Positions 1 to 64,000 of a stretch of DNA of 64,000 nt are shown piece by piece. How positions within the stretch are numbered: the stretch's first letter is position 1; the number at the start of each line of letters is the position of its first letter. This stretch comes from an uncultured Acidobacteriota bacterium (lineage in GTDB: Bacteria; Acidobacteriota; UBA6911). The notes under the pieces were generated by a model that worked only from the letters and a program-made list of their open reading frames with translations, had not been told where the DNA came from and ran no database searches. Position numbers and translations under genes: made by a program. Location of the stretch: the NCBI GenBank assembly GCA_963809485.1, contig CAWEJX010000006.1, positions 64,001-128,000 of the forward strand. Direction: 5' to 3'.

Positions 1-135
1 CTTGATTCCTATGCCTGCCGCCTCTTCGAGGCCCTTCGGCGGAAGTAAACTGCGACAATCAGCGAAGAAGGTCATCCCGCGAATCAACAGGGCAAAACTA
101 TCGGGGCTGTTTTTCCTTCGCGGCGCATTTCATCG

Positions 136-888
136 TCACGGTTCCAAATGCGCGACGACAGGGGCGTGGTCGCTTGTGCCAAACTGGGCGAGTACGGTGC
201 ATCGCGTAATGCGGGTTGCGGCAGGCTGGCTCGCCAGTACATAATCGAGCCGCCAGCCTATGTTCTTCTGCCGCATGCTCCGCCAGGGCGGCCACCAAGT
301 GAAAAGCTGATCGTTGTCGGGATCCAGGGCCCGCCCGACATCGACCATTCCTCCACCGGCGAGCACACGCTCAAAAAGCTCCCGCTCGTCGGGCCGCTGA
401 CCGATGGCATCGGGCTTGCGTTCCTTGGGATGAACATCTTGGTCGGTCCGGGTGACGTTCATGTCCCCGCAGAGAATTAGATTCCATCCGCGGGCCTGGC
501 AGTCTGCGGCATAGCTTTCCATGGCCTGGAGAAAACGAAGCTTGGCTGCAAAGTCCTTTCCTCCGTTCGGCACATAGACGGACCCGATGACGAGGTTTTC
601 GATGCGGGCAGTCACGATCCGTGTCTCGAAGTCGAATTCGGGATGCTCGAACCGGGGCTCATCGGAAGACACGCCGCGGCGGATATGCAGGCCGACGCCG
701 GAATAGGCGCGCTCTCCGTGCCAGCAGCACCAATAGCCGGCCAGGTTGCGGAGCAGCTCGGGAACCTGCTCGCGCGCAGCCTTGATTTCCTGAAGACAGA
801 CGATATCCGGCCGGTCGCGCTCGATCCACTCCAGGACCTGCTGCTGACGTGCGCGAATTCCATTCACGTTCCAGGTCGCGATTTCCAC
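136..888 (-). CDS. xth: Exodeoxyribonuclease III
   Basis: IATWNVNGIRAR, CLQEIK, YSGV, YVPNG, GDMN, GWRLDY, SDHAPV motifs of the ExoIII/Xth family. Confidence 0.95.
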   Translation of the reverse strand: MEIATWNVNGIRARQQQVLEWIERDRPDIVCLQEIKAAREQVPELLRNLAGYWCCWHGERAYSGVGLHIRRGVSSDEPRFEHPEFDFETRIVTARIENLVIGSVYVPNGGKDFAAKLRFLQAMESYAADCQARGWNLILCGDMNVTRTDQDVHPKERKPDAIGQRPDERELFERVLAGGGMVDVGRALDPDNDQLFTWWPPWRSMRQKNIGWRLDYVLASQPAATRITRCTVLAQFGTSDHAPVVAHLEP

Positions 889-897
889 GTGTGCACC

Positions 898-2094
898 TCA
901 GGGATGGGGGAGGTAAATTCTGGGGACTCGCGCGGCGATTCCACAAAGGATTTCGTAGGGAATGGTATCCAGAGCTGCCGCCCAATCCTGGGCCGTGCAG
1001 CGGCACAAGCCGCTCGATCCCAGCAGAATCACCTCGTCCCCTTCCCGGACGTCCGGGAGGTCTGTAAGGTCCACCGCTATCATGTCCATGGAGACTGCGC
1101 CGATAACCTCGGCGCATCGGTCACGAACAATTATGCGGGTTCGGCCACTCAGGCGTCGATGGAAACCATCCGCGTAGCCTACCGGCAAAATGCCGATCCT
1201 CGTTTCCCTGGATGCGATGAATCTTCTGCCATATCCCAGGGATTCTCCCGCTGCAATCGAGCGAATAGGGCCGATCGTGGTTTTGAGAGTCAATATGGGG
1301 CGCAGTTTAACGGGAGAGCGGTGCGAGTCCGGGGAATATCCGTAGAGCGCGATTCCGGACCGCGCGCTCCACTGCCGGAAGCACTCGTGATACAGAATGC
1401 CTGCGCTGTTTGCGAAATGAATGGTTCCCGGATTCAGGCCGGCGTCCCGGACCGCGGAGAGGGCGCCTTCGAACCGGCGCTTCTGCTCCATTGTGTAGGA
1501 CGGATCGGTCTCATCCGCGCTGGACAGGTGGGAAAAAACACCTTCGAGGCGGATGCGGCCCGAGCGCTGCACGGCGGTCAGCAATGGATCCAATGCATTC
1601 CAGCGGGCTCCCAGACGGGCCATTCCTGTGTCCACTTTGAGATGGATGGGAATGGAAACGGACATCTCCCCGGCTATGGATTCGAGGCCGCGCACGCTTT
1701 CAGGGGTATCGACAGATAGGGTGAGATGATTCCGCACGGCCGATCTTTCCAATCCCGGCCAGGCTGTTCCGAGCACCAGGATCTCCTGGGAAATTCCGGC
1801 CCGGCGCAAAGCAACGCCCTCGTCGACGATGCCCACCGCAAACGACGTGGCTCCTGCCGACGCCAGCGCCCGTGCGACAGGAATCATCCCGTGCCCGTAG
1901 GCGTCTGCCTTGACGACCGGAAAAATTCTCGGGTTGCCGCCGCCGGAAGGCGATAAAAGAGAAGAGAGCGCCTTGAAATTTTCCGCCAGGGCATTCAGAT
2001 CAACCTCCGCCCATGTCGGCCTTCCCGCCGGTCTCATCCCGCAGTTGCCGCCAACCCTTTCGCAGTCCATCGTCTTCCTGACCGCATCTTTCAC
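898..2094 (-). CDS. alr: Alanine racemase (true start may be slightly downstream)
   Basis: RPTWAEVDL, VVKADAYGHG (PLP lysine), HLKVDTGMARLG, GYADG, SMDM, IPYEILC. Confidence 0.95.
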   Translation of the reverse strand: MKDAVRKTMDCERVGGNCGMRPAGRPTWAEVDLNALAENFKALSSLLSPSGGGNPRIFPVVKADAYGHGMIPVARALASAGATSFAVGIVDEGVALRRAGISQEILVLGTAWPGLERSAVRNHLTLSVDTPESVRGLESIAGEMSVSIPIHLKVDTGMARLGARWNALDPLLTAVQRSGRIRLEGVFSHLSSADETDPSYTMEQKRRFEGALSAVRDAGLNPGTIHFANSAGILYHECFRQWSARSGIALYGYSPDSHRSPVKLRPILTLKTTIGPIRSIAAGESLGYGRRFIASRETRIGILPVGYADGFHRRLSGRTRIIVRDRCAEVIGAVSMDMIAVDLTDLPDVREGDEVILLGSSGLCRCTAQDWAAALDTIPYEILCGIAARVPRIYLPHP

Positions 2095-2131
2095 GTTCGT
2101 TAAGTTCCTAACCGCCAGCCTGAATCTAATC

Positions 2132-2170
2132 TAATGGGAGATCCACCGGCTCTGCCGGAGGATACTTACT
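2132..2170 (+). repeat. Isolated IS200/IS605-end-like hairpin (collapsed element)
   Basis: TAATGGGAGATCCACCGGCTCTGCCGGAGGATACTTACT; same CCGGC-TCT-GCCGG hairpin as the dispersed elements; related copy inverted at 53581-53612. Confidence 0.5.
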
Positions 2171-2190
2171 CGAGATCCTTTGTTCCCCGA

Positions 2191-2225
2191 CTAACCACTA
2201 ACCGCTAACCGCTAACCGCTAATAA
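2191..2225. repeat. Heptamer tandem repeat (CTAACCG)n directly after the dnaB stop
   Basis: ctaaccactaaccgctaaccgctaaccgctaa seen directly. Confidence 0.85.
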
Positions 2226-3572
2226 CTAAGTTCCTTCCTGGTACAGGCTGTCGAATTTCGTAAACTGTTTGCTGAAGGCGAGCTGTATGGATCCCGTGGG
2301 CCCGTTTCTTTGTTTTCCTATGATCAATTCCGCAAGCCCGTTGTTTTCCTCCGTGGGATTGAACATATCCTCGCGGTAGATGAACAACACCACATCGGCA
2401 TCCTGTTCGATGGAACCGGACTCCCGGAGATCCGAAAGCTGCGGCCGGCGGTGCTCGCCGGTTCTGGATTCGACGGCGCGGCTGAGCTGAGAGACCGCGA
2501 TGACGGGAATACCGAGGTCTTTAGCTATTGCCTTCAAGCCCCTGGAAATCTGGGAAATCTCCTGGGTGCGGTTTTCGTAGCGCTGATTGGAGCCCGACAT
2601 GAGCTGCAGGTAATCGACAATTAAAAGGTCCAGTCCGTGTTCCAGACTCAGGCGCCGGGCTTTGGTGCGCAGTTCGGAGACAGTAACGCTGGCGGTATCG
2701 TCGATAAAAATTTTGGTGTCGGACAGGTCGCCGGAAGCGCGGCTCAGCTTGTTCCAGTCTTCCTTGTTCAGGAAGCCCGTGTTGACCCGGTGGGCGTCAA
2801 TTCTGGCCTCGCTGCACAAAAGCCGCTTGACCAGCTGTTCCTTGCTCATCTCCAGGCTGAAGATCCCGACAGTCTTGTGCTTTCTGATGGCGACATGTTC
2901 GGCGATGTTGAGGCAGAGACTGGTTTTTCCCAAGCCGGGGCGCGCGGCAACGATGATAAGGTCCGACGGCTGCATTCCGGCCGTCATCCGGTCCAGGTCG
3001 GCAAATCCGGTTTCCAGGCCGGTGACGGGGGCTTTGCGATTGGACAACTCCTCGATCTTCTTGAAGACGTCGCTGACGATGGGCGTGATGGATGAAAAAC
3101 CCGTGTGGAACTGCTGGCTGGCTATGTCGAAGATTGTCTTTTCGATGTGCTGGAGGATGTCTTCGGCGGGCTCCTCGTCCTGGTAGCTGCGGGCCATGAT
3201 CTCGCCGGAGATCTGGATCAGGCGGCGCAAGGTAGATTTGGATCTGACAATCTGTGCGTAGTACTCGATATTGAGCACCCGGGGCAGGTAGTCCGTAAGG
3301 CTTGCCAGGTAAGCGGCTCCGCCGATGCTTTCGAGCTCGTTCGCGCGCTGGAGCTCCTCCTTGAGAGTGACCAGGTCGATCGGCCGGGAATTGTTCATGA
3401 GCTGGAGCATTCGATCGAAGATTCTCCGATGACTCTCCAGGTAAAAGTCCTGCGACTTGAGGATTTCAAAAACGGGAAGCGCGGCCTTATCGTCCAGGAG
3501 GATGGCCCCCAGGATAGAGCGCTCCGCTTCCAGGTTGTGGGGAAGCGTTTTTTCCAGGCTGATATCGGCCAT
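2226..3572 (-). CDS. dnaB: Replicative DNA helicase
   Basis: LPHNLEAERSILG, AARPGLGKT Walker A, SLEM, IVDYLQL, DLRESGSIEQDAD, KQRNGP. Confidence 0.98.
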   Translation of the reverse strand: MADISLEKTLPHNLEAERSILGAILLDDKAALPVFEILKSQDFYLESHRRIFDRMLQLMNNSRPIDLVTLKEELQRANELESIGGAAYLASLTDYLPRVLNIEYYAQIVRSKSTLRRLIQISGEIMARSYQDEEPAEDILQHIEKTIFDIASQQFHTGFSSITPIVSDVFKKIEELSNRKAPVTGLETGFADLDRMTAGMQPSDLIIVAARPGLGKTSLCLNIAEHVAIRKHKTVGIFSLEMSKEQLVKRLLCSEARIDAHRVNTGFLNKEDWNKLSRASGDLSDTKIFIDDTASVTVSELRTKARRLSLEHGLDLLIVDYLQLMSGSNQRYENRTQEISQISRGLKAIAKDLGIPVIAVSQLSRAVESRTGEHRRPQLSDLRESGSIEQDADVVLFIYREDMFNPTEENNGLAELIIGKQRNGPTGSIQLAFSKQFTKFDSLYQEGT

Positions 3573-3850
3573 TTCGAATGACGAATTTCGAATGTCGAGT
3601 TACGAATTAAATCATAAACGCAGCGACGGGCGGCGTATTGCCAAGGCGTCACCCGCAGGTCGTTGATATCGGAAATGGAAACAACAAAACCATTCGGCTA
3701 AGAGGCGCTGCCGTGACGGGGCATCCGGCCTACGGAGAGCCATGGAGCGCTTTATTAACGAATATTAGACCTTTCGAATAACGAATTGCCAATTAAGGGT
3801 AGCAAACAAAAAATCGCGTTCTTTGTAGTTCGTCATTCGTCATTCGTAAT
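3571..3850. repeat. Intergenic region bounded by inverted heptamer arrays (TTACGAA/TGACGAA family)
   Basis: Minus strand ATTACGAATGACGAAT right after the rplI stop pairs 15/16 with ATTCGTCATTCGAAAT, which overlaps the dnaB ATG. Confidence 0.75.
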
Positions 3851-4309
3851 TTAAGCGGTGGCTTCCGGTTCCGGTTCCACGATGACCTTGATGGGCACTG
3901 TGACTTCGCGGTGCAACCGGATCGGCACCTGGTATTCTCCGAGCGTCTTTATCGGTTCTTCCAGCTGTATCTTGCGCTTGTCGATATCGATCTTGTGGCC
4001 GACCAGGAAATCCGCGATGTCCAGCGCAGTCACCGATCCGTAAAGCGAACCCTCTTCTCCGGATTTCCTCTGGATTGTCACCGTAAGCTTAACGATATCC
4101 CGGGCCAGCAGAGTGGCGGACTCCTTCTCCCGATGATCGCGGCGCGCCTGGGAGATCTTTTCCATCTCGGCTACCTTCATGTTGCCCGGAGTGGCCTCAA
4201 TCGCGAGATTTCTGGGGATCAGATAGTTGCGCCCGTAGCCGGGGGCTACTTTCACGACATCGCCGGTTTTACCCAGTTTCTCTACGTCCTGCTTTAAAAT
4301 GACCTTCAT
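3851..4309 (-). CDS. rplI: 50S ribosomal protein L9
   Basis: MKVILKQDVEKLGKTGDVVKVAPGYGRNYLIP, LYGSVT; next to rpsR and dnaB. Confidence 0.98.
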   Translation of the reverse strand: MKVILKQDVEKLGKTGDVVKVAPGYGRNYLIPRNLAIEATPGNMKVAEMEKISQARRDHREKESATLLARDIVKLTVTIQRKSGEEGSLYGSVTALDIADFLVGHKIDIDKRKIQLEEPIKTLGEYQVPIRLHREVTVPIKVIVEPEPEATA

Positions 4310-4333
4310 GTCTTACCCTCTGGGAAAAAAGTC

Positions 4334-4567
4334 TCAATCCGCTACGAATGGGAGAATCGCCATGTGTCTCGCACGCTTGATGGCTTCCGCGAGCAACCGC
4401 TGATGCGTCGAGCAGACGCCGCTGATTCTCCGGGGCAGTATCTTCCCTCTTTCTGGAATAAAATGGCCGAGGAGTTTCCCGTCTTTAAAGTCGATATAAG
4501 TAATTTTTTCCGCGCAAAACTTGCATACTCTCTTGCGCCGCACACTGAATCGTCTTGGACCTGGCAT
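4334..4567 (-). CDS. rpsR: 30S ribosomal protein S18
   Basis: [27 protein letters not shown]. Confidence 0.97.
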
Positions 4568-4627
4568 AGTTCTTAGCCTTTCTACTGTGGGGGGCCGGGT
4601 TTTCGAATGCGGTCCCCGATGAAGACC

Positions 4628-5026
4628 CTACAGATCGGATAGCGACGCCTCTTGCGCGTCGATACCCTGCGAGATACCCGGCGCCTGCTTCGGCGCCTTT
4701 CTTTGTCTTGCCGTTTTGATCTTTTCGGAGCGCTTGAGATCCTCGTCGATTCGCACCGAAATAAAACGGATGATGTAATCGGTCACACGGAAGCGGCGCT
4801 CCAGTTCCGCAATGGCGCCGCCATCCCCCTCAATGGAAAGCACCACGTAATAGCCCTCCCGGAATCTCTTGATCTTGTAGGCCAGGGATTTCTTTCCCCA
4901 GTTGTCGACTTTGACCACCTTGCCGTTCTTGCTCTCAACCACGGTCTTGACGTGATTGATAAAGCCGTCCAGCTCATCGCTGGTTAGAGTGGGAGCGGCA
5001 ACAAAGACCACTTCGTAATTTCTCAC
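4628..5026 (-). CDS. rpsF: 30S ribosomal protein S6
   Basis: RNYEVVFV, WGKKSLAYKI, EGYY; order rpsF-rpsR-rplI. Confidence 0.97.
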   Translation of the reverse strand: MRNYEVVFVAAPTLTSDELDGFINHVKTVVESKNGKVVKVDNWGKKSLAYKIKRFREGYYVVLSIEGDGGAIAELERRFRVTDYIIRFISVRIDEDLKRSEKIKTARQRKAPKQAPGISQGIDAQEASLSDL

Positions 5027-5044
5027 GGCCTTCTCCTTACAGCT

Positions 5045-5622
5045 TCATGCGTTAAAAATCGCCATTGTTTTGGAAACACCGTCGCACAGTATCGATTTCA
5101 CGGCATTCCCCGGCTCTGAATAATCATTTCGTTAACCCCGGTTCGTTTTTCCGGCGGAAAATCCGACAGAACGAAGTCCGCCTTGTCTTCGGGCATCTGT
5201 TCCTCGCCGATTCCGACCCGCACGCGCAGGATCTCCTCGGTCCCCAGCATCGTGAGGATCGATTCGAGGCCATGATGCCCGCCGGCGGATCCCTCGTTCC
5301 CTGATCGCGTATGCGGCCGAACGGGAGATTCAAGTCGTCGACCACCAGCAGCAAGATCCTCGCGGCCCCTTCCTGAGGGTGGAAAGCAGCGCCTGGACAG
5401 CCTTTGCCGCTTGCGTTCATAAAGGTCAGACGGTTCACCAGCAGCACCGGATGCCCGGCAATTTGCGCCCGGCAGGTGCGTGGAAACGAATCCGTCGACC
5501 AGATCCCCGATTCCTCCCGGGCGAGGGCGTCCAAAACCATGAATCCGACATTATGCCGGTTCCCGCGAATACCTTTCGCCGGGATTGCCCAGTCCGACGA
5601 TAACCTTGGACAGTGTCTCCAT
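5045..5622 (-). CDS. pth: Peptidyl-tRNA hydrolase, split by several indels (probable sequencing errors)
   Basis: Frames join to give METLSKVIVGLGNPGERY..RHNVGFM..LTFMNASG..VVDDLNLPFGRIR..GVSKTMAIFNA*; follows rplY as usual. Confidence 0.85.
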
Positions 5623-5685
5623 GAGTGCTGAAGCGCCCGCATCCCACTCCGCCTGAACGTTGCGATGGGTTCAGCCGGACAGCCT

Positions 5686-6373
5686 TTACTGCTTGGACTC
5701 AGGCTTGGGGGCTTTGGATTTCGGCTCCTCCTCCGCGCCTTCCTCCGCAACCTTGCCCTTCTTGATTACCTCCGGTTCCGCCGCCTCGCGGCGCAGCCTC
5801 GACCGGGACCTCTTCCTTGATCGGAGGAACGATGGTCACGATCACGACTTCCGGGATCGGTGAGAATCTTGACCTTTGCGTCGGTCTGAATGTTCTTGAC
5901 CCGGATATAGTCGTTGATCTTCAGGTGGCTGACATCCACTTGATCGATTCGGGAATGTCCGAAGGCAGGCACTCGACCTGGATCGAGCGGGTGACGATAT
6001 CCATGATGCCGCCGTCGAGCTTTACGCCTTCGGCTTCGCCGACGATCTCGACGTTGACGGTCAATTCAAGCAGGCGGTCCATTGCGATTTCGAGAAAATC
6101 CGCATGGATCAGCTTCCCCTGGACGGGATCCAACTGATAGTCCTTGACCATGGCGTTGCTTTGCTCAGAACCGTCCACACTTACGCCGAAGATGGTATTG
6201 CGCCCGGTTTCCGAGTGGAGGATGGACTGCACCTTGCCCGGATCCACCGAAACCACAATCGACTGCTTGCCCGGGCCATAGATAACGGCCGGAATTCTTC
6301 CCGCTTTCCGGAGCCGCCTGTTGGCATTTTTGCCGCCCGGGGTCCGTACCTGAGCTTCGATTACTGTTGGCAT
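5686..6373 (-). CDS. rplY: 50S ribosomal protein L25/Ctc, frameshifted in the C-terminal part (probable errors)
   Basis: GKNANRRLRKAGRIPAVIYG, HADF, GVKLDGG, CLPSDIPESI, continuing in another frame as VDVSHLKINDYIRVKNI. Confidence 0.9.
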
Positions 6374-6461
6374 GAAACCCAACTCCTTCCTAATAATCTC
6401 AGAATTTTGCAGCCTGCCGGTTTATTGCCCCGCCAGGGCTCCAATGCTCGAAGACTCGACT

Positions 6462-7426
6462 TTAAACAAAAAGATTACTGACGCTCGTTTCCTCATGAAT
6501 GCTCTGAATGGCGGTGCCCAAGAGGCCGGCAACACTCAGGATGGTCATATTGGGCAGATTTCCTGGAATCGTCCACCGGAACTGTGTTGGTAAGAATGAT
6601 CTGCTCGATCGGGGTTTTGCGCAACCTCTCGATCGCCGGCCCGCTCAGGATTCCGTGGGTCGCGCAGGCGATGATTCGCCCCGCCTTTTTCTTCCGGAGT
6701 GCGAGGACCGTATTGACGAGTGTGCCCGCCGTGTCGATCATGTCGTCGCAGATGACTATGTTCCTCCCGCTCACATGGCCGATGATGTGAAGCAGTTCAG
6801 CCTCGTTGGGCCCGGTGCGGCGTTTGTCGACGATGGCAAGATCCGCGTTGAGCCTCTTGGCGAATGCCCGGGCCCGTTCCACTCCTCCTGCGTCGGGCGA
6901 GACGATCGTGAGGTCCGGGATATTCAGTTTTTTCATATGCTCGATTAACACAGGCGCCGCGAACAGATGATCGACCGGGATGTCGAAAAATCCCTGGATC
7001 TGTCCCGCATGCAGGTCCATCGACAGGATCCGGTCCGTTCCGGCGGCCGTGAGCAGATCCGCCACCAGCTTGGACGAAATCGGCACGCGGGGCTTGTCTT
7101 TTCGATCCTGCCTCCCATACCCGTAATAAGGCATCACGGCCGTAATCCGGGTGGCGGAGGAGCGCTTGAACGCATCGATCATGACCAGCAGCTCGATCAG
7201 GTTGTCGTTCACCGGAGAAGCAGGTGGGCTGGATCAAAAAGACATCCTTGCCGCGGACGTTTTCCAGGATCTGGCAGTAAAGTTCACCGTCGCTGAACCG
7301 TGTCAGGTTTATCTTTCCCAGCGGAATTTTAAGATGATCGCAGATCTCCTGCGCCAGGGCCAAGTTGGCATTTCCCGAAAAAACCTTCAGTTCTCTGTTC
7401 ACTCGCTTGTATCCAGTGTTAATCAT
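6462..7426 (-). CDS. prs: Ribose-phosphate pyrophosphokinase, two frameshifts (probable errors)
   Basis: LKVFSGNAN..RFSDGE / NDNLIELL..YGRQDRK..DLHAGQIQGFF..SPDAGG..DDMIDTAGTL / IHEETSVSNLFV*. Confidence 0.92.
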
Positions 7427-7453
7427 GAGCTCGCTCCTGGAGGCGCTGCGAGA

Positions 7454-7528
7454 TGGCTGGGGCGGGAGGATTCGAACCTCCGAATGCAGGTTCCAAAGAC
7501 CTGTGTCTTACCGCTTGACGACGCCCCA
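7454..7528 (-). tRNA. tRNA-Gln (TTG)
   Basis: Minus strand TGGGGCGTCGTCAAGCGGTAAGACACAGGTC-TTTGGA-ACCTGCATTCGGAGGTTCGAATCCTCCCGCCCCAGCCA: cloverleaf, TTG anticodon, T-loop GGTTCGAATCC, CCA end; usual position between ispE and prs. Confidence 0.97.
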
Positions 7529-7664
7529 GCAGTATCAAATTAGAAAGCGGCGCAATCTCAGCCATCCGCAAACAAATCCGCGCTTGTCCAAAGCCGCCCC
7601 GGACGGCAGAACCGTCGCCGCTTCAGGGCAAAACCTTTTGAGAAATGCGGGCAGGAACCGGCGT

Positions 7665-8549
7665 CTACCCGAACATGTTTTGGAAATACTCGGCCCGAGA
7701 AAGGGTCTTCGCCGGAAACACTCGCCAGGTCTCCCGGGTGTTTTCCCGGGCTACCGCGAACGCTGATTCCTCATCAGGGAAGAATCCGAAGACAGAGGAT
7801 CCGCTGCCGGACAGCAAGGTTGCTATTGAGCCCCGTTCCTCCAGGAAACTCTTGGCTTCCCGGATGGGCGGGTAGGCAGGCAGGATCGAAGCCTCGAAAT
7901 CATTAAAGATCCCGGACAGGCAACTTTTACCCTCTTTCGCCTGACCGTAAAAACCTTGAATTCTATGGTCCTCGCGGCCGTAAGTCAATCCCAAATTGAG
8001 AGACCGGTAGGCCTCGCCGGTGGATACGTTTATCCCGGGAAAGATTACAACCAGATATCCGGAGGGCAGATCGGGCCAGGGCAAAATCCGTTCTCCCCGC
8101 CCAGTGCCCAGGGCAGTACCGCCGCTAAGGAAAAAGGGCACGTCGGAGCCGAGAACTGATGCCACTGCGGGCAGGAACATGTCCTCTTCGACATTCCAGA
8201 GGCGGCAGAGCCCCAGCAGCGTAACGGCCGCATTGCTGCTCCCTCCGCCCAAACCCGCCCCCGCAGGGATATTTTTCCTGAGCGTAATGGATGCGCCGCG
8301 CTTCTCCGGCAGCCTGGCTGCAAGCGCCTCGGCCGCCCTCCAGACCAAATTTTCTTCCCGCGGGACGCCGCGAAGGTTTTCGCAGCTCAGCTCCAGCCTC
8401 GAAGATGGCTGGAATTCGAGCTCGTCGTGCAAGCTGATGCTCTGAAAAACGGTCTGAATGTCATGGTATCCATCCGTTCTCCGGCCCAGAACAGACAGCG
8501 CCATGTTTATCTTTGCGAAGGAACGTGCCCGAAGCCGCCGAGTTGTCAC
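7665..8549 (-). CDS. ispE: 4-diphosphocytidyl-2-C-methyl-D-erythritol kinase
   Basis: AKINMAL, GYHDIQT, KNIPAGAGLGGGSSNAA, GSDVPFF, LSGSGS; GTG start overlaps the upstream TGA (GTGA). Confidence 0.95.
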   Translation of the reverse strand: MTTRRLRARSFAKINMALSVLGRRTDGYHDIQTVFQSISLHDELEFQPSSRLELSCENLRGVPREENLVWRAAEALAARLPEKRGASITLRKNIPAGAGLGGGSSNAAVTLLGLCRLWNVEEDMFLPAVASVLGSDVPFFLSGGTALGTGRGERILPWPDLPSGYLVVIFPGINVSTGEAYRSLNLGLTYGREDHRIQGFYGQAKEGKSCLSGIFNDFEASILPAYPPIREAKSFLEERGSIATLLSGSGSSVFGFFPDEESAFAVARENTRETWRVFPAKTLSRAEYFQNMFG

Positions 8550-10570
8550 TTTACCGATTTTTGTTTTTGAATCATTTCCTGAAGCATTTCCAGCTTTTGA
8601 CGAACCTTTTGAATGTCTTCCGGTTCCGTCCCGATGCTGACCGATCTCTTCCAATAGTCCTGCGCCTTGGTAAAATCGCCGGTTTTGAAATAGAGATCCC
8701 CGAGGTGTTCGTCAATGACGGGATCGTTTTTGACCAGTTCGTCGGCCTGCAGGAGGTATTTTTCCGCATTCTCCATGTCGTTCAACTTGAAAAACGCCCA
8801 GCCAAGGGAATCGAGATAAGCACCGTTATGGGGATCGATGGCCAGGGCTCCTTGGACGTATTTGAGAGCTTCCTCGAGCCGGACTCCGCGGTCGGCCAGC
8901 ATATACCCGATGTAGTTCAGTGCGACGGCATTGTCCGGGTTCGCCTGCAAAATTTCCCGGAAAAGCGATTCCGCGCGATCGAAATCCTTCTGCTTCTCAT
9001 AGACGGTGGCCCGCTGGAACTTCAGCCTTTCCTTGTCCGACTCGTTTTCCAGCTTTTTCTCTTCGGCCCGGAGAAGAATTTTTTCCGCATCGCCGTATTT
9101 TTTGTCCTGCAGGTAGACCTGGCTGAGATTTACGTAGATGTCGATGTTCATCGGATTGGATTGCAGCAGCCGGGATAGAATTTCAGCGCCTTCCCGGGCT
9201 TTGCTGGCGTCGGCCAGGGTTCGAGCGTATATGACCGCCGTATGAATGTCGGAGGGATCCTTTTCGTACAGTTGTTTTCCCAGGGCCAGGGCTTTGTCGA
9301 ACTGCCGGTCGACCCGGTATGCATTCGCAAGCTGCGGACTGAATTTGGGATCGGACTTTGCCAGTTCCTGATAGATCGCGATGGCTTTTTCATTTTCGCC
9401 CATTTCCTGATAATTCGCAGCCAGGTGCTGCTGGAACACAATTCGGTTTGCCTGGCCTTCCTCGTTGGCGTTTGTGGTTATTTCCAGGAGCCGGGAGAAT
9501 ATTTTCGCGGCCTGCGCCGGTCTGCCGCTCTGCTCGTAAGCCGAGGCAAGATAAAATTGAGCCTCGAGATCCTCCGGATTAAGCGCAACCACCGATTGCA
9601 GGATTTCAATCGCCCTGGGGAACTCCCGCCGGGCAATCAGCGATCGGCCCAAAAGAACCTGAGAATCCCTGTCCTTGGGCGCTGCCTTGATAAGATCCTC
9701 AAGGATTCGGGCTGCTTCGCCGTACTCTCCCGCCTCGACGAGCGACGCGGCGAGCCTTCGGGTCACGTTGGGATTATTTCCCGCAACTTCCAGAAATTTC
9801 TTGAAAACCGGGATTGCCTCCTTGTGCTTGCCCTGTCTTGCATAGATCGAGCCCAGCATGTAGAGGCTTTCGGCGGAACCCGGCCAGGTTTTCAGACCCT
9901 TGTTCAGGTATTCAATGGCTTTTTCAACATTGCCCTCGCGGTCGTAGTACTTGGCAATTTCCCTGTAGCCGCTGTCCCCGTCAGGAGACAGGCTCTGATA
10001 CTTCTCGTACGCCTGGATCGCCTTTTCCGGTTCGTCCATCTCGAAATACGCCCAGCCCAGGGCAGAGAATATCCGCTCGTCGTCCGGAGTCAGCGCTTTC
10101 AGCAGCTCCAGTTCCTGGATCGCCTTTTTCATATTCTCGGCTCCAGCTGCGCCCTGTTCCTGAGACTTGAAATAGATATTGGCCAGGAGCCAATGCGGAT
10201 CCGGATCCTTGGGATCAAGCCGGACTGCTTCCTGGGCATATTCAATAGCTTCTCGCAAGTTTCCGGATTTTTCCAGCAACGATGCCAATTCAAGGCGGAT
10301 CGCGGCGCTATCGGGATTGTATTTCAAGGCCGTGTGCATTTCCGAGAGAGCTTTGGGCAAATCGCCCTGATCTTCGCTCCATTTTGACAGGGAGTAATGG
10401 TAGTAGCTTGCGGCCCGATCCGCAGGCACCTGTTCTTCCAATGCCTTATCCAGGTTAATAGGCTGAGAGGGACGAGAGATCTTCTCCTGGGCGGATGCCG
10501 GTACAGCACAAAGCATTAAAGCCAGACACAGAATCCCGCATCTCAGGGAAAGCAAGAGGCTGCATTTCAT
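8546..10570 (-). CDS. Secreted tetratricopeptide-repeat protein
   Basis: N-terminal signal peptide, many TPR units, C-terminal ALNYIGYMLAD..YLDSLGW..EHLGDLY; common upstream of ispE. Confidence 0.9.
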   Translation of the reverse strand: MKCSLLLSLRCGILCLALMLCAVPASAQEKISRPSQPINLDKALEEQVPADRAASYYHYSLSKWSEDQGDLPKALSEMHTALKYNPDSAAIRLELASLLEKSGNLREAIEYAQEAVRLDPKDPDPHWLLANIYFKSQEQGAAGAENMKKAIQELELLKALTPDDERIFSALGWAYFEMDEPEKAIQAYEKYQSLSPDGDSGYREIAKYYDREGNVEKAIEYLNKGLKTWPGSAESLYMLGSIYARQGKHKEAIPVFKKFLEVAGNNPNVTRRLAASLVEAGEYGEAARILEDLIKAAPKDRDSQVLLGRSLIARREFPRAIEILQSVVALNPEDLEAQFYLASAYEQSGRPAQAAKIFSRLLEITTNANEEGQANRIVFQQHLAANYQEMGENEKAIAIYQELAKSDPKFSPQLANAYRVDRQFDKALALGKQLYEKDPSDIHTAVIYARTLADASKAREGAEILSRLLQSNPMNIDIYVNLSQVYLQDKKYGDAEKILLRAEEKKLENESDKERLKFQRATVYEKQKDFDRAESLFREILQANPDNAVALNYIGYMLADRGVRLEEALKYVQGALAIDPHNGAYLDSLGWAFFKLNDMENAEKYLLQADELVKNDPVIDEHLGDLYFKTGDFTKAQDYWKRSVSIGTEPEDIQKVRQKLEMLQEMIQKQKSVK

Positions 10571-10765
10571 AGGCGATCTGTTCCTTTATATCCAGGAATC
10601 TATTGCGTTAACAATTATGGCACAGGCGGTTCCCGGTTTCCACATTTCGTGCCGTCGCGGCAGTTGAGTTTTGCAGAAAGCTGTGATTTTGGTCCGCCAT
10701 GCGAACGTTTTTCGGATTCCCATTCCAGGCAGGCGCAAGAAGCCGGAATACACCTCTTTTTTACA

Positions 10766-10992
10766 TAATTCTATTTGTAAACTCCCGGCTCTGCAGGGGG
10801 ACTCATAGAGTTTAGCAGCTCCGTATTTTGAAACGCTGAGATACGCTGACAAAAGCGCTGACAAACGCCGATTTGTTCGGCGAGGGTCGGCTTTTGCCCG
10901 CGTAAGTCAGCGTTCAAAACCGGCGTAACTCCTCCAACCGCTTTGAGCGGTTCCAATCTTTCAAGCCTCCGGCTTTGCCGGAGGTGCCTGAC
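10766..10992 (+). mobile_element. Non-autonomous IS200/IS605-end element (PATE/MITE-like), short form, copy A
   Basis: Left hairpin GTAAACTCCCGGCTCTGCAGGGGGACTC, right AACCGCTTTGAGCGGTT..TCAAGCCTCCGGCTTTGCCGGAGGTGCCTGAC; near-identical to four other copies; no transposase ORF. Confidence 0.8.
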
Positions 10993-11192
10993 TAATTGGC
11001 TCTGTATGCCGAGCGGCGCCTTTGACTTCCGGCTTCTGAGAATGGTTCAGCTATCCTGTTCCCAAAGAAATAGTTAAAACCAGCTGTGCGAGGGGGCGTC
11101 CGGGAAACTGGCGGCTGTTTTTATTTTTGGCTCAAATGACAGGCTGCCCATTAGATATCGGGAAGCAACTCAATTTCACAAAGGAGGTTTCC

Positions 11193-11489
11193 ATGATACC
11201 CAACAAGATCAAGGTGGCTTGTGTAGTGATGTTGTTATTGGGCCTGGCCATAGGGCCTGTTTCCGCGCTGGCTCAAAAATCCGGCCCGGTGTCGACGGAG
11301 AAGGTCAACCTGAATACGGCAACCGTCGAGCAGCTTCAATCTCTTCCCGGGATCGGTCCCTCGATTGCCAAAAGCATTGTGGATCATCGGACCAAAGTGG
11401 GGAAATTCAGCCGCATTGAAGAAGTCATCAATGTGAAAGGCGTCGGGGAGAAGAAGTTTCAGAAAATAAAGGACCGCCTGGTAGTTTAG
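11193..11489 (+). CDS. comEA: ComEA-like helix-hairpin-helix DNA-binding protein
   Basis: AAGGAGG RBS; signal peptide; KVNLNTATVEQLQSLPGIGPSIAKSIV..NVKGVGEKKF. Confidence 0.88.
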   Translation: MIPNKIKVACVVMLLLGLAIGPVSALAQKSGPVSTEKVNLNTATVEQLQSLPGIGPSIAKSIVDHRTKVGKFSRIEEVINVKGVGEKKFQKIKDRLVV

Positions 11490-11498
11490 CGCCTGCGG

Positions 11499-11558
11499 CT
11501 TCGAGTCTTCGAGTCCCGGAGGCCTCCAACCCGGCCTTAAAAGCTCGAAGACTCGAAG
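11499..11558. terminator. Hairpin of 8-mer repeats between convergent comEA and truB
   Basis: CTTCGAGTCTTCGAG ... CTCGAAGACTCGAAG, perfect 15-bp inverted repeat. Confidence 0.55.
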
Positions 11559-11569
11559 ATTTCGCGGAA

Positions 11570-12499
11570 TCAGTTGCCGAATATCAAGTGAGGATGGATC
11601 CGGATCCATTGAGCCGGTTGTGCAACGGGAGGCGAAAATGATTGAATTCGACGGGCCAGGGCAATGAGATCGCCCGATTCATCCAGCATGCGGAATTCCC
11701 CCGATTCCCAATCGGCGCTGAGGAGGTTCAGGTCCATTCCATGAATCAGTTTTTTTCTGTCTCCCTCGGAAATTACTATGGCGGGAATCTCGCGGAGAAG
11801 GTCGCGCATCGGGATAATCCGCGTCAGGAAAAACTCCCGGGGATAAAAGTCCTGGCCCTCACTCAGAGCAACCGCCGCCTCAATCGAAAATTCGCCGCTG
11901 CGAGTCCGCCTCAAACGGACGAGATGGGCGCCGCAGCCATAATCCCTGCCGATGTCATGAGCCAGGCTGCGTGCATAGGTTCCCGTGGTGCAGGCGAGTT
12001 CGAATTCGGCCTCGCAACCATCCACCGCGAGCAGTTTCAGCGATTTGATAGTGACGGCCTTGGTTGCCTGGCCCATATCGATGCCTTTTCGGGCGTAGGA
12101 ATACATGGGCCTGCCCTGGATTTTCTTGGCTGAATAGGGCGGCAGCGTCTGATGAATTGCGCCGAGGTACGCGGCAAAAATTTCCTGAAGCCGGGACATG
12201 TCCAGCTGAGGACGGCATTCGCTTCCGAGCGGCTCGCCGTCCACGTCATAAGTAGTGGTAGCGAAGCCGAAACGCATGACTCCGTGATAGGTCTTATCGG
12301 AGGCAAGAAAATAATTCGTCAGCCGGGTGGCATGGCCGAGAGTGAGGGGAAGAACTCCGGTAGCAAACGGGTCGAGGGTGCCGGTATGTCCCACTTTCTT
12401 GATCTTGGTCAGATTCCGGATCTTGGCCACAACATCGTGTGAAGTCCATCCGGAAGGCTTGTCGATGATCAACACTCCATCCATGCTAACTTTCCTCAT
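11570..12499 (-). CDS. truB: tRNA pseudouridine(55) synthase
   Basis: DKPSGWTSHDVV, KVGHTGTLDPFATGVL, GTYARSLAHDIG. Confidence 0.97.
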   Translation of the reverse strand: MRKVSMDGVLIIDKPSGWTSHDVVAKIRNLTKIKKVGHTGTLDPFATGVLPLTLGHATRLTNYFLASDKTYHGVMRFGFATTTYDVDGEPLGSECRPQLDMSRLQEIFAAYLGAIHQTLPPYSAKKIQGRPMYSYARKGIDMGQATKAVTIKSLKLLAVDGCEAEFELACTTGTYARSLAHDIGRDYGCGAHLVRLRRTRSGEFSIEAAVALSEGQDFYPREFFLTRIIPMRDLLREIPAIVISEGDRKKLIHGMDLNLLSADWESGEFRMLDESGDLIALARRIQSFSPPVAQPAQWIRIHPHLIFGN

Positions 12500-12842
12500 G
12501 CTCCCGGATTTCGTCTATGAGCCGGTCGATGTGTTCGCCATAATCCTGCGAGGTATCGGCCAGAAATACCAGGTCGGGCAGGAATTTCATGCGGATCCTC
12601 TGCCCAAGCTCGTGCCGGATCCAGCCGGACGCATGGTTGAGTGTTTCCAGGCTTTCTTTTTTTTCGCTCTCGGATCCCATTTGTGAGACGTATATCTTTG
12701 CGTGCCTAAGATCGGGCGTCATCTGCACTCCCGTTACGGTCACAAAACCGATTCTTCTATCCTTCATGTCGCGGGAGATCATCAGGCTTACTTCGTGCTG
12801 GACCTGAAGCGCGAGTCTTTGGGGTCTTCGGGATGGCTGCAT
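12486..12842 (-). CDS. rbfA: Ribosome-binding factor A
   Basis: DRRIGFVTVTGV..TPDLRHAKIYVS..PDLVFLADTS; in infB operon. Confidence 0.95.
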   Translation of the reverse strand: MQPSRRPQRLALQVQHEVSLMISRDMKDRRIGFVTVTGVQMTPDLRHAKIYVSQMGSESEKKESLETLNHASGWIRHELGQRIRMKFLPDLVFLADTSQDYGEHIDRLIDEIREHEES

Positions 12843-12850
12843 AAGGGGCT

Positions 12851-13138
12851 CTAGGGATCAATGAATGAAACCTGGCAATCGATCAGGAGGCCTTCGAGCG
12901 TATTCTCAGCCTCATGGACAAATTGCTGGGTGACTCGTTCCAGAACTGCATGGTCGGCGCCTACCGTGACCGCAGCCAGTTTCGCGCGCTGCCACAAGTC
13001 CTGGTAATCGACTTCCGCGATCGAAAAATTCGATCTCGCGCGCAGGCGGTCCTGAGCTTTTCGCAGCACCATCCGCTTTTCTTTAAGCGATTGGGAATAG
13101 GGCAGGAAAAGCTCCAATGTGCAGTAGGCTATCGGCAT
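12851..13138 (-). CDS. DUF503 (YlxP-like) protein
   Basis: SLKEKRMVL, SIAEVDYQDLWQRA; usual position between infB and rbfA. Confidence 0.88.
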   Translation of the reverse strand: MPIAYCTLELFLPYSQSLKEKRMVLRKAQDRLRARSNFSIAEVDYQDLWQRAKLAAVTVGADHAVLERVTQQFVHEAENTLEGLLIDCQVSFIDP

Positions 13139-13142
13139 TTTC

Positions 13143-13218
13143 AAATTACGAATTACGAATTACGAATGACGAAGGACGTTTTCTGTCAAATTCCTAACTC
13201 GTAATTCGTCATTCGTAA

Positions 13219-13220
<2 letters not shown>
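13143..13220. repeat. Heptamer-repeat hairpin filling the infB-DUF503 spacer
   Basis: aattacgaattacgaattacgaatgacgaa ... ctcgtaattcgtcattcgtaatt. Confidence 0.85.
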
Positions 13221-15930
<2,710 letters not shown>

Positions 15931-16065
15931 TTGCGCAAAGACCTCTGCCAAGTTTATCTTCGGGCTTGGCTCATCGGAGCCAAATAACAGATCTTAAATC
16001 AATACTGCTATCGTTTGCAACCGCGGGATTTTGCTCTTCAGGAGCTTAGGAAGGCGTTTCGGCTT

Positions 16066-17559
16066 TCATTCCCGGCTATTCTCATCCTCGGCCGCATCGG
16101 TATCGGGAGCATCCTCCGGGGCCTGGGAGTCTTTTCCCGCTGCCTGTTCTTCCTCGGCTGCAGCACTGCCGGATACGGAATCGTTACCGGCGGGCTCTGT
16201 CGCGGTTGCGGAGCTGCCCTCTTCAACGTTTTCTTCTTCTCCAGGGGCGTTTGCCTTGATAGCGGTAGGCAAATCCATTCCCTCGGGGACCTCAATCTCC
16301 ACTTCTTCAAAAAGATCCCGGGCCGCTTCCATAATCTTGGCTGCGGTTTTATCCCCAATCCCCTGAATTTCCATGAGCTTTCCCTCTCCCAATTCGAGGA
16401 TGCGCTCGACATTCTCGATCCCGGCCTCGCGCATTCGCTCGATAAGCCGGTCGCTGATGCCCTCCAGTTCCGTCAGGGAAGTGGAGGATGAAGTCAGGGA
16501 TTCCATAACGCTGAGCACTTCCTGCTTTTTCTGCTCTTCGCTCTTGACGTCTATCTGCCATCCGATGAGTCTCGAGGCCAGACGCACATTCTGGCCTTTC
16601 TTGCCGATAGCCAGGGATTGCTGCTTTTCCTCGACGATTACTTCCATCCGCTTTTCGGACGGATCTATGATTAAAACCTTGGATATCTTCGCCGGATTCA
16701 GCGCATTGGCTGCGTACTGCGCCGCGTCCTCGGACCACTGCACGATGTCGATCTTTTCTCCGCGCAGTTCCCGTATAATCGAATTGATGCGGGAGCCTTT
16801 CATGCCCACGCATGCCCCGACCGGGTCCACATCCCGGTCCAGTGAAGCCACGGCAACCTTGGCACGGTCGCCCGGCTCGTGGACGGCGCTTTTTACCACG
16901 ATGGTGCCGTCATAAATTTCCGGGATTTCCATTTCGAAAAGACGAATGAGCAACTGGGGATCGGTGCGGGAAAGAATGACCTGAGGGCCTTTGGCAACCG
17001 GAAGAACTTTGACGATCACGGCGCGGATCCGTTCGCCCTGCTTGTAGGTTTCCGCTCTCGACTGCTCACGGAGAGGAAGAAGGGCTTCGGTCTTCCCGAT
17101 ATCCACGATGATGTCCGGCCCCTCGAACCGCTTGGCGACGCCGTTAACCATTTCGCCGATTTTCTGTGAATATTCGCTGAAAATATTCTGACGTTCGGCT
17201 TCCCGGACCTTCTGCAAAATGACCTGCTTGGCTGTTTGAGCCGCTATTCTGCCCAATACGTCCGTAGCTTTCGGTATCTCGACCGTATCATCGATTTCCA
17301 GAGTTTCATCGATTTCTTTGGCTTCGCTCAGCGATATCTCCAGGCTCGGATTTTCAACGGTTTCAACCACGCGCCGGACCGCGAAGATTTCCACCATGCC
17401 GGTCTCAGGATCAAAGCGCGCATTGATGTCCTCGTTCGTTTTGTAGAACTTCCTGGAAGCAGCCACCATTGCGTCTTCCAATGCGCTGATGATGATTTTG
17501 GGATCGACGTTTTTTTCTTTGCTTATCTGTTCGATCGTTTGCGCAATTATATTCGACAT
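16066..17559 (-). CDS. nusA: Transcription termination/antitermination factor NusA with C-terminal HhH and acidic extension
   Basis: GRIAAQTAKQVI, S1/KH motifs (DPVGACVGMKGSRI, AIGKKGQNVRLAS). Confidence 0.97.
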   Translation of the reverse strand: MSNIIAQTIEQISKEKNVDPKIIISALEDAMVAASRKFYKTNEDINARFDPETGMVEIFAVRRVVETVENPSLEISLSEAKEIDETLEIDDTVEIPKATDVLGRIAAQTAKQVILQKVREAERQNIFSEYSQKIGEMVNGVAKRFEGPDIIVDIGKTEALLPLREQSRAETYKQGERIRAVIVKVLPVAKGPQVILSRTDPQLLIRLFEMEIPEIYDGTIVVKSAVHEPGDRAKVAVASLDRDVDPVGACVGMKGSRINSIIRELRGEKIDIVQWSEDAAQYAANALNPAKISKVLIIDPSEKRMEVIVEEKQQSLAIGKKGQNVRLASRLIGWQIDVKSEEQKKQEVLSVMESLTSSSTSLTELEGISDRLIERMREAGIENVERILELGEGKLMEIQGIGDKTAAKIMEAARDLFEEVEIEVPEGMDLPTAIKANAPGEEENVEEGSSATATEPAGNDSVSGSAAAEEEQAAGKDSQAPEDAPDTDAAEDENSRE

Positions 17560-17562
17560 ATC

Positions 17563-18066
17563 TCAGGACCCCTGAGGCCTCATGCTTAAATCAGCTATCA
17601 AGCTGGCCTTTTCGATGTCCGCCAATGCGATTTCAACCTGTTTGCCCGGGGCGATTTCAAGTTTTATGCGGCCCTCGAACACCCCTGCAATCCTGCCCTT
17701 GAAATTTTGCTGACCTTCCAGCGGATACCGCGTTCGCAACCTGGCGTTCTTGCCACTGAATCGAACGTAATCCGCCTCTTTTACCAGCGGCCGGTTAACG
17801 CCCGGCGAGGAAACCTCCAAAACGTAGCTGAACGGTATCCAATCCTCCACGTCCAGCGTTACGGAAAACCGTCGGCTGAATCGCTCACAATCGTCCAGGG
17901 TTATACCGGAAGGCTGATCGATATACGTCCGGACGACAGAATGATTCCCATCTCCTTTGATTTCAACGAGAACCACTTCCATCCCCATTGCCGAGGCAAC
18001 CTGCTCGGCCAATCCGGAAACCCGGCTTATCAGGGATTCCCGCTGATTCGGATCCGACACTGCCAT
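17563..18066 (-). CDS. rimP: Ribosome maturation factor RimP
   Basis: GITLDDCERFSR, YVLEVSSPGVNRPL; first gene of the nusA-infB operon. Confidence 0.95.
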   Translation of the reverse strand: MAVSDPNQRESLISRVSGLAEQVASAMGMEVVLVEIKGDGNHSVVRTYIDQPSGITLDDCERFSRRFSVTLDVEDWIPFSYVLEVSSPGVNRPLVKEADYVRFSGKNARLRTRYPLEGQQNFKGRIAGVFEGRIKLEIAPGKQVEIALADIEKASLIADLSMRPQGS

Positions 18067-18084
18067 TTTGAACCCTAAACAAAA

Positions 18085-18106
18085 AAAGTGGGCACACGCC
18101 CACTTT
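18085..18106 (-). promoter_or_regulatory. rimP leader hairpin
   Basis: AAAGTGGGC-acac-GCCCACTTT with a U-rich tail on the minus strand just upstream of the rimP start. Confidence 0.6.
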
Positions 18107-18170
18107 GTACAAAAGCAGCATTGGGAAGTATACCGGACGCGGGGGCAAATAGCAACTCCCCCCAATCCGT

Positions 18171-18389
18171 TAGGAAAATCCCCTGGCTCTGCCGGTGAGG
18201 CAGTGGAAGCTTGACGAATACAGAAGTCGTTGGGCGATGTGTTTCAATTGTGACTTGCCCAAAAGGGGTCCGCGCAGCAGCAGTATGGCTAGCGGGGTCG
18301 CAGTCGAAATCGGGAAACGAAAAGCTGTATCGATACCAGTGAGGAGCTCAAAAGCTATGGCCTCCGGGTCTGCCGGAGAGTGGCTGACT
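18171..18389 (+). mobile_element. Degenerate IS200/IS605-end-bounded element (second subfamily)
   Basis: Left GGAAAATCCCCTGGCTCTGCCGGTGAGGCAGTGGAAGCTTGAC, right GCCTCCGGGTCTGCCGGAGAGTGGCTGAC; ends resemble the main family, interior differs. Confidence 0.5.
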
Positions 18390-18481
18390 GAGCTATGAAC
18401 TATCTGTTTGTTTTGATTGCTGCTGCGGCGGGTACCGCGGGATTTGCATAAACGGCCTTTTTCAAGTCGCGAGTCCCGGAA

Positions 18482-19921
18482 TTACTTTTTGGGAACCGCT
18501 GCGGCGGCAGGCGGTTCAGTCAGGTCCGCTTCGCCCTTATCCAGCTTCTCATAGCTTTCAGGATCGGCCACCTTGATAGAAGGATCCCCTTTAAGCTGTG
18601 CGTAAAAGCCTTCCCTGGCTGCCTTGCCCAGAGTGCATTCCACGGTCACGGTGCTCCCTTGTTTGAGGACCACGCGAATCGCGGGTTTGTCCAAACCATA
18701 GACCGAAAAAGCCGAGGGATTGTCAATCAGCTTTTTGACCGGCTTTTCCATGGCATCCAGGATTCCGTTGACGGCATCCCATTTGGCCTTCTTTCCTTTA
18801 TCGCCAAGGAACCATTCTCCGCCTCTTTTGTTGAAATCGAAACTTCCTTTGGAATTGGATAAATATATGGAATCGATATCCCAGCGCTGGAATGACGCAA
18901 GAGCCTTGTCGCGCAAATCATCGGCTGTCTTGAGAAGCTTGTCGACGACGTCCTTGTCCACAAAGAAGAGATCCGCCCGCGATTCGTCTTTTGCCAGGTA
19001 AAGCTGCGAGGAAGACAGCTCTGCGCCGGATGCTTCCGCTGGCGTGCCCTCCTGCGCGATTTCCTTGCCGCCCTTTTTGACAATAGCCGCTTTGGGCGAA
19101 CCGATGACAAGGCGCTTGATGGCTTTGTTTTTGCCATAGGCGACGCTCGCTTCCACGAGCGCTTTTTCCAGGCCGAGATTTGTGTAGTCAGCCGCTTCTC
19201 CGGCCAAAAACTCTTTGATTCTGCCCAGGGAAAGCGCGTTCAGGATACCCCGTACCAGGGGGGAATCGGCAGCGACCCGGTGAGTGCCCTCGATCCACCA
19301 CCGGTCATTGCTGTCCTTCACAAGATTGAGATCCCCTTTGGAACTTTTCAGGTTCAGGGACTGCGCTTCAGGCTGATCGAAGCTCAGGACCGTATGATTT
19401 CTCAGATCATCCAGCTTCTTGTCCAAGGCGCTTGCCGCAGCAGCGGACACTAAATATACGGTTTTAGAGCCGGGGATAGCGGCATAGGTTGAATTGCCGG
19501 TTGGATTGTTGTTGCCGAAGTCTATAGCGTATGCTTTGCCCTCTTTTGTTTTGAATTTCAAACTGAACCTGGCAGGACTCAATCCGAACTTCGCCGGGTC
19601 CGATACGTTGGGATCCAGGACGGAATCACGCTGGAGGCTCGAAGCCGAGCCGGCCAGGCGGCTAAGCTCGTCGGAGTCCGCATCCAGGGACCGGGGCGCG
19701 GTGATAGCCCAGTCTGTTTCCCCTTTTCTTGCCGAGGAGATATGCTGATTTGAGGAAATCAAGTCAATCTGGCGGATATCCTTGGCTTCAAGTTTCCAGA
19801 ATTGTTTTTCCGCCTGCTCTTCTTTTTCGCGCTGCTTGCCCCCCTTGATTTCATAAAAGTAAAGGAAGCTTCCAAGGGCCAGGCAGGCTATCAGCAACAC
19901 TAAGGTTCCTTTGAAACGCAT
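18482..19921 (-). CDS. DUF4340 domain protein
   Basis: N-terminal TM, repeated modules (FGLSPA, YGLDKP, DDLRNH/DDLRDK); downstream of a GldG-type gene. Confidence 0.8.
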   Translation of the reverse strand: MRFKGTLVLLIACLALGSFLYFYEIKGGKQREKEEQAEKQFWKLEAKDIRQIDLISSNQHISSARKGETDWAITAPRSLDADSDELSRLAGSASSLQRDSVLDPNVSDPAKFGLSPARFSLKFKTKEGKAYAIDFGNNNPTGNSTYAAIPGSKTVYLVSAAAASALDKKLDDLRNHTVLSFDQPEAQSLNLKSSKGDLNLVKDSNDRWWIEGTHRVAADSPLVRGILNALSLGRIKEFLAGEAADYTNLGLEKALVEASVAYGKNKAIKRLVIGSPKAAIVKKGGKEIAQEGTPAEASGAELSSSQLYLAKDESRADLFFVDKDVVDKLLKTADDLRDKALASFQRWDIDSIYLSNSKGSFDFNKRGGEWFLGDKGKKAKWDAVNGILDAMEKPVKKLIDNPSAFSVYGLDKPAIRVVLKQGSTVTVECTLGKAAREGFYAQLKGDPSIKVADPESYEKLDKGEADLTEPPAAAAVPKK

Positions 19922-19922
19922 C

Positions 19923-21512
19923 CTATTTCCTCCGGCGGTTCCAGACGACGGCGATTCCTGCTATGAGAGCGATGCCGGGCAGCAGAAACATGCAGATCAG
20001 GCGCAGCATCGCCAGCTGGCTTTGAGACAAAAGTATCCGGCGGTCTTGCGTGGATTTTGGCCGGATCGAGATCAGGTCCTCGTCCTGGGCCAGCCAACTG
20101 ACCATGTTCAGGAACAGGTTGCCGTTGCCCTGTTCGCCGAAGTACGCATTGACGGGGAAAGAGGATGTTCCCGCCACTACCATCCGGGACCGTGTGGCGG
20201 AGGTTTTGTCCGAGGCCGGTTTGATTTCTCTGGTGACCGCCACGGCGAGCGAAAGAGGTCCCTTCGTATCTTTGGCTGCGTTGAAGGAGGCTTCACCGCT
20301 TTCGAGGTTCGTCTCGCCCCAGCTGTCGGGATTGCTCTTGAACAAAGTCTCTACGGTTGTGCCGGACGCGATAGTCTTTGCGGGCTGAACAGATCGCGTG
20401 TACGGGAAAAACGTCATCGCCTTGAATTTGTCGGTGATCTTGTGATTCTCGTAGTTGAGAACCAGCGGAATGCTCGGGCCGGCTCCCATGAGACGGCCGG
20501 CGCCGCTGACGTCGAGGACAATGTTGTTGTCAATCTGCACTCCCCAGCTTTGGACGAACGACTGGAGCGATGGGGCAGGGGGAGGATCCGCAAGCAGAAG
20601 CAATCCGCCGGAACCTTTGTTCAGGAACTCGCCGATGAAGCGGAGTTCTTCAGGGAAAGGCTCCGTTTGGGGTCCTGCCAGGATAAGGACTTTTGCGTCC
20701 GCCGGAACCTTGCCCTCGCTGGCAAGGTTCACGCTCTCAACTTTGTATCCCTGGTTTTCCAGGTTTTTCCTGGCGTCCGAATAGCCCGCACGTTCGGTAT
20801 CGGAGGGATCCTTTTCTCCGTGACCCTGCACAAAATAGATCTTCTTGGCTTCAGACCTTCCGGCTTTGATGATGGCGTTGGTCAGATCCTCTTCGGTAAC
20901 TTCCTCCGAACGCTTTTCTATCTTTTCCCTGCGGTCGCCCTGAGTCACGACCACAGACCCGAATTTCAGCTGGCTGTTGGTAAAGGGATTCTGAAAGGTG
21001 CCGTAAACCGTGACATCGTATCGCTTGGCGACATCCGGCTGTCTGTCGGGATCGACGAATTCATACCGAATGTGGGGACTGGCTGCCCTATACTCGACAA
21101 GCAATTCCTTGAGAGGAGCGTAATCTCCGCCCGGGAAGAATGCCTTGATTTCGACATCCCGGTTCAGGTTCCCGAGTATTTGTGTCGTTTGCGGAGCCAG
21201 GGTGTACTGGCCGACTCCGGTTGTATCAAACCGTTTGGGATGCCTGTTGCCCAGGTAGTTCAGGCCCGAAACCACCGCAATAACAAGAATCAGAGAGATC
21301 ACGTAATTGCTGGCATACTTGGTGGATCGCTTCCCCAGAGATGCCAGGATCTGCCTGTAATTGGCGGCGACGCCGACGACGACCAGCACCGCACCGGCGA
21401 TCGCGAGGCCCAGATTCCATTTGTCCCAGATATTCGTTACCGAATACCAGATCACCGCGGCTACCAGGAGCAGCAGGCCTATAGTGTCAAGCTTCTGTAG
21501 ATATTTTTTCAT
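19923..21512 (-). CDS. GldG-family ABC auxiliary/substrate-binding component
   Basis: N-terminal TMs, RFDTT..YTLAPQT, EFVDPD, IYFVQGHGEK, GNGNLFLNMVSWL, C-terminal TM ending NRRRK. Confidence 0.85.
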   Translation of the reverse strand: MKKYLQKLDTIGLLLLVAAVIWYSVTNIWDKWNLGLAIAGAVLVVVGVAANYRQILASLGKRSTKYASNYVISLILVIAVVSGLNYLGNRHPKRFDTTGVGQYTLAPQTTQILGNLNRDVEIKAFFPGGDYAPLKELLVEYRAASPHIRYEFVDPDRQPDVAKRYDVTVYGTFQNPFTNSQLKFGSVVVTQGDRREKIEKRSEEVTEEDLTNAIIKAGRSEAKKIYFVQGHGEKDPSDTERAGYSDARKNLENQGYKVESVNLASEGKVPADAKVLILAGPQTEPFPEELRFIGEFLNKGSGGLLLLADPPPAPSLQSFVQSWGVQIDNNIVLDVSGAGRLMGAGPSIPLVLNYENHKITDKFKAMTFFPYTRSVQPAKTIASGTTVETLFKSNPDSWGETNLESGEASFNAAKDTKGPLSLAVAVTREIKPASDKTSATRSRMVVAGTSSFPVNAYFGEQGNGNLFLNMVSWLAQDEDLISIRPKSTQDRRILLSQSQLAMLRLICMFLLPGIALIAGIAVVWNRRRK

Positions 21513-22282
21513 TAGCCTTTCCACCGCATGGACTCAAGAGAGCGATATGTAAGAAAAAGCCCGACAAAAGCAAACGTCACATAGTAGATGACGTGCGAGG
21601 TGTCTATGACGCCTTTGATGAAATCCTCGAGATGGCCGATTACGGACAGATAGCTTATTACATTCTTGGCCACGCCCACGGTTGAGCCCGACAACGATTC
21701 GATCAGCCAGAGAACAAGGCTCACGCCGAAGGTAATTACCACGGCTACAATCTGGTTTTCCGTGAGGGTTGAAATGAAAAGCCCTATGGCCAGAAGCGCC
21801 GCGCCGTAAAGATACATCCCAAGGTAGCCCGAAAGAATCGGTTTCCAGTCCGGCTGGCCGTAAATGAAAAGCGGGGAGATGGTGATCGCGCTGGCCACGA
21901 ACAGGATCAAAAGGAAAGTCAGGCTGGCGAGGTATTTTCCCAGCAGGGCCTGCAGGTTGCCAACCGGCGTTGTGAGCAGAAGCTCAATGGTTCCGCGTTT
22001 CCTTTCTTCCGAGAAAAGCCCCATGCTCAGCATGGGCACGATGAAAAGCAGGACGACGCTGGTTGTCTGAAACAGAGCCCGGGTCACGATTCCGGGGACA
22101 TCGTATGCCTGTGAACCCTGGCCAAACTGAGACTGCGTCATGATGGCCTGGACAACCGAAGAGAGAATTGAGAAGAAAAAGAAACCGGAGAGGAAGAGAA
22201 AAACGGTCAACACGACATAAGCAATCGGCGAGGCGAAATAGCTCTTCATTTCACGCTGCCAGATCGCCAGTATATTTTGCAT
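21512..22282 (-). CDS. GldF-family ABC-2 permease
   Basis: REMKSYFASPIAYVV, SEERKRGTIELLLTTP, LTENQIVA. Confidence 0.9.
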   Translation of the reverse strand: MQNILAIWQREMKSYFASPIAYVVLTVFLFLSGFFFFSILSSVVQAIMTQSQFGQGSQAYDVPGIVTRALFQTTSVVLLFIVPMLSMGLFSEERKRGTIELLLTTPVGNLQALLGKYLASLTFLLILFVASAITISPLFIYGQPDWKPILSGYLGMYLYGAALLAIGLFISTLTENQIVAVVITFGVSLVLWLIESLSGSTVGVAKNVISYLSVIGHLEDFIKGVIDTSHVIYYVTFAFVGLFLTYRSLESMRWKG

Positions 22283-22568
22283 ATCGGGCCTCTATAGCAT
22301 TTATTCGGATCGTTGCACGTATTCTTCCGGATCCCCGCATGAGCTGCGAGAAGCCGCAGGCCAGGAGCAGGAGGCAGAAGCCTTCATGAACTCATGTTCC
22401 ACGCGGTCTGGATGCATAAACCTTCGCACGGATTGCAGCCTGGGGGGAACTGGCCCGCGCAGCACACCGGCTTCCGGCTCCCCATTTCTGGATCCATCGG
22501 CGCTTATTCCTCATGAGGAAACACGCATCCGCCGCTCAAGCTTCATCCGGTCAACCAATCGTTGTCAA

Positions 22569-23510
22569 TTACTCCTGGGTAATCAGGTTGATAAAAACAT
22601 CTTCCAGGCTCAGCGAGACACCGCGCAATTCGAGCAATCCCCATCCCTGGTTGATCACGGCCGCCGCCAGCACACCGCGAAGATCACTGTTTAAGCGGCA
22701 TTCAACGTTGAACTGGGAGGAGCTGCCCTGAGTTCCCGCCGACGCCTGTACGCTCAGCACTCCGTCTATGGTTAGAAATTTGTCACGGACCGCTTCCATC
22801 GGGCCGTCGACCGTCAAGGATATTCTCTCGGCCCCTTTCATCTGATGAGCCAGGCCTTCGGGCGTATCCATGGCCACAACTTTGCCTTTGTTGATGATGA
22901 CGACGCGATTGCAGGTCATACTCACTTCGGGCAGGATGTGCGTTGAAAGTATCACCGTATGAGCGGCGCCGAGGCTTTTGATCAATGACCGGACCTCGTG
23001 GATCTGTTTCGGGTCCAGACCGAGCGTGGGTTCGTCAAGAATCAGGACTTCGGGATTATTCAGCAGAGCCTGGGCCAGGCCGACACGCTGCTTATAGCCT
23101 TTCGAAAGTCTGCCTATGATTCGCTTGCGAACATCACCCAGGTTGCATTGGCCGATCGCTTCATCCACCTGATGCTTGCGCTGGCTGGAACGAGTTCCCT
23201 TTATCTTGGCCACGAAGTTCAGGTAGCCGTCTACGGTCATCTCGGTATACAAAGGCGGATTTTCCGGCAGATAACCAATGCGCTTGCGAACCTCTATGCT
23301 TTCATCGAATACATCGTATCCGGCAACCCTTGCCGTTCCCTCAGTCGAGGGCATATAGCAGGTCAGGATGCGCATGGTGGTGGTTTTCCCGGCTCCATTC
23401 GGGCCCAGAAATCCAAGAATTTCGCCCCTTTCCACCTTGAACGAGATATCATCCACTGCCTTGCGGCCACTGTAAGCCTTGCTGACATGTTCTACTTCGA
23501 TCACGCTCAT
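22569..23510 (-). CDS. GldA-family ABC ATP-binding protein
   Basis: GPNGAGKTT, LSKGYKQRVG, ILDEPT, STHIL. Confidence 0.93.
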   Translation of the reverse strand: MSVIEVEHVSKAYSGRKAVDDISFKVERGEILGFLGPNGAGKTTTMRILTCYMPSTEGTARVAGYDVFDESIEVRKRIGYLPENPPLYTEMTVDGYLNFVAKIKGTRSSQRKHQVDEAIGQCNLGDVRKRIIGRLSKGYKQRVGLAQALLNNPEVLILDEPTLGLDPKQIHEVRSLIKSLGAAHTVILSTHILPEVSMTCNRVVIINKGKVVAMDTPEGLAHQMKGAERISLTVDGPMEAVRDKFLTIDGVLSVQASAGTQGSSSQFNVECRLNSDLRGVLAAAVINQGWGLLELRGVSLSLEDVFINLITQE

Positions 23511-23597
23511 TCCTCCCGGAGACGGCTTGGCGAATATGGATTTTTAAAGGTTTCCATAATAGTTAAATCCAGAGGATGAGTCAATTGGCCCGATTCG

Positions 23598-23997
23598 ATT
23601 ACATTGGTAAATCCCCGGCTTTGCCGGAGGACTCAAAGAGATTGACAACTCCGTATTTTGAAACGCTGAGATACGCTGATAAAAGCGCTGACAAACGCCG
23701 ATTTGTTCGGCGTGGGTCGGCGAGCAAAAGCCGATGAGGCGCTTCCGATGGAGTTTTCTGCGGCGGCACTGTGGCAAACGCCCGGTTTCTCATACCCTTC
23801 ATCTGCTTGCCGCACGGCGCTTGCCACAGTGCCGCCGCAGAAAACTGTCCAGCGCGGAGCGCTGGCCCCTGCGGGGATCGGAAGCGCCTCATCGGTTTTT
23901 GCCCGCGTAAGTCAGCGTTCAAGACCGGCGTAACTGGTCCAACCGCTTTGAGCGGTTCAAATCTTTCAAGCCTCCGGCTTTGCCGGAGGTACCTGAT
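23598..23997 (+). mobile_element. Non-autonomous IS200/IS605-end element, long form with nested 26-bp inverted repeats, copy B
   Basis: Same ends as copy A, plus internal IRs 23724-23749/23877-23902 and 23752-23777/23821-23846. Confidence 0.82.
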
Positions 23998-24552
23998 TGA
24001 AATTCTCCCCCTCAGCACCGCCCCTGTTTTTCAACGGATTTTCAGCCCAGGCGCATATCCGGGCGTCTCCGTTCAGGCCGCAGGTTGCGGGTTACCCGGG
24101 GCTTGCGATAAGATCCGTGGCCTTCAATCAGGAGCCCGTGTGCCCACCTGAGCCTTTGCAGCAGGAAAGCCGTAAGAAATAACGGCTAATACCCTGAAAG
24201 CGCCGGAGCAATTCATACGAAAAACTTAGAAACCAGTTGCGAAAAATGGCCTTCGATGTTATAAATAAAATCGGAACGAAATAGGTTCTCTTCCGTATTA
24301 ATCGGGCGTTAACGGGCGGTTCAAGATGTTCCAACCAAATACACGAGGTGATCAATTTGAATCTACAAAAAATCATCCCGCCCGCTGAAACTATTCGCTG
24401 GCTTCGACTATCTAAATATAGGATGGAAACATCCTAGCATATGGAGAGGTCGGAATCGAAGGCACTGAGCGCCCTTAAGTCATTACAATAGAAGGCTTTG
24501 TTTAGAAAAAGGGAGTTTTCCGATAGAATCTCCTTAAAGGATAATACTAACC

Positions 24553-26154
24553 ATGATCGAGCTAGAACAAGAAGAATATCTGGAGGAAACCGAATACGAC
24601 TCCATAAATTTGGATGAAGATGATTCGGCGAATTCAGATGCGTTTCCAGGTCTGACGCGGGCTAATTATGTGGATAGAGTGCGGTTTACCCGCGTCCCCA
24701 ACGAAGACAGGACGGTGGCCAAAGGGGAGGAATCCACAGCTTCGGGAGATCCTCTTTACATCTATTACAGAAGCATGAGCAAGATACCTCTGCTGACGCG
24801 CGAAGAGGAAGTGTATCTGGCCAAAAAAATTGAGTCGGCAAAACTCAATACGCTCAGACTTCTGTCGCTGACAACAATTAACTCATTTAAAATCATGGAA
24901 ATATCGGATGAGCTCCAGCCTGTAGGAGTGCCCGCCGCCATACCGCAGTTTGGTGTTGAGGAAAAGAGGGACGCGGAAAGCGATGTTTCCCTGGAGGAGC
25001 GTACTCGGATGCGCCTCCGGAAGATTCGGCGGATTGTAAATCGTCTTGAGAAACTGGAGGCCAAATACCGGACGGCCAAAGGGAGCCTCCGGCGCGGCAA
25101 GTCCCAAAACGGGCATTCATGCAAGGATTTCAACAAAATCAAAAGCAACAGAGAGGCAATTTTCCTGTCCCTGAAGAGAATTGATTTTTCCGAAAGCCAG
25201 ATAGGGGTCCTGATCGGCAGCGTTGAAGAAGTTTTGCACAAGATGGAGGAAGCGCAGGCGGCGATCAAGCGCATGTCCGGTCGTCAGGATTCAAACAGCA
25301 AGGCGCTGAAGGAAGCAAAAATCCGGCACAACGAGCTGGAAGGACAGTATCTTACCAACGTCGAGGAACTGCGCAAGATTCTGGCGCTCATCAGTGAGAA
25401 CAAGATGGAAATGCTTCATGCCAAGGACCAGTTTGTACGTTCCAACCTGCGCCTGGTTCTGAGCATAGCGAAAAACTATTCCTATCCGGGGCTGGATCTC
25501 CTTGATCTTGTGCAGGAAGGCAACATCGGCCTCATGAAGGCCGTCGATAAATTTAACTACAGGCTCGGCCACAAATTTTCGACCTATGCGACCTGGTGGA
25601 TCCGGCAAAGCATTACCCGGGCGATCGCGGATCAGGGAAGGACCATAAGAATTCCCGTTCATATGGTGGAAGCTATGAACCGTGTCCTCAAGGTCGCCAA
25701 CGAGCTGACCAAGCGGATGGGCCGGGAACCGTCAGTTCATGAGTTGGCCAAGGAATTGAAAACGCCTGTCTCCAAAGTCACTCAGATTCTTAAAGCCGCT
25801 CAGGAACCGATTTCGCTTGAAGCCAGCATCGCGGACAACAAGGATGCCGTGCTCAATAAGTTCATCGAGGACAAAAACGCGATATCGCCCGATGAAGATG
25901 TGATGAAGCACAATCTTCGGGATGTGACCAATTCCGCGCTGCAGTCGCTGTCTCCGCGGGAACAGGAAATCGTGCGCATGCGCTACGGTTTGAACGAAAA
26001 CGGGAAGGAATACACGCTCCAGGAAGTGGGTGAGATATTTCAGGTAACCAGGGAGCGTATCCGTCAAATCGAGGAAAAAGCTCTTCTCAAACTCCGCAGC
26101 CCATACCGCTCCAACAGACTGCGCGAGTTTGCTGATTTCGTCAGCAAAAACTAG
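24553..26154 (+). CDS. RpoD-like sigma-70 factor (likely a secondary paralogue)
   Basis: Region 1.2 DPLYIYYRSMSKIPLLTREEE, long non-conserved region, QEGNIGLMKAVDKF, FSTYATWWIRQ, RTIRIPVHM, region 4 TLQEVG..VTRERIRQIE. Confidence 0.92.
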   Translation: MIELEQEEYLEETEYDSINLDEDDSANSDAFPGLTRANYVDRVRFTRVPNEDRTVAKGEESTASGDPLYIYYRSMSKIPLLTREEEVYLAKKIESAKLNTLRLLSLTTINSFKIMEISDELQPVGVPAAIPQFGVEEKRDAESDVSLEERTRMRLRKIRRIVNRLEKLEAKYRTAKGSLRRGKSQNGHSCKDFNKIKSNREAIFLSLKRIDFSESQIGVLIGSVEEVLHKMEEAQAAIKRMSGRQDSNSKALKEAKIRHNELEGQYLTNVEELRKILALISENKMEMLHAKDQFVRSNLRLVLSIAKNYSYPGLDLLDLVQEGNIGLMKAVDKFNYRLGHKFSTYATWWIRQSITRAIADQGRTIRIPVHMVEAMNRVLKVANELTKRMGREPSVHELAKELKTPVSKVTQILKAAQEPISLEASIADNKDAVLNKFIEDKNAISPDEDVMKHNLRDVTNSALQSLSPREQEIVRMRYGLNENGKEYTLQEVGEIFQVTRERIRQIEEKALLKLRSPYRSNRLREFADFVSKN

Positions 26155-26161
26155 GCAAAAT

Positions 26162-26189
26162 CCCGCGGCAGTCAAATCCCTGCCGCGGG
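26162..26189. terminator. Hairpin between convergent sigma and HU genes
   Basis: CCCGCGGCAG-tcaaatcc-CTGCCGCGGG. Confidence 0.65.
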
Positions 26190-26193
26190 TATC

Positions 26194-26466
26194 CTACCGT
26201 ACAGCCTTCTTCAAATCACTTCCGGGAGTAAATTTGGGAACTTTATGAGCGGGAATCTTGATCGGCATCCCGGTCTGAGGATTCCTTCCCATTCGAGGTT
26301 TTCGCTTCACAATTGAAAAAGTGCCGAAACCCACGATCACTACTTTCTGGCTCTTTTTCAGCGAAGCATGGATGCCCCCAATCAGAGAATTGAAGGCAGC
26401 CTCTGCCTGCGCTTTAGTAAGGCCGGCATCTTTTGCTATTCTTCCCACCAGATCACCCTTGTTCAA
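26194..26466 (-). CDS. hup: HU family DNA-binding protein (TTG start)
   Basis: MNKGDLV, VGFGTFS, GRNPQTG, VPKFTPGSDLKKAV. Confidence 0.95.
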   Translation of the reverse strand: MNKGDLVGRIAKDAGLTKAQAEAAFNSLIGGIHASLKKSQKVVIVGFGTFSIVKRKPRMGRNPQTGMPIKIPAHKVPKFTPGSDLKKAVR

Positions 26467-26566
26467 AGAGCCCCCCCTTTCTGCGCCACTTTTATCGGAT
26501 TTTTTAGGAAACGGCCGAGTAATAGCACCCTGATGTTATGGGAGTCAAGTGAAATCCTTGTAACTA

Positions 26567-26861
26567 GTTTCTGTCGCGAAACCGGTTTGTGCCGCGTAGC
26601 GGCACTATGATTTTAGCCCGGCCTTTCAAGGCCGGGAACCATGGTACAGCGAGCAGCGCGTCGCGTAGCGACGGCTGAATTCAGCCGTCGCTACCGACGA
26701 AAACTTAACTGCTTTCGATCCAGGCCTTAAAAGGCCTGGCTAAATTCAGCTGGCCGCTACGCGGCCTGACTCCAATTATCGGCTTCTATGTAATATCAAA
26801 TATCCTATTGACGGTTGAAAAATTTGGCTTTTTCACAAAACCCGAGTTTCGCGACAGAAAC
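26567..26861. mobile_element. MITE with 16-bp terminal inverted repeats and 6-bp target duplication, carrying REP-like palindromes
   Basis: TIR GTTTCTGTCGCGAAAC (26567-26582) and GTTTCGCGACAGAAAC (26846-26861), each flanked by TAACTA; no ORF. Confidence 0.8.
26591..26765. repeat. REP/BIME-like nested palindrome cluster (GTAG-containing)
   Basis: GCCGCGTAGCGGC..GCCGCTACGCGGC outer IR, CCCGGCCTTTCAAGGCCGGG and CCAGGCCTTAAAAGGCCTGG hairpins, central GTAGCGACGGCTGAATTCAGCCGTCGCTAC palindrome. Confidence 0.8.
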
Positions 26862-26991
26862 TAACTAGCGATGGGGACTTCATGCGCGGGATCCCCGCCA
26901 TTTTTACCCCGGGCGCGGGACTGTTCATGGGGGGCTCGTCCTGCTATTCTAAATTGCCTGAAGGAGGTCGCCTCGCAGGCCAGGAGAGTCC

Positions 26992-29160
26992 ATGCCCAAG
27001 AAACCGCTCTGTGTAGCATTCCTCTGGCATATGCATCAGCCGGATTACCAAGATCCCCGCTCCCGCGAACTGTTGCTTCCGTGGACAAGGTTTCATGCGG
27101 TCAAAGACTACTATGACATGGGCGCCCTGATTGAGCGGGAACCTCAGCTCCACGCAACCATCAACGTCGTGCCGTCGCTTGCGGAACAACTCGTGTCCTA
27201 TGGGGCCGGAACGGCTCGTGAGAGTTATGCCGATATCACGCTCCGGGATGCCTCTGAATTGAATGAGCACGAGAAATCCTTTTTGCTGCGCAAATTTTTT
27301 CAGTTGTCGCCGAAGCAGATGGTAGCGCCCTATCGCCGGTACCAGGAACTCCTGGACCGGCGGGGCCGCCCGGATCCATATGGGATTTACTCCACTGCGC
27401 TTCGACTCTATGGCGCGCAGGACTACCGCGACCTCCAGATGTGGTACAACCTTGCCTGGTGCGGGCAGGAACTGAGGCGGCATCCGGAAATTGCGGCCTT
27501 CCTGGCGCAGGGCAGAGGCTTCACGGAATCCGACAAAAAACGGCTTCTTGAGATCCAATACTCGTTTGCGGGGCGTATCCTTCCTTTTTACCGGAAACTT
27601 TGCGAATCGGGAAAGGTTGAACTCTCGGTTTCGCCTTACTTCCACCCGATACTCCCGCTGCTGTGCGATTCGCGCAGCGCGAGGGAATCCTTGCCCTCGC
27701 TCCCCCTTCCATCAAATCCTTTTGCATTCCCGGAGGACGCGAGGCAGCACATAAGCCGGGCGCTGCGGATTCATGCCCAATTCTTCGGCAGCGCCGCGCG
27801 CGGCATGTGGCCGTCCGAGGGTGCCGTCAGTGATGCGGTGCTTGCCCTGGCGCAGGAGCAAGGGGTGGAATGGCTGGCCTCGGATGAGATTGTGCTTTGG
27901 AATTCGCTTTTCAAAGGAGGCTATACGGCTGCTTTCCTGCCTCCAGACAGGAAATATTGCGCGTACCGATGGGGACAGGACGGTCCCTGCATTTTCTTCC
28001 GCGATCATGCGCTTTCGGACCTTTTCGGATTCTCCTATTGCCAGTGGAATGCTGCAGACGCCGCCGCCGACTTTCTACGCCGTCTTAATGCAATCCATCA
28101 AAGCCTGCCGGACGACGGGAGGCACTATGTCGTTCCCATAATTCTGGACGGTGAAAATGCATGGGAGCACTATCCCCATAATGCCTCCGACTTTCTGAGC
28201 CTCCTCTATCTCAGGCTATCGGAATCCGAAAGCCTGCGAACCGTGACATTTTCCGAATTCCTGGAACTCGAATCGCATCGGGAAGTTATAAAGTCGGTCA
28301 TGCCGGGCAGCTGGATCTATGGGAATCTTGCCACCTGGATCGGCCATCCGGAAAAAAACAGGGCCTGGGAAGAACTGACTGCCGCCCGCAGCTTATGGAA
28401 TTCGTTCCAGATGCGCGGCGATGCTGTGGCTGCCGCGGACGCAGCCTTCCGGGAAATCATGATCGCGGAAGGTAGCGATTGGTACTGGTGGTACGGCGAC
28501 GACCATCAGACGGAAAATGCCGCGGAATTTGACGCCCTGTTTCGCAGCCACCTGAAGAATGTTTACACCCTCCTCGGAGAAACCCCGCCGGTCAGGCTGG
28601 ATGAAGCAATCAAAAAGGTCGGGGCCCGCCCGAGCCATCAAAATCCGATGCACACGATTACGCCTAAACTCGATGGAAAAGTGACCGATTACTTTGAATG
28701 GCTGTCTGCAGGATTCACGGTACCGGGTGGAGGCGACTCCATGCATCGCACCGACAGGTTCCTGGACAAGGTGTTCTTCGGATTTGACCTGCAGTGCTTC
28801 TATTTTCGAATCGATCCGGTATCGGAAAAGATTGCGGATTTTTCGCCGGCCAGCTCCATCGAGGTGCAATTTGCATCCCCCGAAGAATGCCGCTTGGTCC
28901 TGGAATACACGGGGAGAAATTCCTGGAGCTGCAGGACGATTCAGTGGCCTCTGCCCGATCGGCAACCACGTTTCGCCGGAAACAAAATCCTGGAACTGGG
29001 GATTCCGCTCGAAGTTTTGGGCGTGAGCGAGCCTGTCGAGGTCGCATTCCTCATCCGCGTGCTGGATAATGGCCGGGAGGTGGAACGATTCCCCGCCTAC
29101 GGATTTTTATCCGTGCATACGGATCCATGGAGTTTGAATGAGCAGCAATGGATTGTTTGA
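26992..29160 (+). CDS. Glycoside hydrolase family 57 (amylopullulanase-like)
   Basis: WHMHQP, SPYFHPILPLL, GMWPSEGAVS, ILDGENAWEHY, AEGSDWYWW. Confidence 0.93.
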   Translation: MPKKPLCVAFLWHMHQPDYQDPRSRELLLPWTRFHAVKDYYDMGALIEREPQLHATINVVPSLAEQLVSYGAGTARESYADITLRDASELNEHEKSFLLRKFFQLSPKQMVAPYRRYQELLDRRGRPDPYGIYSTALRLYGAQDYRDLQMWYNLAWCGQELRRHPEIAAFLAQGRGFTESDKKRLLEIQYSFAGRILPFYRKLCESGKVELSVSPYFHPILPLLCDSRSARESLPSLPLPSNPFAFPEDARQHISRALRIHAQFFGSAARGMWPSEGAVSDAVLALAQEQGVEWLASDEIVLWNSLFKGGYTAAFLPPDRKYCAYRWGQDGPCIFFRDHALSDLFGFSYCQWNAADAAADFLRRLNAIHQSLPDDGRHYVVPIILDGENAWEHYPHNASDFLSLLYLRLSESESLRTVTFSEFLELESHREVIKSVMPGSWIYGNLATWIGHPEKNRAWEELTAARSLWNSFQMRGDAVAAADAAFREIMIAEGSDWYWWYGDDHQTENAAEFDALFRSHLKNVYTLLGETPPVRLDEAIKKVGARPSHQNPMHTITPKLDGKVTDYFEWLSAGFTVPGGGDSMHRTDRFLDKVFFGFDLQCFYFRIDPVSEKIADFSPASSIEVQFASPEECRLVLEYTGRNSWSCRTIQWPLPDRQPRFAGNKILELGIPLEVLGVSEPVEVAFLIRVLDNGREVERFPAYGFLSVHTDPWSLNEQQWIV

Positions 29161-29258
29161 CGGATGATGGGATTCTCTTTGGGGCAGTTTCTGGGAGTGG
29201 GGCTCCTGCAAAACCGGCATGAAGAGCTGTTTCGAATTCCAGACAGGGAGGTAGTGCG

Positions 29259-31418
29259 CTGAACGCAAATTTCACGGCATCGCATCGGGATGAAACTGCA
29301 GAGCTGCTGGCCAGGTTGAAAATTCTCGCGGGCAATCTGTGGTGGACCTGGAACCAGGAGTGCCAGGAGATTTTCCAGGAGCTTTCGCCCCGGGGTTGGC
29401 AGGACCTGTATCACAACGCCGTGGCCGTCCTCCAGGATATCTCGGAATATGAGCTTCGTACGCGGCTTCGGGATCCCGTATTTGCCCGGCATGTCCAGGG
29501 CGTTCTGGCCGCCTTCGATGCGTACATGAATCGAGGGGATACATGGGCGTCGCGCTACGCGCCCGGGTTTGCCCACTATCCTGTCGCCTACTTCACTGCC
29601 GAATACGGTTTTCACGAAACCCTGCCCATCGCCGCAGGAGGGCTCGGCATATTGTCGGGGGATCATGCCCGCTCTGCAAGCGATCTCGGCCTGGGCCTCG
29701 TAGGCGTCAGCCTGTTTTACCGGGAGGGCTATTTCCAGCAGGCGATCGATCCGGAAAACTTGCAGACGGAGTTCTACTCCCCGCTCAATCCGGCGGCGCT
29801 GCCGCTCGAGCCCGTGCTGAACCGTAACGGGGAGCGGCTGGTCGGCCAGGTGGAGATCAATCTGTCTCAGGTCTGTTTTCAGGCATGGAAAGTCAACGTC
29901 GGGCGCATCCCCATTTATTTGCTGGACGCCAACCGGCCCGAGAACGAACCGTTCCAAAGAGATCTGACGCTGCATGTTTACGGCGGCGACAGCTCGACCC
30001 GCATCATGCAGGAGATACTTTTGGGCGTGGGGGGGATCCGCCTCTTGCGTGCCCTCGGCATCGAACCTTCCGTCTATCATATGAACGAAGGTCATGTGGC
30101 ATTCCTCTCTCTGGAACTGATACGGGAAAAAATCGCGCAGGGTGGCACTTTCGAGGACGCACTTTCGAGGACGCGCCAGCAATGCGTTTTCACGACCCAC
30201 ACGCCCGTGGAGGCCGGCCACGACCGGTTCAGCCCGGAACTCACACAATATGCTTTGAAAGGATTGCAGCCCCGCGTGACATCCTCTTTCGATGAGCTGA
30301 TGGCGCTGGGGCGCGTCGACCCTTCCGATGATGAGGAACCTTTTTGCATGACCGTGCTGGCGCTGAAGACTTCGCGCGCGGCAAACGCTGTGAGTGAATT
30401 GCACGGGCGCATCAGCCGTAAGATGTGGCATGTGCTTTACCCCGAAAAACCTGTGGATGAGGTGCCCATCGGGCATATCACCAACGGCATCCATCTGATG
30501 GGATGGATGAAGGGCCCGGTGCGCAGCTTCTGGCGGCACAAACTGGGACCCGAGTGGGATAAAGACATAAACTCTCCAGCACTCTGGCAGCGCTTGCTGG
30601 AGCCGGAATTCATATCGGACGAGGAGATCTGGGCCCTGCGATACAGACTGCGGCGTGCGCTGATAGAGTTTGCAAGGCGCCGCATCCTTACGGGCCGCCG
30701 CTGGACTTTCGGCAGCGTGGACTCCTTCGACCGTATCCTGGATCCCGATGCTTTAACCATCGGATTTGCGCGCCGGTTCGCGACCTATAAGAGGCCCCCC
30801 CTGGTTTTTGAAGACTATGACACCATCATCAGACTGGCTACGGATCCGCTCCGGCCTGTTCAGTTCATCTTTTCCGGAAAAGCACACCCGGCGGACACCG
30901 AGGGCAAACGCTGCATCCAGAAAATAATTCATCTCAGCAAATTCAGCGAGCTGAGAGGACGCCTTGTCTTCCTGGAAAACTACGACGTTCATATTGCGCG
31001 CCAGATGATCTCCGGGTGTGATGTCTGGCTGAATAATCCCAGGCGCCCGATGGAGGCTTCAGGCACCAGCGGGCAGAAGATCATCTGCAACGGAGGATTG
31101 AACCTGAGTATCCTGGACGGCTGGTGGCGGGAAGCCTATGACGGGACGAATGGCTTTGCGATTGGGGAAGATGATCAGCCCGCATCCGTGGCGGAACAGG
31201 ACCGTCTGGACAACGCCAATTTATGCAAAGTTTTGAGTGAAGAAGTAATCCCTTGCTTCTACAACCGGGACGGACTCGGCATTCCCCGCGAATGGATAGC
31301 CAGGATCCGGCGCGCCATGGCGACCCTGCTTCCCCGGTTTACCACGTGGCGCATGGTGCAGGAGTATGTGTTTAAATACTACCTCCGGGATACCGACACC
31401 CCCAACCTCTGGCCCTAA
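29259..31418 (+). CDS. glgP: Alpha-glucan phosphorylase (start uncertain: CTG 29259 or TTG 29316)
   Basis: NLWWTWN, GGLGILSGDH, HMNEGH, FTTHTPV, GFARRFATYKR, EASGTSGQK. Confidence 0.95.
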   Translation: MNANFTASHRDETAELLARLKILAGNLWWTWNQECQEIFQELSPRGWQDLYHNAVAVLQDISEYELRTRLRDPVFARHVQGVLAAFDAYMNRGDTWASRYAPGFAHYPVAYFTAEYGFHETLPIAAGGLGILSGDHARSASDLGLGLVGVSLFYREGYFQQAIDPENLQTEFYSPLNPAALPLEPVLNRNGERLVGQVEINLSQVCFQAWKVNVGRIPIYLLDANRPENEPFQRDLTLHVYGGDSSTRIMQEILLGVGGIRLLRALGIEPSVYHMNEGHVAFLSLELIREKIAQGGTFEDALSRTRQQCVFTTHTPVEAGHDRFSPELTQYALKGLQPRVTSSFDELMALGRVDPSDDEEPFCMTVLALKTSRAANAVSELHGRISRKMWHVLYPEKPVDEVPIGHITNGIHLMGWMKGPVRSFWRHKLGPEWDKDINSPALWQRLLEPEFISDEEIWALRYRLRRALIEFARRRILTGRRWTFGSVDSFDRILDPDALTIGFARRFATYKRPPLVFEDYDTIIRLATDPLRPVQFIFSGKAHPADTEGKRCIQKIIHLSKFSELRGRLVFLENYDVHIARQMISGCDVWLNNPRRPMEASGTSGQKIICNGGLNLSILDGWWREAYDGTNGFAIGEDDQPASVAEQDRLDNANLCKVLSEEVIPCFYNRDGLGIPREWIARIRRAMATLLPRFTTWRMVQEYVFKYYLRDTDTPNLWP

Positions 31419-31681
31419 TCGGTTGCGAGATCCTCAGGCTTTGCGGGTGAGGCAGCACGAGTTTAACAAAGCATAAATTTTTTTGCTCCCAGGTCCCGGG
31501 CCGATGGAAGCACTTCAGAAAAAGTCAATCATGCGGACCTTTTATGCCGATTTCTATATCGGACGTTGATTTGCCGGGCCCGGGATGATAGCATCACGGG
31601 TTACTTTCGGGTCCGCACACATTTCAGCAGCAGGCTGAGGTTGAACGAGGCCGGACAAGCGCTGACAGTTGTAAGAAAAAT

Positions 31682-32707
31682 ATGCCGGAATTGCGCCACG
31701 ATCCCATTCAAAGACGCTGGGTTATCATAGCAGCAGAACGCGGCCGCAGGCCCGATGACTTCATCCGGGAAGAACCCCACCCCAATGGAGCCTTTTGCCC
31801 TTTCTGCGAAGGGAATGAAGGCAAGACGCCTCCCGAAATAACCGCTATCAGGAACGGGAGTCAGCCCAATCAGCCCGGATGGGAAGTGCGCGTCGTGCCC
31901 AACAAGTTTCCCGCGCTGCGCATCGAGGGGGGCCTCGATCGCAAGGGCCTTGGCGCCTATGACCGCATGAACGGCGTGGGGGCGCACGAGGTTATCATCG
32001 AGACGCCCCAGCACAACCTCAATCTGGCGGATGCGCCCGTGGAGCACATAAGAAAGGTTTTATGGACCTATAGGGAGCGGCTGGTGGACCTTCTGCGGGA
32101 TCAGCGCTTTAAATTTGTCCTGATTTTTAAAAATCACGGCGCAGCCGCAGGCGCCTCGATCTCTCATCCGCATACACAGATGATCGCGACGCCGGTCACT
32201 CCGCTGACGCTGGTGGAAGAACTGGTTTCCGCCAAGGATCATTACGTGAAAAAGGAGCGCTGCCTCTTTTGCGACCTGATTCAGCAGGAGCTGGATTCCG
32301 GAGACAGGATTGTTGCCGCCGGAGAACAATTCGTCGCACTGACTCCTTTTGCGTCCCGTTTCCCGTTTGAAATATTTATCGCGCCCCGCGCGCACCATTG
32401 CAGTTTTGCCGAAGCGAGCGACGAGATGCTTCACCATCTCGCCATCGTTCTGAAGGAGATTCTGCTCCGGGTCAAGAAGTGCCTCAAGGACCCGCCGTAT
32501 AATTTTCTTATTCACACGATTCCCAATGTCAGAGTGAAGCCCCGGCCCGCTTCCTATTGGGACACGATCGAACTGGACTTTCACTGGCATATCGAGTTCA
32601 TGCCCCGCCTTACGCAGGTAGCCGGTTTTGAGTGGGGGACCGGTTTTTACATCAATCCGACTTCGCCGGAAGACGCTGCGAAGTATCTTCGCGAGACAGA
32701 GCTGTAA
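31682..32707 (+). CDS. galT: GalT-family hexose-1-phosphate nucleotidylyltransferase (possibly ADP-glucose phosphorylase type)
   Basis: ELRHDP, CPFCEGNE, VPNKFPAL, GASISHPHTQ, AGFEWGTG. Confidence 0.88.
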   Translation: MPELRHDPIQRRWVIIAAERGRRPDDFIREEPHPNGAFCPFCEGNEGKTPPEITAIRNGSQPNQPGWEVRVVPNKFPALRIEGGLDRKGLGAYDRMNGVGAHEVIIETPQHNLNLADAPVEHIRKVLWTYRERLVDLLRDQRFKFVLIFKNHGAAAGASISHPHTQMIATPVTPLTLVEELVSAKDHYVKKERCLFCDLIQQELDSGDRIVAAGEQFVALTPFASRFPFEIFIAPRAHHCSFAEASDEMLHHLAIVLKEILLRVKKCLKDPPYNFLIHTIPNVRVKPRPASYWDTIELDFHWHIEFMPRLTQVAGFEWGTGFYINPTSPEDAAKYLRETEL

Positions 32708-32764
32708 CCCTTAATCATAAACGGACTCCGAGACTGCAGACTCCTGATTGATGAACGAGGACCT

Positions 32765-34258
32765 ATGCCCCGAGACAATCCATTGAAAGTGGCTATGTTT
32801 GCGGCGGAGGCCTCCCCTTATGCAAAAGTGGGAGGGCTGGGGGACATGGTGGGGACACTGCCCAAAGCCCTGGAAAAGCTGGGAGTCCATACCTCGATCG
32901 TGATCCCGAATTATCGGGTGATCCAGTCGGGACAGCTCGAAATTCAGCGTTGCGACCTCGCCCCCGGATTCGACATCCCCATGGGGTCCTCGATTGAAAG
33001 GGCGGAAATCTACCAAAGCCGTATACGCGGCACCTCCGTGGACGTCTACCTGATCGGGTCCCGCAGGTATTTCAATCGCAACGGGATTTACGACGATCCG
33101 GCCACCGGGGAGGGTTACCCGGACAACATGGAACGGTTTGTTTTCTTCATGAAGGCGGGGATCGAATTGCTGCTCAGGCTCGAGCAGCCGGTCGATATCC
33201 TCCACTGCCATGATTCCCATGCCGCGCTTATCCCCGGCCTCATCCATGCGAATTACCGGGACGATCCGTTTTTTGCCAGGGTTGGGACTCTATTCACGAT
33301 TCACAACATCGCCTACCAGGGAGTCTATCCGAAAGATTCGCTCTACTATGCGGGGATCGACCTCAAGCATTTCTATTCCATGTCCCCGTTTGAATACTGG
33401 GGGCGCGTCAATTTCATGAAGGCCGGCATCGAGCTTGCGGACAAGGTGAACACGGTCAGCAAAACCTACGCCGCTGAGATCCAGACGAGCTCCGAATTCG
33501 GGCTGGGCCTGGAAGGCACTCTGAGAAACAGAGGGAAAGACCTCAGCGGCATTGTCAACGGCATAGACGTCGACCTGTGGAATCCCGAAACGGATCCGCA
33601 CCTGCCTGCCCGCTATTCAATACGCGATCTGTCGGGCAAAGCAAAGTGCAAGGAGCACGTACTGCGGCATTTCGGATTCCCCGATACGGGGAATCCCATA
33701 CCCTTGATCGGCATTGTCTCCAGGCTCGCGGATCAGAAAGGATTCGAGCTCATAGCGGACGCGATCGAGGAGATCCGGGCGTTGAATCTGCGTCTTGTCG
33801 TGCTCGGTACCGGCCAACAGAAGTACCATGAGCTGCTCCAGCGGCTCGCCGGTCAATACCCGGCTAACATCGGCGTTCAGTTGTCTTTCAACACTGAACT
33901 GGCGCATCAGATCGAGGCCGGCTGCGACATGTTCCTGATGCCTTCCAGATATGAACCTTGCGGCTTGAACCAGCTTTACAGCTTCCGGTACGGGACCATC
34001 CCGATTGCCCGGGCAACGGGAGGGCTTGTCGATACGGTTTCTCCCTACGACGGCGAAAAGGGAACCGGATTCTGCTTTGCCGGCTATTCCTCCGGCGAAA
34101 TGATGGAGGCCATAAAGCACGCTCTGGCGGTTTATTCCGATCCCGCCCGGTGGCGGTCCCTCATGGTCCGGGTAATGTCGCAGGACTGGTCCTGGAATAG
34201 ACCCGCCGCTGAATATATGAAGCTATACCGGGAAATTCATCAAATCAGGAATCCGTGA
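32765..34258 (+). CDS. glgA: Glycogen/starch synthase
   Basis: KVGGLGD, HCHD, FTIHNIAYQG, GIVNGID, SRLADQKG, PSRYEPCGLNQL. Confidence 0.96.
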   Translation: MPRDNPLKVAMFAAEASPYAKVGGLGDMVGTLPKALEKLGVHTSIVIPNYRVIQSGQLEIQRCDLAPGFDIPMGSSIERAEIYQSRIRGTSVDVYLIGSRRYFNRNGIYDDPATGEGYPDNMERFVFFMKAGIELLLRLEQPVDILHCHDSHAALIPGLIHANYRDDPFFARVGTLFTIHNIAYQGVYPKDSLYYAGIDLKHFYSMSPFEYWGRVNFMKAGIELADKVNTVSKTYAAEIQTSSEFGLGLEGTLRNRGKDLSGIVNGIDVDLWNPETDPHLPARYSIRDLSGKAKCKEHVLRHFGFPDTGNPIPLIGIVSRLADQKGFELIADAIEEIRALNLRLVVLGTGQQKYHELLQRLAGQYPANIGVQLSFNTELAHQIEAGCDMFLMPSRYEPCGLNQLYSFRYGTIPIARATGGLVDTVSPYDGEKGTGFCFAGYSSGEMMEAIKHALAVYSDPARWRSLMVRVMSQDWSWNRPAAEYMKLYREIHQIRNP

Positions 34259-34325
34259 AGCTGATTTGCGATTCGGAATCTTATATTCAGAATTGTTCAG
34301 GGGCGGCGATGCCGCGGGCATCCGT

Positions 34326-34554
34326 TAATTCTATTGGTAAACCCACGGCTCTGCCGGGGAACTCATAGCGTTTGACAGCTCTGTATTTTTAAACGCTGAG
34401 ATACGCTGACAAACGCCGATTTGTTCGGCGGGGCTCGGAAGCGCCTCATCGGCTTTTGCCCGCGTAAGTCAGCGTTCAAGACCAGCGTAACTCCTCCAAC
34501 CGCTTTGAGCGGTTCCAATCTTTCAAGCCTCCGGCTTTGCCGGAGGTGCCTGAC
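34326..34554 (+). mobile_element. Non-autonomous IS200/IS605-end element, intermediate deletion form, copy C
   Basis: Same ends; keeps only the right arm (TCGGAAGCGCCTCATCGG) of the internal IR. Confidence 0.8.
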
Positions 34555-34576
34555 ATCGGCAACCACGGAGGATGCC

Positions 34577-35800
34577 ATGAATTTTGTCCTGGGCTGCCTG
34601 ATCGTTTTGACGCTTGTTTCGGCGGTGCCCGCCTTCCCGGCGGATGCGGCCAGAGGCCTGCCCAGAAGCGCTCCCGAGACTGTCGGATTCATCCCGTCGC
34701 AGCTGAACCATATTGACGATGCCGTCGAAGCAGCCCTGAAGGCCGGCGAAATACCCGGTGCGGTGGTCCTGGTGGCCAGGCACGGCCGGATTGCCTACTT
34801 CAAAGCCTTCGGCAATCGCTCCGTGCAGCCTGCCAAAGAAGCCATGACGGGCGATACGATTTTTGATATGTCGTCGCTGACTAAGGTTATGGCCACGCTG
34901 CCGCTGGTCCTGATGCTGTCCGAGGACGGGACCCTGCGTCTCGCCGACAAGGTGAAGCGTTATCTGCCCCGCTTTGCCGGCGGAGGGAAGGACAACATCA
35001 CGCTGAGCCATCTCCTGACTCACTACTCGGGTCTGCCGGCCGACTTCGACCTGTCCAAGCCATGGTTCGGCTACCCGGCGGCGCTTGAAGAACTCTGGAT
35101 GACCAAAACCAGATCGGAGCCGGGCAAGGAATTTGAATACAGCGATCTGAACTTCATCGCGCTGGGCCATGTCGTGCAGGTTGTCACCGGCAAAACTCTG
35201 GATGAGAACGCCCTGGAGCGCATTTTTGTACCGCTTGGAATGAACGATACGTGCTTCCGTCCGCCCGCAGATCTGGCCGGCCGCATCGCGCCTACGGAAT
35301 CCAGGAGAAACACGCTCCGCTATTTAAAAGGGCAGAATGCCGCTGAATCGTTGGACAAAATCCTGTGCGGGGAAGTCCACGATCCGACCGCCTGGCGGAT
35401 GGGCGGCGTGGCCGGCCACGCGGGCCTCTTTTCCAGTGCCGAAGACCTGGCGGTTTTCGCCCAAATGCTCCTGAGTCACGGCGCCTATCCCGGGGGACGC
35501 CTTCTGTCGCCGCTTACCGTCCAGGCGATGAGCCGCCCGAATTCTCCGCCCGGCGCGCCGGAAGTCCGGGGATATGGCTGGGATATTGATACCGCGTACT
35601 CATCGCCCCGCGGCGATATTTTTAAGGATGGCTATGGCCACACCGGGTTTACCGGCACGTCGCTTTGGGTGCATCCCTCCACGGACACCTTCATCATCCT
35701 ATTGAGCAATCGAGTCCACCCGGACGGCGGCAAAGACATTAACCATCTCCGTGCCGCGATTGCCAACATTGTCGCCGCCGCCATTTCCGATCCCAAATAA
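34577..35800 (+). CDS. Secreted serine hydrolase, beta-lactamase class C-like
   Basis: GGAGG RBS, signal peptide, SSLTK (SxxK), YSDLNF, VHDPTAWRMGGVAGHAGLFS, GHTGFTG. Confidence 0.88.
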   Translation: MNFVLGCLIVLTLVSAVPAFPADAARGLPRSAPETVGFIPSQLNHIDDAVEAALKAGEIPGAVVLVARHGRIAYFKAFGNRSVQPAKEAMTGDTIFDMSSLTKVMATLPLVLMLSEDGTLRLADKVKRYLPRFAGGGKDNITLSHLLTHYSGLPADFDLSKPWFGYPAALEELWMTKTRSEPGKEFEYSDLNFIALGHVVQVVTGKTLDENALERIFVPLGMNDTCFRPPADLAGRIAPTESRRNTLRYLKGQNAAESLDKILCGEVHDPTAWRMGGVAGHAGLFSSAEDLAVFAQMLLSHGAYPGGRLLSPLTVQAMSRPNSPPGAPEVRGYGWDIDTAYSSPRGDIFKDGYGHTGFTGTSLWVHPSTDTFIILLSNRVHPDGGKDINHLRAAIANIVAAAISDPK

Positions 35801-35804
35801 GGCC

Positions 35805-35826
35805 CGTTCCACGTTCCACGTTCCAC
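35805..35826. repeat. Heptamer tandem repeat (CGTTCCA)3 after a stop codon
   Basis: cgttccacgttccacgttccac. Confidence 0.8.
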
Positions 35827-35919
35827 TGTCCTGGACCCGCAGTCCAAGGATTTTTTCAAGGAAATGCAGCGACAGAACTCAAAGGGTGTGTTTCGCAGGC
35901 ACCCGTGATATAAGTATGC

Positions 35920-36117
35920 CTACTTTTTCTCGAAGGAGAAACACGCGCGGCGGAACTTGATGAATGCATGGGAGTGGTGAAGGCATGTTCCCCAGTTGCT
36001 CGGAGAATTGGTAAACTGTTCTTCGGATATAAAAAACCTGCAATCACCGCATTCGAACTGTTTGTTATCGACCTTGTAACTGCAGGCTTCCCGGAAATCT
36101 GCGAACTGCTGATGCAT
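35920..36117 (-). CDS. Small Cys-rich hypothetical protein (65 aa), possible Fe-S/metal binding
   Basis: GAGGTG RBS 5 nt before ATG; CGDCRFF..WGTC..C-FSF pattern. Confidence 0.55.
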   Translation of the reverse strand: MHQQFADFREACSYKVDNKQFECGDCRFFISEEQFTNSPSNWGTCLHHSHAFIKFRRACFSFEKK

Positions 36118-36230
36118 GAGATCACCTCGATAGCTTCCCAAACATCTTGCAATGGGGACCGGATGCTGTCAACCCCAGATGCAGCCCGCGTTCATTTCGA
36201 CTTTTTTGCGCATTGTTGCGGAGGCAGCGT

Positions 36231-37604
36231 ATGAAGCCTCGAACGGCGTCCCGCAATCTGACCAATAAATCGCTGCGTCTTTTGCGCACCGACGCAGCCC
36301 GCATCTGGACTGCCGCCCTGCAGGCTGTCGAACCGGAAGCCGCCGTGCGCAAAATGGTCAGACGGGACGGGCCTATTCTTCAACTCGGCGGCCGCCGGTA
36401 CGATCTCGGCAAAATCCGGAAGGTGTGGGTCCTTGGTGCGGGAAAAGCGGCTGCGCCGATGGGCAGGGCGGTTGAGAGGATATTGGGGAGATATCTGGCC
36501 GGCGGATTTCTTGTGACCAAATACGGTCACAGACTGGACCTCGGGCGGCTCGAGATCATGGAAGCCGGCCACCCTATGCCGGACTCGAACAGCATGGCGT
36601 CCGCGGCGCGGGTTGCCGCTTTGGCAAAAGATCAAATCGACGAGCGGGACCTCGTGATATGCCTTTTCTCGGGAGGCGCTTCCTCGCTTCTGGTCTGCCC
36701 GGCTCCGGGCATAACGCTGGCGGACAAGCTTGCGTGCACCCGCATGCTGATCGATGCCGGAGCGGATATCCGTGAAATGAACGCTGTGCGCAAGCACTTG
36801 TCTGCCATTAAAGGGGGCGGATTGGCGAGGATGCTGGCCCCCGCTCGGGCGATTTCCCTGATTCTATCGGATGTGGTGGGCGATGACGTGGGCACGATCG
36901 CCTCGGGTCCCATGGCGCCCGACCCTACAACTTTTGCGGATTGCATGGAAGTTTTTGACAGGCTTGGTCTCTCGGACAAAATGCCCCCGGCTGTAAAGCA
37001 ACGACTGGAGTCCGGCGCGGCGGGAGAAATCCCCGAAACTCCGAAGCAGGGTGATCCCGTGTTTCAGGAGGGGAAAACAATGATCGTCGGGAGCAGCGCC
37101 AGAGCATGCACCGCTGCATTCCAGGCGGCCAGGAAACTAGGCTACAAAGCACTGGTCCTGACCAGCGGGCTCGAGGGGGACAACGGGGAGGCCGCCCGGT
37201 TTCACATGAGTATTGCGGGCGAAATAATCCACCACCGGCGTCCGCTGCGCCTCCCTGCCTGCATTATCAGCGGAGGCGAAACCACCGTCAGGATTACGGG
37301 AAAAGGCAAAGGCGGCCGCAACCAGGAATTTGCCCTGCGCTGCGCCCGGCCTCTTGCTCAGCTGCCCGCAGCCTGCCTGGTTGCCAGCATCGGCACGGAC
37401 GGCACGGATGGGCCGACAGACGCAGCGGGCGCCATCGCGGACAGCACCACGCTGGTACGTTCGATGAAGTACGGTGCGAGCTTCCTCAAAGACTCCCTGG
37501 ACAACAACGATTCCTACCGGTTTTTCAGGCGCCTCGGGGACCTCATAATCACCGGCCCTACTCGCACCAATGTCATGGATCTTCATATCCTCCTGGTTGG
37601 GTGA
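36231..37604 (+). CDS. Glycerate 2-kinase (DUF4147/MOFRL family)
   Basis: GAGKAAAPM, EAGHP, SGGASSL, RKHLSAIKGG, SGGETTV, GGRNQE, GTDGTDG, TGPTRTNVMD. Confidence 0.93.
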   Translation: MKPRTASRNLTNKSLRLLRTDAARIWTAALQAVEPEAAVRKMVRRDGPILQLGGRRYDLGKIRKVWVLGAGKAAAPMGRAVERILGRYLAGGFLVTKYGHRLDLGRLEIMEAGHPMPDSNSMASAARVAALAKDQIDERDLVICLFSGGASSLLVCPAPGITLADKLACTRMLIDAGADIREMNAVRKHLSAIKGGGLARMLAPARAISLILSDVVGDDVGTIASGPMAPDPTTFADCMEVFDRLGLSDKMPPAVKQRLESGAAGEIPETPKQGDPVFQEGKTMIVGSSARACTAAFQAARKLGYKALVLTSGLEGDNGEAARFHMSIAGEIIHHRRPLRLPACIISGGETTVRITGKGKGGRNQEFALRCARPLAQLPAACLVASIGTDGTDGPTDAAGAIADSTTLVRSMKYGASFLKDSLDNNDSYRFFRRLGDLIITGPTRTNVMDLHILLVG

Positions 37605-37677
37605 AAAGCAGCGGGAGGGAAGAGATGGAAGCAACAAGCCACCCGTCTGCTTATTGCTCCCCGCTACTGTACGCACA

Positions 37678-37771
37678 GGTAATGCCCATATTTGCGGGGA
37701 ATATCCGGAGTTTGACAGTTCCAGGACCAACATCCGCCGAAATATGCTGAAAAAAGCGCTGACACACGCCG
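37678..37771 (+). repeat. Eroded left part of the dispersed IS200/IS605-end element
   Basis: GAGTTTGACAGTTCC and GCTGAAAAAAGCGCTGACACACGCCG match the left portion of copies A-E. Confidence 0.5.
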
Positions 37772-37887
37772 CCCCTTGAGCTTACAGCCGGCGTATGCCG
37801 GCGTATAGGACCAAGGAAACTGATCGAGCCGCCTTGAAGGATCTGAAACCGGGACTGCGAATTTGCCGGGGCCGTTTGCTTCAGCGG

Positions 37888-38553
37888 CTATGAGATTTTA
37901 TCCGTGGAATAACAGTCCCGCTCCAAAGGGCAGGTCAGGCAGAGCGGCCTGCGCGCTTTGCAGGTCGAACGCCCATGAAGGATCACCTGGTGGGAAAATG
38001 AGATCCATCGATCCCTGGGAATGATCTGCATGAGGTCGGCTTCGATTTTTTCGGGGGTATCCGAGTGCGCGAGGTCCAGCCGCCGGGATACCCGGAAAAC
38101 ATGGGTGTCCACAACGATGCCTTCCGCTTTGCCGAAAGCGACGCCCAAAACCACGTTCGCGGTCTTTCGGGCGACGCCGGGAAGCTCCAATAGTTCCTCC
38201 ATTGTGGATGGGACCGAACCGCCGAACTTCCCTGAGATCAGAGTGCAGGCACCTTGGATGCTTTTGGCTTTGTTTCGGTAAAAGCCCGTCGACCTTATAT
38301 CGGCCTCCAGTTTTTCGCGCGGGGCATTGGCATAGTCGCCGGCAGTTCGATACTTCCGGAAAAGGTCATGCGTCACCACATTCACCCTTTCATCGGTGCA
38401 TTGAGCCGATAGAATTGTGGCGATGAGGAGTTCCAGCGGATTGCCGTGACGGAGCGCACATTGAGCCTTCGGGTAGGCTGAATCCAGACTCGATAGAATC
38501 CGGCTGATTCTGGTCTGTCTTTCGTTTGTCGCAAGCCTCTTCTTCCTGATCAT
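37888..38553 (-). CDS. nth: Endonuclease III
   Basis: ILSAQCTDERVN, LPGVARKTANVV, VDTHV, C-terminal four-Cys [4Fe-4S] motif. Confidence 0.97.
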   Translation of the reverse strand: MIRKKRLATNERQTRISRILSSLDSAYPKAQCALRHGNPLELLIATILSAQCTDERVNVVTHDLFRKYRTAGDYANAPREKLEADIRSTGFYRNKAKSIQGACTLISGKFGGSVPSTMEELLELPGVARKTANVVLGVAFGKAEGIVVDTHVFRVSRRLDLAHSDTPEKIEADLMQIIPRDRWISFSHQVILHGRSTCKARRPLCLTCPLERDCYSTDKIS

Positions 38554-38673
38554 AATGGCCGCACATTATATCCTAAATGGCAACCCGACCAACATCCCCT
38601 GAATGAGGGATTTGGAGTTTGACATTTGATATCGGGCATGTTATCAATAGTTTACAAACAGAAGGAGAACGGA

Positions 38674-38970
38674 ATGAGTAATGAATCAAGCGCAGGCGAA
38701 AAGGCTTTGTATTTGATGCTCGGTGCAACCATCGGGGCGGTGGCGGCTCTTTTGCTTGCACCCCGGAGCGGCATGGAGACGCGCAGGCTGATCGCGTCCA
38801 AAGCCCGTGACGGCGCAGACTATGTTGCCAGCCGCACCAAAGCTGTCGCGGAAAAGACTTCCGAGATCGTGGACCGAGGCAAGGAAGTTTTCCAGCAGCA
38901 GCGCAACTCCGTATCAGCGGCTGTGGATGCCGGCAAGCTGGCCTATAGAGAAGAAAAAAACAGGGCATAA
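38674..38970 (+). CDS. YtxH-like protein
   Basis: GAAGGAG RBS; GATIGAVAALLLAPRSGMETRR. Confidence 0.85.
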   Translation: MSNESSAGEKALYLMLGATIGAVAALLLAPRSGMETRRLIASKARDGADYVASRTKAVAEKTSEIVDRGKEVFQQQRNSVSAAVDAGKLAYREEKNRA

Positions 38971-38976
38971 CTCCAG

Positions 38977-39489
38977 ATGCAAGACACCCTTTTGACGATC
39001 TTCATCGGGATCCTGACGTTCGCAGTGCTCGTTCAGAGCGTGCTGTTCTTCGGGATATACAAATCCATCCGCCTGTTGTCGGAACGGACAGACAGCCTGG
39101 GCAGGGATCTCCAGAATAGCGTCACGGCGATATCCTCAAAACTCGAGGCGAGCCTGACGGCCGTCAAAGATCTTGGGGATGGCTTGAAGAGCGTCAAAGA
39201 AAAGCTGGCCGATACAGCCGACATTGTGCACAGGAGGGTTGTGGATCTGGACGACTTTCTGGCCGAGGCCACCAAAACGGCACGCCTGGAGGTCTACCGG
39301 GTTCAGGATACCATTCAATCGGCAACCCGACGAGCGGAGGAGACGATGGACCTCGTCCAGAATACTATCCTCGCGCCCGTCCGAGAGATAAATGCCATAA
39401 CACGGGCGCTCCGCGTGGGGATCGATATCCTTTTGCGCGGGCGCCGCAAGCTCTCCAGGGCGGCCCATGATGAAGGGATGTTCATCTAG
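38977..39489 (+). CDS. Membrane-anchored coiled-coil hypothetical protein (DUF948-like)
   Basis: N-terminal TM then helical repeats; directly after YtxH. Confidence 0.7.
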   Translation: MQDTLLTIFIGILTFAVLVQSVLFFGIYKSIRLLSERTDSLGRDLQNSVTAISSKLEASLTAVKDLGDGLKSVKEKLADTADIVHRRVVDLDDFLAEATKTARLEVYRVQDTIQSATRRAEETMDLVQNTILAPVREINAITRALRVGIDILLRGRRKLSRAAHDEGMFI

Positions 39490-39884
39490 AAACCGCGATA
39501 ACCATCCCCTTCAGGCAATTCTCCAGCTGCAAAAAATATTTTGAAATCATCCCACGACGCCGAAGCATACAAAATCCGTTGGGCATCGGTGCCGCCCAAT
39601 TTTTCGGGCAGGCCTTTATGCCCCGGAAGTGTCCGAGTATTCAGCCCTGAAAAATGTCCCCCCGGAATCAATAAATACCTGAAAAAGCTTGACAAGATGA
39701 GGCCAGTTTTTAAGAATCGAGCGTGATTGCTCAAGATGTTCAGCCCTGAAAGAAATGAAGCCTTGTTTTCGCCGGAACAGAGCGGGGCGGATTCCTTAAG
39801 AGGGTTTTTCCACAGCTCAACCGGGCCTGAAAGGGCTACGAACCCTAACGGCCATCATGCCAGGGCTGAAGAAGAAGAGGGAAA

Positions 39885-40562
39885 ATGGCAGAAGAAAAAA
39901 GCAAATCTGGGGAACAGGAAAACAGCGAAGGATCCGGACAGATCTCCCGCCGGGCTTTTCTGAAGGATGCGGGACTGGTTGTCGGTACGCCCGCCATAGG
40001 ATCCATGGTGGCGCCGGCACAGGCAGAGGCCCAAACGCCCAAGGGGCGGGCGGCGCAGGCGAGTGCGGCCGGTTCGTCATTGGAGAAGCGCCCGGCACTC
40101 CCCCATACTATCGAGCTGACAGTCAACGGCGGCAAATACCGTTATACGGTCGAGCCGCACTGGAGTTTGCGGCAGCTCCTGCGCGACGAAATCGGGTTCA
40201 CCTCGCCCAAGGACTGGTGTGGAGGGGTAGGCGCCTGCGGCTCCTGTACGGTGATTATGAACGGCCGACCGATTCTATCCTGCCTGACCCTGGCCTGCGA
40301 GTGCGATGGCGCAATCATAGAGACCGCAGAGGGTATTGCAAAGGCCAAACACCCGATCATCCAGGCCTATATCAACAACAATGCCTTTCAATGCGGATAT
40401 TGCACGCCTGGATTTGTATGCACAGCCAAGGCTTTGCTGGATAAGAATAAGAATCCGACCGAGGCCGACGTAAGAGATGCTTTGGGCGGCAACCTGTGCC
40501 GGTGCGCGACCTACCAGCGCCATCCTCCGGCTGTCCTGGAAGCTGCCAGGAATCTCAAATAG
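39885..40562 (+). CDS. Molybdenum hydroxylase small [2Fe-2S] subunit with twin-arginine motif (PaoA/CoxS-like)
   Basis: ISRRAFLK; CGGVGACGSCTV..SC; FQCGYCTPG; GNLCRC. Confidence 0.9.
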   Translation: MAEEKSKSGEQENSEGSGQISRRAFLKDAGLVVGTPAIGSMVAPAQAEAQTPKGRAAQASAAGSSLEKRPALPHTIELTVNGGKYRYTVEPHWSLRQLLRDEIGFTSPKDWCGGVGACGSCTVIMNGRPILSCLTLACECDGAIIETAEGIAKAKHPIIQAYINNNAFQCGYCTPGFVCTAKALLDKNKNPTEADVRDALGGNLCRCATYQRHPPAVLEAARNLK

Positions 40563-40703
40563 CAGGCTCCGGGCGGCTGGATCGCCAGCAGCGGCCAACC
40601 GGGCAAAAACCGATGCCGATGCGGGCATGAATCCCGCCCGCAGCCCCTGGGGAACCCGGATGTAGTTTTTGAGAGTTATCGGAAACGAGGCAGGAGCCAA
40701 AAC

Positions 40704-41666
40704 ATGAAGACATGGAAAAGATTCGAGCACGTGAATGCAAAAACGGTCGAAGAGGCTGCTTCCATTTTGCGCAAAGGGAAAGCGGCGCTCCTATCCGGGG
40801 GCACCGACCTTCTGGGTGCAATGAGGTTTGAAATTCTGCCGAACTATCCCGAAGTTGTGGTAAATCTCAAAACTATTCCGGGAATGGACTACATCAGAGA
40901 AGAAGCGGGCCTGCTGAAAATAGGCGCTTTGACCAGGCTGGAAGACATCGCCAAAAACAATCTTGTCAAAACCCGGTACACGGCATTGGCTGAAGCGGCC
41001 CACCGGACAGCCACGCCTCACATCCGCGAGATGGGAACCATTGGCGGCAATATCTGCCAGATGAACCGGTGCTGGTATTTCCGCAACCCCGACAACCGGT
41101 TCAACTGCATACGCAAAGGCGGGAAGATGTGCTATGCCATGGCCGGAGACAACCGGTACCACTCCATTTTCGGGGCGGTCAAAATGTGTTTGGCCGTCAA
41201 TCCGAGCGATACGGCGCCGGCCCTGGTTGCGCTGAATGCCAAAATCAAAACCAACAAGAGATTGATTGAAGCCGAGAAGTTCTGGGAAATGACAGTCCCC
41301 GGGTCCACGGTCCTGGCCCCCGATGAAATCGTCACCGAAATACAGATACCCTCGCCGGCTGCAGGCGTCAAAAGCGCATACATGAAGTTTGCTATCCGCA
41401 AATCCATAGACTTCCCGATCGTCAACTGCGCCGCCATGATAGGCGGAGGCAATGCGCGTATATGCCTCAATGCGGTGCATAACACTCCCTACCGGGCGGT
41501 GCCCGCGGAAGAAGCCATCAAAGGGAAGGCGATCACTGAAGACAGCGCGGATGCGGCCGGAGCGGCCGCTGTGGCCTCCGCTAAAGCGCTTCCCGGCGAC
41601 AGGAACAAATGGAAAATCCCAATTGCCAAGGCAATGGTGAAGAGAGCCATATTAGGTTGCGCTTAA
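40704..41666 (+). CDS. Molybdenum hydroxylase FAD subunit with [4Fe-4S] insert (PaoB/HcrB-like)
   Basis: SGGTDLL, GTIGGNICQ..RCWYFR..C..C..HSIFG..C..PSDTAPAL, RKSIDF. Confidence 0.9.
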   Translation: MKTWKRFEHVNAKTVEEAASILRKGKAALLSGGTDLLGAMRFEILPNYPEVVVNLKTIPGMDYIREEAGLLKIGALTRLEDIAKNNLVKTRYTALAEAAHRTATPHIREMGTIGGNICQMNRCWYFRNPDNRFNCIRKGGKMCYAMAGDNRYHSIFGAVKMCLAVNPSDTAPALVALNAKIKTNKRLIEAEKFWEMTVPGSTVLAPDEIVTEIQIPSPAAGVKSAYMKFAIRKSIDFPIVNCAAMIGGGNARICLNAVHNTPYRAVPAEEAIKGKAITEDSADAAGAAAVASAKALPGDRNKWKIPIAKAMVKRAILGCA

Positions 41667-41796
41667 CCCTCATGGATCACCCGTGATTCGTGCGCCGGGC
41701 GCAAATCCCCGGTGCACGAAAGCATCCCGACAACGCCGCAAGCTAATCTGAATTCCTAAGCGCACGGACCTATCCCGACTGGAGCAGCAGACTTGT

Positions 41797-42861
41797 ATGG
41801 GCAATCTGGAGTTCTCGGTTCCCTACAACAATGATCCTGAAACTCTTTCCGAAATCTTTCCATTAAAAGAGAAAAACGGCAACCGCATCCGTGAGATTTA
41901 TCTTTCGGGCCCCCAGGAATTTTCCGGCGCAGGCAGGATCGTGCCGGAAATGGATACCGGGGAATTCGTGCGAGTCGTGGAGAGGATCCACAGGGAAGGG
42001 ATTCGAGTAAATCTGCTGCTCAACTCGATTTGCGAAGGGAGTGATTGGTATTCCCCGGGCGTCCTGAAGTCGACCATGGAATACCTCGGGAAGGTGCACG
42101 GGGAATACGGAGTTGAATCGATCACCATTGCGAATCCCCTGTATATCCGTGAGGTGAGAAAGCGCTTCCCGGATCTGGAAATCTGCGCCTCCGTGCTCGG
42201 GGACATCGATTGCGTGGAGAAAGCCGTCATTTTTAGAAAAGCCGGAGCAGATGTCATCACGCCCCACATCGATATCAACCGGGACCTCGCCCTGCTTCTA
42301 AAAATAAAAAATGCCACGGGGGCTCAAATAAAGCTGATGGTCAATGAAGGGTGCCTCTTCCGCTGCCCGTTCCGGAAGTTCCATTTCAACTATATTTCGC
42401 ATAAATCGAGAAATCCGGGGATGAAACAGGGAGTGAAGGCAGAAGACAATGTCTTCAGCCTCAACTGCATCCAGCTCTCCAAAAGCGATCTCTCCCAGAT
42501 CCTGAAGTCCTGCTGGATACGCCCGGAAGATGCGGCGAAATACAGCCGGATAACCAGCTACTTCAAACTGGTGGGCAGAACAAGCTCAAAGAGCATGCTC
42601 ATCCGGTCGGTGGATGCCTATCTGCAGGAAAGCTGGGATGGCGACCTTCTGGAGCTGATGGCGGGCAACCTTTACTCGCTCGCAATGTCCCATCTCATGC
42701 ATCTCGACAATAAGAGCCTTGACGAAATCGGCTTCTTTCAAAAAGTCACCTCCTGCAATAAGGAATGCAGCGAATGCGACTACTGCAGCGCTCTCATAGG
42801 AAAGCTTGTCAAACGCGGTGTTTTCACCCCTGCAAAAATCCAGGACCTTGGACTGAAATAA
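41797..42861 (+). CDS. U32 'peptidase' family Fe-S protein
   Basis: NLLLNSIC, ITIANP, DINRD, MVNEGCLFRCP, WIRPED, FKLVGR, C-terminal CNKECSECDYC. Confidence 0.8.
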   Translation: MGNLEFSVPYNNDPETLSEIFPLKEKNGNRIREIYLSGPQEFSGAGRIVPEMDTGEFVRVVERIHREGIRVNLLLNSICEGSDWYSPGVLKSTMEYLGKVHGEYGVESITIANPLYIREVRKRFPDLEICASVLGDIDCVEKAVIFRKAGADVITPHIDINRDLALLLKIKNATGAQIKLMVNEGCLFRCPFRKFHFNYISHKSRNPGMKQGVKAEDNVFSLNCIQLSKSDLSQILKSCWIRPEDAAKYSRITSYFKLVGRTSSKSMLIRSVDAYLQESWDGDLLELMAGNLYSLAMSHLMHLDNKSLDEIGFFQKVTSCNKECSECDYCSALIGKLVKRGVFTPAKIQDLGLK

Positions 42862-42893
42862 TTCTTTGCGGCCTCCAGGATGGGGATTGTGCG

Positions 42894-43685
42894 ATGAATC
42901 GCGATAACTGGGTAAAATCGATGGGCCTGGATGTGGATGGCAACCTGTTCGTCGAAATCGACAACGGGATAAAACTATACGACCTGTGCCTGAATCACCC
43001 CCTGCCTGCTCCTGTGGAGATCCATCCCAGGGACCTGATGAAGACTGAAAACCGGCCGTTATACAATCGCTATCTCACGACCCTCAATGAGATCGCCGGA
43101 GTCATGATCCATCCTTCCTATGATGCGCGCTACCGTTTCCGGGGCGGGGACATCGTCGTGGACGCCGGAGCCCGCATCGGAACCTTTGCGGCCAAAATTT
43201 CCGCAGCCGTCGGCGAGAAAGGCAAAATTATCGCTATCGAGCCTGAACCGCGCAACTTTGCCTGCCTCCTCAAGAACATCAAAGCAAACAATCTGACCAA
43301 TGTTCTTGCGGTCCCCAGGATGCTCTGGAGCCGGGAAGAGCAGCGGGACCTGTACCTTTCAGAGTACACGGCGGCGCACAGCGCCTATTTCGATGAATTC
43401 TATCAATCCACCGGAGAGCACATCTGTGTCGATGCGGACTCGCTGGACCACATCCTGGAAAGCCTGGGCACAGGGCCGGCGGATTTTATCAAGATGGACA
43501 TAGAAGGCGCGGAAATCGAGGCCCTCGCAGGGATGAAAGTCGCGCTTGAAACCGTGGGGCAGATGGCCATCGCCGCCTATCATCCGGTTGATGGAAAGCT
43601 CACTCACAGGGTGATCATGCCCCAGCTCGAGCAACTCGGCTTCAAAACCACCTATTCCGACGGGATAGTGCACGCGCAACGATAA
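42894..43685 (+). CDS. FkbM-family SAM-dependent methyltransferase
   Basis: VVDAGARIG, AIEPEP, FIKMDIEGAEIEAL, AAYH. Confidence 0.88.
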   Translation: MNRDNWVKSMGLDVDGNLFVEIDNGIKLYDLCLNHPLPAPVEIHPRDLMKTENRPLYNRYLTTLNEIAGVMIHPSYDARYRFRGGDIVVDAGARIGTFAAKISAAVGEKGKIIAIEPEPRNFACLLKNIKANNLTNVLAVPRMLWSREEQRDLYLSEYTAAHSAYFDEFYQSTGEHICVDADSLDHILESLGTGPADFIKMDIEGAEIEALAGMKVALETVGQMAIAAYHPVDGKLTHRVIMPQLEQLGFKTTYSDGIVHAQR

Positions 43686-44085
43686 TTACATTGGTAAACC
43701 CCCGGCTCTGACGGGGGACTCAAAGAGTTTGACAGCTCCGTATTTTGAAACGCTGAGAAACGCTGATAAAAGCGCTGACAAACACCGATTTGTTCGGCGA
43801 GGGTCGGCGAGCAAAAGCCGATGAGGCGCTTCCGATGGAGTTTTCTGCGGCGGCACTGTGGCAAGCGTCCGGTTTCTCATACCCTTCATCTGCTTGCCGC
43901 ACGGCGCTTGCCACAGTGCCGCCGCAGAAAACTGTCCAGCGCGGAGCGCTGGCCCCTGCGGGGGATCGGAAGCGCCTCATCGGCTTTTGCCCGCGTAAGT
44001 CAGCGTTCAAGACCGGCGTAACTAGTCCAACCGCTTTAAGCGGTTCAAATCTTTCAAGCCTCAGGCTTTGCCGGAGGTGCCTGAC
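43683..44085 (+). mobile_element. Non-autonomous IS200/IS605-end element, long form, copy D
   Basis: Nearly identical to copy B; fills the gap between two convergent stop codons. Confidence 0.82.
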
Positions 44086-44086
44086 T

Positions 44087-45070
44087 TCAGACGGACTCGA
44101 CGCAGGCCAGAATGGATCTCTTTACCAGAGTCTTGGCGATTTGAACCATATACGCATTCCGTTCCGTCGGGACTGCGGCCTCAACGGCCGCGCGACCTGC
44201 GGCCTCCGCGATCTCCTGGTCAACCTTTTGCCTCAGGATGGCTTTTTCCGCCTTCACGGCGCGATAGGGCTTGACCCAAACCGCATTGAGACAGATTCTG
44301 GCGGCCGTAACCTTTCCGGATGAACTCGAGATCATCGCGGCGCAGTTGACGATGGGGAAGTCGATGGACTTCCGGATGGCGAACTTGAGGAAAGCGCTTT
44401 TTGAGTTCCTGGACGGTTCCGGCACGTGTATCTCGGTGACGATTTCGTCAGGTTCCAGGACAGTGGTTTTTGCCACGTCGACCTGGAAAAGGTTTTCGAC
44501 GTCCAGCACTCTTTTTGAAGTCATTGCCTTCGCGTTAAGCGCGATCAGGGCCGGCGCCGTATCGCTGGGGTGCACGGCATAGCACCCGCCCTCGACGCTC
44601 CCGCCGAAGATGGAGTGGTAGCGGTTGTCCCCTTCGATGGCATAGCATCTCCCGCCTCCTTTTCTGAGGCAGGGGAACCGGTTGTTGGGGTTCCTGTAGT
44701 ACCAGCACCGGATGTCCTGGCAGAGGTTGCCGCCGAGCGTTCCCATTTCCCTCAGGTGCGGGGAAGCCGTGCGGCCGGCCGCCTGAGCCAGCGCCGCATA
44801 TTTTTCCCGGATCAGGGGCTCTCTTCCGATATCCTCCAGCCGCGTCAGGGCTCCGATCCTCAGCACGCCGGCTTCCTCTTTGAGGAAATCAAGGCCCGGA
44901 ATGGTCTTAATGTCTATGAGGGCTTCGGGATACCTGGGAAGTATTTCGTCCTTCATCTTTCCCAGTAGATCGGTGCCGCCCGCGATGAAGCAGGCCCGGT
45001 CCCCATATCTGCTGAGAGCCGCAACGGCCTCATCGACCGTCCGGGCATTGATATGCGTGAACTTTCTCAT
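44087..45070 (-). CDS. Molybdenum hydroxylase FAD subunit with [4Fe-4S] insert (second paralogue)
   Basis: AGGTDLL, GTLGGNLCQDIRCWYYR..C..C..HSIFG..C..PSDTAPAL, RKSIDF. Confidence 0.9.
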   Translation of the reverse strand: MRKFTHINARTVDEAVAALSRYGDRACFIAGGTDLLGKMKDEILPRYPEALIDIKTIPGLDFLKEEAGVLRIGALTRLEDIGREPLIREKYAALAQAAGRTASPHLREMGTLGGNLCQDIRCWYYRNPNNRFPCLRKGGGRCYAIEGDNRYHSIFGGSVEGGCYAVHPSDTAPALIALNAKAMTSKRVLDVENLFQVDVAKTTVLEPDEIVTEIHVPEPSRNSKSAFLKFAIRKSIDFPIVNCAAMISSSSGKVTAARICLNAVWVKPYRAVKAEKAILRQKVDQEIAEAAGRAAVEAAVPTERNAYMVQIAKTLVKRSILACVESV

Positions 45071-45131
45071 AATCGTTCTCCTGAAGGCATGGTCGGCTCG
45101 AGCCCTCATTCGAGCTCATGCGTTGCATGCT

Positions 45132-47569
45132 CTATGTTTTGCCAAGGGCTTGAGAACCCTCTCGGGCGTGACCGGAAAGGTATCAATCCACACACCGATG
45201 GCGTTGTGGACCGCGGGCATGATAAGTGCCGGGACGACTGTCGCCACGTCTTCGCCGATTCCAATGGCGCCGTAGGGGCCGTAGCCCATGCCGGTTTCAA
45301 CGAGAATCGTATCCACCGATCCGATATCGAGAGTCGTGGCTATTTTGTAATCGAGGAGGTTGCCGTTGAGCATGACGCCGGTCACGGGATCGTGGATCAC
45401 CTCTTCGCTTTTGCCCCTGCCCACTCCCATGTAGGTGCCGCCGTATTGCTGCCCTTCGCAGCCCTCCCAGCTGATCACCTTTCCCACATCGTTGACGTTC
45501 ACCACCCTGGTGACTTCGACTTCTCCGGTCTCCGTATCCACTTCCACTTCCATGAAATGGGCCTGCCTGCAGAGCCGGAGCCGTGTGCCCGAATAGGCGC
45601 CCTGCTGGACCTGCCAGGAGTAGGCAAACAGGGGATCGGTGAAATTGCTCCGCTGGGCGCCCTTTCCCATTTCGGGCTGGGCGATCATCGGGCCTTCCAA
45701 CCCGGCGGCGCCGACAAACTGCCCGATGGTCATCTTCATGGAAGGATCCTCTTCACGAAGACGACGCTGTCTTTGATGTCCAGGTCCTCGGGCTTGTAGC
45801 CCGGAAAAGCGGGCGGGAAGCTGCCCCTCGATGTCACGCCGCGAGGCCCGATCGCCGCCTCCAGTATCTTCTGCTTCAGCAGCCTGGCCGCATTCCGGAC
45901 GGCGTAGCCGTTCACCGACATGTTTGTGGACGAATCGGGAGTCATGGCATAGAAGCCGGCATCGATCTGATTCACAAAATGCACATCCTCGATGCGCATT
46001 CCCAATTCGTCCGCCGCGACCTGGCAGTAGGCGGTTTCGGCATTGAGGCCGCAGTCGGCGCGGGCACGAAAAAATGGTTGCGGTCCCGTCCGTTCTCTCG
46101 ATGCGTATACCTGCTTCGCTCGATCCCGCGGAATCTTCCCATTCATGCGTCCAGGTGAATCCCAAGCCGTGCATCCTGCCGTTGGGCAGTTTCGTCTGCC
46201 CGGCGCATGCCAGTTCCTGTTCCAGCCGATGGCGGCCTTGCCTTTTTCGATGCATTCCCTCAGACTGTCCCGCACCGGGAAACCCATCTCGGCCTTGTGC
46301 TCGTTCAGCCATTCCATGTCGTGGCCTTCGGCTCCGTCGTTTTTCAGGGCAACTTCCGTCGGGTCCAGGCCGAGGACGTCGGCAATGCGGTCGAACACAA
46401 GGGTCAGGTTCATCGCGTTGGTATTCTGCTCGCAGCGCGTGGGCACGTTGATGCCCTTGTTGATCTGGACGGCTGTCAGTTTCCCGTAGATGTTGGGAAT
46501 TTTGGTGTTTTCCAGGAAGTGAGTCACCGTGCCGAAAACAGGGAACCAATGGTTGGAAAGCACGACTCGAGACCTCCACCGCGGTAATGGTGCCGTCCTT
46601 TTTGGCGCCTACCCTGTACCGGTAGACACCTTCATCCATCTCGCCGCCGTAAAAGTCCTCTCTGCGGGTGAAGGTCCATTTGACGGGCCGTCCCGTTCTC
46701 TTGGCCACGACGCCGGCGCAGTAGTGCCCTCCCATGTTCCAGGGCACCTGGCTCCATCCTCCAAAGCTCGCACCCTGGTAGGGCAATGAACCTGTATCCG
46801 GTTCATGGGAATCCGCCGAACCAGGAAGAGAGGACCCGCTTGCTGATATAAGGACGCTGCTGCTTGACCCAGATTTCCGGGCTTTCTCCGTTCCATCTGA
46901 AGACGCCGCATGGGCGTTCCGGCCCGATCCAGGTGTGAAGCAGCCGCCTGCATTCGAACTCGACGATCCTGTCGGCTTCGGCAAATCCCTTTGACAACGT
47001 CTCCATGTTGCTCGACGTCCAGGAATCCTTCGTTGTAGTGATTGCCGCCGGGATACGTCTCGGGATTCACCAGCGGAGCTCCCGGCTTCAATCCCTCTTC
47101 GGCATCGAGAACGAAGGGACGCTCTTCCCATTCCACTTCGATCAGCCGCAGCGCTTCATCGGCGATTGCTTCCGTATCCGCGGCAACGAAGGCGCCGACT
47201 TCCTCGCCCTGAAAGTAGGCGATTCCGGGGAAGCACGGGTATCGCGTTGGGGACGTGGCCGCCGAGGTCGGCCAGCGGCGGCAGTTCCGGGATCGTCGTA
47301 GCGGAGCACTGCTCGGACGCCGGGCAGCGCTTCGGCCTTGCTCGTGTCCATGGATACAATCCGGGCATGGGGATAGGGCGAGGTCAGAAATTTTCCGTGG
47401 AGCATTCCCGGAAGGGCTGATATCCATGGTGTAGACAGCGCCTGGCCGCTCGCCTTTTCGTAGCCGTCGAGCCTGCGGACTCCGCGCCGCCCGATGTGAT
47501 TGTATTCCTTCAGCGGGTACCTGTCGAAGCTGCGATTGTCGAAGAGTTCGAACAATCTTGCTGTTCCAC
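45132..47569 (-). CDS. Molybdenum hydroxylase large (molybdopterin) subunit B, broken by multiple indels
   Basis: Fragments in alternating frames: RRLDGYEKASG, SPYPHARI, QGASFGGW, TRREDF, TRCEQ, EVEVDTETGEV..DVGKVI..GQQYGG..NGNLLDYK..GPYGAIGIGE. Confidence 0.8.
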
Positions 47570-47647
47570 ATCCTCAAGCATCCCGGATCTCCATCCTGGA
47601 TTCGAGATTATTTAAAAGACGGCTGCGGGACAATCTCGAATCAGGAA

Positions 47648-50105
47648 TCAGGCTTTTCCCAATGCCTTCAACACCTTGTCCGGCGTGATCGGGCCGTCGT
47701 CGACCCACTTGCCGATGGCGTTGTAGACGGCGCCATGCAGCAGGTAGGTCGTGATCGTTCCCACGTCTTCGCCGACGCCGATCGACCCGTAGGGGCCGTA
47801 GCCCATGCCGGTCTCGACAATGATCGTGTCTACGGAGCCGATTTCCTGAATGGTGGCGAATTTGTAATCGAGCAGGTTTCCGTTCAGGATGACGCCGGTC
47901 GGCTCATCCCATACATATTCCTCACTGAGGTTTCTGCCGATGCCCATGTAGGTGCCGCCGTACTGCTGTCCTTCCACGGCCTCGGGTGAGATGGCCTTGC
48001 CGACGTCGTTGGCGTTGACAACCCTGGTGACCTCAATTTCACCGGTTTCGGTATCGACCTCGATTTCGCAGAAATGGGCCTGCCGGCAGAGGCGGTGCCG
48101 CCCGGCTCCAGTCCGAACCTGCCCTGGCGGTGCCATGCCCAGACATACACGGGCTCATGGGACGTGTTTTGAATGGCTGCATATTCCCGCGGCAGGATAA
48201 CGCTTCCCTTCAGATCCTTCACCACATCCTTCACGCTTTTTCGGTTCGACGGATCGGCCTTGACGTAGACAAAGCTTTCTTTGACGTCCAGATCGGCGGG
48301 CTTCAGGCCCGGGAAAGCCGGCAGGGATGTCGCGCTCGATCAAATGGCTTGAAGTGGTTGCCAGCTCGAGAAGCTTTTGCTTTGCCAGCTTGGCAATCTT
48401 CTTCATCACGTATCCGTTCGTCGTCAGGTTGCAGGAGCCGTCGGGAGTCATCAGCGGCAGGTAGACGTCATCCTGCTGCCTGAAAAAGACATCTTCAGCG
48501 CGCATGCCCAGCTCTTCCGCAACAATCTGGCAGTAGGCTGTTTCCGCATTCAGGCCGATGTCCGACCGCAGGGCGATGATATTCACCGTTCCGTCGGCCT
48601 GGATCATCAGGCCCGCCGATCCCGCGCCTCGCGTGTCGTCCCATTCCTGGCTCCAGATGAAACCCATGCCGTGCATCCGGCCGTTGGGAAGTTTGCTGGC
48701 GCCCGGCGCATGCCACTTCCCGTCCCAACCGATGGCGTTTTTCCCGGCATCGATGCACTCCCTGAGGCTGTCCCTGTCCGGGAAACCATGGGCGCGCTTG
48801 AATTCGGCGAGTTGCTCCATGTCCTTTCCTTCCACGCCGTCATTCATCAATGCGACTTCGGCGGGATCCATCTCCGAGTTCGGCGGCCACGTGGTTGAAC
48901 ACCTGGGACAGGCAGAAGCACGGCGGAGACTGCTCGCACCGGATGGCCATCGTTGGCCCTTTGTTCACCTGGGCGAGCAATGTTTCGGACTAAATGTTGG
49001 GGATCCTCGTATTTTCCAGGAGGTGGGACGCTCCCTCGAAGGAGCAATTGGCATAAATGCTTTTGATCCGGACGGCGGTGATCGTTCCGTCGCGCCTGGC
49101 TCCGACTCTGTAATCGGATGTCATGACATCCATTTGGCCGAAGGTGAAATCGTCCCTCCGGTTGAAGATCCATTTAACGGGTCTTCCCGTCCGCTTTGCC
49201 ATGAGCGCGCTGACATACTGCGGGACCATGCTGTAGTCCATCCAGTTCCATCCGCCGAACATGGCGCCGTTATAGGGGGAGTGGATCTTGATGTGATTCA
49301 TCGGGATGCCGAACCACTCGTGCATGGTCCATTTGTGTTCATAGGGGTGCTGATGATGGAGCCACAGTTCCACGCACTCCCCTTCCCAGCGGGTGATGCC
49401 GCACAGCATTTCCGCATCAGGGCATCCGTGATAGTGGCGCCGGGCAGTGAATTCGGCGACGACCTCGGCTTCCCGGAAGCCCTTCTCGATGTCGCCGAAA
49501 TGCAGAACCGGCCCGAAACCGAAGGACACCGGCATCTGGTTGCTCAATTCCGATGGAGGCGCCCAGTCCTCCATAATGGTCCCCTTGGGGGCCGAGGACC
49601 ATTGCGGCCGGGCCAGGGCGGCGCCGGGCTTGAGGGCTTCCACCTCATCAAGGACAAATGGGCGCTCCTCCCAATCCACCTCGATCAGGCCCAGGGCCTG
49701 CGCCGCGATGTCTTCGGTATCCGCAACCACCACGGCTCCCAGCGGCTGTCCCTGAAAATAGGCGTACTCGCTGAGGACTTCTTCCTCGGATCCCTGCGTG
49801 CTGGTTATTTTTTTCCCCCGTATTTCCGGATCGTCGTAACGCAAAACGGCCCGCACTCCATACAAAGCCTCAGCTTTGCCTGTGTTCATGCTCCTGATTT
49901 TTGCGTTCGGGTAAGGAGAGGTGAGGAAGCGCGCATAAAGCATTCCCGGAAGCTGGATGTCTCTTGTGTAAATGGCCTGCCCGCTGGCTTTCCGGTACCC
50001 GTCGACGCGGCGAACTCCCCTTTTGCCGATCTCCCGGAAAGTCTCCGGTATGTACCTGTCATGCTCCATCGGATTGCTGGGCATTTCCTCAAACAGCCGG
50101 TCCAT
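47648..50105 (-). CDS. Molybdenum hydroxylase large subunit A, with one in-frame TAG and three frameshifts
   Basis: RRVDGYRKASG, SPYPNAKI, GAMFGGW, IRCEQ, EIEVDTETGEI..DVGKAI..GQQYGG..GPYGSIGVGE..TPDKVLKAL. Confidence 0.82.
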
Positions 50106-50107
50106 GG

Positions 50108-50734
50108 CTACTTTGCCTCCCGCAGCGTTTGGGCCGCTTCCAGGATGGCTTTGGGGTGCTGCGGATAGGTGCCGCAACGGCAAAGGTTGCCTCCCAGCGC
50201 CTCCCGGATTTCCTGTTCTGTCGGATTGAGATTCCGGTCGAGAAGAGCTTTTGCCGTCACCACGAATCCGGGCGTGCAGTAGCCGCACTGCATGCAGTGA
50301 TGCTTGACGTACGCCTCGACCAGCGGATGCCTGGATGCCGCGATGCCTTCTACCGTTTCAATCTGCTTCCCGTTACATTCGATGGCCAGCGTCATGCAGG
50401 AAAGGATGGGGCGGCCGTTCATGATGACGGTGCAGGAGCCGCAGGCTCCGCGATCGCACATCAGTTTGGTGCCGGTAAATCCCAACCTGTCGTGGATGAG
50501 GTAATGCAATGTCCAGTCGGGCTCAACCTGAAACCTGTATTTCTGGCCGTTGATTGTGAGGTGAATGGTCCCTTCCGGCTCGGGAAGCGGCTCCCCCTTG
50601 TGCTTATCGATGATGTGGGATTTTATGGCTTCAAACGAGTCGAGAGTATCCAGGCAATACGGGCAGGAATACCTGGCTAAAGCATGGGTTGGCTGGTTCA
50701 CCCGGACTGTCTTTTTCGTAACTTTCTCGGACAT
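50108..50734 (-). CDS. Molybdenum hydroxylase small [2Fe-2S] subunit with N-terminal C2H2 zinc finger
   Basis: YSCPYC-x12-H-x4-H, then GTKLMCDRGACGSCTV, MQCGYCTPG, GNLCRC. Confidence 0.9.
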   Translation of the reverse strand: MSEKVTKKTVRVNQPTHALARYSCPYCLDTLDSFEAIKSHIIDKHKGEPLPEPEGTIHLTINGQKYRFQVEPDWTLHYLIHDRLGFTGTKLMCDRGACGSCTVIMNGRPILSCMTLAIECNGKQIETVEGIAASRHPLVEAYVKHHCMQCGYCTPGFVVTAKALLDRNLNPTEQEIREALGGNLCRCGTYPQHPKAILEAAQTLREAK

Positions 50735-50860
50735 GACTGGTTGCTCCTTCTACAAAGGGGCGATAGGATCGTTTTTCAATAATGCCGCGTGGCTGCTGAA
50801 GCCATCGGCCGGCTGCGCGGTTCGCGCAATTGGGACCTCAGGGATGTGCTTTACCCTTCG

Positions 50861-52102
50861 CTACCGACGGCCGCCGAGCGTTCTGAGGTACACGGACTGC
50901 TCAATACGGCTTTCGTATTCTTTCCGGAAAAAGTTCAGTGTATCCGTAAGCGGCGTTGAAGCTGTCTGCCCCAGGCCGCACAGCGCCGAAAGGGACATAA
51001 CGCTGGCCAGGTCTTCCAGAGCGCCGATATCCTCGCTGGCCCCTTCTCCCCTGGTCAGCCTTCCCAGGATTTCGAGCATCGCCTCCGTGCCGTCCCTGCA
51101 GGGAGTGCATTTGCCGCACGATTCCTCCGCCAGAAACTCCATATTGCGGTACATCAGGTCGATGATGTCCCGTGTCTGATTGAATACCGTGACGGCTCCG
51201 GACCCCAGGATGCTCTCGTAGGAGAGCGGAGTGTCGAGCATCTCCGCAGGGACAGCCCGGCCGCAGGCACCGCCAACCTGTATCATTTTTATATCCCGGG
51301 CGCCTGCCAGATCGACGACCAGTTCTTTAAGTTTGCTCCCCATTTCGAGCTCGTAAACGCCGGGCGATGCCACGTCTCCGCTTACCGAAAAAACCTTGGT
51401 CCCCTTGCTGCGATCTGTCCCCATCTCGCGGAACCACGCGCTGCCGTTGAGGATGATCTGGGGCACATTCATCAGGGTCTCGACATTGTTGATAATTGTG
51501 GGCATACCCCAAAGGCCTTTGGCCGGGGGGAAGGGGGGCTTGTAGCGCGCCTCTCCCCTGAGGCCCTCGATGGAATTCATCAGACCCGATTCTTCGCCGC
51601 ACATATAAGCGCCGGCTCCCTCACGAAGCTCTATGTCCAGATGGTTGAGGAATCCCCGTTCCCTGGCCTGGCGGATGGTGTTGAGGATCAAATCGAACAG
51701 AAAATGGTATTCCGCGCGGAGGTACAGGAATGCTTTCCGGGCTCCGACCGCCCAGCCGGCTATGGCGATCGCCTCAATGAGAGTAAAGGGATCGTTTTCC
51801 AGCAAAAACCTGTCTTTGAAGGTGCCGACCTCACCCTCGTCCGCATTGCAGATGATGTACTTTTCGTCGGCCGCACGCTCCCGGGCGAGCTTCCATTTCA
51901 ACCCGCAGGAGAATCCGGCGCCGCCGCGTCCCAGCAGGCCCGAAGCAATCACTTCCTCGATCACTTTCTCGGGCGTCATCTGCTTCTGCGCTTTCTCCAA
52001 AGCGGCGAAGCCATCATTCTTTAAAAAAGAATTGATGTTTTTGGGATCGATCCGCCCACAGTTTTTAATGATGACCCGTTTTTGCACAGCCATTTCCTCC
52101 AA
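50861..52102 (-). CDS. NuoF-like FMN/NADH-binding subunit
   Basis: SGLLGRGGAGF, CNADEGE, GAGAYMCGEE, NNVET, ESCGKCTPCRDG, LCGLG; no extra C-terminal ferredoxin domain. Confidence 0.92.
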   Translation of the reverse strand: MEEMAVQKRVIIKNCGRIDPKNINSFLKNDGFAALEKAQKQMTPEKVIEEVIASGLLGRGGAGFSCGLKWKLARERAADEKYIICNADEGEVGTFKDRFLLENDPFTLIEAIAIAGWAVGARKAFLYLRAEYHFLFDLILNTIRQARERGFLNHLDIELREGAGAYMCGEESGLMNSIEGLRGEARYKPPFPPAKGLWGMPTIINNVETLMNVPQIILNGSAWFREMGTDRSKGTKVFSVSGDVASPGVYELEMGSKLKELVVDLAGARDIKMIQVGGACGRAVPAEMLDTPLSYESILGSGAVTVFNQTRDIIDLMYRNMEFLAEESCGKCTPCRDGTEAMLEILGRLTRGEGASEDIGALEDLASVMSLSALCGLGQTASTPLTDTLNFFRKEYESRIEQSVYLRTLGGRR

Positions 52103-52111
52103 GGGTGCCCG

Positions 52112-53218
52112 TCAATACTGTTTCAGAATCCTGGATATTTTTTTCGGGGTCAGGTTCCCGTGCACGTCCTGATTCACAAGCATCGCGGGAGCCATGTCGC
52201 AAGCCCCGATGCAGTTGGCCAGCTGCAGAGAAAATTTCCTGTCGCGTGTGGTTTCACCGGGCTTTATGCCAAGCGTATGTTCGATGCTTTGCAGGATCAA
52301 TTGCGAGCCCTGCAGATAGCAGGGGATGCTTTTGCAGACCCTGATGACGTTTTTCCCGACCGGTTGGGTGGAGAGATAGGAATAGAAGGTGGAAACCCCG
52401 TAAACATCGCTGACGGAGAGATTCAGGGCGTCGGCCGTTTTTGCCATGAATTTCGGTGAAACATGACGGGACGATTCCTGAGCCTTCTTGAGCATGGGGA
52501 GCAGTTCACTGCATTTCTTATCCTGGGGACTGGGCCGGGGCTCGATCGACGCCATTTTCCTGCCTCTCTTTTTGTCCTCCGGATGCCTGGCTTTGGTGAG
52601 CGCGCTGGTTGGACAATACTCCACGCAGAGGTAGCAGTCTTTGCAGACCTCCTTATTCAAAGGAATGTCATTGTCGACGATGACCTTCGAGTTGAAGGCC
52701 CTGTATCCGTTGCTGTAGATCCTCTTCCCTGCCAGTTCATTGCACGCGGCGATGCACCGGGAACACAGGATGCATTTGGACAAATCGCGGTGAATGTATG
52801 GACTTACATCCTCGACCGGGTAAAAACGCGGCCTTTTGACGCTGAACCTGGGAGGACCCATCTCCAAATCGGAAGAAACCTTGTGCAGGCTGCAGTTCAC
52901 GGCCCACTGATCCATCACACAGGGCCCCGTGTGGCCGGCCAGAAGAAGCTCCAGAGTGGCTTTGCGCGCCGATATCACTTTGGGAGACCGGGTGTGCAGC
53001 ACCATTCCCTCCGCGATCGGTGTGTGACAGGACGCGACCAGACGGTTGGATTTTTCGAGTTCCACGACGCAGATGCGGCAGGACCCTGTCGGAGTCAAAT
53101 CACGGTGATGGCAGAGCGTGGGAATGCTGATTCCGGCCTTTTCGGCGGCCTCAAGTATCGTCATTCCTTCGTGCCCTTCGACTTCTTTGTCGTCTATTCG
53201 GAGTTTTATGGATTCCAT
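52112..53218 (-). CDS. Fusion of a NuoG/HydA-type N-terminal Fe-S relay with a NuoE-type [2Fe-2S] domain
   Basis: IPTLCH..GSCRICVVE..ASC; CILCSRCIAAC; CKDCYLCVEYCP; then VYGVSTFYS..CKSIPC..NCIGACDMAP. Confidence 0.88.
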   Translation of the reverse strand: MESIKLRIDDKEVEGHEGMTILEAAEKAGISIPTLCHHRDLTPTGSCRICVVELEKSNRLVASCHTPIAEGMVLHTRSPKVISARKATLELLLAGHTGPCVMDQWAVNCSLHKVSSDLEMGPPRFSVKRPRFYPVEDVSPYIHRDLSKCILCSRCIAACNELAGKRIYSNGYRAFNSKVIVDNDIPLNKEVCKDCYLCVEYCPTSALTKARHPEDKKRGRKMASIEPRPSPQDKKCSELLPMLKKAQESSRHVSPKFMAKTADALNLSVSDVYGVSTFYSYLSTQPVGKNVIRVCKSIPCYLQGSQLILQSIEHTLGIKPGETTRDRKFSLQLANCIGACDMAPAMLVNQDVHGNLTPKKISRILKQY

Positions 53219-53580
53219 CTTCCTCACCACACTTTCTTCCTGCTGCCGGTTCTTCCATCCGCTGCGGATCACGAATCTGCGAGGTTCGTGGTCCAGCCGG
53301 ACGGCGGACCTGTGTAGCGGATGCCTCGCCGATCATAGTCCAAAGCCGGGCTTTTTCGAAAGCAAAATGTCGGCGCGAAAATCGTCGTAATGGCGGCAAA
53401 AAGGGTTTAAACGAGACCTGCATCCGAGGTTTTTCGGGTGAGGAAAAAACCTGAGAATATCCGTTTGGATTTCAGCCTGCAGGGGCAGGTTTGAGGCTGA
53501 AACCTGTACTTGCCTGCTGAGCGTATGATTCCCCGCCGGAGCCGCCTCGACAGGAAGGCGTGAGAAGAACGGAGTCCTCA

Positions 53581-53612
53581 TCATCCGGCAGAGCCGGGGG
53601 ATCTCCCATTGG
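53581..53612 (-). repeat. Isolated IS200/IS605-end-like hairpin
   Basis: Reverse complement CCAATGGGAGATCCCCCGGCTCTGCCGGATGA resembles 2132-2170. Confidence 0.5.
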
Positions 53613-53613
53613 A

Positions 53614-54702
53614 CTAGTAATAGAAAAACTGGGTCTGGATGACGATCTGATTGCGGTCGGGCGAATTGTCCTTCAGTAGCCGTCCGAATCCCCCTTTGAT
53701 ATTGAGCTTGTGCTTGAGGATCCAGTAGGCCAATCCACCCTGGACTTTTATGTCGTCGGACAAGCCGGGCTTTGTGAAGTCCCGGGAAGCGAATTGGACA
53801 AAAGGCCCGAGTTTTGCCTTCTTGAAGTAATAGGAACCCTCCATCATCCAGGCATTCTGCTGGAGGAGGGATGTAAAAGAGGTCCCGCCGTCGTAGCGGA
53901 TAAAGTCGGCTTGAAACGTGACGGCGTCGCCGTTTGGGAGGGGGTGATCCAAAAACAGATCCACCCCGTTGGCGCTATAGTTGCCCTGACGGTCGATGGT
54001 AGCGCCTATGCTGAGTATTTTCTTCTGTCCGTGGGTTGTCCCCGTGTAGAAAAAGCCCGTGTCCGCTTCGAGCGGATACCATACCACTCGAACCATGTAA
54101 CGATAGGGGAAATCGCCTTCGTGGTTCCGGTTGCCCCGGTAGATGCCGACGCGATATTCAAAATGCTTCTTGATGTAGCCCCGGGCCTGCAGTCCGTAAT
54201 CGCGGCCAAACTTGGAAAATGTCGGGTCGGAGGCCAGAAAAGAGTAGGGCCCGTAATCTATAGCGAGGAGCGTGGCGGCGGATTGTCCGGAGTTGTGGGA
54301 TACCGGGACAATCAGCATCCCTCCGTCGAGCTGGAATTCGGGACGGAAAGCGTAATTGAGGTAAAGGTCCTGCAGGAATATTTCAGAGTTTCTCTTTCCG
54401 TCGAATCCCTCTTTGCCGAGGTTAGGGCTGTCGCTTTCCACGAAGAACGAAAGCTTTGGGGTTATTTTCCCGCCCGCAATAAGCCGGAACCTCCTGAGAA
54501 AGAGATTGTTCAAACTGTCTGTTGCCGACACGTTTTCGAGCGATTCAAATTGCGGTTGTGCCAGAAAGCCGAACGAAACGGAGGTCTTGCCTCCATTCAG
54601 CGTGAATTTCCATGGGGGTCCTGAGGCGTATGCCGGCTGCGGGCCGTGCAAAATAAAAGCCGCCAGACAGGCTGTGAGGCAGATATTGCAAACGAGTTTC
54701 AT
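53614..54702 (-). CDS. Outer-membrane beta-barrel porin (OprO/P-like or short-chain-amide-porin-like)
   Basis: Signal peptide, FLRRFRLI, GRDYG, alternating beta-strands, C-terminal aromatic QFFYY. Confidence 0.75.
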   Translation of the reverse strand: MKLVCNICLTACLAAFILHGPQPAYASGPPWKFTLNGGKTSVSFGFLAQPQFESLENVSATDSLNNLFLRRFRLIAGGKITPKLSFFVESDSPNLGKEGFDGKRNSEIFLQDLYLNYAFRPEFQLDGGMLIVPVSHNSGQSAATLLAIDYGPYSFLASDPTFSKFGRDYGLQARGYIKKHFEYRVGIYRGNRNHEGDFPYRYMVRVVWYPLEADTGFFYTGTTHGQKKILSIGATIDRQGNYSANGVDLFLDHPLPNGDAVTFQADFIRYDGGTSFTSLLQQNAWMMEGSYYFKKAKLGPFVQFASRDFTKPGLSDDIKVQGGLAYWILKHKLNIKGGFGRLLKDNSPDRNQIVIQTQFFYY

Positions 54703-54819
54703 GTTTCGTCCTTCCCGGCGGCCCTCATGCGCGGCAACGGAAGCCGGAGCTTAGGCTGGCGTGCAGCTTCTGCAAGACCGCACGATGGGTCCGGCGCGAT
54801 GCAGAGGACTGGCTTATCC

Positions 54820-54863
54820 AAAAAAACGGCCCACGGAATGAAATTCCCTGCATCCGTGGGCCG
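54820..54863 (-). terminator. Rho-independent terminator after the methyltransferase module
   Basis: CGGCCCACGGA..TCCGTGGGCCG stem followed by a T-tract on the minus strand. Confidence 0.6.
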
Positions 54864-54910
54864 ATGTAAAAAGAGCGGGTTTTCCGGGGAACCGCCCGGT
54901 TGCCGCTCTG

Positions 54911-56260
54911 CTATTTGTATACGCCGTACTCTTTGGTTGTGTCGATGAGGGCGTGCAGATTATCCGCCAGAGCCTCATCCAACACTGCGCCGTTGGACAT
55001 GAAGTATCCGCCGTCGCCGGCCACATCGTCCAGCAGGCGTTTGACACCATCCCTGACCTGCTCAGGCGTTCCCGTCTTTAGCAGCGAAGAAGGGAAGTTG
55101 CCGCCAAAGCAGCCCCAGCCGCCCAGGTATTTCTTCACATTCTTCATGTCGGTCTTGTCGAAGAACCAGATGGTCGTGCCGGCCGGGATGTCGGGATCGG
55201 TGATGATATCCAGCCTCTGGTTATAACCCCCCTCCACGAAGGAATACGGGATCAATCCCTCCTTGATTAGCCCCAGAATCACGGCTTTGTAGGACGGCCA
55301 GTAGAACTTCTTGAAATCGGCAGGGGACATGAAGCTGTCCGCTCCCTTGTGCAGCGGAACGAACACTGTCGGGGGGTCGCCCCATTGCGAATTGCGCACG
55401 CCCATGTCGATCATCAGGGGAATTATGCGTTCGCAAGCTTCAAGTATTTCTTTGGGCTTGCGGAATTTGTCGAGCAGGATTGCGCGCGTGCCGCGCATGG
55501 TGTCCCCGATAACATCCAGCGGCGCTTTCGAGAATGCTCCCTGGAATCCGGGCAATCCCAAAGTGCCCTTGATGGAGTTGCCGATTTCACCGACTTTTGT
55601 GATCCATTCCAGCGAGAGTTTGCCCGCCTCCATGATTTTTTTCAGGCTTTCCTGGACGTGAGGCAAACCGAAATGGAACATTCCCGGGCCGATAAACGGC
55701 AGTTCGAGAAGATCGGTGAACGGAGGAAGCGTGCTCCAGGCCTCGAAGGCTCCGAGAACCCTGGGTAGGTAATAGCGCAGGAAGTAGTCGGAGGGATCAC
55801 GCATGAACTCCGTGTATTCACTCGCCTTCATGAACTCGGCTTCCGCGCACTGGTAGGGGGTGTTTTCCGGTACGCCATGACCGGGCCAGTGGTAGAGCTT
55901 ATAGTCCAGCAGGTCAAACGCCTTGCCTGGGCCGTAGAGCCCCGCGGGCGCCGAGACATCCGGCAGGAAATCGGCGTGGAACTTCATCAGAGCCTTGCCG
56001 AGGATCTCGTAATCGTACATCGGGTCCCTGCAGGTGTAGCCGCCGTAAACGAACGGATAGAAACCGGTCGATATGGAAACCGGCACCCGTTCGGGCTTCT
56101 TCAGCTTGACTATATCAATAAGCATCTGGCAGCGTTTTTTATACGCCTCTTCCATCTGCTTGTTGGCAAACTGAACACCCTCGGGGTTCTGCCAGGCTTT
56201 AAGCCGGGTATCGAGCTTTTCGGATGGTGTAAGTTTGTCAAAATCGGCTGGTTTAGGCAT
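54911..56260 (-). CDS. Uroporphyrinogen decarboxylase/MtaA-CmuA family protein, probable substrate:corrinoid methyltransferase
   Basis: KPERVPV, MRGT, VPLHKG..FMS..FKKFYWP, GGNFP..GTPEQV..GGYFMS; next to a corrinoid protein. Confidence 0.8.
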   Translation of the reverse strand: MPKPADFDKLTPSEKLDTRLKAWQNPEGVQFANKQMEEAYKKRCQMLIDIVKLKKPERVPVSISTGFYPFVYGGYTCRDPMYDYEILGKALMKFHADFLPDVSAPAGLYGPGKAFDLLDYKLYHWPGHGVPENTPYQCAEAEFMKASEYTEFMRDPSDYFLRYYLPRVLGAFEAWSTLPPFTDLLELPFIGPGMFHFGLPHVQESLKKIMEAGKLSLEWITKVGEIGNSIKGTLGLPGFQGAFSKAPLDVIGDTMRGTRAILLDKFRKPKEILEACERIIPLMIDMGVRNSQWGDPPTVFVPLHKGADSFMSPADFKKFYWPSYKAVILGLIKEGLIPYSFVEGGYNQRLDIITDPDIPAGTTIWFFDKTDMKNVKKYLGGWGCFGGNFPSSLLKTGTPEQVRDGVKRLLDDVAGDGGYFMSNGAVLDEALADNLHALIDTTKEYGVYK

Positions 56261-56262
56261 GG

Positions 56263-56901
56263 TTATTTTGCTCCCACCCATCCCTTGGACAGGTTCACCG
56301 CCGCCATGGCATCTTTTCCGTAGGCGTCGGCCTTGGCATAGGCGCAGACCTGGTCATCCATCTGTCCGCCGCCGATCATGATTTTGACGCTGTCGCGCAG
56401 GCCGGCATCCTTGAGAGCCTGGACAGTGTTTTTCATGGGATCGTAGGCAAGCGTCAGGAAGCCGCTGAGCCCGACGACCTGGGGCTTGAAGCTCTTTACT
56501 GCCTCCACGAACTTGGCGGCCGGAACATCCACGCCGAGATCCATCACATCGAAACCGTTGATATCCAGCATGAATACCACGATGTCCTTGGCGATGTCAT
56601 GGATGTCGCCTTCCACTGTGCCGAAGACGATACGGCCCAGTTTCTTCTGAGGCGCGCTGCCCGAGCTCGCGATCTTCGGTTTAACCATCGCCCCGATCTG
56701 CCGCAGCATTTCGCCGGCCAGGATCAGTTCGGGCACGAAGCATTCGCCGGACGCAAACCGGTCTCCGATGATGCCGAGGGCTGTACGGCAATCATCCAGA
56801 AGGCCAACGGGATCCGCGCCTTCGTTCAGCAATTTTTCCGCAATCTTTACGGCATCTTCCTCACGCATATCAACGACGGCATCAATTAATTCTTTCGCCA
56901 T
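56263..56901 (-). CDS. Corrinoid (B12-binding) protein
   Basis: FVPELILAGE cap, GTVEGDIHDIAKDIV (DxHxx), DLGVDV, GLSGFLT, IGGG. Confidence 0.95.
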   Translation of the reverse strand: MAKELIDAVVDMREEDAVKIAEKLLNEGADPVGLLDDCRTALGIIGDRFASGECFVPELILAGEMLRQIGAMVKPKIASSGSAPQKKLGRIVFGTVEGDIHDIAKDIVVFMLDINGFDVMDLGVDVPAAKFVEAVKSFKPQVVGLSGFLTLAYDPMKNTVQALKDAGLRDSVKIMIGGGQMDDQVCAYAKADAYGKDAMAAVNLSKGWVGAK

Positions 56902-56973
56902 GGTGCTCTCCTTTTTTGCTTCCTTTGGGTAAGTGTTACTCAATAATAACCAAAACCAACTTAGACGGGATCT

Positions 56974-57774
56974 CTACTGCTTGTTAAAAACTCCCGCGCG
57001 GAACGCGCGCGTATACTTGAGACAATGCTTGTCATGCCCCAGCAGAAGATCCGTGGCCAGCATCGCGGTCTTGATTTCATGGTCCATCGGATCGCAGATA
57101 GCGCTGTCGAGCCCTGCCTGCATGGAAAGAATCAGAAATACGCGATTGATATAGGAACGGGCGGGCATTCCGAAGGAAATGTTGCTCAACCCGCAGGTCA
57201 CGTGGACTTCCGGGAATTCGCTTCGGATGGAGCGGATGGTGTCGAAGAAAATCAATCCGTTTTCCTGGCCGGTCGAAATCGTCATCGCCAGGGGATCGAA
57301 ATAGAGCTGGTCGTCCGCGATCCCCAGCTTGCGGGTTTCGACGAGCAGCCGGCGAATGACGGACAAGCGGTCTTCTTTTGTTTTGGGGATGCCCTTTTCA
57401 TCCAGGGCCAGAGCAATGGCGGGAGTCTTGTGGGCGGCGACAATCGGCAATACCCCTTGCAGCCTGTGCGGCTCGGCGCTGATCGAGTTGATCATCGGGG
57501 TTTGTTTGACTGCCTTGATCGCCACTTCCAGCGCTTTCGGATTCGCACTGTCCAGGCAGATCGGCTTGTCGGTTACAGCCTGGATATTTTCAACCAGCCA
57601 GATCAGATCGTCCGCTTCGCGGCTTGGATGAGTGCCGGCATTGGCGTCGAGCCAGTCTGCGCCCGCATCTGCCTGCTTCTTTGCCAGGTCCTGGATGAAT
57701 GCTGCGTCGCGTTCCTGAATAGCCTGCGCTACCCGTTTCCGCGTCCCGTTGATTTTTTCTCCAATGATCTTCAA
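56974..57774 (-). CDS. Methylcorrinoid:tetrahydrofolate methyltransferase (AcsE/MeTr-like pterin-binding)
   Basis: IIGEKINGT, LDANAG, CLDS, INSIS, YFDPL, GLSNISFGMP; AAGGAG RBS before TTG. Confidence 0.92.
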   Translation of the reverse strand: MKIIGEKINGTRKRVAQAIQERDAAFIQDLAKKQADAGADWLDANAGTHPSREADDLIWLVENIQAVTDKPICLDSANPKALEVAIKAVKQTPMINSISAEPHRLQGVLPIVAAHKTPAIALALDEKGIPKTKEDRLSVIRRLLVETRKLGIADDQLYFDPLAMTISTGQENGLIFFDTIRSIRSEFPEVHVTCGLSNISFGMPARSYINRVFLILSMQAGLDSAICDPMDHEIKTAMLATDLLLGHDKHCLKYTRAFRAGVFNKQ

Positions 57775-58230
57775 ATGAACTTCTCCTTTCAAAAATCACC
57801 TGCCCGAAGCTGCGCACAGTTCTAAATCTACGAGCTTCACCTCCGGCGAACTCATGCAGGTCCAATATTACCCTATCAAATATCAATAAATAACAAGTAC
57901 TTGGATTATCGAGGGCTTTTGGGGCGGGCGCAGAAAACCAGAGAATCGATCCAAGCCTTATCGATTGTTCCCCAAACAATAAAGTGCCCTATAAAACTGC
58001 CACAGAATTTCGATTTATAGGACATTTTAAGGCGCTACACAAGCGATTTTATTGCCACCGGCATACCAGAAGCAGCGGATCCGGCGCCGCCCATTCCAAA
58101 CCGCACCCATCCTCAGCATTCCACCGGTCCGGCGGCACTCGAATTTCCGCCTGCCAAGCATTGGATTGACACCGGTGTGTCCCATAAAGTACCCTCATAG
58201 TAGTTGTATTCGATAAACTGGAGGTAGCAA

Positions 58231-58419
58231 ATGCCGCATCTCGGTACCACAGAGCTTATAGTCATCCTTGTGATCGTAATCCTGATTTTTGGCGTGAATA
58301 AGATACCGCAGCTGGGCAAGGGGCTCGGCGAAGGCATCCGGAATTTCAAATCCTCGCTGAAAGCAGGCCAGGAAGAGCCGCAGGCGAAAAACGACAAAAA
58401 CGAGCCCAAGGCAGGATAA
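58231..58419 (+). CDS. tatA: Twin-arginine translocase TatA
   Basis: GGAGG RBS; [34 protein letters not shown]. Confidence 0.95.
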
Positions 58420-58509
58420 TTTCCCAAGAAAGGTCACCCAGACTTCCGCATCCAAGGAATCAGCTGCGCAATCCTCCAGGCAATTCCAGCAAAAGGCTCC
58501 AGGACCCTG

Positions 58510-58735
58510 TAATTCTATTGGTAAATCTGCGGCTCTGCCGGGGGACTCATAGAGTTTGACAGCTCCGTATTTTGAAACGCTGAGATACGCTGACAAAAGC
58601 GCTGACAAACACCGATTTGTTCGGCGAGGGTCGGCTTTTGCCTGCGTAAGTCAGCGTTCAAGACCAGCGTAACTCCTCCAACCGATTTGAGCGGTCCAAT
58701 CTTTCAAGCATCCGGCTTTGCCGGAGGTGCCTGAC
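58510..58735 (+). mobile_element. Non-autonomous IS200/IS605-end element, short form, copy E
   Basis: Near-identical to copy A. Confidence 0.8.
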
Positions 58736-58818
58736 ACTTCGAAATGTTCCGATGCCAACCAATTACCTCCAAACAAAGCGGAGGCCTGGCGGCAGACTGC
58801 TCAAGGCGACGCCCCTAT

Positions 58819-60342
58819 TCAGCGCGAGTCATCCACCAGCTTGTCAACCTCGTGCACGATCTTCAGGCCCTTTTGGACCAGATCCACGCTCTCAACGCGC
58901 GATTTTCGGGCGAACTCCTTGTCTTTTATTCCGGGGATGTTGGTGAGCACGTTGTAGTGGGCGGCCTTAAGCGCGGCAAAGGCAAGCTGAGCGCCGACCG
59001 CCGCGTCGCTTCGGGCGTTGGGATTGCCGATCTCGACCAGCACGCGCACGTCCTCCAGCACGCGGAAGGCTGTGCGGGCCGTGCGGAGCGGGGTTTCGGT
59101 TGCGCCGATCGTCGCCTGCTCGATGGCGCCGGCGCGGATATCCTTCTCTTCTTTTGTTTCCTTTGGCAGTTTGAACGCGCCCAGAAGCGCCTTAAATGCA
59201 AGCGAGTCTTCCTGGACCAGCCCTCGAAGCTGACTGCGGGCCTTTATAAGCCGGGCATGTATTTCCCGTACCTGAGAATCCCGCAAGGCGAATTTCGCTC
59301 TGCCCTCCGTCAAACCGGCCATCATCTCGCCCAGAGCTGCAGCCAATACCCCCGCCAGGGCGGCGACGCTTCCTCCTCCGGGAATGGGCGTATTGGCGGC
59401 CACACTCCCTATGAATTCATCGATCCCATGCCCGCCGGACAGAGCTTCAGACAGGCGGTTTTCCAAAATCTGATTTCGGCTGAAATTCTCAAGACGCAGG
59501 TGGTATTCGGCAGAACCATCCAGGGCCTTCTGCGGGATGAGCCCGACGATCTCGCTCGAGGCGACAGAAACGCCGTAGCGGGCGGCCTCCCTGCAGACCA
59601 GGTCGAATACCCTGTAGATCGGGGTCGCTTCATAGTTTGTCAGGTTCATGGAGACCTGCGCCTGGTTCCGGCTTTTAATTTCAAATCCCAGCGCCTTGAC
59701 ATAGCGCAGGCCCCCGGTTGAAAAGCGGATGGAGCGCGCTATTTCCTGCGCGATCTTCAGTTCCGGGGTCCGGAGATAAATATTATAGGCAATCAAGGGG
59801 AAGCGGGCCCCTACGGCCGTCGCTCCCGCAGAGGGATGCACTTTGCAGGGCCCGAAATCGGGCTTGCGCTCGGGATTGCTTTGGATCTCTTCCCTGATTC
59901 CTTCAAACTGGCCTTTGCGCACGTAAGCCAGGTCCTGCCGCGCGGCAATCCGCGCAGACTGGTCATAGAGGTAGGTGGGAATGCCGTAAACCTCTGCTAT
60001 GTCCCGTGCCACCCGGGCCGACAGCTCCACGCATTCCTCCATATTGATGCCGGAAATAGGGATGAAGGGAATGACGTCGGCCGCCCCCATCCTCGGGTGC
60101 TCTCCCTCGTGCTGCCGGAGATCGATGAGTTCGACCGCTTTGCCGACCGCCCGAAGGACGCCGCGAGCGACGGCCTCGGGATCCCCGGCGACCGAGATCA
60201 CGCAGCGATTGTGTGCTGCGTCCATCTCGGTATCCAGCAGTGCGACATCCGGTTCTGCGGTCAGGGCGGAAGCCAGCGCTTCGACGGTCGCCTGGTTTCT
60301 GCCTTCACTGAAGTTGGGCACGCATTCCACGATTGTTTTCAA
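58819..60342 (-). CDS. ftcD: Glutamate formimidoyltransferase/cyclodeaminase (bifunctional)
   Basis: IVECVPNFSEGR, HNR, HPRMGA, QVSMNL, PGGGSVAAL, GNPNARSD. Confidence 0.95.
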   Translation of the reverse strand: MKTIVECVPNFSEGRNQATVEALASALTAEPDVALLDTEMDAAHNRCVISVAGDPEAVARGVLRAVGKAVELIDLRQHEGEHPRMGAADVIPFIPISGINMEECVELSARVARDIAEVYGIPTYLYDQSARIAARQDLAYVRKGQFEGIREEIQSNPERKPDFGPCKVHPSAGATAVGARFPLIAYNIYLRTPELKIAQEIARSIRFSTGGLRYVKALGFEIKSRNQAQVSMNLTNYEATPIYRVFDLVCREAARYGVSVASSEIVGLIPQKALDGSAEYHLRLENFSRNQILENRLSEALSGGHGIDEFIGSVAANTPIPGGGSVAALAGVLAAALGEMMAGLTEGRAKFALRDSQVREIHARLIKARSQLRGLVQEDSLAFKALLGAFKLPKETKEEKDIRAGAIEQATIGATETPLRTARTAFRVLEDVRVLVEIGNPNARSDAAVGAQLAFAALKAAHYNVLTNIPGIKDKEFARKSRVESVDLVQKGLKIVHEVDKLVDDSR

Positions 60343-61604
60343 GGCTGCTCCAATCGGTTGATGACGATGTTTCCCTTTTTTATAGTGACGACACAATGGT
60401 TGATGCCGAAAAAGTAAGGCAGTTCGCGATAGTCCGATACGTCCATTAGAACGATATCCGCCTGCTTCCCCTCCTCGATCGTTCCCAGCCGATCGGAAAT
60501 TCCGAGGGAATAGGCGCTGTTAACTGTCGCTGCCGCAATGGCTTCGGCCGGGGTCATTTGCATTTGAGTACAGGCAAAGGCGAGGATGAGCTGCATGTTC
60601 AGATTGAAGCACGTGCCGGGATTAAAATCGGTAGCCAGCGCCACCGGCACCCCCGCATCAATGAGCTTCCGGGCCGGTGCATAGCGCCTCGATCCAAGAT
60701 TGAAAGCGGTTCCGGGAAGAAGCGTCGCCACCGTGCCCGCCTGCTTCAATGCCCCGATATCGGCGTCGTCAATCCATAGAAGGTGATCCGCGCTGCGCGC
60801 CCCCAATTCGGCGGCCAGTCTGGCCCCTCCGCTGTGTCCCAGTTCGTCCGCATGAATTCTCATGCCCAGCCCCGCATCCCTGGCTGCCAGCAGAATGGAA
60901 CGGGCTTCTTCCACCGTGAAATAGCCGGCCTCGCAAAACACATCGCAAAATTGCGCAAGCCCCTCCTGAGCGACGCGCGGGATCATTTCCTCGATGATGT
61001 TGCGGATATACCGGTCTCGCGAGTGCGCATATTCTTCCGGAACGGCATGAGCTCCCAAAAAAGTCGGCACGACTTCCAGGCGATTGCTCTCACGCAGGGC
61101 GGCCAGGACCTGCAGGCTCTTTAACTCGTCCTCCAGGCTCAATCCGTATCCGCTTTTTGCTTCAATCGTTGTTGTTCCGTGCGAGAGAAAGTGGCGGAAG
61201 TATCGCTCGGTTCTTTGCAGAAGCTGATGCGGGGCGGCAGCGCGCAACTGCTCGACGCTGGCCGCAATTCCTCCGCCGGCGGCCGCAATCTCCTGGTAGC
61301 TCTTTCCCTGGCAGCGAAGATCATATTCCTGCGCGCGGGTACCGGCAAAAACAGGGTGCGTGTGCGAATCGACAAATCCGGGCATGGCCAACAGGTCCAG
61401 GCCGACTCCATCGAGGATCTGATACCTAGCGCCCAGCTCTCCCACCGGGATATCCCTGGTTGAGCCGACCCATACGATGCGTTCGCCGCGAATGAGCAAG
61501 GCGCCGTTCTCCATGATTCCGAGTTCGGACATGGAAGCCCCTGTCCGGGGCACTGGTTCCCCCCGGAGCGTAACAATTTGAGCAATATTCTTCAGAAGAA
61601 GCAT
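60339..61604 (-). CDS. hutI: Imidazolonepropionase
   Basis: PGFVDSHTH, GGGI, EAKSGYGL, GAHA, DVFCE, HADEL, ATDFNPG. Confidence 0.95.
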   Translation of the reverse strand: MLLLKNIAQIVTLRGEPVPRTGASMSELGIMENGALLIRGERIVWVGSTRDIPVGELGARYQILDGVGLDLLAMPGFVDSHTHPVFAGTRAQEYDLRCQGKSYQEIAAAGGGIAASVEQLRAAAPHQLLQRTERYFRHFLSHGTTTIEAKSGYGLSLEDELKSLQVLAALRESNRLEVVPTFLGAHAVPEEYAHSRDRYIRNIIEEMIPRVAQEGLAQFCDVFCEAGYFTVEEARSILLAARDAGLGMRIHADELGHSGGARLAAELGARSADHLLWIDDADIGALKQAGTVATLLPGTAFNLGSRRYAPARKLIDAGVPVALATDFNPGTCFNLNMQLILAFACTQMQMTPAEAIAAATVNSAYSLGISDRLGTIEEGKQADIVLMDVSDYRELPYFFGINHCVVTIKKGNIVINRLEQP

Positions 61605-61694
61605 AACGGATCCCTGACTTGCACCTGCACTGGCGTCGCAAATCGCAAACTGTATACCAAACCTTTTCTGAAAAAAGCACAAAAACGAAAAGGC

Positions 61695-62936
61695 TCAGTG
61701 GATCCTAATGGCGGCAAACGTCACGGCAGCGCCTGCCTCCGCATCGGACCACTGCCGGTACCGGATCAGTTTCCCCATGGGCTTATCGATGCACCGCAGT
61801 GTCATGTAGATGGGAGGGTAGCCGCAGATTCTGCGGCTGTCGTTATCGGCGGCAACAGACTGGAAAACGCCCTCTGCGTCACCTCGTTCCACAAGCTTCA
61901 GGAAATCCAGGTCCTTCTGTTCCACTTCACGGAGCGAGTGCGCGGTTGGCCCGGAGGGATCTCCAAATCTTCGTCCCACATGCGCCAGGTCGGCACCGGC
62001 TATCACGCAGAAGCGTCCTTTCGTCTCGCCCATGGTTTCCCAGAGGGCGTCCACAACTCTCCCAATTTCGGGATCCTCCGCGGCCGTTCTCCCCCGGGCA
62101 TAGATGTCATGAAACGAATTGACCAGGATCGGCACTATTTTGAAATCCTGCCGCGGTTCCAGCATATATTTCAAAAATATGGCCTGAAATTCGATCGAGT
62201 GCTCTCCCCTGTGAGGAAAATCATCCGCGTATTCGCCGTTCAGCCTGGCCGAAAGCCGAGCCGCAAAATCCTTGTCTGTCACCGCGGGCCCCATCGGGGT
62301 TTCATAGTCCTTGCCCGAGATGGAAAAACGCCGCGGCATGGGTGTGTGGCAGGTCCCGAAAATGATGAAGGTGTCCGCTATCGGGGCGCAGGAAAGTGCG
62401 TGATATGCGTGGGCATAGACAGGGCCGCCTCGGGTGAAGTCGATATGAGGGGCGATCAAGCCGCGCAACGGCTCCGCTGCGACGGGCTGCGCATCGTCCC
62501 CCGGGCCTTCGGGGGAATCGAAATAGCCCCGGATCTGGGATCGGAGCGCTTCGGCATCCTTCGGATAAGAGGCGCCGGCGTGGCAGGCCGGACGCGACGG
62601 AGATGCGCGAAATTTCTCGATAAGCGCCCGGTAGAAGCCCCCGAATGTCGGTCCATCCAGGTAGAGATGGTCATCCAGCTGGGTGACGAGGCTCTCGATG
62701 TTTTCCATCGGCAGGATTTCTCCTGTTGCCCGGAGGAAATCCGCTTGAATGTCGCGCAGGGAATGCTTGCCGTCCATACGGGAGATCAGGAACAGAAGGA
62801 ACCGGTTGAGGTATATCGGTTGCTCCGCCAGGTTTTGCGGATCCTGAAGGCAAACCAAATCCTGGCCGTCCATGCGGATCGGGAAAGCTTCGACCGGCCG
62901 GAGACGGGGGTGCAGAAGGTGTTCGGCTTCTAGCAT
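61695..62936 (-). CDS. AmmeMemoRadiSam protein B (MEMO1 family) with extra N-terminal domain
   Basis: HAGASYP, IAPHID, EHSIEFQ, DLAHVG, RICG. Confidence 0.85.
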   Translation of the reverse strand: MLEAEHLLHPRLRPVEAFPIRMDGQDLVCLQDPQNLAEQPIYLNRFLLFLISRMDGKHSLRDIQADFLRATGEILPMENIESLVTQLDDHLYLDGPTFGGFYRALIEKFRASPSRPACHAGASYPKDAEALRSQIRGYFDSPEGPGDDAQPVAAEPLRGLIAPHIDFTRGGPVYAHAYHALSCAPIADTFIIFGTCHTPMPRRFSISGKDYETPMGPAVTDKDFAARLSARLNGEYADDFPHRGEHSIEFQAIFLKYMLEPRQDFKIVPILVNSFHDIYARGRTAAEDPEIGRVVDALWETMGETKGRFCVIAGADLAHVGRRFGDPSGPTAHSLREVEQKDLDFLKLVERGDAEGVFQSVAADNDSRRICGYPPIYMTLRCIDKPMGKLIRYRQWSDAEAGAAVTFAAIRIH

Positions 62937-63904
62937 AGATCCTGGGACGCGCCTCGCAGTTCCCCTGCAATTTCCATGGCAATTCGGCGTGCTTTCTCGA
63001 GTTCCTCCGGGGTGAAGGAGATCGCGCCCACGACCGGGTGCCCGCCGCCGCCATGGCGTTCGCACAATTTGGCAAGGTTGTGTGTGCGCGGATGAGGGCT
63101 CCAGGGATTCGATCCCACGGAAATCTTGGCACGATAGCTCGATAGGCTCACTCCCACGCAGTAGGTGGCTTGAGGGAACAGGTAATAGGGAATGAATTTG
63201 TTATAGCCTTCCAGGTCATAGCCGCTGACGTCGAAAAATATGGTCCCATCCGTGCAGTGTGCATGCCGGCGGATGATGTCGACAGACCGCAGGTGGCGTT
63301 CATAAAGCTTCTGGAAAGCCTCCCGCACCCAGGGTATCTCCATGATTTCGTATAGAGACCTCTGCTGGAACTCCGTTATGAGGTCGCAGATCCGTTCGCG
63401 ATCGTGCACGCCTTCTATGACCATCATGAGCTTCATGGCGGGTTCCGGAAGCTCCACGGCGGTCTGCGCGTTCTCAAACAGGGCGCCGTCGATGATGTCC
63501 GCCCACCGGATCAGTTCCTCAAGCCGGCCGGATTCGAAGCCAAAATGCTTCTGGAGCATCTCCACAATGAATTTGGTGCAGGAACGGTAATTCGGATCGT
63601 GGAATTTCCGACCGCTGCGGTCGGCCTTGAAATGAGCTTCGTCCTCCGGGCTGAGGAACGCGCTCTGGTGATGATCGAACCACCAGGTCAGGCGCGGGTT
63701 GCTGGAATATTTGAAATCCACGATGGCGTTTTCATCCCCGTCGAATTTCACGTCGAGGAAAAGCTGTCCAGCCCTGTGGGCCAGGCCCTCGTATTCAAAT
63801 TTGCAGTCCCTGCGGATCGCCTGCAGATAAAAATTGCCGAAAACCGCTGCGGAAGCAAGACCGTCGAAGCAGTTGTTGTGAAAATATATCTTCATTATCT
63901 CCAT
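62930..63904 (-). CDS. DHH-family phosphoesterase
   Basis: HNNCFDG, VDF, WFDHH, GGGGH. Confidence 0.85.
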   Translation of the reverse strand: MEIMKIYFHNNCFDGLASAAVFGNFYLQAIRRDCKFEYEGLAHRAGQLFLDVKFDGDENAIVDFKYSSNPRLTWWFDHHQSAFLSPEDEAHFKADRSGRKFHDPNYRSCTKFIVEMLQKHFGFESGRLEELIRWADIIDGALFENAQTAVELPEPAMKLMMVIEGVHDRERICDLITEFQQRSLYEIMEIPWVREAFQKLYERHLRSVDIIRRHAHCTDGTIFFDVSGYDLEGYNKFIPYYLFPQATYCVGVSLSSYRAKISVGSNPWSPHPRTHNLAKLCERHGGGGHPVVGAISFTPEELEKARRIAMEIAGELRGASQDLC

Positions 63905-64000
63905 AAAGTCTTAACGATCTCATCCGGGATGGTCTTTACGCAACCGGGGAGCCCAAAGAATGCTACACACTACCATACTGATTTCCATATTTCAAATTCC

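Follow-up and report, generated by a model that had tools for sequence, protein, structure and literature searches.

Do the corrinoid-dependent methyl-transfer system and the molybdenum (Mo) enzyme encoded side by side in the genome of an uncultured wetland/soil Acidobacteriota bacterium belong to one pathway? The question is raised by an 18-kb stretch (39,885 to 57,774) of a window of 64,000 nucleotides, the whole stretch of DNA that was analysed. All genes named in the first-pass annotation of this stretch were found by Pfam and NCBIfam profile searches, at or near the positions it had assigned to them. We read the stretch as three adjacent minus-strand units, namely a methyl-transfer trio, a porin gene and a Nuo-Mo operon, for which a single pathway is not demonstrated; taken jointly with an aldehyde substrate for the Mo enzyme and an assembly error in its large-subunit genes, we give this reading an even chance.

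The trio, all on the minus strand, consists of a MeTr-type methyl-corrinoid:tetrahydrofolate methyltransferase (MT2; 56974-57792), a small corrinoid (B12) protein (56263-56943) and a UroD-superfamily substrate:corrinoid methyltransferase of the O-demethylase/CdmB type (MT1; 54911-56281). MeTr matches Pfam Pterin_bind and scores 329 bits against NF005719 (cut-off 259). The corrinoid protein contains the Pfam domains B12-binding and B12-binding_2 and matches TIGR02370 under the cut-off of 215 bits (E=7e-47, 159 bits). MT1 matches URO-D over residues 237-452 and, among solved chains, is closest to CdmB (9rui_A, E=1.5e-35). The profile matches and the structural match to CdmB bear out the earlier assignment as an MT1/corrinoid/MT2 system, of O-demethylase type. 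MT1 would take the methyl group off its substrate and load it onto the Co(I) centre of the corrinoid protein, from which MeTr would hand it to tetrahydrofolate. N-methyl heterocycles, which had also been put forward as substrates, find no support; the FTCD/HutI genes that adjoin the trio in the window are ordinary histidine-utilisation genes by NCBIfam. Genes of FTCD/HutI type adjoin it in 11 of 14 loci of the genus.

Immediately past the MT1 stop lie two hairpins (54819-54908, minus strand) that resemble intrinsic terminators, both with a run of U behind them. The putative terminator noted earlier at 54820-54863 is real: a hairpin at 54827-54862, with a loop of more than 8 nt, has seven U after it, and the other, with five U, stands directly 3' of the MT1 stop. 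The region folds at -47.3 kcal/mol (z=-2.08 against shuffles). Separate transcription of the trio, already suspected in the first-pass annotation, is thus probable. The next gene (53614-54702, minus strand), 208 nt from MT1 and 341 nt from nuoGE, encodes a probable outer-membrane porin of 362 aa with a signal-peptide-like N-terminus and an aromatic C-terminus ending in QFFYY; it gave no match in the Pfam search and matched the NCBIfam ExtI porin model under the cut-off of 150 (E=5.4e-16, 58 bits). Its orthologue is present in only 3 of the 14 genus loci, where the genes between MT1 and nuoGE vary among a porin, a DASS transporter, alanine racemase/GFO oxidoreductase and RhuM/SMC-like genes. 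The porin is a variable neighbour and no conserved part of either unit. The two hairpins, the gaps of 208 and 341 nt and the varying intervening genes suggest that the trio and the Nuo-Mo operon are separate units.

Beyond the porin, nuoGE, nuoF and the genes for a small subunit, two Mo-binding large subunits (LSU1 and LSU2) and an FAD subunit appear to form a six-gene minus-strand operon for a cytoplasmic, NAD(H)-linked Mo enzyme of the xanthine dehydrogenase (XDH) family. The first gene (52112-53272) fuses a NuoG-N/HoxU-like Fe-S domain with a NuoE-like [2Fe-2S] domain (Fer2_4, Fer4 and 2Fe-2S_thioredx), matches the HoxU, NuoE and NuoG models of NCBIfam and is conserved in 16 other loci with a mean column identity of 59%. 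The small subunit (50108-50734; Fer2 and Fer2_2, 2x[2Fe-2S]) has no Tat motif or signal in its sequence, which suggests that the enzyme is cytoplasmic. It begins with a C2H2-like, zinc-finger-like extension (CPYC-x12-H-x4-H) that occurs in the small subunits of 8/8 genus loci and in 21/21 of Nuo-type loci versus 0/12 of loci with a GltD-type module; given this distribution, the NADH module probably docks there. The FAD subunit (44087-45109) matches FAD_binding_5 over 216 residues, against 170 positions in the profile, and carries a four-cysteine [4Fe-4S] insertion, the same as in PaoB, HcrB and 5y6q_B; C135, C147, C155 and C176 are invariant across 17 sequences. Its best solved match by alignment is 5y6q_B, an aldehyde oxidase medium subunit. 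Electrons may pass between NAD(H) and Mo by way of the NuoF FMN, the fused NuoE/NuoG-N protein with its Fe-S chain, the FAD subunit with its [4Fe-4S] cluster and FAD, and the two [2Fe-2S] clusters.

Such a module could in principle make the Mo enzyme bifurcating or confurcating in the manner of the Bfu family, using NADH and ferredoxin together, and so drive a low-potential dehydroxylation. The chemistry of 4-hydroxybenzoyl-CoA reductase (HCR) requires low-potential electrons, the extra [4Fe-4S] cluster of the FAD subunit could take electrons from ferredoxin, and one electron-transfer set is common to two large subunits. We nevertheless regard this as very improbable, given the build of NuoF (50861-52102, minus strand; E=2.3e-124 to TIGR01959, under the cut-off), whose 413 aa hold only Complex1_51K, SLBB and a single NADH_4Fe-4S domain. 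According to the available part of PMC9304861, extra clusters in BfuB are the mark of the Bfu family, and relatives that do not have them do not bifurcate; the ferredoxin-type domain that defines BfuB is missing from NuoF, and the words 'xanthine', 'molybd' and 'hydroxybenzoyl' are absent from that part of the text. As NuoF lacks extra Fe-S domains, the NADH module is predicted to be of the minimal, non-bifurcating type.

The earlier reading of the enzyme as an NAD(H)-linked XDH-family member is supported, and it lies outside every characterised equivalog, the best model being HcrA TIGR03194 (308 bits, cut-off 994). Its sequence places it in a clade that is sharply delimited but uncharacterised, with the active-site loop RCEQ, conserved in 73 full-length sequences as R in 72, C in 71, E in 71 and Q in 69, with the catalytic Glu in 72 of the 73; in the source genome, no more than 3 of the 27 places with an XDH-type large subunit have RCEQ. 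The RCEQ cysteine aligns with the active-site-loop cysteine of CoxL in 8uem_A, the copper-cysteine position of CODH, whereas HcrA has Gly there. LSU2 is 52% identical to its paralogue LSU1, and its relatives were collected from 70 loci (58-86% identity) in MAGs whose labels span at least five phyla. The arrangement NuoGE-NuoF-small-(LSU1)-LSU2-FAD recurs in MAGs labelled as Acidobacteriota, Desulfobacterota lineages, Chloroflexota and Bathyarchaeia, and the NuoF cluster is found in 23 of the 70 loci.

In these 70 loci the enzyme genes are usually accompanied by those for alcohol/polyol dehydrogenases and for Liv-type ABC transporters. An ADH, ALDH or SDR gene is present in 35 loci, a Zn-ADH in 17 and a PocR sensor kinase in 3, and in 14 the gene immediately upstream of those for the enzyme encodes a GldA-type Fe-ADH (NF006941, 470 bits, cut-off 336); no Fe-ADH was found upstream of nuoGE in the 14 genus loci. 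Locus L077 has an XdhC-type 'aldehyde oxidoreductase maturation factor' near the enzyme genes. On the ADH/ALDH/SDR neighbours, this XdhC-type factor and the match of the FAD subunit to 5y6q_B, our best guess is that the enzyme is NAD+-linked and oxidises an aldehyde or a carbonyl derived from an alcohol. The substrate could be an aromatic (lignin-derived) or hydroxy-aldehyde, made by the usual neighbouring alcohol/polyol dehydrogenases. The main alternative is that it reductively removes a phenolic hydroxyl, like HCR and Ucd. The closest characterised and solved relative by sequence, HcrA (1rm6_A, E=1.4e-59), is a reductive dehydroxylase and no aldehyde oxidoreductase. Also counter to the aldehyde reading, a GltD-type NAD(P)H module on a Uxd-like FAD subunit pairs with the LSU2-type subunit in 10 of the 70 loci, and an ALDH, which would be redundant with an aldehyde oxidoreductase, stands beside the enzyme in 3 loci.

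Neither LSU1 (47648-50105) nor LSU2 (45116-47581), both of the RCEQ clade, on the minus strand and with start codons located, is an open frame in the window. LSU1 has an in-frame TAG (48990-48992) and three indels, with frame shifts near 48873, 48323 and 48100; LSU2 has about 14 indels and at least eight frame changes. Both are intact in two relatives, LSU2 with 814/815 aa and LSU1 as an ORF of 879 aa if read from its earliest possible start, the real one probably lying about 60 residues in; relative G006 has intact orthologues of both (P0001 for LSU1; P0002, 814 aa, for LSU2). At 46068, 46564, 46995 and 47234, short-read contigs from two runs side exactly with G006 rather than with the window, and at 47287/47288 and 47419/47422 they do so to within 1-3 nt. 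Were the two genes true pseudogenes, the island would be decaying, its electron-transfer genes being kept for another large subunit such as that of the solitary RCEQ gene on contig C8 (C8:308208-310646, 70% identical). It would fit such decay that only LSU1 and LSU2 bear lesions (the TAG and, compared with G006, 17 indels) while the six neighbouring genes are intact, that the TAG is a substitution, that the divergence between run X1 contigs and the window is 7.2% in the LSU region versus 1.2-3.7% in the flanks, and that NuoGE-NuoF-small-FAD is intact with no adjacent large subunit in five genus genomes. Decay is nonetheless unlikely, as a similar patch, with 14 gap openings in 1 kb and divergence above the flanks, affects pth and L25 in the source genome, for neither of which tblastn found a second copy; pth cannot be dispensable. 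The prs gene carries a frameshift as well, and the one further match to it shows 33-36% identity. The genome-quality figures (95.7% complete, 7.3% contaminated) likewise count against pseudogenes. With the same indel damage in single-copy essential genes, and with frames open in two relatives and in independent short-read contigs, assembly errors are the most likely cause of the breaks.

The plus strand carries a second small subunit (39885-40562; Tat motif SRRAFLK) and a second FAD subunit (40704-41666) with no large subunit beside them; they probably belong to a distinct system that resembles PaoAB and is exported. Next to them are genes for a U32-like protein (41797-42861) and an FkbM-family methyltransferase (42765-43685). 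The U32-like protein matches Pfam Peptidase_U32 under the cut-off (E=0.0022) and has a protein-atlas feature score of 0.97 with 18 matches carrying PF01136; its gene is present in 11 of the 14 genus loci.

Coupling of the Mo enzyme to demethylation is possible. The trio would demethylate a methoxylated aromatic and the NADH-linked Mo enzyme would act on the same molecule or its product, giving a demethylate-then-transform module for lignin-derived monomers in which the freed phenolic hydroxyl is removed, as by HCR and Ucd/Uxd, or an aromatic aldehyde such as vanillin is oxidised. Within the genus, the trio orthologue adjoins Nuo-small-FAD genes on the same strand in 8 of 14 loci. Elsewhere, MT1-like genes lie within 10 kb of an LSU2-type (RCEQ) gene in 10 of the 70 loci, including, in other phyla and all on one strand, the compact loci L055 (URO-D-like, RACo activator, MeTr-like, ABC, Fe-ADH, LSU) and L090 (URO-D-like, CoA ligase, NuoGE, NuoF, LSU, small subunit), which speaks against pure chance. 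In the source genome (G000), 5 of 17 MT1 places have an XDH-family large subunit no more than 15 kb away versus 2.0 expected (P=0.04), and other MT1/XDH pairs share a strand at L096 and L097. The kinship with HcrA would suit a dehydroxylation step. In their available parts, PMC11760930, PMC12658268 and PMC12771579 describe NAD(P)H-using dehydroxylases of the XO family and a urolithin-induced cluster of E. bolteae that also has a methyltransferase, and PMC10805028 describes methoxy-demethylation genes expressed by mire Acidobacteriota.

One coupled island, as proposed earlier, is not supported by the two terminators or by the comparison across phyla, where an orthologous trio accompanies only 2 of the 70 LSU2-relative loci, both of this genus. 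The operon, recurring across phyla with its NuoF cluster in many more loci than the trio, therefore looks independent of the trio. Within the genus, only 3 of the 14 loci have large subunits beside the trio, and in others unrelated genes come between. The proximity seen in the source genome was not repeated in five other genus genomes (3/49 MT1 places within 5 kb, 10/49 within 15 kb; in G012, 1/14 versus 1.12 expected), and none of the other MT1-adjacent large subunits of the source genome is of RCEQ type. The polyol/alcohol dehydrogenase context dominates elsewhere, and a CoA ligase is absent from the window. We thus consider the coupled route doubtful.

The wider role of the trio is suggested by the rest of the source genome, in which a PF00809 search gave three matches: one of 262 bits, presumably FolP, the MeTr of the window and one under the cut-off. 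The window's MeTr is therefore the only MeTr-type MT2 of the genome, which also argues against the coupled route, as a trio that holds it cannot be one enzyme's own. The same genome has 17-20 MT1 genes (20 by matches to the MT1 of the window), four small corrinoid proteins including that of the trio, and one RACo-type activator, on another contig; of the 24 other genomes of the genus that were searched, 20 have MT1 orthologues (65-96% identity). With its sole MeTr-type MT2 alongside so many MT1 genes, the four corrinoid proteins, the single unlinked RACo and the steady FTCD/HutI neighbourhood, the trio probably serves as a shared exit or hub for many MT1s, rather than as the partner of one enzyme.

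The main object of interest in this region is a molybdenum enzyme of the RCEQ clade, so named here for the active-site loop of its large subunits, coupled to an NADH module. The gene run in which the first-pass annotation had placed it is borne out, with Pfam and NCBIfam agreeing on its content and with the caveat that both large-subunit frames are broken. On the minus strand lie a MeTr-type MT2 (56974-57792, which passes the NF005719 cut-off of 259 with 329 bits), a small corrinoid protein (56263-56943), an MT1 of 456 aa that belongs to the UroD superfamily of methyltransferases (54911-56281), a porin candidate of 362 aa (53614-54702; signal-peptide-like start, aromatic C-terminus and a weak match to the ExtI porin), a NuoG-N/HoxU-like domain fused to NuoE (NuoGE, 52112-53272), NuoF (50861-52102), a 2x[2Fe-2S] small subunit (SSU_a, 50108-50734), two Mo-binding large subunits (LSU1, 47648-50105, and LSU2, 45116-47581) and an FAD subunit (44087-45109). 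The terminator predicted behind MT1 is real and consists of two hairpins with U runs directly 3' of that gene; a simple terminator scan gave no excess of sites (16, against 17.6 in shuffles).

On the plus strand there is a second small subunit (39885-40562) with the Tat motif SRRAFLK, a second FAD subunit beside it, a U32-like protein (41797-42861) and, after the latter, an FkbM methyltransferase. The U32-like protein matches PF01136 with E=0.0022 and 17.8 bits against a gathering score of 22.4, and a protein atlas links it to U32 clusters with a feature score of 0.97. No large subunit is found near this second set (39885-42861). The gene of a MOFRL-type glycerate kinase (36147-37604) is a conserved neighbour within the genus. 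An interspersed repeat of about 230 bp gives 430 blastn matches in the window's genome, of which 154 reach a length of 150 nt or more, and has about 45 copies in the related genome G006. Its copies in the window lie at 10760-11000, 58510-58735, 34326-34554, 43682-43808, 43980-44086, 23603-23721 and 23892-23996, and flank both ends of the block 44087-58510. Mapped runs show a depth spike at 44086, with loose ends, which is consistent with a repeat edge, and some of the small ORFs there, such as 58195-58608, are probably spurious.

The LSU1 gene is interrupted in the window by an in-frame TAG and three frame changes, and LSU2 by at least eight frame changes. LSU1 is intact in two relatives of the same genus as an ORF of 879 aa counted from the first possible start, the true start being probably about 60 residues further in, and LSU2 is likewise intact in two genus relatives with 814 or 815 aa. 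Counted on the primary alignment to the closest relative, G006, since per-bin gap counts over the large subunits are inflated by paralogous second alignments, LSU2 has 14 indels, LSU1 has 3 and the spacer 2, against 0 in the six adjoining genes. Among short-read contigs from two public soil/wetland runs, one spans 44699-50272 with 28 gaps relative to the window, and those over the flanking genes have 0-4. Single-base differences at 46068, 46564, 46995 and 47234 fall at identical positions in the comparison with the short-read contigs and in that with G006, and those at 47287 and 47422 in the contigs lie within 1-3 nt of the G006 positions 47288 and 47419. Because the contigs and G006 share the same differences against it, the window is the odd one out. 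Housekeeping genes elsewhere in the window are similarly hit: prs, the L25/Ctc gene and pth are frameshifted within 5000-7300, and the alignment of 5000-5999 to G006 has 14 gap openings; tblastn found pth and L25 once only, and its only other match to prs is 33-36% identical. The intact genes of the relatives, the agreement of the contigs with G006 and the damage to housekeeping genes together make patchy errors of assembly or polishing the likely cause of the breaks. It is possible that LSU1 and LSU2 are real pseudogenes, as suggested by one lesion being a substitution and by a large-subunit region that is about twice as divergent as its flanks in the short-read contigs. Recoding of TGA or TAG by selenocysteine or pyrrolysine and a programmed frameshift were considered and rejected: the TGA at 48155 arises only if the wrong frame is followed past an indel, and the TAG of LSU1 carries no recoding signal, its position being occupied by Cys or His in relatives and by Tyr in LSU2. 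A split large subunit as in nicotinate dehydrogenase was also rejected, the relatives carrying single ORFs.

LSU1 and LSU2 are paralogues with 52% identity, and a tree divides them into two clades, of which the LSU1 clade comprises 9 full-length sequences with a support of 1.0. The a/b-hammerhead and the two MoCo-binding domains of an XDH-type large subunit (PF01315, PF02738 and PF20256) occur on the large-subunit fragments of the window, close homologues carry all three, and the intact G006 orthologues P0001 and P0002 are matched by all NCBIfam models of the xanthine dehydrogenase (XDH) family; both partners of an XDH-family holoenzyme, the 2x[2Fe-2S] small subunit and the FAD subunit, are encoded alongside. 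The best solved match of LSU2 is HcrA (1rm6_A, E=1.4e-59, residues 31-811 aligned). No characterised clade that would already account for this context, a case raised in the first-pass annotation, was found to contain the large subunits, every NCBIfam equivalog scoring well under its cut-off: HcrA 308 against 994.55, XdhA 287 against 780, PaoC 189 against 1180 and CoxL (TIGR02416) 154 against 991; for the beta and gamma subunits of HcrABC the values are 163.5 against 404.55 and 139.1 against 257.8.

The active-site loop of the XDH family has the consensus A(Y/F/M)RG(F/H)G. HcrA has AMRGHG in our alignment, and the corresponding loop of the clade reads (P/A)(T/V/I)RCEQ. These four residues are nearly invariant in an alignment of 73 sequences (R in 72, C in 71, E in 71 and Q in 69), which supersedes a looser regular-expression count of at least 176 of 197. 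The catalytic Glu, in a G(I/V)GEDV motif, aligns with that of HcrA and is present in 72 of the 73. In the same position as this Cys, the CoxL loop (AYACSFR, 8uem_A) has the Cys that binds copper in CO dehydrogenase (CODH).

Relatives of LSU2 form more than 120 clusters at 69% identity or above among the matches listed, out of 4629 hits. We collected 70 loci with such relatives (58-86% identical) from MAGs labelled Acidobacteriota, several Desulfobacterota lineages, Chloroflexota, Bathyarchaeia, Actinomycetes and Pseudomonadota, the closest carrying the Acidobacteriota label. A NuoF cluster accompanies the large subunit in 23 of them, typically in the order NuoGE-NuoF-small-(LSU1)-LSU2-FAD, an FAD subunit with an inserted GltD-like NAD(P)H module is found in 10, and 37 have neither. 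Genes for an alcohol dehydrogenase (ADH), an aldehyde dehydrogenase or an SDR occur in half of the loci (35/70; Zn-ADH in 17, SDR in 13), and a GldA-type Fe-ADH (NF006941, 470 bits against 336) lies directly upstream of the enzyme genes in 14. Liv-type ABC transporters are present in 24 loci. Less frequent neighbours are PaaK-like ligases (7 loci), IOR (6) and PocR sensor kinases (3), and one locus, L077, has an XdhC-type 'aldehyde oxidoreductase maturation factor'.

The genome of the window holds further genes of this kind. A third large subunit of the RCEQ type, solitary and 70% identical to LSU2, is encoded at G000:C8:308208-310646 (L101), with a PNPOx-like protein, a tungsten-type aldehyde:ferredoxin oxidoreductase and an MFS transporter as neighbours on the same strand. 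A large XDH-family island, at 105-181 kb of contig C12 (L096-L099) and 374-392 kb of contig C8 (L100), contains six large subunits, one of which goes with a Uxd-like FAD-GltD fusion. Interspersed with these sets are UGSC-family proteins, FAD_binding_2 flavoproteins and unknown proteins some 414 aa long, as well as MT1 paralogues, MFS transporters and IclR/GntR regulators.

The FAD subunit of the window possesses an insertion of about 45 residues with four invariant Cys, as do PaoB, HcrB and 5y6q_B; among solved structures it matches 5y6q_B best (E=1.8e-36), and its match to PaoB has E=6.8e-33. NuoF (413 aa) is of the minimal type, having the domains Complex1_51K, SLBB and NADH_4Fe-4S only. The bifurcating BfuB is defined, in the available text of PMC9304861, by additional ferredoxin-type Fe-S domains that carry clusters B2-B5; by that definition a Bfu (HydABC-type) bifurcating enzyme was rejected, NuoF being without these clusters. 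The Tat motif is absent from SSU_a, from which the molybdenum enzyme is predicted to be cytoplasmic. Residues 24-45 of SSU_a form an N-terminal extension with a C2H2 zinc-finger-like motif, CPYC-x12-H-x4-H, which is present in 21/21 small subunits of Nuo-type loci and 3 others, in 0/12 of GltD-type loci and in 0/7 of the remainder; it is found in 8/8 genus loci. Since it co-occurs strictly with the Nuo module, and does so across phyla, we propose that the extension may be the piece through which the NADH module docks. In an AlphaFold2 model of SSU_a built from 16 sequences (mean pLDDT 62.5) the extension appears as two short strands and a helix at a pLDDT of about 65, too weak to count. Electrons would pass between NAD(H) and the molybdenum centre by way of FMN, the clusters of NuoE and NuoG, the [4Fe-4S]/FAD subunit and the two [2Fe-2S] clusters.

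Among known systems, the 4-hydroxybenzoyl-CoA reductase HcrABC of Thauera aromatica (PDB 1RM6/1SB3), which dehydroxylates an aryl-CoA reductively with a low-potential donor, is likewise a three-part XDH-family enzyme with a four-Cys [4Fe-4S] insertion in its FAD subunit, an insertion also common to PaoB-type aldehyde oxidoreductases. The present system differs from it in the loop (RCEQ against RGHG), in having two paralogous large subunits and a zinc-finger-like small-subunit extension, in its presumed electron partner, which is a NuoE/F/G-type NADH module here and ferredoxin in HcrABC, and in the absence of CoA ligase and benzoyl-CoA genes from the window. The urolithin dehydroxylases UcdCFO (Ucdh) and UxdFOC of Enterocloster, compared by architecture as described in the available text of the papers on them, are also cytoplasmic xanthine-oxidase-family enzymes that receive electrons from NAD(P)H. 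In UxdC a 4Fe-4S/FAD-NAD(P) module is built in (PMC12658268, available text), and the FAD-GltD fusion found with the RCEQ clade in 10/70 loci is of this design, with the gene order small-large-FAD shared as well; in the window the NAD(H) input is instead a separate pair of NuoGE and NuoF, and the habitat is soil or wetland rather than gut. Escherichia coli PaoABC (5G5G) and the Methylobacillus aldehyde oxidase (5Y6Q) resemble our system in their [4Fe-4S]-bearing FAD subunit, and genes of alcohol and aldehyde metabolism, the commonest neighbours of the RCEQ clade, are a further likeness to these aldehyde oxidoreductases. Unlike PaoABC, the enzyme of the window has no Tat signal on SSU_a, has an NADH module attached and bears the RCEQ loop; it is the second small subunit (39885-40562) that resembles the PaoABC small subunit in its Tat motif.

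The NADH module itself, which combines a minimal NuoF with a NuoE-like [2Fe-2S] domain and with a HoxU/NuoG-N Fe-S domain, corresponds to those of HoxEFU from NAD-linked hydrogenases, FdsABG-type formate dehydrogenase and Nqo1-3, which belong to the non-bifurcating class according to the available text of PMC9304861, in which the strings 'xanthine' and 'molybd' do not occur. It departs from them in the fusion of NuoG-N with NuoE in one protein and in its catalytic partner from the XDH family. A full-text search of literature outside subscription journals found no published description of an XDH-family enzyme with a NuoEF-type module. In comparison with Form I CODH, the Cys of RCEQ occupies the position of the loop Cys of CoxL (8uem_A); the rest of the loop differs, the context is anaerobic and no cox accessory genes were seen.

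Upstream of the molybdenum operon, a UroD-superfamily MT1, a B12-binding corrinoid protein and a pterin-binding MT2 are encoded together, so that the trio is an MT1/corrinoid/MT2 system of the O-demethylase type, as the first-pass annotation had proposed. The same three components share one operon in MtvABC, OdmABCD, MtoABCD and CdmBCA (PMC13222342, available text). The closest solved match of MT1 is the chloromethane methyltransferase CdmB (9rui_A, E=1.5e-35), over the C-terminal half only (residues 228-453), a difference from CdmB itself. According to the available text of PMC13222342, the MT1 family spans vanillate, veratrol and methoxyaromatic O-demethylases as well as the haloalkane enzyme CdmB, which is inactive on methoxyaromatics; family membership therefore gives no substrate for MT1. 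[quoted passage not shown]

A search with MT1 gave 20 matches in the window's genome, matches in 24/24 other genomes of the genus and matches in 5/16 genomes from the rest of the class. The window's genome has 17 MT1 places with long alignments, four small corrinoid proteins and, by a PF00809 search, only one MeTr-type pterin-binding methyltransferase, that of the window; the other above-cut-off match (262 bits) we take to be FolP. Since the genome has a single MeTr for many MT1s, the trio is probably a shared exit, through which methyl groups from many MT1s would take a common route to tetrahydrofolate. One MT2 for 17-20 MT1 genes, and an uncultured acidobacterial host, set it apart from the known O-demethylase and haloalkane systems. 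A RACo-type activator is represented by a single PF14574 match (270 bits, G000:C20:582274-583020) on another contig than the trio; it has one TGA inside, which may be an assembly error or a real stop. After the trio, at 58819-61682, lie genes for the formimidoyltransferase-cyclodeaminase FtcD (395 bits, cut-off 221) and the imidazolonepropionase HutI (466 bits, cut-off 298), and both this pair and the trio deliver one-carbon units to tetrahydrofolate. N-methyl heterocycles had been put forward as candidate substrates, and the FTCD and amidohydrolase genes downstream would have suggested an N-methyl heterocycle or purine route; this route was rejected, as NCBIfam identifies the two as true FtcD and HutI, enzymes of histidine utilisation.

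The first-pass annotation had joined the trio and the molybdenum operon in a single coupled pathway, a proposal that has only partial support. Window proteins were mapped onto 14 genus loci around the MT1 orthologue. The trio adjoins FTCD/HutI-type genes in 11 of these. NuoGE-NuoF-small-FAD genes lie beside it in 8, in agreement with the proposal; the large subunits are beside it in only 3 (LSU1 and LSU2 in two, LSU1 alone in one), and the orthologous trio occurs in just 2/70 loci of LSU2 relatives, both from the window's genus, which speaks against it. In six of the 14, one of them a short contig, no Nuo-type module lies beside the trio. Five loci (L013, L014, L016, L018 and L020) have the NuoGE-NuoF-small-FAD genes intact with no large subunit near, three of them with an MFS transporter after the FAD gene; in G012 and G015, the two searched of those five genomes, a solitary RCEQ-type large subunit is encoded elsewhere, which suggests that these electron-transfer proteins can work with a large subunit whose gene lies in another part of the genome. 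The genes between MT1 and nuoGE vary by genome and include the porin, a DASS transporter, an alanine racemase with a GFO oxidoreductase, and RhuM with an SMC-like ATPase.

Across the loci of LSU2 relatives, MT1-like or URO-D-like genes are found within 10 kb of the large subunit in 10/70. Two of these are compact and on one strand: L055 combines URO-D-like, RACo activator, MeTr-like, ABC transporter and Fe-ADH genes with the large subunit, and L090 combines a URO-D-like gene and an AMP-forming ligase with NuoGE, NuoF, large subunit and small subunit. Such loci count against pure chance. Within the window's genome, which has 27 XDH-type large-subunit places, 5/17 MT1 places lie no more than 15 kb from one, against 2.0 expected at random (P=0.04), and at L096 and L097 other MT1 paralogues are on the same strand as other XDH-family sets, whose large subunits are not of the RCEQ type. 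The enrichment was not repeated in five other genomes of the genus (3/49 within 5 kb, 10/49 within 15 kb), and the single-contig genome G012 has 1/14 MT1 places near a large subunit against 1.12 expected. Support for coupling from this co-localisation is weak and inconsistent. The neighbourhood within one genus exaggerated the link to demethylation, and the connection of the molybdenum enzyme with it is a lead, not a finding.

As to the reaction, we tentatively put forward an NAD+-linked oxidation of aldehydes, to which the alcohol/polyol dehydrogenase neighbours and the aldehyde-oxidase-like FAD subunit point; aromatic aldehydes as substrates would also agree with the MT1 and ligase genes that occasionally lie nearby. 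[quoted passage not shown] The boldest proposal, improbable as a whole, is that the RCEQ clade constitutes a new functional class of xanthine-oxidase-family enzyme, in which a complex-I-type NADH module would be docked via the zinc-finger-like arm of the small subunit, an invariant Cys at the position of the copper-binding Cys of CODH would support undescribed chemistry, and the enzyme would in wetland Acidobacteria be an NADH-driven phenol dehydroxylase acting directly after corrinoid-dependent O-demethylation. If this were true, it would give a complete oxygen-free route of demethylation followed by dehydroxylation for lignin-derived methoxyphenolics.

In peat, wetland soil and sediment, methoxylated and hydroxylated lignin aromatics make up a large carbon pool, and little is known of their anaerobic breakdown by uncultured members of the Acidobacteriota, Chloroflexota, Desulfobacterota and Bathyarchaeia. 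For a clade that keeps 58-86% identity across MAGs labelled with at least five phyla, and whose pyridine-nucleotide modules are of the NuoEF or the GltD type, the reaction would explain a gene set automatically annotated as 'xanthine dehydrogenase' or 'CO dehydrogenase', and would add to the few reductive or NAD-linked reactions known in the xanthine-oxidase family.
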